Below, one piece after another: positions 1-64,000 of a DNA stretch of 64,000 nucleotides. The first letter of the stretch is position 1. Each line of letters starts with the position of its first letter. The notes beneath the pieces were generated by a model. The model was not told where the DNA came from. It worked only from the letters and a program-made list of their open reading frames with translations, and searched no databases. Position numbers and translations under genes: made by a program. The stretch covers positions 107,033,474 to 107,097,473 of the forward strand of contig NC_057717.1 of the NCBI RefSeq assembly GCF_004010195.1, given 5' to 3'. This DNA comes from Chiloscyllium plagiosum. Lineage: Eukaryota.

Positions 1-990
1 TGTGTGTGAGGGTCTGAGAGTGGGGTCACTGTGTGTGTGTGAGGGTCTGAGAGTGGGGGTCACTGTGTGTGAAGGTCTGAAAGGGGGGGACACTGTGTGT
101 GTGTGAGGGTCTGAGAGTGGGGTCACTGTGTGTGAGGGTCTGAGAGTGAAATCTCTGTGTGTGTGTGTGAGGGTCTGAGAGTGGGATCACTGTGTGAGAG
201 AGTGACTGTGTGTGTGTGAAGGTCTGAGAGTGGGGGTCACTATGTGTGAGGGTGTGAGAGTGGGGGTCACTGTGTGTGTGTGAGGGTCTGAGAGTGGGGT
301 CACTGTGTGAGGGTCTGAGAGTGGGGTCACTGTGTGTGAGTGGCTGAGAGTGGGGTCATTGTGTGAGAGGGCCTGAGAGTGGATGTCACTTTGTGTGTGA
401 GGGTCTGAGAGTGGGGTCTCTGTTTGTGAGGATCTGAGAATGGGATCACTGTGTGTCTGTGAGGGTCTGAGAGGGGGGTCACTGTGTGTGTGTGAGGGTC
501 TGAGAGTGGGGGTCACTGTGTGTGTGTGAGGGTCTGAGAGTGGGGTTCACTATGTGTGTGTGTGAGGGTCTGAGAGTGAGGGTCACTGAGTGTGAGTGTC
601 TAAGAGTGGGGTCACTGTGTGTGAGGGTCTGAGAGTGTGGGTCACTATGTGTGTGTGATGGTCTGAGAGTGGGGGTCTCTGTGTGTGTGATGGTCTGAGA
701 GTGGGGGTCACTGTGTGTGAGGGTCTGAGAGTGGGGATCACTGTGAGTGTGAGGGTCTGAGAGTGGGGTCTCTGTGTGTGAGGATCTGAGAATGGGATCA
801 CTGTGTGTCTGTGAGGTCTGAGAGGGGGGTCACTGTGTGTGTGTGAGGGTCTGAGAGTGGGTGTCACTGTGTGTGTGTGAGGGTCTGAGAGTGGAGTCAC
901 TGTGTGTGAGGGTCTGAGAGTGGGGGTCACTGTGTGTGAGGGTCTAAGAGTGGGAGTCACTGTGTGTGAGTGTCTGAGAGTAGGGTCACT
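1..990. repeat. GT-rich minisatellite, ~29-35 bp unit (tg)n-agggtctgagagtggggtcac
   Basis: Direct tandem repetition with a variable (tg)n spacer; runs off the window start. Confidence 0.95.
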
Positions 991-1304
991 ACTGCCAGCA
1001 ATTTGTTTCTTAAATGCCACTTCACAATTGAGACAGAAATCAAAAAGATGAGATAGTTAGAGAAGCTATGTTGGAGTTAATCTTGTGAAAAACACGTTGG
1101 GACTTTGTGCGCTGGGTATGTGATAAGTGCTGAAACCGCCTGTCAGATAACATCAGTTACATTTCATGGTTCATCAACACAATCATTTTAACAACACATT
1201 TACCATTTCAATAAATAGTCTCATTAGTTCATTGGCCTTTATCAGTTGGAGTACACTGCTGGTTTAATGCGTGATTCTCATTCCTCCTCTCCGTCAGTGA
1301 GTAA

Positions 1305-1412
1305 GGAACCCTCAGACCCTGTCCCCGGTCGGGGGGTGAGGGACCATCAGACCCTGTCCCCGGTCGGGGAGTGAGGGACCATCAGACCCTGTCCCCGGTC
1401 GGAGAGTGAGGA
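1305..1412. repeat. ~33 bp tandem repeat, about 3 copies (ggaccatcagaccctgtccccggtcggggagtga)
   Basis: Three near-identical adjacent copies. Confidence 0.85.
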
Positions 1413-1726
1413 ATCCTTGATTTCTTCAGCCCTGGATAAACTATGGTGATCGAATCAGTTTTGCCCTGCTGCAGTCAAATACCTGGTAGGGGAATACCAT
1501 CATCCTGTCACACCCTGTAAAAACTCTTGTAAGTTTCAATGAGATCACCTCTTAATCTTTAAAACTTTAAAGAATATAGACTTAGTTTTCGAAAATCTGT
1601 CCTTGTAAAATAATCTCACCATCTCGGGGTTTAGTCTGCTGAACCTCTACTGTACTCCCTGTATGATAAGTACATCCCTCTTTAGATAATGTGACAGAAA
1701 GACAAGATGTTGCTTGAGACCCTTAC

Positions 1727-2013
1727 CTAGTGTGACTACCGGAACGTTGCCTGAACTCACGAATACTCCTGTTTAAAAGCAATTTTCGAAAGAGCTGTGG
1801 TGAATTCCGTGGTGAACGCCGTGGAGACAAAGGACCAACTCCACACAGCCGCGGACGGAATTGGTCCAAACCATCTGTGTCCAAGGAATTTGGGAAAAAT
1901 GCATCATCCTCAATGTCTCCTTGCGATGATATCTCCCCCAAAAGATTGGCAGACCAGCTTGGGGAGTTTGGGACTTCCAGCTGGGAGCAATGTGAAACAG
2001 AACTTCCCTCCAT
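1727..2013 (-). CDS. PDE4: Alternative first coding exon of a long-form cAMP-specific phosphodiesterase 4 (PDE4B3/PDE4D5/PDE4C3-type N-terminus); paralogue not resolved
   Basis: ATG at 2013 with an in-frame TGA immediately upstream. The translation ends LSPRRSPRNSPQLFRKLLLNRSIR...HT, matching remembered PDE4B3 ISPRSSPRNSPCFFRKLLVNKSIRQRRRFTVAHTC. It ends at a consensus donor AG|GTAAGG (1727/1726) in phase 2, as expected for splicing to the shared long-form exon. Confidence 0.85.
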
Positions 2014-2830
2014 TCAGCAAGTGGTAATGCGCTGACTCCTTGTGTATGACTGGTCAGTCCCTGACAGGGGGTTGCAGATCAAGAAAAGCAGGCATCGGTT
2101 GGAAAATGGCAAGCTGTTCAACATTGCTGAATATCAGTGATACACCGCAGTTATGCATGTATCATTTAATCCTTTTGTTGCTTGTAGCCTTTTTAATGTC
2201 GAAATGTATTTAAAAGTGAAAAGCAGAATTTTCTGTCTCTAGTATGGTACATGTTTCTCATGTCTGTTGATTTTTCTCACTATATTCCAGACATAAGTTA
2301 TAAGTAAGTTCATGTATTAAATTCATGCTAATTTGTAATTATCGATCATTTTTAGCTAAATCGGTAGAATCGTTAGCTGGCTTGAGTATATTTTACACTC
2401 AGTTAGAAAATGTAGATTCCTTTGAATGACATCTAGCTTCCTTCACTCAGAGATTCTGCAGAAATCAGTTCCAAACTTTCCATTGAAGTATCACTTGCCT
2501 GCACTGGGTTTCAGCTTATCAAATCCCCTCATTTACTCCCTCCATTGAAGAGTCAGTAGATTAACTTGTCTCATTCATTTTTTCCATGAGTTACTGTCCA
2601 TGCGAGTGGCATAGATTCAGGCTTGCTTTCCAGCTGCCGATTAGTACACATTGCTGTACACTCCTCCTTTCTGTTTGTTTGTCACAAGGTTCTCAAATAC
2701 CATAATGAGACACACCCTTAAACGCCTGGTCACTGCCAACTGTACAGTGTCGACTGGTTTGCCTCAAATTGGAGCCTCCACACCCCCGTACTGTCCTGGA
2801 GGGAGAGTTAACCTGCCCCTCCTTCGTGCT

Positions 2831-2890
2831 CTATTTAACCAACCACTCTCTACAAGTCCCACCAGGAAGTTCAACTTTCCCTTGACGTCA
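2831..2890 (-). promoter_or_regulatory. Candidate promoter of the PDE4 first exon: full CRE TGACGTCA (2883-2890), ETS-like CAGGAAGT (2863-2870), TATA-like TTAAATAG (minus strand, 2838-2831)
   Basis: Motifs read directly, clustered within 60 bp of non-repeat DNA ~0.85 kb upstream of the ATG and ordered for minus-strand transcription. Confidence 0.55.
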
Positions 2891-3288
2891 GTTATAGTTC
2901 AAGTTAAGTGGTCACTGGAAATCACTGAAAGTCCAAACTTGGTTGTACATGCAGTGCCTCCTGTCTGAGTGGCTCACAGCTAACACTAAATAACCACACT
3001 ACTCAAAGCACTTCACAAATAAAACAGAAACCTTTTTGGTGAATAAGCAAAGATTTGAGGAAAACATTAACTTGTTGAGTTTCTGTGTAATCTGATCAAC
3101 TACAATTTAACCCCTGGTGTACCAGTTTCCCTTGAAGGTTTGCATGTTTCTTTAGCATTTCAAACTTACCTCAGTGAATTTTCTGATTAAACTGAACCAG
3201 ATTGGGAATTCTCTGGAAGTACATGGAACACACTGTTTTATTTCTGATTATGCTAAGCCTTAAATATCTCTGCGCAATAGTCAATGTT

Positions 3289-3478
3289 GAAAATGTGTTG
3301 CTGGAAAAGCGCAGCAGGTCAGGCAGCATCCAAGGAACAGGAGAATCGACGTTTCGGGCATAAGCTTATGCCCGAAACGTCGATTCTCCTGTTCCTTGGA
3401 TGCTGCCTGACCTGCTGCGCTTTTCCAGCAACACACTTTCAGCTCTGATCTCCAGCATCTGCAGCCCTCACTTTCTCA
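3289..3478. mobile_element. PLE pLTR fragment in inverted (fold-back) arrangement
   Basis: ~76 bp arms centred on AAGCTT (3362-3367); 14-bp TSD CAATAGTCAATGTT at 3275-3288 and 3479-3492; same sequence as the 3' end of the PLE at 60110-61860. Confidence 0.85.
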
Positions 3479-4009
3479 CAATAGTCAATGTTCCAAGAAA
3501 GAATCCCTGTCAATCTATAGCAGTATAGCTCAAGCAGAAAAACTGCAGGTCAAGGACATAGTGTCTGTGAGTTGTTTACAATGCTGTCTGATAGGACATT
3601 CTTTCACACTGGAAGGAATCCAACACCTGATCTCCCACATCCTTCTCACTGCTAGTGATCTGGGTAACACTGATCTCCCGCACGTCCGAATGATTGCACC
3701 TATACTAAAACTTGAAACGGCAGGTTGCTTTAAAATAGGCTGATATCCAAACAGAAGGCTGGGGTACTGTTACAAATGGTCCAACCTTCATTTGCTTTCT
3801 GGTCAGTTGGGATGGCAGTATTTCAAGAGATGGAATTAAGAACATGATATAAAAAATATATTGGTTGAAGTGAGATATTGGAATGCTTTACTGAACAACT
3901 CTACCAATAATGTGGTTACTTCTGTGCAGCTTGTTCATCAGTGGTTGTGAGTGTTTGAAATGTCTGAAACTTGATTCACAAGCCCTGTTATTTTCAGGAA
4001 ACCTCTCCT

Positions 4010-4122
4010 TTAATCAACCTATTCAGAGATGTTATTATACACCTCTGGAGCAGCTGAGAGTTGAACATTGGTATCCTGGCTTGGAGGCAGGGATACAACC
4101 ACCACACCACAAAAGGCCCAGA
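4010..4122 (-). mobile_element. Short tRNA-derived SINE (related copies ~26768-26870 plus, ~59715-59822 minus)
   Basis: A-box-like tgtggtgtggtggt head on the minus strand and a shared ctccagaggtgt..taacat..ctgaa tail in three dispersed copies. Confidence 0.5.
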
Positions 4123-4639
4123 AACATCTCTTATATATGTTAAATCAAGCTGCACAGGCAGATGAAATCGAACCCAGGCTTCCTGACTGTGCCACAAGAG
4201 GGCCCAGAAATCTTTCTTATTCAGTAATTGGAAAGTGCTCTCACCTTGCACACTGGATTGATGGGCAATTAAAAATGTGTCTTCTAGGAAGGCTGCAGAG
4301 GTTAGTGAGCAGTTCCTAAGAGAACATTTGCAGGTACTAATGTGATCATAATTCAACATTAATTGGACAATCATCTTCAAAACACAGAAGGGTCTCATGA
4401 TGCACGGAGTGTTCTGGTGTTTCTCTGAAGACGGTTATTGATTGGACTTTGTTGATGGGTTTCTATGAACAGTTGCTGCAGGAAGTGCCTGACACTAACA
4501 GTAGGTGCAAGGAGAGAAAAGTTCCTTCACTGATCCACCACAGCTTAATGAGAAGAAAGGACAGCATTAATGTAGAACAAAACCAGATACAAAGCAGCTC
4601 CTTCCTTGGCTGACATAATCTTAATACAGGACAGAGTGT

Positions 4640-4797
4640 TGATTGCAGATGCTGGAGGTCAGAGTTGAGACTGTAGTGCTGGAAAAGTACAGCAGGTCAG
4701 GCAGCATCCGAGGAGCAGGGGAATCGATGTTTTGGGTATTCCTGATGAAGGGCTTTTGCCCGAAACATCGCATCTCCTGCTCTTTGGGTGCTGCCTG
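4640..4797. mobile_element. PLE pLTR fragments (inverted) with hammerhead-like core
   Basis: tgcagatgctgga...gaatcgatgttt followed by cctgatgaagggcttttgcccgaaacatcg. Confidence 0.75.
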
Positions 4798-5623
4798 CAT
4801 TATCTTAAACCACTCTTTCCCGTGTACATCACGACACTATTGTTACATGTTTCCAGTTTTTCCTTTTTCGGTTGAAATAAAATTGAATTTGCAGCCTTCA
4901 GCAACATTATTAAAGTAAATAAGCAGCTTGATTTCCTCCGGTTTGCTGCATTTTATTTACAGAGTTCCTGGGCTTCTAGCCAGTAGCAGTCTGTTACACA
5001 TTGCCACACAAGGAAATTTCATTCCTCAAACAATTCAACTTACTGCGTGGCATTTCTGGGCTGACATTAGTCGTCTTCTAAATTAGGCAAATCACAACAG
5101 CAGCGACTTTATTTATGCAGGGCATTCAACACTGAAAATTGTCCCAAGATTCTTCACAGGAGCTTTATCAAACAATGTTTGACACTCATCACAAAAGGAC
5201 AGGTGACCAAAAGTTGGATCAGAAAGAGGACAGATAGGGAAGTGGAAAGGTTTTGGCAGGTAGTATAGATAGATCTTAGGGCCTTGGCAGCTGAAGACAT
5301 GGGGAGTGAAGAAAATGGTGCATGTTGAGGAGGTCAGAGTTGAAGGAGCTCTTAGAAAAAAATGATTGAAAACAAAAGATGAGAACTTTAAACTTGAGGC
5401 ATTGTAGTCATCCACTTTTCAACATTAATGGATTCTGTTGAAATTTAGAAGATACTGAATTGTTAGACATTCTTTGAATCAAATAGTGTTTTCTCGAGGA
5501 ATCAGATGAACAGTTTAATGGGAGTTGTAAGCAATCTGCTGATTAGAGAATGTCGCATGATTACTTTGGGAAAAAAAACAAGGAAACCTTTTTAGGGTGG
5601 TTCAAGATCAGCTTCTTCCCTGC

Positions 5624-6541
5624 TGTTATGATACTGCTGAATGGACCTCTCTAACTTCAAATAATGTTGACCTTGCTTTGTGCACCTCCTGTGCAGTGTA
5701 ACTCTGTATGCATCGCTCTGTCTAAGTACCCTATCATCTGTGTGTCATTGTTTGCTATGATCTGCCGTACCTCTTGCAAAACAAAACTTTTCACTGTATA
5801 TAGGTACATATGACTACAATATATCAAATCAAATCAGTCGAGATAAGGGATGAGGCTGGGAAACCTGGTTGGATGAGACTCTAGGGACTTTTCTGGTCTT
5901 GGTTTCTGTTTCAAAACACCAGGAATCAAAAAGAAAAAGATGTTGCAGTAAAGGCGAGTCTCTCTCCTATAATTCTCTCTTGGTTACTGAGAAAGTTTCC
6001 ACATCTCAGTATTTTGACTGCCTTGTAAAATCTGAATAGCTGAACTGTGCCTGCTTTCAAAAACTTGGAAAAAAACCCACTCTCTATATGAACTAAAACT
6101 TGGCTGGGAAATTCTCTATGAGTCTACAGCTGTCAGTAATTCCACCTCATCAATAAAAAAATACAATGGACTCTGAGAATTCATCAAATTTATGTTTTGA
6201 TTTGCAGATCTTTGCCCTTTTTAAATATTTTCTCAAATTATGCATTTTCTGTGCTATGAATGTGTTTGCTTGAGATCAACAAGGGATATGGTATTCTGGA
6301 TAACAGCTTAATTGTTCACTGGTTGGTTACTTGTTTTCAGGAATAAGTTTGTTTTAATTTAATAGATCATTTGTAAATTGAAGGCTGATGAAAGTCTCTT
6401 TTTACCCTGGATAGCATTATAAAAGGGAAACAATTTGATGATTGAATCAAAACATTTATACTAAGGTTTAGGAGGGGGAGGAGGACTTGTGTTGTGGTGG
6501 GGTTTCATTGTCACTACATTGTTCCTGTCACAGTCATAACA
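5624..6541. mobile_element. Possible solo LTR (TGTTATGA...TCATAACA) containing a LINE 3' tail (~5665-5836, (aatca)n end)
   Basis: Perfect 8-bp terminal inverted repeat with TG..CA ends, the same terminus as the LTR at 44280; no TSD seen. Confidence 0.4.
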
Positions 6542-6649
6542 ATATTACAGGACCAGCCTCACCAATATTGGTCTGTGAGAACAGCTGGAGTGGGTGGGGG
6601 TGATGAACAATGATATAACAACTATACACTTAAAAGTAAAGCCTTGGGC

Positions 6650-8270
6650 AGTCGTAGAGTCATTGAGATGTACAGCATGGAAACAGACTCTTCGATCCAA
6701 CTTATCCATGCCGGGCAGATATCCCAACCCAATCTAGTCCCACCTGCCAGCACCTGGCCCATATCCCTCCAAACCCTTCCTATATTCATATACCCATCCA
6801 GATAACTTTTAAATGCTGTAAATGTACCACCCTCCACCACATCCTCTGGCAGCTCATTCCATACACACACCACCCTCTGTGTGAAAAAGTTGCCCCTTAG
6901 TCTCTTTTATATCTTTCCCCTCTCACCTTAAACGTATGCCCTCTAGTTCTGGACTCACCCACCCCAGGGAAAAGACCTTGTCTATTTACCCTATCTGTGT
7001 CCCTCATAATTTTATAAACCTCTATAAGGTCACCCCTCAGCCTCTGACGCTCCAGAGAAAACAGCTCCAGCCAAAACAGCTCCAGCCTATTTAACCTCTC
7101 CCTGTAGCTCAAATCTGCAACCCTGGCAATATCCTTGTTAATCTTTCTGAACCCTTTCAAGTTTCACAATATTCTTCCTATAGGAGTGAGACCAGAATTG
7201 CACACAACATTCCAAAAGTGGCCTAACCAATGTCCTGTACAGTCTCAACAATGATCTCCCAACTCCCATACTCAATACTCTGACCAATAAAGGAAAGCAT
7301 ATCAAACACCTTCTTCACTATCCTATCTACCTGTGACTTCACTTTCAAGCAACTATGAATCCGCACTCCAAGGTGTCTTTGTTCAGCAACACTCCCCAGG
7401 ACCTTACCATTCAGTGTATAAATCCTGCTAAGACTTGCCTTTCCAAAATGCAGCACCTCACATTTATCAAAATTAAACTCCACCTGCCACTCCTCAACCC
7501 ATTGGCTCGCCTGATTAAGATCCTGTTGTTCTCTGAGGTAACCTTCTTCGTTGTCCACTACATCTCCAATTTTGGTGTCATCTGCAAGCTTACTAACAAT
7601 ACCTCCTATGTTCACCTTCAAATCATTTATATAAATGACAAAAAGCAGTGGACGCAGCACTGATCCTTGTGGCAGACCATTGGCCACAGGTCTCCAGTCT
7701 GAAAAACATCCCTCCACCACCACCCTCTGTCTTCTACCTTTGAGCCAGTTCTGTATCCAATGGCTAGTTCTCCCTGTATTCCATGTGACCTAACCTTGCT
7801 AATCAGTCTCCCATGTGGAACCTTGTCAAACGCCTTACTGAAGTCCATATTGATCAGGTCCACCACTCTGCCCTCCTCAATCCTCTTTGTTACTTCAAAA
7901 ACTCAAACAGGTCAGTGAGACATGATTTCTCAAATTACAGCTGTGTTGGCTATCCCTAATCAGTCCTTGCCTTTCCAAATACATATAAATCCTGTCCCTC
8001 AGGATTCCCTCCAACAACTTGCCCATCACTGGTGTCAGGCTCACTGATCTATAGTTCCCTGGCTTTTCCTTTTCATCTTTCTTAAACAGTGGCACCACGT
8101 TAGCCAACCTCCAGTTTTCCGGTACCTCACCTGTGACTATCGATGGTGCAAATATCTCAGCATGAAGCCCTGCAATCACTTCCGTAACTTCCCACAGAGT
8201 TCTAGGGTACACCTGTTCAAGTCCTGGGGATTTATGCATTTTAAGACAGCTAGCACCTCCTCCTCTGTAA
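6650..8270 (-). mobile_element. CR1 LINE, decayed ORF2 reverse transcriptase (RT) and 3' end
   Basis: Frameshifted ORFs with PGNYRSVSLT, MDFSKAFDKVPH, LPQGSVL, ADDTKIG and RLRGDLIEVYKIM. Confidence 0.92.
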
Positions 8271-8960
8271 TAGAACAGAGACACTGGGAGGTTCAGGTGC
8301 ATAATACTTTGAAGTTTGCATCACATAGAGTAGTTCAGAAGGCGTTTAGCGTGTTTGCCTTCATTGCTCAGATCTTTGAATATAGGAGTTGGGACATTAC
8401 TTTGAGGTTGTACAGGACATTGGTGAGGCGTTTTCTGGAGTACTGTGTCCATTTCTGGTCTTCTGGTTATTAGAAGGATATTATCAAGCTGGAGGGGATT
8501 CAGAAGAGATTTACCAGAATGTTGCCAGGAATGGGAGGTTTGTGTTATTAGGAGAGGCTGGATAGGCTGGGAAGTTTTTCACTGGAGTATAGGAGGTTGA
8601 GAGTGGCCTTGTAGAGGCTTATAAAATAATGTAGGGTATAGAGAAGGTGAATGGCAGGTGTCTTTTCCCCAGGTGGGAGATTTCAAGACATATTTTTAAG
8701 GTCAGAGGAGAAAGATTAAAAAAAGACACAAGGATCAATTTTTATTTTACACAGAGAGTGGTTCGGTGTGTGTGTAATGAACTTCCAGAGGAAGTGGTGG
8801 TTGCGGGTACAGTTACAAGATTTGAAAGACATTTGGATAAGTAGATGAATAAGAATTGTTTGGAGGGATATGGGGCCAAGTGCAGGCAGGTGGGGCTAGT
8901 ATAGTTTTGGATTATGGTCAGCATGGAGTGGTTGGCCTGAAGGGGCTGTTTCTGTGCTGG
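8271..8960 (+). mobile_element. CR1 LINE 3' fragment, opposite orientation to its neighbour
   Basis: LYRTLVRRFLEYCVHFWS motif and CR1 3' UTR (tggcctgaaggggctgtttctgtgctg). Confidence 0.85.
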
Positions 8961-9339
8961 GTGGATTGATGACCTAGTGCAGAGTTTGCACTCTGATTGC
9001 ATCCTGTGAATTTGCCACAACATTGTGAACTTCATGTATTCCAGCTGAAGCTGGCAGTGTGCATTTCATGAAGAAAAACATCCTAGCTGCAAACCCAGCC
9101 TTCAAATTGTTACCAAGAAGACAAATTCTGGAATGGATCGACTTATCGCTGGATATTAAACAGCAAAACAAAACTGAAGTCTGAGGTGCTTATGTCACTA
9201 AATGTGCATACATGCATGATGATGATGTATACGTGATCATAAATCAATAGGCTAGCACCATTTTATCCTGCAGCACCTTCAGAAGCTGAGCATGAGATAG
9301 GAAAGGAAAAGATCCTAAACAGCTTAGTCATACAAGCAT

Positions 9340-9456
9340 CTGAGGGATAGGGGTATGTTCTGAGGCGTAGGGATATGTTCTGAGGCGTAGGGGTATGTTC
9401 TGAGGGGTAGGGGTATGTTCTGAGGTGTAGGGGTATGTTCTGAGGGGTAGGGGTAA
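9340..9456. repeat. 20-bp tandem repeat (taggggtatgttctgagg[cg]g), about 5-6 copies
   Basis: Direct repetition. Confidence 0.9.
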
Positions 9457-10359
9457 GTTCTTTTTTCTGGGTAGTTAGGTAAAGCCTTTCCTTAGTGATG
9501 CCCTCAGCCCTCAATGCCACCATGCTTGGTTCTTGAAACTCCCACCTCCATTGCATTATCCTCACTCATTTGCTTGATTTTCAAAACTCCAGCCTCCAGC
9601 TGTCTGGTCCCATTACTAAATTATCTCATATTTAAGCAACAGCTTAGGCAAACAGATGGTGCCATTTCCCCACCAGCACAGCCAGTCCTCTTCCAGGTCA
9701 CTTCAGTCCTGTTTCTTCCACACTGTTTGCCAGTATATTATACTGTACATATGTAGAAAAAGCAGTGGATGTTGGTTTGAGTGGAAAGGTACAAAGAAAG
9801 CTGCTGCTATGCAGCAGTTTTCACAAACTGATAATGTTCCAACATGTTTTAACATCCAGTGAACTACAGGCAGACAATAGGACCTGTAAAACATTAGCTG
9901 TTTGAGAACAGATATTATCAGCAGTTGTTAACCATTGCATACGGAAGATTCGTGACACAAATTTAACAATGATAACAAATCAAAATATTTAGGAAGTGAG
10001 GCAGTTTGATCAAGGAGTTAGTGTCAAGGTGTGAGACAATTAGTGACAGCTGGTGCCTTGTTGCATTGGCACTCAGCGAGAGCCACAAATCAAACTTTGT
10101 GCCATCAGGTTGTAGAAAGTATTGTAAAGGTGATAAAGCATTTGCTAATAACCCGCTAAACACAACAGCTGAGGGTGTTTAACATTCACCACAGTTATTC
10201 TGTCCCACATCAGAGAAACATAAAAACACGACTGTCCAGAAGTAACCAATATCGCAGCTATGGCTACAGTCTGGGTAGGTGGGACACTGTAAAGGCACTG
10301 GGTTAATTACACAGACTCTAAAGGGTCACAATGGCATGAATTCTGCTTGTGGCCTGCAC

Positions 10360-13300
10360 TAGTAATAGCCAGATATAAATTAGGAGCAGGAGTAATAGCC
10401 ACATTTAAATTAGGAGTAAGAGTATTCGCCACATATAAATTAGAAGTAGGAGTAATAGCCACATGTAAATTAGGAGCAGGAGTAATAGCCACATATAAAT
10501 TAGGAGCAGGAGTAATAGCCACATGTAAATTAGGAGCAGGAGTAATAGCCACATATAAATTAGGAGTAGGAGTAATAGCCGCATGAAAATCAGGGGCAGG
10601 AGTATTAGCCACATGTAAAATAGGAGCAGGAGTAAAAGCCACACGTAAATTAGGAGCAGGAGTAATAGCCACATGTACATCAGGAGTAGGAGTAATAACC
10701 ACATGTAAATTAGGAGCAGGAGTAATAGCCACACGTCAATTAGGAGCAGGAGCAATAGCCACATTTACATCAGGAGTAGGAGTAATAACCACATGTAAAT
10801 TAGGAGCAGGAGTAATAGCCACACGTAAATTAGGAGCAGGAGCAATAGCCACATGTAAATTAGAAGCAGGAGTAATAGCCACATGTAAATTAGGATCAGG
10901 AATAATAGCCGCATGTATATTAGGAGCAGTATTAATAGCCACATGTAAATTAGGAGCAGGAGTAAAAGCCACATGTAAATTAGGAGCAGGAGTAAAAGCC
11001 ACATGTAAATTAGGATCAGGGGTAATAGCTGTATATAAATTAGGAGCAGGAGTAATTGCCAAATGTAAATTAGCGGCAGGAGTAGTAGCCAGACGTAAAT
11101 TAGGAGCAGGAGTAAAAGCCACATGTAGATTAGGAGCAAGGATAATAGCCACATGCAAAGTAGGAGCAAGAGTAGTTGCCACATGTAAATATGGAGCAAG
11201 GATAATAGCCAGATGTAAATTTGGAGCAGGAATACTAGCCACATGTAAGTTAGGAGCAGGACTAAAGCCACATGTACATTAGGAGCAGGACTATAGCCAT
11301 ATGAAAATTTGGAAGAGGAGTAATAGCCNNNNNNNNNNNNNNNNNNNNNNNNNNNNNNNNNNNNNNNNNNNNNNNNNNNNNNNNNNNNNNNNNNNNNNNN
11401 NNNNNNNNNNNNNNNNNNNNNNNNNNNNNNNNNNNNNNNNNNNNNNNNNNNNNNNNNNNNNNNNNNNNNNNNNNNNNNNNNNNNNNNNNNNNNNNNNNNN
11501 NNNNNNNNNNNNNNNNNNNNNNNNNNNNNNNNNNNNNNNNNNNNNNNNNNNNNNNNNNNNNNNNNNNNNNNNNNNNNNNNNNNNNNNNNNNNNNNNNNNN
11601 NNNNNNNNNNNNNNNNNNNNNNNNNNNNNNNNNNNNNNNNNNNNNNNNNNNNNNNNNNNNNNNNNNNNNNNNNNNNNNNNNNNNNNNNNNNNNNNNNNNN
11701 NNNNNNNNNNNNNNNNNNNNNNNNNNNNNNNNNNNNNNNNNNNNNNNNNNNNNNNNNNNNNNNNNNNNNNNNNNNNNNNNNNNNNNNNNNNNNNNNNNNN
11801 NNNNNNNNNNNNNNNNNNNNNNNNNNNNGTAGCCACATGAAAATTAGGAGCAGTAGTAATAACTGCATGTATATTAGGAGCAGTAGTAATAGCCACACGT
11901 AAATTAGGATCAGGGGTAAGAGCCACATGTAACTTAGGAGGAGTAACAGCCACATGTAAATTAGGAGCAGGAGTATAGCCACATGTAAATTAGGATTAGG
12001 AGTAATAGCTATATGTACATTAGGAGCAGGAGTGGTAGCCACATGTAAATTACAATCAGGGTAATAGCCGTATGTAAATTAGGAGCAAGGATACTAGCTG
12101 CACGTAAATTAGGATCAGGAATAGTAGCCACATGTAAATTAGGAGCAGGAGCAGTAGCCACAGTAAATTAGAAGCAGGAGGAATAGCCACATGTAAATTA
12201 GGATCAAGGATATTAGCCACATGTAAATTAGGAGCAGGAGAAATAGCCACATGAAAATTAGGAGCAAGAGTAATAGCCACATGTAAATTACGAACAGGAG
12301 TAGTAGCCACATGTAAATAGGAGCAGGAGTAATAGCCACATGTACATTAGTATCAGGAGTAATAGCCACATGTAAATAAGGAGCAGGAGTAGCACGCACA
12401 TGTACATTAGGAGCAGGAATAATAGCCAGATGTGAATTACGAGCAGGAGTAATAGCCACGTGTGCATTAGGATCAGGAATAATAGCCACATGTAAATAAT
12501 GAGCAAGGTTAATAGCCACATGTAAATTTGGAGCAGGACAGTAGCCACCTGTAAATTAGGAGCAGGATTAATATCAACATATAACTTAGGAGCAGGAGTA
12601 ATAACCACATGTAAATTAGGAGCAGGAGTATAGCCACATGTAAATTAGGAGCAGGAGTATAGCCACATGTAAATTAGGAACAGCAGTAATAAGCACATGT
12701 AAATTAGGAACAGGTGTAATACCCACATGTAAATTAGGACAAGGAGTAATAGCCACATGTAAATTAGGAGCAGGAGTAATAGCCACCTGCAAATTAGGAG
12801 CAGGAGAATTAGCCACATGTAAATTAGGAGCAGGAGTAATAGCCGCATGCAAATTAGGAGCAGGAGTAATAACCACGTGTAAATTAGGAGCAAGAGTAGT
12901 TGCCACATGTAAATTTGGAGCAGGGGTAATAGCCACATGTAAATTGGGAGAAGGAGTAATAGCCACCTGCAAATTAGGAGCAGGAGAAGTAGCCACATGT
13001 AAATTAGGAGCAGGAGTAATAGCCACCTGCAAATTAGGAGCAGGAGAAGTAGCCACATGTAAATTAGGAGCAGGAGTAAAAGCCACATTTGAATTAGGAG
13101 CAAGGGTAATAGCCACATGTAAATTAGGAGCAAGGGTAATAGCCACATGTAAATTAGGAGCAAGGGTAGTAGCCACATGTAAATTAGGAGCAAGGGTAAT
13201 AGCCACATGTAAATTAGGAGCAAGGGTAATAGCCACATGTAAACCACGAGCAGGAATAGTAGCCACATGTAAATTAGAAGCAGGAGTAATAGCCACATGT

Positions 13301-16300
13301 ACATTAGGATCAGGAGTAATAGCCACATGTAAATTAGTAGCAGGAGTAGTAGCCACATGTAAATTAGGATCAGGAGTAATAGCCACATGTAAATTAGGAG
13401 CTGGAGTAAAAGCCACATGGAAAATTAGGAGCAAGAGTAATAGCCACATGTAAATTACGAACAGGAGTTGTAGCCACGTGTAAATTAGGAGCAAGTGTAA
13501 TAGCCACATGCAAATTAGAAGCAGGAGTAATAGTCACATGTACATTAGGATCAGGAGTAGTAGCCACATGTAAATTAGGAGTAGGAGTAATAGCCACATG
13601 TACATTAGGATCAGGAGTAATAGCCACATGTAAATAAGGAGCAAGGATAATAGCCACATGTAAATTAGGAGCAGGAGTAATAGCCACATGTAAATTAGGA
13701 GCAGGAGTAATAGCTGCATGCAAATTAGGAGCAGGAGTAGTAGCCACATGTAAATTAGGAGCAGGGGTAATAGGCGCATGCAGATTAGGAGCAGGAATGG
13801 TAGCCACATGTAAATTAGGAGCAAGGGTAACAGTCACATGTAAATTTGGAGCAGGAATAATAGCCATAGGTCAATAAGGAGCAAGGATACAGCCGCATGC
13901 AAATTAGGAGCAGGAGTAGTAGCCACATGTAAATTAGGAACAATGGAAACAGCCATATGCAAATTAGGAGCAGGAGTAGTAGCCACATGTAAATTAGGAG
14001 CAGGAGTAATAGCCACATTTAAATTAGGAGCAGGTGGAATAGCCACATTTAAATTAGGAGCAGGTGGAATACCCACATGTAAATTAGGACAAGGAGTAAT
14101 AGCCACATGTAAATTAGGAACAGGAGTAATAGCCACATGTAAATTAGGAGCAGGTGTAATACCCACATGTAAATTAGGACAAGGAGTAATAGCCACATGC
14201 AAAATAGGAGCAGGAGTAATAGCCACATGTAAATTAGGAGCAAGGATAATAGCCACGTGTAAATTAGGAGCAGGAGTATAGCCACATGTAAATTAGGAAC
14301 AGGAGTAATAGCCACATGTAAATTAGGAACAGTTGTGATACCCACATGTAAATTAGGACAATGAGTAATAGCCACATGCAAATTAAGAGCAGGAGTAGTA
14401 GCCACATGTAAATTAGGAGCTGGAGTAGTAGCCACATGTAAATTAGGAGCTGGAGTAGTAGCCACATGTACATTAGGAGCTGGAGTAGTAGCCACATGTA
14501 CATTAGGAGCAAAGGTAACAGCCACATGCAAATTAGGAGCAGGAGTAATAGCCACATGTACATTAGGACAAGGAATAATAGCCATATGCAAATTAAGAGC
14601 AGGAGTAATAACCACATGTAAATTAGGACAAGGAATAATAACCATATGCAAATTAAGAGCAGGAGTAATAGCCACATGTAAATTAGGAGCAAGACTAATA
14701 GCCACGTGTAAATTAGGAGCAGGAGTAGTAGCCACATGTCAATAAGGGGCAAGGATACAGCCGCATGTAAATTAGGAACAGGAGTAATAGCCACATTTAA
14801 ATTAGGAGCAGGTGTAATACCCACATGTAAATTAGGACAAGGACTAATAGCCACATGCAAATTAGGAGCAGGAGTAGTAGCCACAGGTCAATAAGGAGCA
14901 AGGATACAGCCGCATGCAAATTAGGAGCAAGGGTAACAGCCGCATGCAAATTAGGAGCAGGAGTAGTAGCCACATGTAAATTAGGACAAGGAATAATAGC
15001 CACATGTAAATTAAGAGCAGGAGTAATAGCCACATGTAAATTAGGAGCAGGAGTAGTAGCCACATGTCAATTAGGAGCAGGAGTACTAGCCCAATGAAAA
15101 TTGGAGCAGGAGGAGTAGCCACCTGTAAATTAGGAGCAGGAGTAATAGCAACATGTAACTTAGGAGCAGGAGTAATAGCCACATGTAAATTAGGAGCAGG
15201 AGTATAGCCACATGTAAATTAGGAACAGGAGTAATAGCCACATGTAAATTAGGAGCAGGAGTAATAGCCACATGTAAATTAGGAGCAGGAGTAGTAGCCA
15301 CATGTAAATTAGGAGCAGGAGTAATAGCCGAATGCGAATTAGGAGCAGGAGTAGTAGCCACATGTAAATTAGGAGCAGGAGTAATAGCCGCATGTTAATT
15401 TGGAGCAGGAGTAATAGCCGCATGTAAATTAGGAGCAGGAGTAAAAGCCACATTTGAATTAGGAGCAGGAATAGTAGCCACATGTAAATTAGGAGCAAGG
15501 GTAATAGCCACATGTAAATTAGAAGCAGGAGTAATAGCCACATGTACATTAGGATCAGGAGTAATAGCCACATGTAAATTAGGAGCAGGAGCAGTGGCCA
15601 CATGAACATTAGGAGCATTAGTAATAGCCACACGTAATTTTGGATCGGGGTAATAGCCACATGTAAATTAGGAGGAGGAACAGCTACATGTAAATTAGGA
15701 TGAGGAGTATTAGCTATATGTAAATTAGGAGCAGGAGTGGGAGCCACATGTAAATTACAATCGAGGTAATAGCCACATGTAAATTAGGAGCAAGGATACT
15801 AGCTGCATGTACATTAGGAGCAGGAATAGTAGCCGCATGTAAATTAGGAGCAGGAGTAATAGCCACATGTAAATTAGGATCAAGGATATTAGCCGCATGT
15901 AAATTAGGAGCAGGAGAAAAAGCCGCATTTAAATAAGGAGCAGGAGTAGTAGCCACATGTAAATTAGGATCAGGAGTAATAGCCACATGTAAATTAGGAG
16001 CAGGAATAATAGCCACATGTAGATTAGGAGCAAGGGTAATAGTCACATGTAAATTAGGAGCAAGGATAATAGCCACATGTACATGAGGAACAGACGTTGT
16101 AGCCACATGTAAATTAGGAACAGGAGTAATAGCCACATGAAAATTTTGATCGGGGTAATAGCCACATGTAGGAGCAGGAGTATAGCCACATGTAAATAAG
16201 GAGCAGGAATAATACACACATGTAAATTAGGAGCAGGAGTAATAGCCACATGCAAATTAGGAGCAGGAGTAATAGCCACATGTAAATTAGAAGCAGGAGT

Positions 16301-16910
16301 ATAGCCACATGTAAATAAGGAGCAGGAATAATACACACATGTAAATTAGGAGCAGGAGTATAGCCACATGTAAATTAGGAACAGGAGTAATAGCCACATG
16401 TAAATTAAGAATAGGAGTAATAGCCACATGTAAATTAGGAGCAGGAGTAATAGCCGCATGTATATTAGGAGCAGTAGTAATAGCCACACGTAAATTAGGA
16501 TCAGGAGTAATAGCCACATGTAAATTAGGAGCAGGAGTAGTAGCCACATGAAAATTTTGATCAGGGTAATAGCCACATGTAAATAGGAGCAAGGATAATA
16601 GTTGCATGTAAATTAGGAACAAGAATAGTAGCCACATGTAAATTAGGATCAGGGGTAATATCCATATGTAAATTAGGAGCAAAGATAATAGCCACGTGTA
16701 AATTAGGATCAGGAGTAATAGCCTGATCGGGGTAATAGCCACATGTAGGAGCAGGAGTAATAGCCACATGTAAATTAGAGCAGGGGTAAAATCCACATGT
16801 AAATTAGGAGCAAGGATAATAGCCACATGTACATTAGGATCAGGAGTAATAGTCACATGTAAATTAGGATCAGTAGTAACAGCCAGATGTAAATTAGGAG
16901 CAGGAGTAGC
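10360..16910. repeat. Large 30-bp minisatellite (gccacatgtaaattaggagcaggagtaata)n, roughly 200 sequenced copies, spanning gap 11329-11828
   Basis: Direct repetition; produces spurious (NLHVAITPAP)n and (MWLLLLLLIY)n ORFs. Confidence 0.97.
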
Positions 16911-16978
16911 CCGCTCAGCTCTCGAACCTGCTCTGCCTTTCCATTAGATAATGGCTGATCTGATTATTCCCACATTCC
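16890..16978 (-). mobile_element. CR1 3'-terminal remnant continuous with the minisatellite
   Basis: aaattaggagcaggagtagcccgctcagctctcgaacctgctctgcc...atggctgatc aligns by eye with the reverse complement of the CR1 tail at 40360-40436. Confidence 0.7.
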
Positions 16979-18579
16979 AGTGTGACAGACAAGAGTGAAG
17001 AAAACATAAACTGTCAGAAAGAAGATAATAATTCTTAGATACACCCTCCCTGCAGAACTTTAAGTGCCTGAAGTATACTCATCCTGCCCTGTATTATGTG
17101 CACTGTCCCCACCCTCATTAGTTGCATTAGGAGTTGGAAGAGTTTCACATTTGTTGTGCTTATATGCTGCTACACAGCATCTAAATGGGACATTCTTCTC
17201 TGTAGCTGCTGCCATACTCACTCTCTCTGCCCTGATACAACAGAGTTATGGCAATGTAGGGGCGAACCTACAGTACATCAGCTTATCACCACCTTCTCAA
17301 GGGCAATTAGGGATGGGGAATAAATGATGACCCAGCCAATCATGCCCAGATTACACGAGTGAATAAACAAATGTTTCTCACACATAATGTTCCTGCTTTA
17401 CTCCCAAGCCTGGTGCCTGTTTACTAAGTCTGACCTCTCCAATGCTTTTCTCGCACTTTACTACTCATGTTGCATCTTCCATTTCATAACCTTGCTTGCA
17501 CTGTACAATATCACAATCAATACTCCCTGTATCCAGAGATTGCTTTGTCACCATTTCTTCACAATATCTTTGTTCTAGCATTTTCCTGACACAGTTAGAG
17601 CTCCATGAGCTGAGAGCTTCAAGTTCCACTGGCTGTTTGCTTTGAGTTAGACACTGCTGGGTGAATACTTGACAGCTCAGAATTGGCTCCAATTGCAAGG
17701 CAGCTCAATCATATCTAAGATTAGAAGGAATCACTTCACCATCTCTGTTGTCAGCCCGTTACCTTTTGTCTCCGCTGAGAGGCCCAGACATGTAGAAGTC
17801 AGTCAGAAATTAAAATAGCCCCAAAATATATGTAATTTTATTTACATGGTATGCAACTGTGGATGAAAAGAGTGAGGGATCAACACTGTTCCAGATTCCA
17901 TTGTAGCTAAACAACAGAAACTGAGTGACAAGCAAAGCAATGGTGAGAAACAGAGAGAGGAAATGAGAAGAGCAGATGGAGAGAAATTAGACAGAGCCAG
18001 CAGAATAAACTTTCTGGAAGAATTCGGCTTCTCTGAGGCAGAAGTTTCAAACTGTATGCAGATGGAAGTGATATATTTTGAAATCCTGTGTAAAGCCTTC
18101 AAAGGTTCTTGGGCCTACAGCATGCTAAGCACAGCTAAAAGCTGTAAATGCAGTGAAAATCTTGGTGAAAAAAACAGCCACAGGATGAGGCTCACCAGCA
18201 CCAGGTGTCATGGCACAGGCTGGGGATAGCTCTTGGCAGCATGCTAGTACCCTCGATTGGGGCTAAATGGAGCATCTCCTCCCCTCCAGCTCTCCCAGGG
18301 AACAAGATGGAACCTGGAGCAAGACAGGATGACTTGCTTGTCTCAATGAGAAAAACATCACAGAGAAAGAAGCAGGCAGCCCTTCAAAATGCATTTCTGC
18401 GATTTTGGAATCACAAAGAATTTGATACAGCATGGAAAAAATGATTCATCACTTGTGATGTGTTTGTTCTAGGCTGATTTAACATTATGAACTCTCTTTT
18501 TTGAATTCAAGGCTACCTTGGTTCTATTACTACATATTATCTCCTCAAGCTGTATAATTTAATATAAATACTATGGCTT

Positions 18580-19175
18580 CAAGAATAGGTCAGAGGCTGG
18601 GAATCTTGCAGTAACTCACCTCCTAACTCCTCAAAGGCTGTCCACCATCTACAAGGCACAATCAGGAGTGTGATGGAATACTCCCCACTTGCCTGGATGG
18701 GTGCAGCTCCAACAACACTCAAGAAGCTTGACACCATCCAGGACAAAGCAGTCCATTTCATTGGCACTACATCCACAAGCATTCACTCCCTCCACCACCG
18801 ACACTCAGTAGCAGCTGTGTGTTCCATCTATAAGATGCATGGCAGAAATTCACCAAGGCTCCTTAGACAGCACCTTCCAAACCCATGACCACTTCCACCA
18901 AGAAGGACAAGGGCAGCAGGTATATGGGAACACCACCCCCTGCAAGACCCCTCCAAAATACTCACATTCCTGACATGGAAATATATTACTGTTCCTTCAA
19001 TGTTGCTGGTTCAAAACCCTGGAATTCCCTCCCTTACAGTATTGTGGCTGTCTACACCAAATGAACTGCAACAGTTCAAGAAGGCAGCTTTATCACCATC
19101 TTCTCAAGGACAACTAGGGATGAGCAATTATTGCTGGCCAAGCCAGCGACAGTCACAACCCATGAGTGAATTTTT
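18580..19175 (+). mobile_element. Old non-LTR retrotransposon (CR1-group LINE) 3' fragment; related pieces ~28380-29170 plus, ~29220-29740 minus, ~53010-53125 minus, ~63205-63830 minus
   Basis: RT C-terminal motif MEYSPLAWMGAAPTTLKKLDTIQDKA and tail gggcaactagggatg; repeated across the window. Confidence 0.7.
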
Positions 19176-19574
19176 AAAAAGGCAAGTAAAAGAGAGTGCA
19201 AATTGGTAGCTCCTTAACACCCCAATCCACGTACTCTTCCATTGAAATATGTGGGTGCGTTTAAGTGTGTGTGTGGATCCAAGTGAATGTGAGAATTAGT
19301 GTGAATGAATTCAACTGTATAGGACTGAATATAGCATTCAAAGTGTCTGGGTGGGATTTTATGAATGTTTGCATGTGAGTGCGATTTTTATGTAAATGAA
19401 TGAATATGCAATTGGAAGGGTGTTAGACTATGACTGTACGTGAGTGACTGTTTCAGGGGAAGAGGGTGTGTATTTAACATAATATGGCCTGAACATTCCT
19501 GATCACCAAATGATTGGCATGGGTTTTTAGCTCTGTCTAAGATGCTTGAGAGGATTAAGAAATAGAATATCAAA

Positions 19575-20300
19575 AATAGAAGCAAACACAGGGCATTCAA
19601 CCTCTCAAGCCTGCCCTACCATTCAGACAAGGTTAGGTTTGAACTGCAACAGCTTCCAGTCCTTTTTCAGGTCTGCTCATCATAGCTCTCAACATTGGAA
19701 TCTCCTAGATTGATATCACAAATATCTCAATATCAATATCCCAAAAATCTAACTAACTCCAATAAATACGTGCAGGGATCCAGTCTCCACAGTTCTCTGG
19801 AGTAGAGACTTTTAGAGATTTACTACTCTGGGAGAAATAAAGTTCTTTATATCTCAGTTTTAAATAGTGTCTCCTTTTTCTATAACTATGTCTTCTAGTT
19901 CAAGGCTCCCCCACTCGTAGAGACATCTTCTCAACTTCTATTCTATCAAGGCCTCTCAGACTCTTGAATGTTTCAATAAGATCATCATCATTCTTTTAAA
20001 CTCTAACAAATAAAGGCCTGACCTGTTTAACCATTCCTGTTAAGTCAATCCTTTCATCCCAGGATCAGCCAGTGAATCTCTTTTGAACTGCCTCTAATGT
20101 CAGTGTATCCTTTTGTATATTTGGGGACCAACACAGTTCACAACAGTCCAGGAGCAGCCTCACCAACAGCCTCTACAGTTGTAGCAAGACTTCCTTATTT
20201 TTAAATTCCAACCCCCTAGCAGCAAAGCACAAAAATTCAATTTGTTTTCTTAATTACTTGCTATATCTGCATATTAACCTTTTGTGTTTCATGCACACCA
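19575..20300 (-). mobile_element. Decayed CR1 3' fragment
   Basis: Nucleotide similarity to other CR1 copies (tttcaataagatc, ggggaccaa...cagtccagg...tacagttgtagcaag). Confidence 0.6.
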
Positions 20301-20559
20301 TCCAGACTCCTCTGCACTCCCTCCTGCTCTCGATGAAGCTGCTATGCCCACTCTCTCCCTTATGTTGTTTGATCTGCTCTCTTCCCTTCAGTAAACCTCT
20401 CTTTAACCTGCTCTTTATTGAACTTCCGTCCCTCCTCTATCTCCCAAAGGGTCCTCCTCTGTCTTGCTGTTTCAGGTTTCAGTGACTTTCTGCAGGTCCA
20501 CATCCTTCCCAGGTTTTGGATTAAATTCAAGTAGGAATAAGGGTATACTGAGTGGACCC

Positions 20560-21395
20560 AGACACAGGAGTAAGAGAGATAGTGAGTGATGGTCAGGCAG
20601 AGGAGTGAGGGGGATAGTGAGTGAGGGTCAGGGAGAAGAGTGAGGGGGATAGTGAGTGAGGGTAAGGGAGAGGACTAAGAGGGATAGAGGGTGAGAGTAA
20701 GGGAGAGGAGTGAGGGGGATAGTGGGTGAGGATCAGAGAGATGAGTGAGGGAGGAAAGTGAGTGATGGTCAGGGAGAGGGGTGAAGGGGAATTTGAGTGA
20801 AGGNNNNNNNNNNNNNNNNNNNNNNNNNNNNNNNNNNNNNNNNNNNNNNNNNNNNNNNNNNNNNNNNNNNNNNNNNNNNNNNNNNNNNNNNNNNNNNNNN
20901 NNNNNNNNNNNNNNNNNNNNNNNNNNNNNNNNNNNNNNNNNNNNNNNNNNNNNNNNNNNNNNNNNNNNNNNNNNNNNNNNNNNNNNNNNNNNNNNNNNNN
21001 NNNNNNNNNNNNNNNNNNNNNNNNNNNNNNNNNNNNNNNNNNNNNNNNNNNNNNNNNNNNNNNNNNNNNNNNNNNNNNNNNNNNNNNNNNNNNNNNNNNN
21101 NNNNNNNNNNNNNNNNNNNNNNNNNNNNNNNNNNNNNNNNNNNNNNNNNNNNNNNNNNNNNNNNNNNNNNNNNTGAGGGTCAGAGTGAGGGGGATAGTGA
21201 GTGAGGGGCATAGTGAGTGAGGGTCAGAGAGAGGATTGAGGGGGATAGTGAGTGAGGGTCACACAGAGGAGTGAGGGGGTGCAGGATGAGGGCAGAGAGA
21301 AGTTAGGAGGATAGTGAGTGAGAGCCTGGGAGAGTTGTGAGGGGGACTGAGAATGAGGGCCAAAGTGAGAGGTGAGGGAGATAGTGTGTGAGGCA
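20560..21395. repeat. GA-rich degenerate minisatellite (gagtgagggggatagtgagtgagggtcag) spanning gap 20804-21173
   Basis: Direct repetition on both sides of the gap. Confidence 0.85.
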
Positions 21396-21953
21396 CACAG
21401 TGACACTGCTATACAGAAATTTACAATTAGCATGAATTTTTGTTGCACGATTTAGCTGTCATTAGAAATCATCTGAATTATTGGCAGGGAATTCAGTAAA
21501 TTTTTTTTCTAATTTGCTTTATCTATAGTTATTCAGTTACTCTACAGACCTGCAGATTCATTGGTTGTGACATTGTATGAAGATGGTGTGTTTATTATCA
21601 CCACCATACATCTGATACTCGATTAGTCACCCATATTTAACAACTTTATTCACTGTGACTCTGTGAAGGTCAAAACTGATTTAATATTGAATTGATTCAG
21701 GGATAATCAGAAAAAGTGAAAAGCAAAGATACGAAAAACCTCAGAGGCAGACTGTCATTGCAACAAAGGGAAAAAGAAGGAGAGTGGGATAGACAGGTCA
21801 CCACAAGCGACATGTTCAGTAAGAGGGACAGAGTGCGTCCTCAGGAGAGACACAGAGAATGAAAAACAGGCAGACTGAGACAGAGAAAGAGGTGCAGAAA
21901 TACACAGCTCAGTCTGACACACAGATAGCTACAACTGTCTTACTATAATAATC

Positions 21954-22112
21954 AAAGTAAAAAATTACACAACACTAGGTTATAGTCCAACAGGTTTATT
22001 TGGAATTACAAGCTTTCAGAGTGCTGCTCCTTCATCAGGTAGCTGTTGGACTATAACCTGGTATTGTGTGGTTTTTAACTTTATCCACCCCAGTCCAACA
22101 CCAGCACCTCCA
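21954..22112. mobile_element. PLE pLTR (second family), inverted, with a hammerhead-like core on the minus strand
   Basis: The minus strand reads cctgatgaaggagcagcactctgaaagcttg; flanked by ttatagtccaacag / ctgttggactataa inverted arms. Confidence 0.7.
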
Positions 22113-24147
22113 TATTATAATAACCAAGAAAGAGAAGTATTAGATTATTTATCAGAGGTAAGGAATACTTAGTAAAGAATATTCTTTACAGCTGCACCTC
22201 TTCATAAGTATTGCTAGCTCTTATATATTTTCTATGTCACTGACACTTCATCCTACATTGCAATACAAAGTTGTTTGCAACAATATTTGGCCTGATATTG
22301 TTGCCTTCATTCTACTGAATGACCAGGTGAGCATCCAACCAGATACTCACTTTTTAAAAAAGTGTCCAAAATATCCAAGGCGTTGGTGATTAAAAGTTTC
22401 AAAAACTAATGTCACCCAGTGGTCACTGCCCAGAACATGCTCTTGTTGAAATCTGACAGATAAGTTCACCCAACAACATGAGGAATTCACTGGGATCAAG
22501 TGATGTTTATATCCAGGAGAGAGATTAAACAGGAATTGTTGATATGAAGACAATGTTAATTTTGTTGTATAAAGTGGGAGGTATGTACCTTGTGAAGGCT
22601 GGGATTTCTTTCCTTTACTTGACAAACTCCCACTCCTAATATAGTGCCTAGATGGCTGCTTCTCTCGACACAGCTCCTCTGACTGGGTGACTTGTGTTTG
22701 AGTGTTTCTGGAAACAGTCTCAGAATAGAACTGTGTACAGCTCCCAGGAGCTAAGTATCATATCAACAGCATAATTTTAAAAAAGTTTGCAGTTAACCTC
22801 TTGGAAGTTTGAAGGCAGCTTGAGCTTCCTAATGGCAAATATCAGGAATCCCTTTTGAAGGCATTTGCATGTCATGGATGTCCATTAAAAGGTGAACTCA
22901 GCAGAATCAAATAGCCTCTTCCAATTAAGTCATTTGTGAAGTAGCAATGTGTGCCTTTCAATTCCCAACAGCGTATAAGAATCACACAGCAGGTGGAGGC
23001 ATCAGAGGGTAGCCACTGCTTTGGACTCCTTCTGGAGCATTTGTCAATGTCAGGCCAAAATTCAGATCGATTGACAATAATCTAGGTTGCAAGGTGCACA
23101 GAGAATGATTAAGGAAGAGAGGGCACAGACCAAAGAGTGGACATTTGTCTGGGGAAAGGAGCGAGGTTGAAAGGGTGGAACAGTCAAAATATTTAACTGA
23201 AGGCACTCACTGACCCCGATAGTGCTCCTGGCAAAGAGGGAATGAATGTCTGTCTAGCTGCTCTTTAACTATGAACCAGGACCTTTGACCCCATAAGACT
23301 ACGCAGGGATGTCAACTTCCTGCTGGCTCCAGCCACAAGGTTCCCTGAGCTCCTTGATTGAGCAGATGTAATTGTGCAAGAAAAGCCAGACAAAGGTGCC
23401 ACCGAGCCTAGACTTATTTAGAATGTGCTCAATTCATCACAGTACAGATTGGGAAAACTACAACAGGCATCAAAACAGCAACAATAGGTACCTTTAATAT
23501 AGTTTATAAACATTTGGATATTAATTTTGGTAACTAAAAGTTTAGTCACAGAAAGTAAGTTTCAAAGCAGAGGTAGAGGTAATAACGATTACAATAAATA
23601 TTTCAGAGATGAGGGGCCCAAGCAGCTCAAAACATGGCTATCCAACGGAGGAGGCAATGGCAATCACAATTCAACCGTCCACTCGTCTGTGAACTATCAT
23701 TCTTCCACCCTTTTTCTTGCAGACTTTGCACCTTGTCTCAATCTGTTTGCAATATTATGTCAGGACTACATGATGTTAATTGTACAAAGGAAGAGGACAG
23801 TGGATATACAAAACTATGTCTGCATGATTAGTGTTGCATCATAGCCTGCCTGTCCAGTGCGCAAAAATGCTATTTATTTATTTATCAAACGTTACCAAAT
23901 GCTGACTTTGCACCCAGTGGTGACGCACTGTCCAGTCAGTGTAATTAGCTACAGACCTCTGATCAAATATCCAGCCAAACATCTGCAGAAATACTTTACA
24001 AACTCTCAAATTTGCTGCTGCGTTGCAGGCACTTACTCCAGTATTCTACCTGCTGTATTTCAGAATCCAGGAGTAGAGCCACTATAAACAGTGGAGGAAT
24101 TTCTGCAAGGGACAATGTTACATCATAGAGCAGGTCCTTAAGAAAGA

Positions 24148-24440
24148 AAACAACATGCATTTCTAAGGTACTTTTCTTAATTTTAGGACTAACATTCAGA
24201 AAGCTAAGTACTTTCAAAGCACAGTCACTATTACAATGTACAAAGTGTGACTGCCAATTTGAGCATAGCAAGGCCCCAATATCAGCATAATAGCCAGGCA
24301 GTCTGTTACAATGATTTTACTTGGGGGAGGATAGTCCTAGAGATCCCTCAACTCCTCTGCTCTTCTTCAAAATGTTGCAATGTTTAGCATTGAAGTGAGA
24401 GCACAGAAAGTGCCTCAGTTTAAAGTCTTATGCAAAAGGA
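24148..24440 (-). mobile_element. Ancient DeuSINE (SacSINE1/AmnSINE1-like) remnant; second copy ~35570-35780 plus
   Basis: Resembles the remembered Deu domain (aagtacttt.aag..cagtcact.tt..aatgta...gccaatttg.gca.agcaag). Confidence 0.55.
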
Positions 24441-26036
24441 AACATCAGTGCAATCATGGAGTTACAGTGAGCATCTTTCTCACTGTCTACTTCAACAGCA
24501 TGTGGGTACCATGAAACCTACTCATAAATAACTGTCACAATTGAGGAGCAATCAACACGTGAAGCATTGAGACATTCAAAGAGTGGAATATTCGGACCTA
24601 TTATAACTACGACTCGGGGTGAGGTCACAAAACAAGAGAGAAAAATGGCTCCACCCACTAACTAATGCAATTCCATCCTGGCAACCATTAAATAAGCATT
24701 TCCTGAACTGCAGACCACCTCATTAAACCAATCTTTCATACAGTCATTTGACTGTCTATTTATTCAGGCACTAAGTGGGAACAAATGGCATATCACATCG
24801 ACTGAACATCAAAGCTTACAATATGCATGAACCAACACCTATGAAGTAATAAAGATCGAATTATCACTAGTAATTGGTTAACAGTGACACTAACCTTTAA
24901 ATGGCTACTTTCTTCTGCTTCCCTATGATTCCTGAGAAGATTGCATTCTGCTGTGTGCTCTCCCCAGTATGAAACTCCGCCAACTGTTGCTATAATTTTC
25001 TCTAATCCTCTGAAGCTGCTGATTCAAGTGGGGTCACTCTCAAAGTTGCTGAAAGCTCCCAGACACCTTCTCTGTTCCTGGATGTTGAGTCTGAGTGACC
25101 TTGAGCAAGTGCATCAGTGGATATTGATTAGAAGTGAGGAGGTTGCCTGACCTTTCCCCTCAGTAATAGGGTTCCTGATAACTACAGCCCTGGTTGAATC
25201 TGTGAGTATGGACCAGAAACTAAACCTTAAACCCTTATTTATATGGCTCAGCATGTCATTATCATGGATCAGAACCCTGAAGAACTGTGACACATTTTTA
25301 ACTCATAAATTCAAAATGTATTTTTAAAAAGAGAGAAAATTCAGCCAAAAAATGGCTGCAGAAATACATCAAGTGGCAAACAGAGACCCACGGAATGCCA
25401 CACATAAAGATGTGAAAGGTACTTCAAACAACAACCTTTCAAATGGGGAGGGAAGGGGCAAGATAAACAGACTGGACGGTGATCTCTAGTGACTACTAAA
25501 GAAGGCTGAACACATCCTTCTCAACAGCAAGCCAGCCTCTGCAAATTGTGCCCAAACCTTCAGAAATATATTGTGGTTTCCCTTTGGAGGGTAAACAAGG
25601 ATGGATATTAAAAAGCTAATTTCATCTCTACTGGAGTGCGCTAGTGGAACTGAGCTTCTCATGTATGCCAATGGACTAAGACACCTGTGTGTACTAACCT
25701 CATTTCAAGCGTTAGCATACAAAGAAGATCACAGTTGAAGAACTTACCCCTGATCAACCCTGTGATGCAAATAAAATTGATTTTTAACTCTGAACATGAA
25801 AAGTCCACTGGCTAGCAAGCCAGAAGTAAAGACTCTCTTTCACCAAAGTCAATATTGCCAGTAATATCCACTGCAATGGTTGCAACATTCAACTGTCTGT
25901 TCTTTACAGTCAATTCAGTAACTGATCTGTATCTCTCTTTTTAAAAAAAATATTTATCTTTTGTGGTTCACCTCTTATCTTTAGTATGTGTCTATGTGTG
26001 TTGCTGTACTAATTTTTTTGTGTCTAGCAATGAATG

Positions 26037-26348
26037 GGGTGGCACGGTGGATCAGTGGTTAGCACTGCTGCTGCACAGCGCCAGGGCCCCAGGTTCAATT
26101 CAAGTCTTGGGTGATTATCTGTGTGGAGTTTGCGCATTCTCCCCGTGTCTGTGCGGGTTTCCTCTGGGTGCTCCAGTTTCCTTCCACAGTCCAAAGATGT
26201 CCATGCCAGGTGAATTGGCCATGCTAAGTTGCCCATAGTGCTAGGTGCATTAGTCAGAGGGAACTGGGTCTGGGGGGGTTACTCTTTGGAGGGTTGGTGT
26301 GGATTTGTTGGGCTGAATGGTCTGTTTCCACACTATAAGGAATCTAAA
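26037..26348 (+). mobile_element. HE1-type V-SINE
   Basis: tRNA-like head ggcacggtgg..cagtggttagcactgctg, V-domain tgtggagtttgc.cattctccccgtgtct, and CR1-like tail. Confidence 0.9.
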
Positions 26349-29300
26349 CTCACTTTTCGTTAACTCAAAAAAGCTTGGTTAAATTGACTCCTTTTGAAAC
26401 CTAACAGTTTATTTAGTTCTAGGAGGAAGATATGCAAAAGGGAAGGGTTTTAAATTAACCTTGTTGAGGTCAAGAAGGTGGGGGGAATAAAGTTCCAGAT
26501 GAGGAAGAATGAAGTTAACTATTTAGGGTATCCTGTCTGGAACAAAATTGGGGAACGTCCCCAGGATCTCGGATGTAACAAGTACCACATGGTACATCCA
26601 CTCACTGAATTACGGGGGGAGAATATATAGACATATTAGAAATCATAATGTGAGCTTTAAATTACAGATTGGGTCTACATTTGGAAAACAATCCCTTCCT
26701 CCAATGTGTTGAAGGGGAAGCATGCAAGATGGAATGGGGAAAGACAGTGATCACTCCCAAACCGAAAGTTCTTGTGGTGCAGTGGTAGTGTCTCTACCTC
26801 TGTATCAGGAGGTTCCCCCCTGCTCCAGAGGTAGGTAATAACATACTTGAAGAGGTTGATTTAAAAAGAAATCATTCTCAGATGGCGATTATGCTGTTTT
26901 CCCCTGAGTTTGAGAATGGTCTAATTGAGTTGTTAAGATGATTAAAGAGGTTAGTAAAGTAAAATATTTCCAGTAGGTTGAGAGAAATTATTCCCATTAT
27001 TAGGAGGTGTTCATAACCTTAAAATTAGAGCTAGGTTGCTGAGGGCTGATGTCAGGCATCACTTCTTCACATTACGGGTAAGGAAAATCGTGAACTCTCC
27101 TCAAACAGGCTGAGGATGCTGGGAATCGTTTGCAAATTTCAAAACTGAGATTTATACCACTCTGACCAGAAAACTAAAACCAAGAGATGTGGGATCAAAG
27201 CAGGTAAATTATGTTAAGATACAGATTAGCCACAATCTAATTGAATTAGGGTGGAGGGGTTACATGGCCTTTCCCCTTGCGGGTTTCTGGAATGCTCAGC
27301 GTCAAATGTAATTGCTGAAATTCCCCTGACACTTCCACACTGCATTTGTGTGGCCAGCAATGTTGAGTTCTGCATTTGTAATCCGATGTTGAAATGGTGC
27401 CCGAGCAGACTGCACGAAGCCCTGCAATATGTGACACGGGTCAACCGTGTTGTTGTAATCCTCTCCATGCTTTGTACTATCAACTCAAACCTTTCGAAGA
27501 AATATTAAATATGCAGGCATAAGTGATGAGATAATTATCTTGGAAATAAAAAGAAAATGCTAATTCAAAGACTAATTAGTGGAAGCCAGGAAATCAGTTA
27601 GCATGCACCATTTCAATTCATTCACTGAATTCATTCATTGCTGGTAGGGTTTCATGATTAGAAAATGAATTTTTTATAAAAATATATAAATGTTTCAATT
27701 ATTAATCTTTGAAACTCCCAACACCTTGATCATCCTGAGCAATATTTTCCCCCAGTCGCTGTTCCTTATTCTCGTATTGTCCTTTATAATCCTTCAGGAC
27801 CTGCACTTAGAGAGAATGAGTCACTGTATTAGTCACACACAGCACCAGTTAAAAAGCGTCAAGGGAGGAAGGAGTCTATATATTCTGCAATAAACACAGA
27901 ACCCAGGGCTGGTCCTCATCAGGTAAGCTTGAGTCGGGCAGGCTGTTTTTAGGAAGCATCATTTAAATAATCACTGGGAGTTGGGTAGGAATTGTACTTT
28001 TAGATGGTTCTGCTTCATGCATTTGAAATCATCCAGTCTCTGCACCATACACAGTCAGGGACTGAATGGCTAGTGAGAAATTAGGACATTTCCCAAACAT
28101 CTGTGTGAATTCTTCTCTAATGCTTTATTATCATAGCCTTACTTTTCACAGAAACCTCCTTAAGTGAAATATGGGTAAAGAAAGCTGATGACAACTATCC
28201 CTCCCTCACTCAATGAATTACTACTTCCCCATGTTGGATGTCCCTCAGGAAAAGCCATGAAGGTGAAAGTAAAGGCAGGGAATAACTTGGTGTGACAGAC
28301 CTCCATGTCCATCACCATCTAAAGCTCAGCAGTATCAATACAGTCTGTTCTAGTCAAGTCCTCGAGAACAAATTTGCCTGCCTGGGCCTGCAGATGGTGG
28401 TGACACACAAACAAGAGTAGACAATCAATTACTTCAGCTCATCTTCACTGACTTCTCTGTCACTGACGCAATGGTCCTTGACAGTATTGGTAGTATTGAC
28501 TCCACAGGTCTTGTGGAGGCAAAGTCCCATTTTCACATAGATGTACCCTCCATCGTATTGTGTGGTACCACCACTGTGCTAAATGGAATAAATTTCAGAC
28601 AGACGTAGCAACTCAAAATTGGATATCCATGAAGCAATGTAAGTCATCTACAGTCAGAAAAATAGTATTCAGCCACAGTGTGCAATCTCATGCTCACTCT
28701 ATCATTACCATCAAGCCCGGGAATCAACTCTAGTTTAAATGAAGAGAGCAGAAGGGTGTGCCAGGAGCAGCACCAGGCATATCTAAAGATGGTGAAGCTA
28801 TAACATTGGATTGGGCACTTGCCAAATGGCAGAAGCAGTGACTGAAAGACAGAGCTAAGCAATCCCAGAACTAAAGGATACAACTCAAGCTTTGTGATGC
28901 AGCTACATTTAGTTGTGAATGGTGATGAGCAATTAAACAACTAACAAAGGACAAAGCTCGACATTAGCTTATGTAATGAAGGCAGAGCCTATATGTCAGT
29001 GCAAAACACAGAGCTGAAGTATTTGCAACCACTACAGTGCAGAGCAGATTATCCTTTTCAGGCTGCCACTCAGGTCTCCCGAATCGCAGATACCCATGCT
29101 CTGCCAATGCAATGCACTCCACGTGATATCACTAGCATCTACCCAACAATGTGGAAAATTAAACAGGTTACATGAATCTGCTTCCTTTATTAGGTCATTC
29201 AGGTTACATTTTTAGAAGATGCTATTGAAGGAGCCTTGGTGATAGCTGGAATGCATCTAGTAGACTTTTCAAGCTGCTCCAACTGACAATGCTGTGCAAG

Positions 29301-31379
29301 TTGGTAAATATATTAATAATGAAGCGGGCTGCTTTGTTGTGATTGCTATCGAGTTTCTTGAGGGTAGTTGGAGCTGCACTCAACCAGGCTACTGGTGATA
29401 TTCCATCACACTCCTGACTTGTGTCTTTTAGATGCTGGACAGGCTTTGGGGAGTCAGGAGGTGAGTTACTCATTGCACTATTCCTAGTATCTGATCTGCT
29501 CTTGTAGTCACTATATTTATAAGGTGAGTCCAGTTACATTTCTGAACAATGGTAACTCCCAGGATGTGGGTGGTGTGGCATTCAGTGATGGTAATGCAAT
29601 TAATCATCAAGACAGAATGATTATCTTCAGTTGGAGGTGGTCACTGCCACTTATGTGCTGCTTGCCTGATTGATGCCAAGTCTTATTGCATGCAGGAATG
29701 AACTGATTCGTTACTGAACATTGTGCAATCAACTATGAGCTTTCATTTCTCTACTGTCATGCAATATAAATGTTTTCTTAGCCTTGAATTTATATTCCTG
29801 CAAAATATCCTGATGTATGCAAGACAAAACATTATGACAAAATGTGTCTTTCTTCCTCAATACTCAAGTTCTGTTCTACCAAATGACTAGAGATTTAAGA
29901 GAATGGTTCCACTGATGAGAAACATCAATTATAAAGATGGATTGGGGATGTTGCCACTGTTTTCCTTGCAGACGAGAAGACTACAGAGATTTGAAAGCAT
30001 CTTTCAAAATCATGAGGAACTGGACAGAATAGTTTGATAGAAACTGCTTGCTCTCATAAAAGGATTAAGAACAAGAGGGCACAGATATTAGGCAATTTTT
30101 GAAAAAAAAACAAATAATATGTGAGAAAAAATTCTTTTTGTGGTTCAGGTCTGGAATGCACTGCCTGGTAGTGTGGTGGAGGCAAGCTCTTTTAAAGCAT
30201 TCAAGAGAGCTAGTGTATACACATTGGGCTGAACGTCCTCCTCCTACACCAGATCAATTCTATGATTCTGTGCTATCAAATGGCACTTGTTTCACAATAA
30301 AATGCTCATTGAAGTTTAGTTTAATTTCCACTGGGGCTACCTGATCCAGACCTCATTACAATGACAAAAAGCTAAATTCAAGACAAGTGTTGGAAGTGAC
30401 TGCTCTTGGCTGCATTTTATTAAGGAATTTAAGGAAATTAAAGTCAACCGGAATCTCTTCTGGTTAAAGTCACATCTAACACAAAAGAAGACAGTCATGG
30501 TTGTTGGAGGTCAGTTATCTCAATCCCAGGCCATCACTGCAGCAATTTCTCACGATATGGTTTTTGTCTTGACCATCTCCACTATGTAACTATGCTTCAT
30601 CAATGATTGTCTTTACTAAGGCAAGTGCTTCCCAGGCCATGGTGACAAAGGAGGTAATTCTGTCACTAGAAGGGTTTAAAATGATTAAGAAAGCAAGTTG
30701 GATCGACTGGGGTACTTAAAATTGCTAAGGAACTGCAACCAGATATGATGCAAGGAAAATCGAAGAAGTGACAGTTGAAATTGCAGAGGCATTTGGGATA
30801 ACATTTCAATCTTCCCTGGACTCAGAAGTGATGTCTGAGCACTGAAGAATTGCAAATGTAACACAAGGGTTTAACAAGGGGCAGAAGGATCAGCCCTGTA
30901 ATTACATTCAATCGGTTTAACTTTAGTTTGTTTGAAAATTCAACCAGCTCTGTTGTTGTCCCACTGATGTTGGCTCTCCAACAGTTAATTGTTCTTACTC
31001 TGGTTTGTCCTATGTACTTTTCCACTGAGATCTATTATCCCATTATACAATGATCACTGTACCCTCAAAGTTCTCCTTTTAACACTTGCTTCAATTGGCC
31101 CATTTTCAAGAACACATTGAGCAGTGCCTCTTTTCTTATTGGTCTGGACACTTACAGCTGGAGAATGTTCTGAACACAATCTAGGAACCCCTGCTGCACC
31201 CTCCTTTTACGTTATCACCATCCCAGTCTATATTCAGGTAATTAAAATCTTCCATCATAAGTATAATATTAGTTAAATACTCTGTAATGACTACAAATCT
31301 CTGCAACTTCCTTGCAGAGTTGTTCCTCTAAATTCTTCCCACTAGCTGATGGACCAGACTAGCCCAAGCAATGTAATTG

Positions 31380-31975
31380 CCTCTTTTTTGTTCCTTGTTT
31401 CTAACAAAGTGACGACATCCTTGAAACTTCCGAGACATCCTTCTCCCACAGCAATACTTGAACTCCTTAAACACTACTGCCACCCCTCCTTTTATCTTCC
31501 CCTATTTTTCTGAACATCATGTAACCAAGAATATTTAACACCCAGTCCTGCCCTTCCTTGAGCCATGTGTGTTATAGACACAATGTCAAAATCCCACAGG
31601 GCAATCTGCAGTTGATAACTCAGTCATTTTATTGACTGTACTCCATGCATTCACATATTTAGTGTAACCCTGCTTTAATTTCTATTTCTTTCCTCCTTTC
31701 TGTAATTCTGCCTATTCACTGATTATTCTTGATACAAATGCTGTCTGACTCTCCCAGGGTTTTGTAGACCTTGGTGTTGCTCTTTAATACACTCTCCTGG
31801 TTCCTACGCCACAATGGAGTTAGTTTAACGCCCACTAACAGCACTAACAAAAAATGGCTCACAAGGAACTTGGTCCCAGCTCTACTCAGATGTAAACTGT
31901 TCAGTGAGTCAGTTTCAGTATCTCTAGAATCTAACACCTTCCCTATTGTATCATCTTTCCAACCACACATTCATC
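31380..31975 (-). mobile_element. Decayed CR1 ORF1/endonuclease region
   Basis: LHLSRAGT-like ORF1 esterase motif and endonuclease-like nucleotide remnants. Confidence 0.5.
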
Positions 31976-32859
31976 TGTCTTTGTTCTCCTTTACATGTGA
32001 CAGGACAGTGACTCAAGACAGTCTTGAGACCGGCATTGTCTTGGTGCGCTAGAGCAGTCTCTTCAGGAAGCAATCTGGCAAAAACACCATCAACGCTGCA
32101 GAGAAAGTCAGAAATAAGGTCACTTCGGGGGAGCAGTGTGACACTACCCCATGTGTTTCAAGTCACATACTCTTCTCCTCAGCACAGTGACACAGGATGT
32201 CAATGTCTTCCTGCTGAGTTCCTCAACCAAATAATCCAAGGAATCAAATTATTTGCTTGTTTTGTTACAAAGGTCACATCATCAAGTCACATCTATAGCC
32301 TTTACTTATGCTGTCACATTTTGCTGAGGGAATGCTCGCTTGTCCCTCAGTGCTTATTCAGACCTCTGTCTCTTGTGCTGACATTCATTTCTTTAGGTAT
32401 CTGTCAGAAGCTGTCCCTTTGGATCTTTCTCAGCATTTCAAACTAAAGTCTTCATCAAACCTGCAGGTTTCAATATGCTTACACTTCCAGTAGAGGTATT
32501 TATAAGGGATTAATTAGTGAAGGCTCCACAGGATAGTTCAGCTGTTTGAAACCTAGCTGATGCACACAATTTTTCCCTTTTACATCTTGGGACACAGACA
32601 GAGCAGCAAAGCCAGGTCGGAAACATCATAGGTTTCCTGATCACACACACATTAGAAAATCATCAATCTTGGGCCAAGGTCAATCTTGATGCTGAAAGAT
32701 GAAGCTAATTGATTATGGGAGGATATAACAGCAGGGTCAATTCTATTGCAACAAGGAAAGGAAACAGTGGATAGTGACCACATGCAACCTTTTCCCTCCT
32801 GAGATTATTTGGGACTTCAGGATGATGTGTTTCCTCCCTGGGGCAAGGTCAGGTTTTTT

Positions 32860-33888
32860 TTTAGATTCCCTACAGCATGGAAGCAGGCCCTTCGGCCCAA
32901 CAAGGTAAAAACAATGACTGCAGATGCTGGAAATCAGATTCTGGATCAGTGGTGCTGGAAGAGCACAGCAGTTCAGGCAACATCCAAGGAGCAGCAAAAT
33001 CGACATTTCGGGCAAAAGCCCTTCATCAGGAATAAAGGCAGTGAGCCTGATGCGTGGAGAGATAAGCTAGAGGAGGGTGGGGGTAGGGAGAAAGTAGCAT
33101 AGAGTACAATGGGTGAGTGTGGGAGAGGATGAAGGTGATAGGTCAGGGAGGAGAGGGTGGAGTGGATAGGTGGAAAAGGAGATAGGCAGGTAGGACAAGT
33201 CATGAGGACAGTGCTGAGCTGGAAGTTTGGAACTAGGGTGAGGTGGGGGAAGGGGAAATGAGGAAAGTGTTGAAATCCACATTGATGCCCTGGGGTTGAA
33301 GTGTTCCGAGGCGGAAGATGAGGCGTTCTTCCTCCAGGGGTCTGGTGGTGAGGGAGCAGCAGTGAAGGAGGCCCAGGACCTCCATGTCCTCGGCAGAGTG
33401 GGAGGGGGAGTTGAAATGTTGGGCCAGTGTGGGCGCAACTTTTGCAGATCCTGTGGGTGCAGGGGAAGGTGCCAGGATGGGAGGGTGGGTTGTAGGGGGG
33501 CGTGGACTTGACCAGGTAGTCACGGAGGGAACGGTCTTTGCGGAAGGTGGAAAGGGGTGGGGAGGGAAATATATCCCTGGTGGTGGGGTCTGTTTGGAGG
33601 CGGAAATGTCGGCGGATGATTTGGTTTATGCGAAGGTTGGTGGGCCTAACAAGTCCACACCGACCCTCTGAAGAGTAACCCACCCAGACCTATTCCCCTC
33701 TGACTAATGCACTAACACTATAGGCAATTTAGCATGGCCAATTCACCTGGCCTGCACCTCCTTGGACTGTGGGAGGAAACACTCGCAGACACGGGGAGAA
33801 CTTGCAAACTCCACACAGACAGTCATCTGAGGCTGGGTCTCTAGCGCTGTGAGGCAGCAGTGCTAACCACTGAACCACCGTGCCGTCC
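32860..33888 (-). mobile_element. HE1 V-SINE split by a PLE fragment (32905-33642, minus; GIY-YIG C-terminus plus pLTR)
   Basis: SINE tail 32860-32904 and body 33643-33888; imperfect TSD GGCC(C/T)AACAAG; the insert matches 60970-61860. Confidence 0.85.
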
Positions 33889-33899
33889 ATTGTCACTGA

Positions 33900-34320
33900 A
33901 CCTTAGCTGTCATACAGGGTGGAGGGTGAACAGTCAGAGGTCATGGTTCATCAGGTAGCAATGACATTGGTAGAAAGAGGGATAAAGTCCTGCAACAAGA
34001 ACATAGGGAGCTAGGTAGCAGATTGAAAAGCAGGAGCTCAAAGGATGTAATTTCTGGATTATTCCTGGTGTCATTTGGTAGTGAGTTTGCAGTAGGTGGA
34101 CAGAGCAGATTAATGCACGGCTGAAGGGTTTGAACCAGGAGGAGGGTATCTAAATTCCTGCATCACTGGATTTGTTTCTGAGGAAGCTGGGGCCTGTACA
34201 AGTCTGATGGGATGCATCTGAACCACAACTTGATCAAAATCCTTGTGGGAGGGGAGGTTTGCTAATAAAGTTGATAGGGGTTTAAACTAATTTGACAGGG
34301 TAATGGGATATCAAGTGAAG
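33900..34320 (+). mobile_element. CR1 ORF1 (SGNH esterase-like) remnant; similar remnant ~41890-42325
   Basis: ISGLL..., QMNAWL..W, FWGR.DLY and LHLN motifs typical of CR1 ORF1. Confidence 0.65.
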
Positions 34321-36824
34321 GTACAGTACGGAGTGGAGGTACAGTAGTGATTGATCCACAGACAGAAGTAAAACAAAAGCCATGTCAACTGCCTTAAATC
34401 GTGCATGTGCATTCAAATGGCTTCGGGAGAACATGGTCCTGGACCCAGGACAGTGGGGATGGGGGAAGGATCTGGAGTAGGATATCCAGAGGAGGAGGAA
34501 GAGAGCCGGTTGAGTGTGTGTGAGGGAGAGAGATCCAGAGGCAGCGGTAGCAGTGTAGAGTTCAAGGTGGGGGAGAGGGGAGAGGGAATGGGGAGGGGGG
34601 GGTGGGTGGTTACAGACCGGAGTGGAGTGAGAGACTGAGAGAGAGGAGAGAGAACGGGATGGGGGTTAGAGATTTGGAGGTGGGGGCAGGACGGGGAGAT
34701 TAGGTTGGGGGACCAGGGAGAGAGAGCCAGATGGGAGGAGGAGCATGGGAAACAGCAGAGAGATGGGGAGAGGGCTAGGCACAGGATCACTGCTGATTTG
34801 CATATGATGACACAGATAATGATGTAGTGTTTGGAAATGTGGACATTCATAAGGAGGTTTTAAATGATTATTTGAAGTGCCATAGCATGTGAGTCTACAA
34901 GCCAAATGCTGGAAAGGGGGACCAGAGAAGATTGGGTCTCAGTGACCAGTGTAGACAAATGGGCTGAAGACTTTTATGCTATGGCACTTCAAATGACTAT
35001 CTGAATAGTTCTTAAAGATTGTGATGGTTCCTTCCTGTACCACCCTTTCAGGCAGTGAGTTCGAGACAGCGCCAACCACCTGGATGAAAACATTGCTTTT
35101 TAAATCACCTCGAAACATCCTGCCATTTACCTCAAACCCATGTTTCCTGGTTATTGACTCCGCTAAACAGGGAAACGTTTCTGCCTACCTACCCTGTCTA
35201 TCCCTCTAAGATTGTACTCTTTAATCAAATTCCACTCCTAACCCAAGCCTTCTCTGCTCTCAGGAAAACAACCCCAACCTATCTCGTCTCTCTCCAGAGA
35301 TGAATCACTCCAGCCCAGGCAACACTCTGGTGAATCTCCTTAGCACCCTCTTTCTGTGCTGTAAAACACTAATACTCTAATGCTAATGTAGCAATGGACT
35401 GCATTGTTCATGCCCAACCTCCAGGATATCTAGGCTGATACTTCAATGCCATATTATTGGAGTTCTTTACTGCTGGAGGATAGCAATATCGGACTGCTCT
35501 CTGTTTTCAGGTGCAGCATTACAAGAGGCCTTGTTTGCTTCCTCAGATGGATTGCAGGGTATTATCTGAAGATAAGCAGGGTATTGACTCTGGCCAATTT
35601 TTTATCTCTCAGTGAACATTGTTAAAAACAGATAATCTGAATATATATCTCAGTTCTGTTGCTGGAAACTTGCAGTGCTCAACCAGCTGTTGTGGTTCCT
35701 CCATTACAACAGTGATCATACTTCAAAAGCAGTTCACTGGAGCTGAAATATTAAAGGATCTTTTGAAGCTTGTTATAAAGTTCCCACAGTTTTGAAGAAA
35801 ACACACACACATACATACAAGAATCTAATGATTCCAGTAGGGTGTACCTCATTTACAAACTGTTTTATGTTCACATTTTTTGACAGTTCAAAGTTTTAGA
35901 TTATCTGGATTCTGATAGGTAACTCTGAAAGTTTAGAGAATAGCACTAGCAGTGATGAGACTGGAGCTCTCCACACTGCAATGAGAAACATAGAAAATGG
36001 AAGAGTGCAGATTTTAGACTGAACACTGAGGGTCACAGTACACCAGAGAGAAAAGTGGGGCTTAGTGAGTTTAAGGTTAAATTCAGAGGGTTAAATGATG
36101 TAAAGAATACAATAGTTGTGAAGTTCTAGAACACAATAAGTCAGAGTGCTAACAGGGCATGACCTTGATTTCAGGTCAGTGAGCAATATTTCCTTTCATG
36201 GACAACAAAGACAGAAATGGCTAGAAAAGCTCAGCAAGTCTGACAGCATCTGTGAAGAGAAATCAGTTCTGAGCAAGGGACACTGGAATTCTGATTTCTC
36301 CAGGCTGCCAGACTTGCTGAGCTTTTCCATAAATTTCTGTTTTTGTTTCTGATTTTCAGCATCTGCAGTTCTTTCATTTTTTTTCCTTTCATAGTCCTGA
36401 ACTACAGATGTACATTATATGGTGGCATACTGAAGATGGTCAGGAGAATTGACTGCATCACAACACAACAAAGATTCTAGTGTGACTTTAATTCTTACCA
36501 ATTCCAAAGGAAAAAATAGCTGCTTTGGACCCTGAAACTCCCATAGGATAATTAATCTTTTAGTGTTATACCTGGGACAAACTACAGATCAGAAATACAC
36601 GAGTGATGGCATCAGTGTCTAACTAATTTGGAACAGTGCCTGGTTTTCATAGCCTTCCTTATGCTGTTGTTCCCCATTTGCAGCATTAGTTTTCCGTTCT
36701 TATTTTTAGGAGGGACTGATTCTCAACCATAACAATTCCATGAGAGCTTTGGGTCTGGCTATTTATAAATGGTCATTCTAATTATTGAAAGAAAATGTCT
36801 GAAACAATTCACCATTGAGAATCG

Positions 36825-37200
36825 ATACCAACACCACACCATACACAGACACAGACACCACACTAACAGACATCACACACAGACAAGACACCACACTGAG
36901 AGACACCACACACAGACACAGACACCACACTGAGAGGCACCATACACAGGCACAGACACCACACTGACAGACACCACACACAGACAAGACACCACGCTGA
37001 AAGGCACCACACAGACACAGACACCACACTGACAGACATCACACACAGACAGAGACACCACACATAGACATCACACACAGACACAGACACCACGCTGAAA
37101 GGCACCACACAGACACAGGGAGGATGTGCAAACCCCACGCCCATGGCTGAAATGAAAACTGGCACTGTGAGGCAGTAGTACTAACCACTGAGCCACCATG
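36825..37200. repeat. CA-rich degenerate minisatellite (cacagacacagacaccacactgagaga) running into an HE1 remnant (37105-37200, minus); second array at 37815-38280
   Basis: Direct repetition; HE1 head gcactgtgaggcagtagtactaaccactgagccaccatg. Confidence 0.8.
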
Positions 37201-38989
37201 CAAGAATAACTCCACATATCAAATCTTAAATACAAAGCATGAGAGGCTATCACTGGTCTCCCAAAAGGCTACGATTTTCATAAAATAGCAGTGTAATGTC
37301 TTTACCTATCGAAGGATAGGGTAGTTAATCCTACATATCGAAACAGAATTCAGAACTTGCCTTATCTCCAAAAGGTGATATCTTTAGGCACCCTAACATT
37401 AAGAAATAAGAGGCATTCTTTATTAAGACACTCAAATGTTTCATGGCTTGTTGTTATACTTAATCTGATTAATAATGTTTTGCTCTTAAAATTAATTTTT
37501 AATTGAAGTGTGGAAATCTGAGCAATGCTCATAATTTCATATAAACTCAGTCAGCCGTGTTAGACAATTACTGACAGCTCAGTGTTAGTCACAGTTTGAA
37601 TCACTGACCTATTTGCCGCAGATTAATCTGCAGTCAAAAGAGACAAATAGTGACATGTAGCCGCCCTCGGGTACACTTGTCTATGCTGTGATTAGGATGA
37701 CACATGGATGGTCAGACTGCCAGTTCAATTCTGTTAATCCTTTTATTCTATTTAATTCTGAAGAGGAGAAGCAGGAGAAAATCTTTCTTTTATCATCAGC
37801 ATTTTGAATGCTTTGCAGACACAGACACCACAATGAGAGATACCAAACACAGACACAGACACACCATGCTGAGAGGCACCACACACAGACACATACACCA
37901 CACTGAGAGACATCACACTGACACAGACACCACACACAGACACCTACACTGCACTGAGAGACACCAGACACAGACACAGGCACCACACTGACACAGACAC
38001 CACACACAGACACCTACACTGCACTGAGAGACACCACACACAGACACAGGCACCACACTGAGAGACACCACACACAGACACCTACACCGCACTGAGAGAC
38101 ACAGACACAGACACCACAGTGACAGGCACCACACATGAACACAGGCACCACACTGAGAGACATCACACACGGACACAAATGCCACACAGAGATTCCACAT
38201 TTGCATACAGAAACACATCTGTTACACACACAGACACCATGTACAGACAAAAACACAGAGAACACACAGACAATATATACACAAAGAAGCCCACATGCAA
38301 ACAACAATCACTGTATTGTGATCCTGATCTGAAATGTTCTTTCCTAGACAGAGGCACTTAGGCCCCAGTCCTTACATACAAATGTATAAAGCACAGGTGG
38401 GAGTGGGCCAACCTGTCTCTGGAGCCTATTCAACAACATCTATCTGATTGTAACCTCAACTCCACATTTTCACTTCCCCTGATAACTTCTGACTGCAACT
38501 ACCTCGGTCATAAAATGCCCCAACCTCCTCTGTTCTCTGGGAAAGAGTTCCACAAACTCAAGTCCCTCTAAGAAAAAGAAATTCTTTTCATATATGTCTT
38601 AAATAGGAGACTCCTTATTTTTAAATCATTCTAGTCTTTCCTACAAGGGGACATATTCTCTCAGCACCCACCCTGTCAAATTCCTTCAGGATCTTATATT
38701 TCAGTAAGATCACTTCTCATCCTTCAAAACTCAGAGAGGTTCAGGCCCAACATGTCGAAACTTTCTTCATGGGATAAGCCCTTCCTTCCAAGAGTCAGTT
38801 GAGTGAACTTTCTCTGAACTGGTTCTGATGAGATTTAATACTTCCTTAGTTAAGGAGACCAAAACGATACACAGTATTCTAGATGTATTCTCACCCATGC
38901 TCTGTACAACTGTAGCACAACAGCTCAGCTTTTACATTCCATTCCATATTAATCTCAGAAAAAGAAGAACTTAATTTCTTGATATGGGT

Positions 38990-40436
38990 TCATGAAATGC
39001 AGGTCATGTTTAACTAATTCACTGGAATTTTATGAAGAAATAACACAAGGTGGACTACAGGGACCCAGTAGATGAGGTGCACCTAGAATTCCAAAAGGCA
39101 ATCAACAAGGTGCCGCACAAAAGGCTGCTGCATAAGATAAAGGTGCATGGCATTACAGGCAATATATTAGCACAGATAGAGGATTGGTTAACTAACAGGA
39201 AGCAAAGAGTGGGGATAAATGAGTGCTTTTCTGGTTGGCAATCAGTGACTAGTGGTGGGACCACAATTCTTTACAATTCATATAGACGATTAGGGGTTGG
39301 AGACAACATGCAGTGTGTCAAAGTTTACAGTTGATACTAAGCTGAGTGGTAGAGCAACGTGTGCAGAGAACTCTGGAAGTTTGCATTGGGATATAGATAG
39401 TTTAAGTGAGTGGGCAAAGATCTGGCAGATGGAGTACAATGTTGATAAATGTGAAGTCATCCAGTTTGGTAGGAATAACGGTAAGAAGGACAATTATTTG
39501 AATGGTAAAAACTACAGTACGTTGCTATGCAGAGGGACCTGTATGTCCTTGTGCATGAATCACAGAAGGTTGGTTTGTAGGTACAACAGGTAATTAGGAA
39601 GGCAAATGGAATTTTGTCCTTCATTGCATTGGATTGATTTTAAAAGCAGGGAGGTTATGTTGCAGCTGTACAGGGTGCTGGTGAGACCACACCTGGAGTA
39701 CTGTGTGCAGTTTTGGTCTCCTTACTTGAGAAAGGATGTACTGGCACCAGAGGGGGTGCAGAGGAGGCTTACTAGGTTGGTTCCAGAGTTGAGAGGGTTG
39801 GTTTATGAGGAGATACTGAATAGACTGGGATTATATTTGTTGGAATTTAGAAGAATGAGGGGGGATCTTATAGAAACATATAAAATTATGAAGGGAATAG
39901 ATAAGATAGAAGTAGGGAGGCTGTTTCCACTGGCAGATGAAACTAGAACTAGGGAGCACAGCCTCAAAACTAGGGGGAACAGATTTAGGATCCTCGAAGT
40001 TGAGGAGGAACTTCTTTACCCAAAAGATTGTGAATCTATGGAATTCCCTGCTACCCCTCAGCTAACTTCTCCCCAGCCCCACCTACCTCCCATTTATCTC
40101 TCCACCCCTGAGGCACCTAGCCTCATTCCTGATGAAGGGCTCTAGGCTGAGACACGATTTTCCTGCTCCTCGGATGCTGCCTGACCTGCTGTGCTTTACC
40201 AGCAACACACTCTCAACTCTAAGGAATTCCCTGCCCAGTGAAGTAGTTGAGGCTTCCTTATTACATATTTTTAAAACTAAGATAGATAATTTTCTGAACA
40301 GTAAAGGAAGTAAGGGTTACAGTGAGAGGGTGGGGTAAGTGGACCTGTGTCCATGAAAAGATCAGCCTGATCTTATTGAATGGTGGAGCAGGCTCGATGA
40401 GCCAAATGACCTACTCCTGCTCCTAGTTCTTATGTT
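38990..40436 (+). mobile_element. CR1 LINE RT and 3' end, interrupted by a PLE pLTR fragment (40052-40222)
   Basis: EFQKAINKVPH, DTKLSG, LVRPHLEYCVQFWSP and RGDLIETYKIM motifs; 12-bp TSD GGAATTCCCTGC (40040-40051, 40223-40234). Confidence 0.92.
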
Positions 40437-40699
40437 CCAGCTGTCCTCTCTTTTTCAATGTCTACACCTCATCCAGTTGTGCTCTCTTATTTAGAAATCA
40501 GGTCTGACAGAAAATCAATTGGTTCTAATAGAGTAAAAGGACTCACTTGAGTTCAATAACAAGAAGTTTATTGACTATAAACACAAAATCGATTGCGCAG
40601 CTGTCTCTATAGTGCTGGCAGAGGATTTTGTTCTTAGGTGGAATTTTATCCAGAGCACACTGTTCCTGATGGTGGGACAGTAAATGAGTATGAGTTGTA

Positions 40700-41730
40700 T
40701 AGAAACATAGAAAATAGGAGCAGTAGATCATTTGACCCTTTGAGATTGCTCCACTATTCAATATGATCTGACTCAGTCCCCGGTTCAGGCTATCTCCCCA
40801 TACCCTTTGATCTCTTTAGCCCTAAGAACTGCTTCTGGAAAGAGTCAACGTTTTGGTCTACTTTCTGTGGTATCAAACTTCAAATTCAGCACTCTCTAGG
40901 TGAAGACCTTGCTCCTAATGTCAGTCCTTAGTAATTTACCTCTATCCTAAGACTGTACCCCTGGCTCTTGAATCCCTGGTCATCAGGATCATCCTTGCTG
41001 CATTTTGTTTCCATTCTGTTTCGTCCTGTTAGAGTTTTATAGGTTTCAATAACATCTACCCCTCATTGTTCTAAATCTAGTGAAAATAGTCCTAAATTAT
41101 GCAGCCTCTCCTCACATGTCAGTCCTGCCATCCTAGGACTCAATGTGGTAAATCTCCATTGCACTTCCTCCCATGCCAGAACATCCTTCCTCAGTTAGTG
41201 AGACCAAAACTGCATATGATACTCTGGGTGCTGCCTCACCGAAGCCCTCTTTAATTGCAGCAAGGCATCTCTTCTTCTATACTCATCCTCTTGCTTTCAA
41301 GACCAACATACCAAAGGTGTTTTCTTCACCACCTGCTGCAGCTGCGTAATTACTTTCAGCGACTGGTGTACAAGGACAGCCAGTTGCACCTACTCCTTTC
41401 CCAATCATTTGCCATTTAGATAATAATCGGCCTTTCCATTCTTGTCACCATGGTAGGTAAGCACATATGTATCCACATTACATTTTAACTGCCGTGCATT
41501 TGCCCACTCACTCAACTTGTCCATATCACACTAAAACACACTGTGCCAACCTCAGAGCTCACCCTCCCACCCAGCTGTGTGTCTTCTGCAAACTTGGAGA
41601 TGTTACATTTAATTCCATCAGCTAAATCACTAATATATATTTTTATAGCTGGTCCAAGCTATGATCTCTCTGGTACCGTACTGCTCACTAGCTGCCACTT
41701 GGAAAAATACCTGTTTATTTTTACCCTTTG
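40700..41730 (-). mobile_element. Decayed CR1 3' half
   Basis: Tail agaaacatagaaaataggagcag and RT remnants (tctgcaaacttggag). Confidence 0.7.
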
Positions 41731-42327
41731 GCAATCTCTCAATTCTTGCTGTTTCCTAGGTAACTACAATTAAACTTGAAGAGTTGGTGGCGTGCAATCA
41801 CGTGATAGGGGAAGGCTTTTAGTGGTTAAACCTGTCGTCAGCCAATAATGTAACACTTATGGGTTTGGTATTAATGAGCTTCCTGGACAAACAGGGAGTT
41901 AGACAGGAGGTGAAAAAGCAGGACCCCAATGGTAGAAATCTCTGGATTACTTCTGGTGTCTTGTGCTAATGAGAGTAGGAATAGGAGGACAAGGCAGATG
42001 AATGCGTGGCTGAGGAGTTGGGGACAGGGATTCAGATATTTGGAGCTTTGGGATTTCTTCTGGGGCAGAGTTGATCTGTACAGAAAGCGACAAGTTGCGC
42101 CTGAACTGGAAGGGAACCAATATGCTGGTGAGGAGATTTGCTGAGCTACTCGGGAGGGTTAAAACTGGTCTGTCAGGGGGATGGGATCCTAAGAGGTAGT
42201 GAGACAAGAGAGGAAGTTGAAGCTAGTGCAGAAGTTATTGAGCACCAGTTAAAGAGATTCAGCGGGCAAGAGTATGGCAGGGAACAAGGGAAAACTGATC
42301 AATTAGACAGCATTAATTTCAATGCTT

Positions 42328-44279
42328 AGAGTCATAGAGATGTACAGCATGGAAACAGATCATTTGATCCAACTCATCCATGCCAACCGGATATCCTAAC
42401 CTAATCTAGTCCCATTTGACAGCACTTGGCCCATATCGCCAAACCCTTCCCATTCATATATCCATCCAGATGCCATTTAAATGTTGTAATTGTACCAGAC
42501 TCCATCACTATCTCGGGCAACTCTGCCTGAAAAGGTTGGCCCTTAGGTGCCTTAAGTCTTTCCCCTCTCACTCTAAACCTCTGCCCTCTCGTTCTGAACT
42601 CCCCCAACCCAGGGAAAAAATCTTGTCTATTTACCCTATCCATGCCCCTCATAATTTTATAAACCTCTATAAGGTTACCCCTCAGCGTTTGACACTTCAG
42701 GAAACACAGCCCCAGCCTATTCAGCCTCCCCCTATAGCTCAAATCCTCCAACTCTGGTAACAGCCTTGTAAATCTTTTCTGAACCCTTTCACATTTCACA
42801 ATATCTTTCTGATAGGAAGGAGACCAGAATTGCACACAATATTCCAAAAGTGGCCCAAACAATGTGCTGAACAGCTGCAACATGACCTCCCAACTCCTGT
42901 ACTCAATACTCTAACCAATAAAGGTAAGCATACCAAACGCCTTCTTCACTATCCTATCTACCTGCGACTCCACTTTCAAGGAGCTATGAACCTGCACTCC
43001 AAGGTGTCTTTGTTCAGCAAGACTCCCCAGAACCTTTCCATTAAGTGTGCAAGTCCTGCTGTGATTTGCCTTTACAAAATGCAACACCTCACATTTATCT
43101 AAATTAAACTCCATCTGTCACTCCTCGGCCCATTGGCCCATCTGATCAAGATCCCATTGTAATCTGAGGTAACCTTCTTCGCTGTCCATTATACCTCTAA
43201 TTTTGGTGTTATCTGCGATCTTACTATATACCTCCTATGTTCACATCTAATTCGTTTATATAAATGATGAAAAGCAGTGGACCCAGCACTGATCCTTGTG
43301 GCACACCACTGGTCACAGGCCTCCAGTATGAAAAACAACCCTCCAACACCACCCTTTGTCCTTTACCTTCAAGCCAGTTCTGTATCCAAATGGTAAATTC
43401 TCCTTGTAATTCTTATGATCCAACCTTGCTAACTAGTTCTGGATATAGGTTTGCTCACTGAGCTGGAAGGTTCATTTCCGGACTTTTTGTCACCCACAGG
43501 ACCCACTGAAGATGTTATCTAGTATAGTGACGAAATGTCTGGAAATGAACCTTCCAGCTCAGCAAGCAAACCTACATCCACAACCTCAACCTGGTCTACA
43601 AATCTTTTCAAAACTCGCTTGCTAACAAGTCTATCATGTGGAACCTTGTTGAATGCCTTACTGAAGTCCATATACATCATATCCACCACTCTGCCCTCAT
43701 CAATCCAATTTGTTGCTTCTTCAAAAAATTCAAACAAGTTAGTGAGACATGATTTCCTACTCACAAAGCCAGGTTGACTATCCCTAACCAGTGCTTGTGT
43801 TTCCAAATACATTACTTCCTGTCCCTCAGGATTCCCTCCAACAACTTGCCCAACACCAATGTCAGGCTCACTGGTCTATAGTTCGTTGGCTTTTCCTTAC
43901 CACCTTTCTTAAATAGTGGCACCATGTTAGCCAACCTCCAGTCTACCGGCACCTCACCTGTGACTATCAATGATACAAATATCTCAGCATGAGGCTCAGC
44001 AATCACTTCCCTAGCTTCCCACAGAGTTCTAAGGTACACCTTTTCAGCCCGTGGGGAGTTGTCCACCTTTATGCGTTTCAAGACATCCAACATCTAATCC
44101 TCTGTAATGTGGACATCTTCCAAGATGTCCCCATCTATTTTCCTACAGTCTATATCTTTCATGGCCTTCTCCACAGTAAACACTGACACAAAATACTCGT
44201 TTGGTTTCTCCCCCCATCTCCTGCGGCTCCACATACAGGCTAAATTGCTGATCTTTGAGGTGTCCTATTCTTTCCTTAG
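42328..44279 (-). mobile_element. CR1 LINE ORF2 and 3' end with a PLE pLTR insertion (43438-43617); truncated at the LTR
   Basis: NYRPVSLT, MDFSKAFNKVPH and LEYCVQFWSP motifs; imperfect 13-bp TSD CTTGCTAAC(T/A)AGT. Confidence 0.92.
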
Positions 44280-46215
44280 TGTTATGAAGATGTGGGTGTA
44301 CTGTAGCTTTAAGACAGTTAAAAGCTAGCAAAAACTATCCGACAGCACCAAATGTTCTGAACAAAGATACAATATAACATGTGCTCCAGCTACTGGGGTA
44401 GCTAGGGTAGCTGGTTTCCTGGAAATGACAAAACAGATTTGAATTAGGTCAATCAGTTTAAATTATACCCTGAAAAATACCAAACTCCAATCCAGTTTGA
44501 AATTATTACATTGACTATCTTAAAAGCCAATGACACAATCCGATGCTTTGGTGGGGGGGGTGGGTATAAGACTGGGGAAATTGAACAGTTGAGAGGAGAA
44601 CTGCCAAGTTACCAGCATGTAAAGACTATCTGAATTATAGCTCTCTCAAAAGATTTTTTTATCAAAAAGTAACCTGTGAAGCAGAATCCCCAAGAAGAAG
44701 AAAAGACAACAGGAATATAGAGATTAGATTAGATTACTTACAGTGTGGAAACAGGCCCTTCGGCCCAACAAGTCCACACCGACCCGCCGAAGCGCAACCC
44801 ACCCATACCCCTACATTTACCCCTTTAACCTAACACTATGGGGAATTTAGCATGGCCAATTCACCTGACCCGCACATCTTTGTGACTGTGGGAGGAAACT
44901 GGAGCACCCGGAGGAAACCCACGCAGACACGGGGAGAATGTGCAAACTCCACACAGTCAGTCGCCTGAGTCGGGAATTGAACCTGGGTCTCTGGCGCTGT
45001 GAGGCAGCAGTGCTAACCACTGTGCCACCGTGCCGCCCATAGGAAAACCAAAAGCTGCCTGGTTTTGAGATAAGAAGTTTTGTTTTGTAAATTGTAATCG
45101 GGATTCTTATCAGACTAGTATTATAGAAGGGAAGGTAAAAGATAGGTTAGAGAGGAGTTGTAAGTAGTTGTTAGTTAATTATTCTCTGTTTTGCTTTAAG
45201 AAATAAAGTTGTTAATTTTTACTTTAAATAGTTCTTGGCCTCTTTAATTTTCACAGATTACTGCATGGGATAAATCTTTTCTGTGTTTCTGGTTTACAGG
45301 TTGAGGAGAGTTTACCTCGTGTTGTAACAGTTTGGGGGCTCAGGTCCGTGACTTGAACTGTTTTAGACAGATTTGATTAGATTTGGGGGTATGAAAAATT
45401 CCAGCAGATATAAACACTTGCAGGTTAGTGTCCTAGATATTAAAATAACACATAGGTGAGGCAATTTGTTTACTTTCGGTCACTTGCGGCTGAGTCAATT
45501 AAAAATGAGAGAAATGGGTCTTAAAATTGCTAAAGAGGTTCTGGGATTTGAAGATGATTCACAAATTTGCCAAGAAAGTTTAGAAGGAAAGAAAAAGGCC
45601 ATATTTTTAGAATTAGCAAATGCGTTAGATTTGGGCTTCGCCAAGGACAAAAGTAAAGCTGAAATTGTAAGGGAATTACTCAAACACTAAGGTGTATTAG
45701 AGAAGTGCAGTAGAGGTAGAAAAATTTAAATTACAATGGAGGAAAATGGAGTTAAAAAATAAACAAAGACAGAGAAAGAGGAAAGAGAGAGGGAGAGAGA
45801 AAGAGTGAGAGGAGAGAGAGAGAAGGTTCTTCGCTGAGCAAAGAGAGAGAGAGAAGAAGAGGAGAGAGGAGAGAGAGAGGAAAACAAGAGAGAAAGTTTT
45901 TAGCTGAGCAAAAAGAGAGAGAATTTGAACTTGAGAAGTCGTGACTTGGTCAGCAAGGATGGAGATTAAAAGAGAAGGTAGTGGTATATATAAATATGTC
46001 AAAACTCTGTCACATTTTGCTGAGAAAGATGTTGAAGTCTTCTTCATTTCATTTGAAAAATTGGCTCGGCAAATGGAGTAGTCCGAGGATTTATGGGTAA
46101 TGCTAGTTCAGACTAAACTGGTAGGCAGAGCTAGTGAGCTATTTGCTGCACTGTCGGATGAGGTGTCAAGAGATTATGAAAAGGTCAAACAGGCTATTTT
46201 AAGTGCTTATAAATT
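44280..46215 (+). mobile_element. Gypsy (Gmr1-like) LTR retrotransposon 5' remnant: LTR 44280-45329, tRNA-Pro-like primer-binding site (PBS) ~45333-45350, disrupted gag ~45512-46215
   Basis: TGTTATGA...TTGTAACA ends; internal AATAAA; TGGGGGCTC..GTCC after the LTR; gag-like text (coiled coil, FAEKDVEVFFISFEKLA..W..L....L.GRA...DYEKVKQAILSAY) with stops. Confidence 0.8.
44721..45038 (-). mobile_element. Young HE1 V-SINE inserted in the LTR
   Basis: Full head, V-domain and (tctaa)n tail. Confidence 0.93.
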
Positions 46216-46614
46216 GAATTCAGATTCAACTATCTGCCATGGCAGGATTTGAACTCATGTCCCCAGAACATTACCTGGCTCTCTGGGTGAATAGTCTAGC
46301 AATAATGCCATAGGCCATCACCTCCCCCTTAGAGGTAGATCTCAAATTATGGACAAACATTAATCTTACTTGCACTGCAAGTTGTGTTCAATAATGTCAA
46401 GTGACTCCAAGAAGAATGAGAGAGAGAAGACTTTAGTCTCTCAGTTTGGACCACAATCTTTTTCTAGTTTATGGCATTAGACAGTCTGAGAGATGATGAT
46501 CATATGGTTAAGTCTCAATTAAAAACAAATTGATTCACCATCAAGGCCAGCATTTGCTGCCCATCCCTAATTACCCTGGAACTGAGCAGCTTGCTAGGCC
46601 ATTTGAGAGGGCAG

Positions 46615-47055
46615 AAACGTCGATTCTCCTGTTCCTTGGATGCTGCCTGACCTGCTGCGCTTTTCCAGCAACACATTAGAATAGATTAGATTAGATTACT
46701 TTACAGTGTGGAAACAGGCCCTTCGGCCCAACAAGTCCACACCGACCCGCCGAAGCGCAACCCACCCATACCCCTACATTTACCCCTTACCTAACACTAC
46801 GGGCAATTTAGTATGGCCAATTCACCTGACCCTGCACATCTTTGGACTGTGGGAGGAAACCGGAGCACCCGGAGGAAACCCACGCAGACACGGGGAGAAT
46901 GTGCAAACTCCACACAGTCAATCGCCTGAGGTGGGAATTGAACCCGGGTCTCTGGTGCTGTGAGGCAGCAGTGCTAACCACTGTGCCACTGTGCCGCCCA
47001 CTGTGCCACCCACATTTTCAGCTCTGATCTCCAGCATCTGTAGTCCTCACTTTTT
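46615..47055. mobile_element. PLE pLTR fragment containing an HE1 SINE (46678-47010, minus)
   Basis: Outer 16-bp TSD CCATTTGAGAGGGCAG (46599-46614, 47056-47071); inner CACATT duplication around the SINE. Confidence 0.88.
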
Positions 47056-47129
47056 CCATTTGAGAGGGCAGTTAAGTGTCAATCATATTGTTGTAGATTG
47101 CCTGTAATATGTATCCTAGATGTGGAGGT

Positions 47130-48020
47130 GCTGGTGTTGGCCGAGCAGAGGCTGATAGCCAAGTTCAATATCCATGAGGATGGCCTCAACTGGGTTCTGA
47201 GTTCATGTCACACTACAGGTGACCACTTCACTATACATTCTCACACACACACTCACACACGTACACACACACTCTTACACACAGTCACACTCACACAGAC
47301 CCTCTCTCATACACATGTTCTCTCTCAAACACACACTCACACTCACGCACACACATCCTCTCATAGGCATATACTCTGTCATATGCGTGCACACACTCTA
47401 TCAAGCACGCATGCACACACACACACTCTCTCACTCCCTCACACGTGCACACACACACACGCAAGCACACACACACACTCTCTCACTCCCTCACACGTGC
47501 ACACACACACACACGCAAGCACACACACATCTAAAGCTATGGGGTGAATTTGCATTTGCAGATACATTCTATTTAATTCAAAAAGCAGACAATCTGTAGG
47601 CAGCCAGTCTATGTAACATTTTATAAATTCCTACTTTGGAAATAGAATAAGTCTGACTCAAGGTCAGAATATAGACCAACTCTAACCTCACACCTTTAAC
47701 GCATTGTCTGAGCTGAGATGTCACCTTTTATTAAAAAACCTTAAGTTATCTTGGGACTGTGATTTGAAAGAAGTTCTGGGATTTACATATTAATGAATCG
47801 AAACCTACATCCTCATTCTAAGTGATTAAAGACTTAATAGCAAACTAGGTTTGATCAATACATCGCATCAGTTGTGTGACACTTTGATCTTTTACTATAA
47901 ATTCTGTGTCCTATGATCCTACCCCACTAGCTACCTGATGTAGGACCAGCGGTCTGAAAGCTTGTACTTCCAAATAAACCTATTGGACTATAACCTGGTG
48001 TTGTGTGATTTTTAACATGT
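47130..48020 (+). mobile_element. PLE 3' fragment (EQRLIAKF..HEDGLN), (CA)n-rich tract and pLTR
   Basis: GIY-YIG C-terminal GLN motif; ctacctgatgtagg...ctgaaagcttg pLTR of the second family. Confidence 0.7.
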
Positions 48021-48786
48021 ATCCTATTATCAGCAACCAGCACATCAATGAAAACTTTAACAATACAGAGCAAGATGTTACTGATTCAGTTTAGAATATC
48101 ATTCTTTGTGAGTGCAGTAGGGAATGATTAATTTGTCAGGAGAATACATTGTTTTTCATAGACTCTGAAAGGGCTAATGTATAGTAACCACTCCATCTTC
48201 CTACAGAGGGTAGTGTTTCATCAGGAAATTCATTAGAGGCCACTGCAGAGAAGCAACCAATGGGTGGGAAGTATGTCAGTGAACGTGGTTTCAACAGATT
48301 TGGAATCACTCACACCTGGGAAGTCTCACTTGTCTGACCCAGAGGCTGTCCAACCTTTCTGGGCCACTATTCAATTTTTCTCTCACTCAGGGTCCCTGAT
48401 GAGTAAATTTCAGAAAGACAATGTTTTGCACATAGCAAATGTGAATTTTAGGAATTCCAAAGCAATAAAGCAATCATATAAACTCTGTCTCTCTCCTTCC
48501 CCTCATGCACGCTCACTGTCTCTCCTACTCACACTCTTTCCCTAATACACACACCCTTTCCCTCACAAGTATTCTCTCTCTCAAACACATCTTTGTCTCT
48601 CCCTCCCTATTAGTCCCCACACTATGGCCCCACTTCCCATACAGTCACAAACTCTCTCCCATGCTCTGTCTCACTCCAAGACTTGCCTCCTCATTCAATT
48701 CCTCCTGAGCTGTGAGACTTAAACATTTTCAGGTTGTGGACTTTGCATTTTCACTCAGCCATGTCTTACACTGAAGCTGCCGTGGC

Positions 48787-48881
48787 TTATGCCCGAAGAA
48801 GGGCTTATGCCCGAAACGTCGATTCTCCTGTTCCCTGGATGCTGCCTGACCTGCTGCGCTTTTCCAGCAACACATTTTCAG
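48787..48881 (+). mobile_element. Short PLE pLTR insertion
   Basis: 18-bp TSD CACTGAAGCTGCCGTGGC (48769-48786, 48882-48899). Confidence 0.85.
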
Positions 48882-49144
48882 CACTGAAGCTGCCGTGGCA
48901 GGCATGGGTGCCTGCTGAATGTTGCTGCTGCTCCTCATGGTCTCCCCGGCCTGCACTGCTCTCTTGTGCTCCTTCAGGGGACCAGGAACAATGCCACATG
49001 TGGAGACACAATAGTCCATATGGAGTCAATTACTTGGACACTGCCTGCTGCTCATTCAAACACAGGCCGTTTCTTTCATGTATTTGCTGCTGATTGTTTA
49101 CACCTGCATTTCACTGCTGACCCTATTGGCCCTTATATCAGTGG

Positions 49145-50262
49145 GGTTGGAGTATAAGAATGGCAAGTCTTACAGCAACAATATAACGTGTTGGTGAGAC
49201 CATATCAGGAGTACTGTGAGCAGTATTGGTTCCCTTATTTAAGGAAAGTATTATTTCATTGGAGTCAGTTCAGAGAAGATACAGTAGGATGATCCCTGGT
49301 ATGGAGGGACTGTCTTATGAGCAAAGGTGAAACAGGTTGGAACTCTATTCATTGCAGTTTAGAAGAATGAGAGGTGATCTAATTGAAATATAGGGTGTAG
49401 GTTTGCTCGTTGAGCTGTAGGTTTGATATCCAGACGTTTCATTACCTGGCTCGGTAACATAATCAGTAGCGACCTCCAAGTGAAGCAAAGCTGTTGTCTC
49501 CTGCTTTCTATTTATATCTTTCTCCTGGATGGGGTTCCTGGGGTTTGTGGTGATGTCATTTCCTGTTCGTTTTCTGAGGGGTTGATAGATGGCATCTAGA
49601 TCTATGTGTTTGTTTATGGCGTTGTGGTGGGAGTCCCAGGCCTCTAGGAATTCTCTGGCATGCCTTTGCTTAGCCTGTCCCAGGATAGATGTGTTGTCCC
49701 AGTCGAAAAGGTGGCTTTTTTTATCCGTGTGTAGGGCTACGAGGGAGAGGGGGTCGTGTCTTTTTGTGGCTAGCTGGTGTTCGTGTATCCTGATGGCCAA
49801 CTTTCTTCCTGTTTGTCCTACGTAGTGTTTGTGGCAGTCCTTACAAGGAATTTTGTAGATGACGCTGGTTTTGTCCATGGGATGTACTGGGTCTTTTAAG
49901 TTGAAAGATTGAAATATATTGGATTCTTAAGGGGTTTGACAGAATAAATGCTGAGAGGATGTTTCCCCTCAAAGGGACCAAAGGGCATGGTCTCAGAATA
50001 AAGAGTGCCAGTTTAAGAATGACATGAGTAAGAATTTCATCCCTGAGGGTTGAGCGTTTTTGTAATTCCTTGCGACAGAGAGCTGTCAAGAGTCCTTGGG
50101 TATATCTAGAGTGGACAGAGATCCTTGATCGGTCAGACAGTCAAGGGTTATGGGGAAAATGCAGGAATGGAGATGTGAGGAACGTTGGATCAGCCATGAT
50201 CCTATTGATTGGCAGAGCAGGCATGAGGGGCTGAACGACTGACTCCTGTTCCTACTTCTTAT
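49145..50262 (+). mobile_element. CR1 3' fragment hosting the PLE insertion at 49393-49907
   Basis: gtgagaccatatcaggagtactgtg and gaggtgatctaattgaaat motifs; CR1 tail. Confidence 0.75.
49393..49907 (-). mobile_element. PLE (Penelope/Poseidon-type) GIY-YIG endonuclease fragment plus pLTR
   Basis: VIYKIPCKDC..HYVGQTGR.L..RI.EH...H....H.FDW....IL.....R..LE; 11-bp TSD ATTGAAATATA (49382-49392, 49908-49918). Confidence 0.9.
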
Positions 50263-50860
50263 GGTCTGATGGATTGTTTAAGCAGCTGTTGTCCAATCCA
50301 CTCCTTTCTCTGTTGTTCCGAATGTCCTGGACAAGGCCTTGCGAACCACCTGTGGCTCTGGCCACCTGCTGGACCAGCCCTGTCTGAACCAATTGAGTTT
50401 CTATACAACCTGCCAGATTGGCAGCATGGGAAGAGGCATTATATAACATGCTGTGTACCAGGTAATTCATTCTCAAAGAGTAAAGTTCCAGCCATTATCC
50501 CCAGTGACTCGCATGGTAACTGCTGAACCGAATCAAATGCAAATGCAGATATTGGGACTCAGTTCAGTTTGTTCTGGAAGTGGACAAAGCAACTGAGATT
50601 TTCTTATTGCTCCATAAACATTGGCAACATTGTCAACTCACCACCACTTTCCCCAGGGCATTTAGGGGTGGGCAATTAACGCAGGTCTGGGCAGTAACTA
50701 AAGGAGTAACTAAATTTAATAAAACCCCCTGCAGCTTGGACCAATATCAGGTTTGGTAGGGTCATTGTGATCATGGGCATATGTTATCCATCCCTAATTG
50801 CCCTTGAACTGTGGTTACTATTTCAGAGGGCAGTTAAAGGTCAACCAAATTGTTTTGGAG

Positions 50861-51257
50861 CTGAAAATGTGTTGCTGGAAAAGCGCAGCAGGTCAGGCAG
50901 CATCCAGGGAACAGGAGAATCGACGTTTCGGGCATAAGCCCTTCTTCAGGGACTCACTGAAATCTTTGTAGAGGGAGGAAGAGAGCTTCTTCAAGGAAGG
51001 CATCCTTGTAAGAGGATTCGCAGTAGGTTGAAATCTTTGAGGAGAAAGTGAGGTCTGCAGATGCTGGAGATCAGAGCTGAAAATGTGTTGCTGGAAAAGC
51101 GCAGCAGGTCAGGCAGCATCCAGGGAACAGCATGAAGAAGTGCTTATGCCCGAAACGTCGATTCTCCTGTTCCCTGGATGCTGCCTGACCTGCTACGCTT
51201 TTCCAGCAACACATTTTCAGCTCTGATCTCCAGCATCTGCAGACCTCACTTTCTCCT
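50861..51257. mobile_element. PLE insertion with tandem and inverted pLTRs
   Basis: Two minus-strand pLTR copies and one plus-strand copy; imperfect 15-bp TSD CAAATTG(T/C)TTTG(G/T)AG. Confidence 0.85.
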
Positions 51258-51763
51258 CAAATTGCTTTGTAGTCACATGTAGGCCAGACTGGGTAAGGAT
51301 GGCAGATTGCTTTTCTTTTAAAATCAGTGATTTTTAAAAATATAACAATCAATAATGGTTTCATAGTAACTACATCAAACACAAGCTTTAAAATGCAGAT
51401 GTATTGATTGAATTTAAATCCTAGCAGCTGGCATAGTGGAGTGCTGAGCACTATGCATTTCTAGCCTAGTCTCAATTTCACTGTAGTACCATCTCACCAC
51501 CTGATGGGAGACATTGATGCACTGCTTTTCATTCAGTTTCTTTTTCGTTTCAATCTCAACTCACTGCATTGTTTTAAAAAATTCAGTTTCACAGTGTGTG
51601 ATGCCTTTGGATGTTCTTGATAGGATGAGGTGCCAGAGACTGTCTACGGTACTGCGTGCACTCAGCAAGACAAAGCAACTTCAACAAACAGAAAGGAGAA
51701 TAGAAAGACTTGGGGAAAGAAACTGAATTTATATAATGAACTAAACTAATTTAAAAGAAATTA

Positions 51764-52141
51764 GCGGCATGGTGGCACAGTGGGTGGGCAGCACGGTGGC
51801 ACAGTGGGTGGGCAGCACGGTGACACAGTGGTTAGCACTGCTGCCTCGCAGCGTCAGAGACCCGGGTTCAATTCCCGCCTCAGGCGACTGACTGTGTGGA
51901 GTTTGCATGTTCTCCCCGTGTCTGCGTGGGTTTCCTCCGGGTGCTCCGGTTTCTTCCCACAGTCCAAAGATGTGCAGGTCAGGTGAATTAGCCATGCTAA
52001 ATTGCCCGCAGTGTTAGGTAAGGGGTAAATGTAGGGGTATGGGTGGGTTGCGCTTTGGCGGGTCGGTGTGGACTTGTTGGGCCAAAGGGCCTGTTTCCAC
52101 ACTGTCATGTAATCTTATCTAATCTAATCTAATCTTAATCT
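51764..52141 (+). mobile_element. Young HE1 V-SINE with triplicated 5' head
   Basis: Full element with (tctaa)n tail. Confidence 0.93.
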
Positions 52142-53125
52142 AAAAAAAAATGTGAAACATATGTTCTGTTGGGCTTAATGCTGTTAAAAGAGGCACTGAC
52201 AAGAAATTGTGCAATATAAATACTGGATAAATTGGGCTTTAACTACCATCTGGTCTCTTTAGGGTTTAATGCAGTTACCTAACACTGAGGATGTGTTCCC
52301 AGAGTCAGATCAGATCCGCTGCCTGCCTTTTAATTCCATTTACAGATCTATTTTCTCCATTTTGAAGTCAGCAACATATCTCGTGCATCTTATTGCTTAA
52401 ACATTGGAAAGCAAATTTATCGACAGACATGCTGCGGCTGTGGATGCACCTGCCCAGGGAGTACAAAGCACATTATTTTTCTCTCCGTGACTATAATCTG
52501 CTATCAAGTATAATTCATTCACCTGCTGTTCTGTGTCATTACATTTGGTTTGAACCGACTTCATGAAAATACCTTCTGTACGATCTGGGATTTGAACCTT
52601 TAGCTGTATCTAACTGTTGACACTTTGGTGCTGTGTTTTATCAAAGAATACTGTCTGAATTGAATGGATGCCATCATAGTCCCATCTACCAGCTGAAGAA
52701 CCAGTGATAACCCTGCCATACTCCTAATTTTAGGAGTTTAGTTGGTGGTGTGATGTAAGGTGCATGTTGGCATGATACAGCTTATTTTAAGGGATATCTC
52801 GTGTCAATTGGGATTGAATAGAGAGATATTGCATTTCAGATGAGGAAGGGAGGTCTCCAACTTGTGTACAATATGTTTTTGGTTTCGCTCCAGTTCATCT
52901 TTGGACAATGCAGTGGGCAGTCACCCAGTCAATGGATAACTACGAGGAGCTTCTGTTAGAAAACATAAATTTTTCAAACTCCAAATTAAGCGATTTTTAA
53001 TGTTTGTGAATGAGGTGCCAATGAAGTGGGCTGCTCTGTCCTGGATGGTGTCAAATTTCTCGAGTGTTGTTAAGAGCTAAGCATATCCAGGCAAGTGGGG
53101 AGTATTCCATCACATTCCTAACTTG

Positions 53126-53330
53126 GTTAAAAATCACACAACACCAGGTAATGGTCCAACAGGTTTATTTGGAAGCACTAGCTTTCGGAGCGATGCTCCT
53201 TCATCAGGTGGTTGTGGAGAATAAGATCCGAAAGCTAGTGCTTCAAAATAAACCTGTTGAACTATAACCAGGTGTTGTGTGAAATTTAACTTTGTATACC
53301 CCAGTCCAATACAGGCATCTCCAAATCATG
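53126..53330. mobile_element. PLE pLTR (second family) fold-back
   Basis: Inverted arms around a hammerhead-like core. Confidence 0.75.
53176..53210 (-). ncRNA. Minimal type I hammerhead ribozyme motif (PLE-associated)
   Basis: Minus strand CAC-CUGAUGA-A-GGAGC-AUC-GCUCC-GAAA-GC-UA-GUG: stem I CAC/GUG, intact core, 5-bp stem II, palindromic AGCU stem III. Confidence 0.7.
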
Positions 53331-53861
53331 ACTCCTAACTTGTGCCTTGCAGATAGTGGACNNNNNNNNNNNNNNNNNNNNNNNNNNNNNNNNNNNNNNN
53401 NNNNNNNNNNNNNNNNNNNNNNNNNNNNNNNNNNNNNNNNNNNNNNNNNNNNNNNNNNNNNNNNNNNNNNNNNNNNNNNNNNNNNNNNNNNNNNNNNNNN
53501 NNNNNNNNNNNNNNNNNNNNNNNNNNNNNNNNNNNNNNNNNNNNNNNNNNNNNNNNNNNNNNNNNNNNNNNNNNNNNNNNNNNNNNNNNNNNNNNNNNNN
53601 NNNNNNNNNNNNNNNNNNNNNNNNNNNNNNNNNNNNNNNNNNNNNNNNNNNNNNNNNNNNNNNNNNNNNNNNNNNNNNNNNNNNNNNNNNNNNNNNNNNN
53701 NNNNNNNNNNNNNNNNNNNNNNNNNNNNNNNNNNNNNNNNNNNNNNNNNNNNNNNNNNNNNNNNNNNNNNNNNNNNNNNNNNNNNNNNNNNNNNNNNNNN
53801 NNNNNNNNNNNNNNNNNNNNNNNNNNNNNNNNNNNNNNNNNNNNNNNNNNNNNNNNNNNNN

Positions 53862-54013
53862 ACAAGGAGAGAAACAGCACAGGAGAGGAGGAGACAAGCT
53901 GCCACAGCTCAGAAGAGACCATGTTGTGCACAGCTGAGGCACAGGAAGACAGCAGCACCAAGGAGGGACAAATAGGCACCACAGCCAAGGACACATCTTC
54001 TGTAGAGTCATAA
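53862..54013 (+). CDS. PDE4: 3' part of a terminal coding exon, PDE4-like C-terminus (5' end lost in the gap)
   Basis: The frame from 53864 reads KERNSTGEEETSCHSSEETMLCTAEAQEDSSTKEGQIGTTAKDTSSVES*. This resembles remembered PDE4D [22 protein letters not shown] and the PDE4B end EDKSPVDT. TAA at 54011-54013. This frame is not in the ORF track. Confidence 0.65.
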
Positions 54014-57000
54014 AAGAGGGAGAACAACCCTTGTGCAAAACAGATGAAATTTGTCCATTCTTGGAGACATACGCATCATCTGTGATTGGAATCCAGGTCT
54101 GTGGGTGGATTCCAACATCAGAGCGCCCGAAAACTGAGCAAATTCAGTATGGGAAGGGGACAGGAGATCAAAGCATTCTTTGGTTTGAACCTTTAATACG
54201 GTGAGAAGAAGTCACTTTGAAAGAGTGTGTACCTCAATCTCCCCCCAGCCCAACAGCAGTGAAAGAAACAGTCACAACCTGGGTAAACGAGAGACTTCCA
54301 ACAAGAACCAGGTGGACCCACCGAAGCTCCCTCTCCCCCACATTGTTTCCATGACAAGGAATCTGTTTCTCTGAGTGTGACAGGGTCTGGGAACTGCGTG
54401 CCTTTTCTAGAATTATCTACAAGCTTTGTCTTTGTAGTTAAGTCAAGCAATGATTTGTTTTATTTTTAATGTTATATTTTACGTACTGTTTCTTATAAGT
54501 TATTCCGCAAGGTTCTAGAAAGAGCCAGATCAATGGAACATAAGCCGGTGGATATGAAGTGAAACTGGTTGCAAACACTAAACTCTGCTCCTCACTTTGT
54601 GAAGTCTTCCTCTAACCTTCTTTTGCACAATATGGCAATATCTTTGGGACTTTTTAAAATAATTTATGTTGTAGAGATTCTGTGGTGCGCACAAGTTGCT
54701 GCACTGGCTAAGGTTGGGAATGTTTCCTCGGTTTGAGGTTTCCTGTTCTCATGTGCCAGGAGGGTACTGCACTTTCATGTCTGTTAATGGCTTTGAGAGG
54801 ACCAAGGCAAGATTTGGGCCCAGCTTAAAGCTAGGACCACCTTAAACATGCCTCCTGTCTTCTCCATTCTTGTCCTCTTTAGAAGGAGACGCTGAATCCC
54901 AATGAAATCGGTTTTCACAGTATCTCCAGCACCTACTTATCCACTCCTCTGGCGTCTGGAGGAAATGTAACCATGGGAATATTATAGCCATGTCCAGTTG
55001 TGTCTTCATTAGATACACATACATAAATATGTGTACACACACACACACTCACTCACTCTCACATACACCCACACAGTCACTCACTCTCACATACAACCAC
55101 ACACACACTCACTCTCACATACACCCACACACACTCACACAATCACATACAACCACACACACACTCACTCTCACATACACCCACACAGTCACTCACTCTC
55201 ACATACAACCACACACACACTCACTCTCACATACACCCACACAGTCACTCACTCTCACATACAACCACACACACACTCACTCTCACATACACCCACACAG
55301 TCACTCACTCTCACATACAACCACACACACACTCACTCTCACATACACCCACACAGTCACTCACTCTCACATACAACCACACACACACTCACTCTCACAT
55401 ACACCCACACAGTCACTCACTCTCACATACAACCACACACACACTCACTCTCACATACACCCACACAGTCACTCACTCTCACATACAACCACACACACAC
55501 TCACTCTCACATACACCCACACAGTCACTCACTCTCACATACAACCACACACACACTCACTCTCACATACACCCACACACACTCACACAAACACACTCAC
55601 TCTCACATACACCCACACAGTCACTCACTCTCACATACACCCACACACAGACACACACACACACACTCTCACATACACCCACACGCACTCACTCTCACAT
55701 ACACCCANNNNNNNNNNNNNNNNNNNNNNNNNNNNNNNNNNNNNNNNNNNNNNNNNNNNNNNNNNNNNNNNNNNNNNNNNNNNNNNNNNNNNNNNNNNNN
55801 NNNNNNNNNNNNNNNNNNNNNNNNNNNNNNNNNNNNNNNNNNNNNNNNNNNNNNNNNNNNNNNNNNNNNNNNNNNNNNNNNNNNNNNNNNNNNNNNNNNN
55901 NNNNNNNNNNNNNNNNNNNNNNNNNNNNNNNNNNNNNNNNNNNNNNNNNNNNNNNNNNNNNNNNNNNNNNNNNNNNNNNNNNNNNNNNNNNNNNNNNNNN
56001 NNNNNNNNNNNNNNNNNNNNNNNNNNNNNNNNNNNNNNNNNNNNNNNNNNNNNNNNNNNNNNNNNNNNNNNNNNNNNNNNNNNNNNNNNNNNNNNNNNNN
56101 NNNNNNNNNNNNNNNNNNNNNNNNNNNNNNNNNNNNNNNNNNNNNNNNNNNNNNNNNNNNNNNNNNNNNNNNNNNNNNNNNNNNNNNNNNNNNNNNNNNC
56201 ACACACACACATACACACACACACATTCACTCACACACATTCACACACACACATTCACACACACACATTCACTCACACACATCCACCCACACACACACAT
56301 CCACACACACACATTCACCCACACACATTCACTCACATGTTCTGATTACTATTGAGGTGCAAAGTAAATCCTGAATCTGGAATGTTTTAATTCTCTGTCC
56401 CAGAATCATGTGAGGGTTCTGTTCTAAACCAGAATTTTCATTTATTTGTTTCTTTAATTAAACCAAAGGCAGGACATGAAGCTGTGCTCTTCTGGTTTGC
56501 TGTACAAGGTCAGTATAAGTTTGATTTTTGTTGCCTTAAACTCAGTTTGCGCTCGTAAGAGAACTCTGTACCGGCCAACTCTCAGTCCCGGAGATGAGAT
56601 TGGTGTGATGCCATAGGGATTCCCTCCTGTGCCAAGAGCCAAGCTATTGGAGTCTGCCAGAATTGCCAATATACAGCTGTTATCACCACCATAAATGCTG
56701 CATTCAATCAAGATACAGTTCATGGAAATTAATGTTGTCTTGAGTTCCAGAACCAACACACACAGAGCATGAAATAATGCATACTCTTCCCATAACAACC
56801 CTCACTTCAAATCATACAATACTCAACCCATCCAGCCTCTGCTTTCTCTTTAAAGAACTATCCAATTGGTCGCACTCATCTGCTCTTTCCCCTTAGTTTT
56901 TCAAGAATTTACCTCATTCACTTTTGAAGTTACTTTAATATCTGCTCCCACTGCCCTATTGGCTAGCACATTCCAGATCAGAATAACTCACTGTGTTAAA

Positions 57001-58860
57001 AAAAAGGTCTTATCTCCACTTGTTCTTTGGTCTTTAATCTGTGCCCCAGTGTTACCTGCCCACTGGAAATAGATTCCTGCTAATTTCCTTGACCAAAATC
57101 TCTCATTACCATCGTGCTCAAAGTCAGGTCAGCCAAGGGTTAAACAGCTTTCTCTCTGTGGTCTTTAGGGCACTGATGTGATCCATCATCTGACAGTTGG
57201 AATAGCTCTGTCACTATAAAGCCCATTACTAAAGCATTAGGATCCTGCTACAAACTTATCCCCAAAGGAATTATCATCATGAAGTTACAAATAATTGAGA
57301 CAACTCATGCCCCCCCCCCCCCCACCTTAGCTGAACAGACAAGTACCAGAAACACCAGCTGGGGATACAGTGGCCATTCTGAACAGTCTTCACCAAGCAG
57401 CCAAGATCAGGCACAGCTCTGTAATTCTTGTACAGTTTTTTCTTAGTTTTTATTGTTCACAATTTTATTTGTTTGGTTCTGGTTTGTACATAATGTAATG
57501 TTTGTAAATGATTCTCTAAAGCAGTTATGATATGGAGGCTGAAAGATAGTACTGAGGAGAAGAAATGATAATTCCTTTGTATTATAATGTGATATGTATT
57601 GCCCTTGGAAACTGTCACCTACGTTCAGCCAGTGCTGTTCCTCAAGTAAGGGACTGGGCAAAAAACTATTTTAAATGTGTCACCATCAAATACTCACTCA
57701 TCCATTTACTGTGATGGAGGAATGGTTACAAATAAGAGATTGAATCAGACAATACAGATCCGACGAGACTCCTTTACAATCTAAATTATGCTCTGAATGT
57801 GAGATATTATTAACAAATCGCAATAGGCAGAGCAATGCAAAAAATACAACCATCTTTTTCCAGTGCAGATATCCCATTAAACTGATTTTCAGCTTCACCT
57901 CATCTTGTCCATTCCTCCACTTGTGAACAAAATACTTGCAATTGCCCCCTCACCCATTCCCTCCTCACTCATTCCCCACTCACCCCAGTGTCTACCCTCC
58001 TTCATTCACCTCTTTTCCAACACTTGCCTTTGGCCATCACAAGCTTATTATTCCCCCTTGCTCATTCCCATCTTCCTCTTCCCATTCCCATTTCCCTACC
58101 CATTTCCCCCATACTCCTTTGCAACCCTCACCCATTCGTAGACTCTGAGCTATTCTAAACCTGGTTGGTCACATTGTTCTTTCTCTGAATCATGTTTTGA
58201 GAATTTTAAGAATATTGGAAACTGCAAACAAGAAATGGAACATTTTGTTGCGCCTGTGCAGTAATGTTCTCACACCAATCAAAGCATATACCAGCACATT
58301 AGTAAACAAGATGGTGGAGTCTCCAATGTTTCTGAAATGCAGCATCCAATGGGTGTATTAGCTCAGATTGTTCCAGTCAGACAGCCTGTGGTGAGGGTGA
58401 GATGTATAACACCCTGTATGAACCCAAACCTGTTTGGCTCTCACTATTTTTTCAAATGGAGAAACAGCTGACTCCAGCAAAACCCCAATTCACTGCGTCA
58501 GGTCTGAGCCACTGCACTGGCTCTATGCTCACTGCAATAGCAGTACATTCAGTTCCAGAATTAGTGAAACTTCATGCAATTGTCACAGACTACCTACAAA
58601 AGAATCTTCCAAAAAATATTTGGGCAAGATGGGTCATGGGTCAGCAGTGGTCAATGTTGGATGAATTTGAACATTTCTCTATCTGATTTTCAGTCCAAGG
58701 TGCCCACAGAATGCAGGATTCTCTAGGATGGTTTCATAAAGGAAACTGAGCACTTTCAACTTTCCATATTCAATAAATGGATCTATTGTACATTGTAGCA
58801 TTAAATCGTACAGAAACATGTTTGAAAAACTATTAAAAATCACTTGAAATTACTTGTAAC
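54014..58860 (+). other. Putative long 3' UTR with poly(A) signals at 58772 (AATAAA), 58800 and 58832 (ATTAAA)
   Basis: Transposon-poor; U-rich blocks; Pumilio site TGTACATA (57485-57492); miRNA seed matches; GU-rich sequence after the signals. Confidence 0.5.
55033..56338. repeat. CA-rich minisatellite (unit built of ~22-bp cactcactctcacatacac/aac subunits) spanning gap 55708-56199
   Basis: Direct repetition. Confidence 0.92.
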
Positions 58861-60109
58861 ATTTGTATATTTGTGTGATAGTGCTCAGGTCCGACTCATA
58901 CCCAGCTTTATATCTCAGTGTGCCTGAGGCTCAGATCGCTCTCAATCTCTAGCAGTGTTAGAAAGTGTTTCTATCAATAAAATAACACCCCATAAAATGT
59001 CCAAGGCCAAGCCCTCCTAATACGTACATTGTGGAATGTGTGATTTACTGATTTTTAGAATCATGCTTATTGAATGCGTAAGGAATTTCAGTCAATGAGA
59101 GAACCATGGGAAATGTCAAGGAATAAAAAGCACAAAGGAGGTCCAAAAGGTTTGTTGTAATTATTCTCTTTCATGGACTTACTGGTGACTATTCATCCCA
59201 TCTCTACCTAGACATTATGGCTTACTGGGGTAGTGCACTGGAAATCAAGACCCTCTATTTCCAGTGTTTTCACAAAAATTAGATTTGATAAAAATAAGCA
59301 GAATTCCCCAATTTACCAGCCTTTTAGATCCAGGTTGACAGAAAGCACAAAGCAGATTTCTGTATTTAAATTATTATAATTCTAGTTACAGATAAACAAG
59401 TATGAACCTTTGGAACACAACTCTATTAGTTAGAGTTCTAACCCCTAATAAAACTCCCCTTTATGCACATATACATGCTGAAAAAATTGTGTTATAAGTA
59501 GAGAGAAAGAGTGGGAAGGCAGTGTTTCATGTCCATATTTTGTTGAGATGATCATTTTGGCTTGTCAGGACTTACTCAAAAAGAATCTGACTTATTGGTT
59601 AAAGCAACAATTTGCAGCAGATGATTAGGAGAAATAAATTGGCCTTTTCCCTGCAGAGTGAAAGTCAGCTCCTTCCATTTTGGAAGCCCGGAAGATTCTG
59701 CTCCTCGATACTTCATAATCAATCCGTTCAGACATGTTTTTACACACCTCTGGAGTTGGTGGGACTTGACCCCAACCTCCTGACTCAGAGGTAAGAACAC
59801 GAGTATTGTATCACAGGAGCCCTTTAGGCTGCTGGCTATATCATTCACACCCAGAAGCAGTTCAGGTAATTGGGAACCAATCGCAAATGGTTGTTGGCAA
59901 GTGGAAAATCTCTCTGATCGATCCACAGACCAATCAACTACTTGTTGCTGACAAATCATTACAGAGCCTGTAATCTCCCCCACTGTTCAAGCAGCAGTGT
60001 AAATAGCAATCACAATGAGAGCCAGGTGACATTTTTAAACAATACAGTAAGCTTTTCAACAGTACTTAGTTTTGAAAACAATCTCCACCTACCTCGACAC
60101 TGTCCTATC

Positions 60110-61860
60110 CCCCCTAGTCCAGGAACTCCCCAAATACGCTTGAGACACCATCCATGCCCTTCACCTCCTCCAAGACTTAAGTTTCCCAGCCCCCACCACT
60201 TCATCTTCACCATGGACATCCAATCCCTCTACACCTCCATCAAGCATGACCAGGGCCTCCAAGCCCTCCATTTCTTCCTCTCCCGACATCCCCAACAGTA
60301 TCCTTCCTCCGACACTGGCATTCATTTGGCTGAACTGGTCTTCAACCTCAACAATTTCTCCTTCAAATCCTCCCACTTCCTCCAGACCAAAGAGGTAGCT
60401 GGTATGGGCCCCAGCTATGCCTGTCTCTTTGTTGGCTACGTAGAACAGTCCATCTTCTGTAGTTACACCGGCACCACTCCCCACCTCTTCCTCCGCTACA
60501 TTGATGACTGTATTGGCGCCACCTCGTGCTCCCACAAGGAGGATGAGCAGTTCATCAACTTCACCAACATATTCCACCCCGGCCTTAAGTTCACCTGGAC
60601 CATCTCTGACACCTCCCTCCCCTTCCTGGACCTCTCCATCTCCATTAGTGACGACCGACTTAACACTGACATTTTTTACAAACCCACCAACTCCCACAGC
60701 TACCTGGATTACACCTCTTCCCACCCTACCTCCTGCAAAAATGCCATCCCGTATTCCCAATTCCACCATCTCCACCGTATCTGCTCCCAGGAGGACCAGT
60801 TCCACCACAGAACTCACCAGATGGCCTCCTTCTTTAGAGACCACAATTTCCCTTCCCACGTGGTTGAAGATGCCCTCCAATGCATCTCATCCACATCCAG
60901 CACCTCCGCCCTCAAACCCCACCCCTCCAACCGTAATAAGGACAGAACCCTTGGTCCTCACCTTCCACCCCCACCAACCTCCGCATAAACCGCATCATCT
61001 ACTGACATTTTTGCCACCTCCAAATGGACCCCACCACCAGGGATATATTTCCCTCCCCATCCCTTTCCGCTTTCCGCAAAGACCGTTCCCTCCGTGACTA
61101 CCTGGTCAGGTCCACACCCCCCAACAACCCACCCTCCCATCCTGGCACCTTCCGCTGCCACCGCAGGAATTGCAAAACCTGTGCCCACACTTCCCCCCAC
61201 CTCCATCCAAGGCCCCAAAGGAGCCTTCCACATCCGTCAAAGTTTTACTTGCATATCCACAAATGTCATTTATTGTATCCGTTGCTCCCAATTCCTTCTC
61301 CTTTACACAAGGGAGACTGGACGCCTTCTTGCAGAGCCCTTTAAGGAACATCTCCTGGACACCCGCACCAATCAACCCCACCGCTCCATGGCTGAACATT
61401 TCAACTCCCTCTCCCACTCTGCCAAAGACATGCAGGTCGTGGGCCTCCTCCACTGCCACTCCCTCACCACCCGATATCTGGAGGGAAGAACACCTCACCC
61501 TCCGCCTCAGAACACTTCAACCCCATGGCATCAATGTGGACTTACCAGTTTCCTCATTTCCCTTCCCCTTCCAGCTCAGCACTATCCTCATGACCTGTCC
61601 CACCTATGCGCTCCACCCTCCTCTCCGACCTATCACCTTCATGCTCACCTCCATCCACCTATTGCACTCTCAGCTACCTTCTCCCCAACCCCAACCCCCT
61701 CCCATTTATCTCTCCATCCCGGAGGCTCCCTGTCTCATTCCTGATGAAGGGCTTTTGCCCGAAAGGTCGATTTTCCTGCTCCTCAGATGCTGCCTGACCT
61801 GCTGTGCTTTTCCAGTACCACCCTAATCTTGACTCTGATCTCTAGCATCGCAGTACCCAC
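60110..61860 (+). mobile_element. PLE (Neptune-like), decayed RT, Cys-rich linker, GIY-YIG and pLTR
   Basis: FTMDIQSLYTSI, GMGPSYACLFVG, LRYIDD, LPFLDL, IFYKPT, C..NCKTC and NVIYCIRC..YTRETGR...EH motifs; frameshifts; pLTR ctgatgaagggcttttgcccgaaaggtcg at 61741. Confidence 0.92.
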
Positions 61861-63834
61861 TTTTGCCTTTTCCCATTTCAGTCCAGAATCAAACAACACG
61901 GACATATAAAAAGGTCTTTACACAGAATAAATACTGCCCCCACTGCCTTGATCCCAAATTACTCCCGTAGCTCTCTGTTTTCCCATACTAACTGCAAATA
62001 AATCCCACTAACCTGCTCTCTTCCCATACCCCTGTTTTCATCTTGCAGTTTGCTCCATTCTGTTCAATTTGAGTTGGTAAAAAAGAAGCAGCCCTTCAGA
62101 AATCAAAAAAAAGTTTCTTTAAAGCTAACCAGTTATTTAACATTTTCTCTCAGTGATCCGACCGACTTCCCGTGAGTTTAAAGTAAATGTGGAGCATGAA
62201 CCACTGGGTAGAGAGCTCCTTCAGAAACTCCAAAACCAAAGGATAGTCCCAAACATCTTCCAAACCTTAAACTCTCATCAAGTATACCTTATGTAAGATG
62301 TCACTCAGCTGATTTTTAAAATGATTCTTGTCTTTAAGGTATAAGGAACTTGTGACATTATGGAAAATGTGAGAAACTGTACAATTTTTCAGGAAGTCTA
62401 AAAAATGTTCAGCATCCACATTTGAGTAAGTCCCATTATAAATATGGACTTCAAATTAAACCAGGAGAACAGAATGTGAAATATGTGCTTGGAATGTTCA
62501 GATTACAAATGCAAGACAAGAATTTTATTTCTGGAGACAATTTGCACAGGTTAAATGGATTGGCCAAGGGAAATGTGGGGTTACAGAGATAGGGTAGAGG
62601 AGTGGATCTGGGTGGGATGTTCTTTGGAGAGGTGGCATGGAGGGATGGGCTGAATGGCCTACTTCCACACTGTAGGGATTCTACGATTCAGAGTTATGAT
62701 GGGGGGGTGGTGGTGGGGGGGGGGGGTCAGAGGGGAAAGTTGGAGCTAACATTTGGTTCAATATATGAACATTCCTGAGTTGATGAGCCTGACATGTTGT
62801 AACTTAGACAGAAGGCAACTTTAATTAAGAAAGATTTGAATACCATTCTAAAAGGGCAGTGATTAAATGTCATCTTTTTAACTGTCTATTGTTCTCATCC
62901 AACTATCTTGTCTGTTAAATGAGGTTTTTATCCAGTCACATAATGACATTTTACTCAGTCATACCACAAATGTCACAAAAGCAGCCAGAGGATGATAAAG
63001 AACTGGGGCACTATATGCTCACTTGCTGCTTGGAAGGGTTATGCTATTTACATTGTTAGCCCTTCACACCTTCCCAACCAGTCATAGCAGCTGTTCAGAA
63101 ATTCACTTCAGATGACCAGCCAACTCTACACTTGGAAAGTTGGGGAAATAGAGCAATTAACTGCACCTCAGTGGTTCCTGCCTTTCAGTAGAGGGGGGAT
63201 ACTAATGTGGTGAGTCCAGTTGAGTTTCTGGTCCATGGTAACCCCAAGAATGTTGATCGTGGGGATTCAGTGATGGTAACACTATTGAATGTCAAGAGTC
63301 GATAGATTGTCTCTTATTAAAGATAATACTTGCCTGACATTTGTGTGCCGTGAATATTACTTAAATGTTTTCACATTTGTGACTACTCTGAGATTACTGA
63401 GGCTTGATTTCCATGGCACTATCTCTGTGCAGAAATACCTGTGCAATTTTCCACATTGCTGGTTAGATACCAGTTTTGTCGCTATACTGGAACAGCCTGG
63501 CTAGGGGTTCAGTTAGTTCTGTAGAGCAAACCTTCAGTACTCTGAAGACACCCATTACCTTTGCAGCATTCAATATCTTCAGCTGTTTCTTGATACAATA
63601 TAAAGTGAATCAAGTTGGCTGAAGACTGGCCTCTGTGCTGCTGGGGACTGCTGAGACGGATTACCCACTGGCACTTCTGGCTGAGATCATTATGAATGTT
63701 TTAACCTTTTGCACTGACGTGCAGGGGCTCCCCATCATTAAGAATGTTTGTGGAGCCTTCTCCAATGAGTTGTTTAATTGTCCACTACCATTCACTGGAT
63801 GTGGGTTTGACTGGAGAACTTAGATCCAATATGT

Positions 63835-64000
63835 TGGTTAGATTACTTACAGTGTGGAAACAGGCCCTTCGGCCCAACAAGTCCACATCGACCCACCGAA
63901 GCGTAATCCACCCAGACCCATTCCCCTACATTTACCCCTTCACCTAACATTACTGGCAATTTAGCATGGCTAATTCACCTAACCTGCACATCTTTGGATT
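63835..64000 (-). mobile_element. HE1 V-SINE 3' part (cut by the window end)
   Basis: Tail near-identical to the copies at 44721 and 46678. Confidence 0.88.

Follow-up and report, generated by a model that had tools for sequence, protein, structure and literature searches.

The assembly of Chiloscyllium plagiosum carries, in the 64-kb stretch of DNA analysed here (64,000 nucleotides, hereafter the window), two ends of a PDE4 gene that face away from each other across a gap, which raises the question of whether the gene is broken in the animal or in the scaffold. A sequence-only reading had described a PDE4 first exon transcribed leftward, a PDE4-like last-exon fragment transcribed rightward that starts mid-codon right after a 500-N gap, unrelated repeat DNA on the left of that gap and no UCR or catalytic exons between the two pieces, and had proposed that the block left of the gap was inverted or mis-joined, so that one PDE4 was split. 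We conclude that an ordinary PDE4A-like gene is very probably (about 0.9) split by a mis-oriented or mis-joined scaffold at 53362-53861. The features discussed are collected in Table 1.

Table 1. Coordinates, strand and description of the features of the window.
Feature	Position	Strand	Remarks
PDE4A-like alternative long-form first coding exon	1727..2013	-	81% to zebra shark P0022, aa 1-94
About 51 kb without PDE4 coding exons	2014..53361		repeats, satellites, unique non-coding DNA
Perfect CRE palindrome, candidate promoter element	2883..2890		about 870 bp upstream of the ATG of the first exon
30-bp satellite array	10361..16917		spans the first 500-N gap (11329-11828), both sides in the same orientation
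Interspersed repeat fragment at the left gap edge	52999..53361		stops at the gap; other copies in the window
500-N gap, suspected mis-join	53362..53861		exactly 500 N; default of 3d-dna and SALSA2 (excerpt of PMC9292758)
3' part of the last PDE4A-like coding exon	53862..54013	+	last 2 nt of a split Asp codon, then 49 codons and a stop
Probable 3' UTR and downstream DNA	54014..58981	+	uncertain end; AATAAA occurs at 58772, 58976 and other positions

Two PDE4 ends on opposite strands

The leftward first exon proved to be intact, with its ATG at 2013, 95 codons plus AG (phase 2) up to 1727, and then GTAAGG (positions of the printed strand), the GT donor lying at 1726-1725 and the SPRNSP..LFRKLL motif within 2013->1727 (-). 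It matched the N-terminus of zebra shark PDE4 isoform X1 (P0022) at 81% over 94 aa (tblastn, E 3e-41) and Heptranchias PDE4 (P0003) at 63%, the Heptranchias protein being the only match among 53 candidates in a protein search with the exon. In P0022 a Ser stands before the common FDVENG exon, and the last two bases of the window's exon supply it, so the phase of the donor is right. This exon is one of several alternative first exons, at least four long-form ones being found in the isoforms of relatives, and its product is presumably an N-terminus of the PDE4B3/PDE4D5 type. The C. punctatum isoforms X1-X4 start with other N-termini, and no hemiscylliid protein among those fetched has the exon, so the link from exon to gene depends on the predicted models of zebra shark and of more distant species. 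Upstream of the exon lies a perfect CRE palindrome, with a TTAAATA stretch about 45 bp from it on the exon side, and the two may form the promoter of this exon; the palindrome occurs once in the window, and 37 of 100 shuffles also yield one, so that by itself it is within chance and not significant.

The rightward fragment was likewise recovered on the plus strand, where 53864-54010 encodes 49 aa, a stop codon occupies 54011-54013 and AC at 53862-53863 completes an Asp codon. This Asp (D617 of P0004) is invariant in all 6 aligned orthologues, and the gap edge cuts the last exon after the first base of its codon, 8 codons past QFELTLEE. In the tail, 48 of the 49 residues are identical to the C. 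punctatum and to the Hemiscyllium proteins, and the C-terminus of zebra shark P0022 matches it at 84%. The single difference from each of the first two points to a hemiscylliid shark, or a very near relative, as the source of the DNA. The sequence-only reading had itself asked whether the 49-aa tail might belong to a protein other than PDE4: a protein search with it matched 5 of 10 candidates (best 98%), all of them carpet-shark proteins with a PDE4 domain, and every match of the tail that we found was to a PDE4-domain protein. A partial catshark protein (128 aa) begins at V539 of P0004, which, given the usual PDE4 exon borders, we take to be the start of the last exon, so about 235 nt of the 5' part of this exon would be missing. 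Downstream of the tail, a whale shark gene model splices the tail to the counterpart of 57331-57423, which there too follows the tail on one strand; therefore order and strand beyond the tail are shared across the 492-N gap. For the region 53862-55020, 20 of the 24 sequencing runs listed contain at least half of its words, and no RNA run containing it is among these 24 matches.

Both pieces in single proteins of sharks and rays

Among the 191 proteins fetched, 39 match the first exon, and the best 11 of these 39 all match the tail too. Both pieces are thus present in a single chain in 11 chondrichthyan proteins from 11 species of sharks and rays, and we judge from these protein matches that the first exon and the tail belong to one gene. 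Intact gene models, each with isoforms X1-X4, are placed on a 64.5-Mb record in C. punctatum and on a 25.4-Mb record in zebra shark. The two ends of the PDE4A-like proteins of sharks and rays (zebra shark XP_048377828.1, C. punctatum XP_072420585-8, Heptranchias XP_067829004.1) match the exon and the tail of the window, whereas the window has these ends facing apart and lacks the UCR1/2 and catalytic exons. Both pieces are undamaged, with an open frame, a GT donor in the right phase and one difference in 49 aa against each of two hemiscylliids.

The excerpt of PMC2929239 places every long-form PDE4 5' exon ahead of the UCR1a exon and describes the arrangement of the exons as conserved; therefore, on that account, a first exon on one strand and a last exon on the other cannot form one working gene as drawn. 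The window agrees with the vertebrate layout given there in that its exon is one of several long-form 5' exons and has a phase that fits the FDVENG exon, but the excerpt does not cover sharks.

The paralogue concerned

All matches of both fragments were PDE4-domain proteins, at the termini of PDE4. Pfam matched no family to the two fragments alone, and it found the PDEase_I and PDE4_UCR domains in P0003 and P0004, which carry both pieces or the tail. The orthologues go by several names in the databases (4A, 4B, 4C, 4D-like). In Pristis and Leucoraja, for each of which the fetched proteins include two paralogues with a first exon of this type, the first exon of the window scored 98 and 74 bits, respectively, against the gene on a small chromosome and 49 bits against the PDE4B-named paralogue. 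The tail scored 42 bits against the orthologue and 36 against the PDE4B paralogue in Pristis, and 30.0 against 33.9 bits in Leucoraja, slightly favouring PDE4B there, so the scores of distant tails alone cannot tell the paralogue. A tree was built from 22 rows selected out of 193 proteins, which were cut down to their common region wherever the motif could be located, and in it tetrapod, coelacanth, lungfish and gar PDE4A were compared with PDE4B and PDE4D. This sample contained a single PDE4D-like row, which sat on a long branch, and zero true PDE4C rows; the shark gene and the PDE4A-named rows formed one clade with a support of 91/94, under the starred threshold, and the PDE4B rows stood apart at 95/92. 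Moreover, the best 120 matches outside cartilaginous fish were mostly named PDE4A. A PDB search did not separate the paralogues. On these comparisons the gene is likely PDE4A.

Search for the core exons in the window

UCR and catalytic exons were absent from the 64-kb window in a tblastn search with the 191 fetched proteins (E<=1e-3), in which three places were matched, namely the exon, the tail and 57331-57423, the last by one whale shark model. When 6 proteins were searched at E<=10, every other match had E>=0.29 and none was near-identical. Pfam was run on 337 ORFs (at least 55 aa, outside large tandem arrays and gaps, a set that misses exons of other genes shorter than 55 aa) and matched none of them to a PDE family, with both controls (P0003 and P0004) positive; the only matches were reverse-transcriptase fragments (4 ORFs) and 3 weak matches below the cut-off, and this set of ORFs revealed no neighbouring gene. 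The earlier statement that no UCR or catalytic exon separates the two pieces thus holds under both the tblastn search and the Pfam search. Rfam gave 0 matches on the window, and none of the other first exons known from the isoforms of relatives lies within it. The interval 2014..53361 is probably an upstream intron of the PDE4A-like gene. Of the 191 fetched proteins, which came from searches not designed for annotated truncated forms, none with the FQFEL motif ends at the break.

Structure of the gaps

The window has four gaps: 11329-11828 (500 N), 20804-21173 (370 N), 53362-53861 (500 N) and 55708-56199 (492 N). The second gap of 500 N, at 11329-11828, had no place in the discussion of the sequence-only reading. 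Within the satellite array that spans it, 16 sampled 30-mers matched with a mean of 28.0/30 forward vs 15.9/30 reverse, and 134 matches were all found in 10361-16909, zero of them reversed, the array occurring nowhere else in the window. This gap looks correctly joined, so 500 N alone does not mean an error, and the same orientation of the satellite on its two sides places the conflict at 53362-53861. The 370-N and 492-N gaps are flanked by similar repeats on both sides, and 53362-53861 is the only gap of the window whose two sides do not fit.

Its left side is, as had been noted, repeat DNA unrelated to the tail. Within the interspersed repeat fragment there, 53126-53332 is a palindromic insertion that has a target-site duplication of 10 bp; 52999-53119 matches 18783-18664 at 85%, the last 22 nt of the repeat match 18661-18640 at 91%, and the copy at 18783-18640 runs on where the copy at 53361 stops. 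Its right side (53862) begins inside unique coding sequence, and since the tail starts there mid-codon at the N run, no sequenced base supports the adjacency. The lengths of the pieces between gaps show no round numbers and are uninformative. In contigs from 4 of the 24 listed runs on 52200-55020, none of the 32 pieces listed spans the gap, the listing being taken up by a high-copy repeat. The contigs of one run, which is possibly the window's own source and not independent, cover 52200-53053 and 53306-53361, and the tail side of the gap has almost no contig cover, possibly a filter effect.

Discussion

Previous work described 500 N as the default spacer of 3d-dna and SALSA2, and inversions and misjoins as commoner in Hi-C scaffolding because the read pairs lack orientation (excerpt of PMC9292758). 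The window resembles the mis-joins of that excerpt in its exact 500 N (the other two gaps being 370 and 492 N), in the opposed orientation of conserved gene parts on the two sides of the spacer and in the lack of a sequenced junction. Judged from length alone, the gap at 53362-53861 would be a Hi-C join, and a misjoin editor that broke the sequence there could account for an end that falls within a unique exon. Genes split between scaffolds are also exemplified, together with false duplications, in the excerpt of the VGP preprint (10.1101/2020.05.22.110833).

We therefore favour, with the sequence-only reading and on the strength of the one-gene proteins, the break at 500 N and the intact relatives, a mis-join that splits one PDE4. 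The piece with the alternative first exon would have been attached, wrongly oriented or wrongly placed, to the piece with the end of the last exon, and a fixed 500-N spacer would have been placed between the two, leaving the blocks 1-53361 and from 53862 onwards either in opposite orientation or adjacent without the piece that belongs between them. The first-exon piece would continue leftwards into the UCR and catalytic exons. The true order in the animal would be first exon, core exons and last exon on one strand, and the enzyme would be a normal cAMP phosphodiesterase encoded by one PDE4A-like gene with alternative first exons.

As far as the window sequence shows, either block could be the flipped one. 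We lean towards the left block having been flipped in place, with its far left end stopping at the first base of the Asp617 codon; that the core exons lie on another piece instead is a tentative suggestion. If the left block was flipped in place, the core exons are predicted left of the window on the minus strand, ending ...FQFELTLEEEEESDRS plus a single G, which agrees with the prediction of the sequence-only reading except for the exact point of the cut. The shark first exons are matched here to PDE4D types, in a 5'-3' order that we assume. Under the same flip and by analogy with PDE4D, we would expect the 51 kb to the right of the first exon to be intronic and, in the true genome, another two first exons to be located past 53361. 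In the assembly, first exons of the MKKSSSV and MDPPPCS types would then be expected on the plus strand past the far end of the flipped block. The PDE4D first exons are given as D7, D4, D5 in PMC2929239 (legend of Fig. 6).

The remaining explanations differ in what they make of the two pieces. Two copies of the gene placed back to back, whether they arose by a genuine duplication at the locus or through a second haplotype kept in error, would be a very improbable source of them: Hemiscyllium does have two records of the PDE4A-like gene, on 33.3-Mb and 153-kb sequences, and false duplications beside gaps are described as common in the excerpt of bioRxiv 10.1101/2020.05.22.110833, but the two Hemiscyllium proteins are identical at 496 of 499 aligned residues, with the 3 differences at the alignment start, as expected for an assembly duplicate, the other species listed have one record length each, and a second copy leaves the mid-codon cut at the N run unexplained. 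We consider it very improbable that a real inversion or translocation broke PDE4A within its last exon in this species or individual; the breakpoint must then fall exactly on a round spacer with zero junction bases sequenced, and both pieces are intact while the closest relatives have whole genes, even though the opposite orientation is truly in the sequence as given and intact frames would still be compatible with a very recent event.

Hardly credible is the explanation that two neighbouring PDE4 paralogues supplied the pieces. The core motif of the exon is common to PDE4B-named proteins (65% over 34 aa), and the mixed names of the orthologues could be read in the same way, but the exon prefers the small-chromosome gene to PDE4B in both Pristis and Leucoraja (98 and 74 bits vs 49), and both pieces occur together in single proteins, at 81% and 84%, so that P0022 largely refutes this explanation.

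Literature searches on shark pde4a and on Hi-C misassembly returned, in titles and the beginnings of abstracts, no report of this locus. A real break would mean that a conserved signalling enzyme had been disrupted in nature, to which the evidence gives little weight; there is only a very small chance that a recent rearrangement deprived this carpet shark of its PDE4A, or altered the C-terminus of the protein, when the species closest to it retain an entire gene. The gene is in itself an ordinary one, whole in related sharks and rays. The value of the mis-join reading is only that of a curation note on a probable error of orientation or placement at 53362-53861: such a mis-join would truncate or split the PDE4A model in the assembly, and a split PDE4A could pass for gene loss or rearrangement in comparative work.

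Naming and paralogue identity of the relatives' proteins

Database names for a single shark or ray gene vary from isoform to isoform, and PDE4A, 4B, 4C or 4D-like are all in use among the fetched PDE4 proteins of sharks and rays (P0003-P0008, P0011-P0017, P0024-P0034). The tree of 22 chosen PDE4 proteins suggests that these variously named isoforms are all PDE4A. The alternative PDE4A-like first coding exon (2013 to 1727, minus strand) was absent from all four C. punctatum isoforms fetched.

Upstream region of the first exon

Upstream of the first exon's ATG, at a distance of about 870 bp, is a perfect CRE palindrome, and a TATA-like stretch (about 2832-2838, minus strand) follows it about 45 bp closer to the exon. 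One such site per window is within chance, being seen in 37 of 100 shuffles. For PDE4D5, a cAMP-inducible promoter is named in the title of a reference in PMC2929239.

Repeats and retroelements

Table. Repeat-derived and possible regulatory features of the window
Feature	Position	Strand	Remarks
Perfect CRE palindrome	2883-2890	-	Sole perfect copy in window
Decayed reverse-transcriptase (LINE-like) copy	6655-8959	-	RVT_1 match 7226-7902
Local 30-bp satellite	10361-16917		~200 sequenced copies; runs across a 500-N gap
Decayed reverse-transcriptase (LINE-like) copy	42327-44108	-	RVT_1 match 43227-43875
C-rich retroelement-like ORFs, frameshifted	60060-61860	+	ORFs 59918-60988, 60444-61097, 60989-61744, 61098-61826

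The two LINE-like copies are related to each other. The C-rich ORFs, which presumably resemble a Penelope-type element, had no Pfam match at E 0.01.

We also observed an older repeat interrupted by a palindromic insertion at 53126-53332, whose target-site duplication is 10 bp long (flanking copies at 53116-53125 and 53333-53342) and of which 53126-53290 matches itself at 81%. Akin palindromes occur at about 3280-3477 and 51036-51261, and the element has very high copy among contigs of the sequencing runs aligned to the locus; Rfam found no hammerhead at the insertion at gathering score.

Hemiscyllium records of the same gene

In Hemiscyllium, the same PDE4A-like gene is present on both a 33.3-Mb and a 153-kb record, and because their products are near-identical (P0013, P0015), an assembly problem is suggested at the same locus in that species too.
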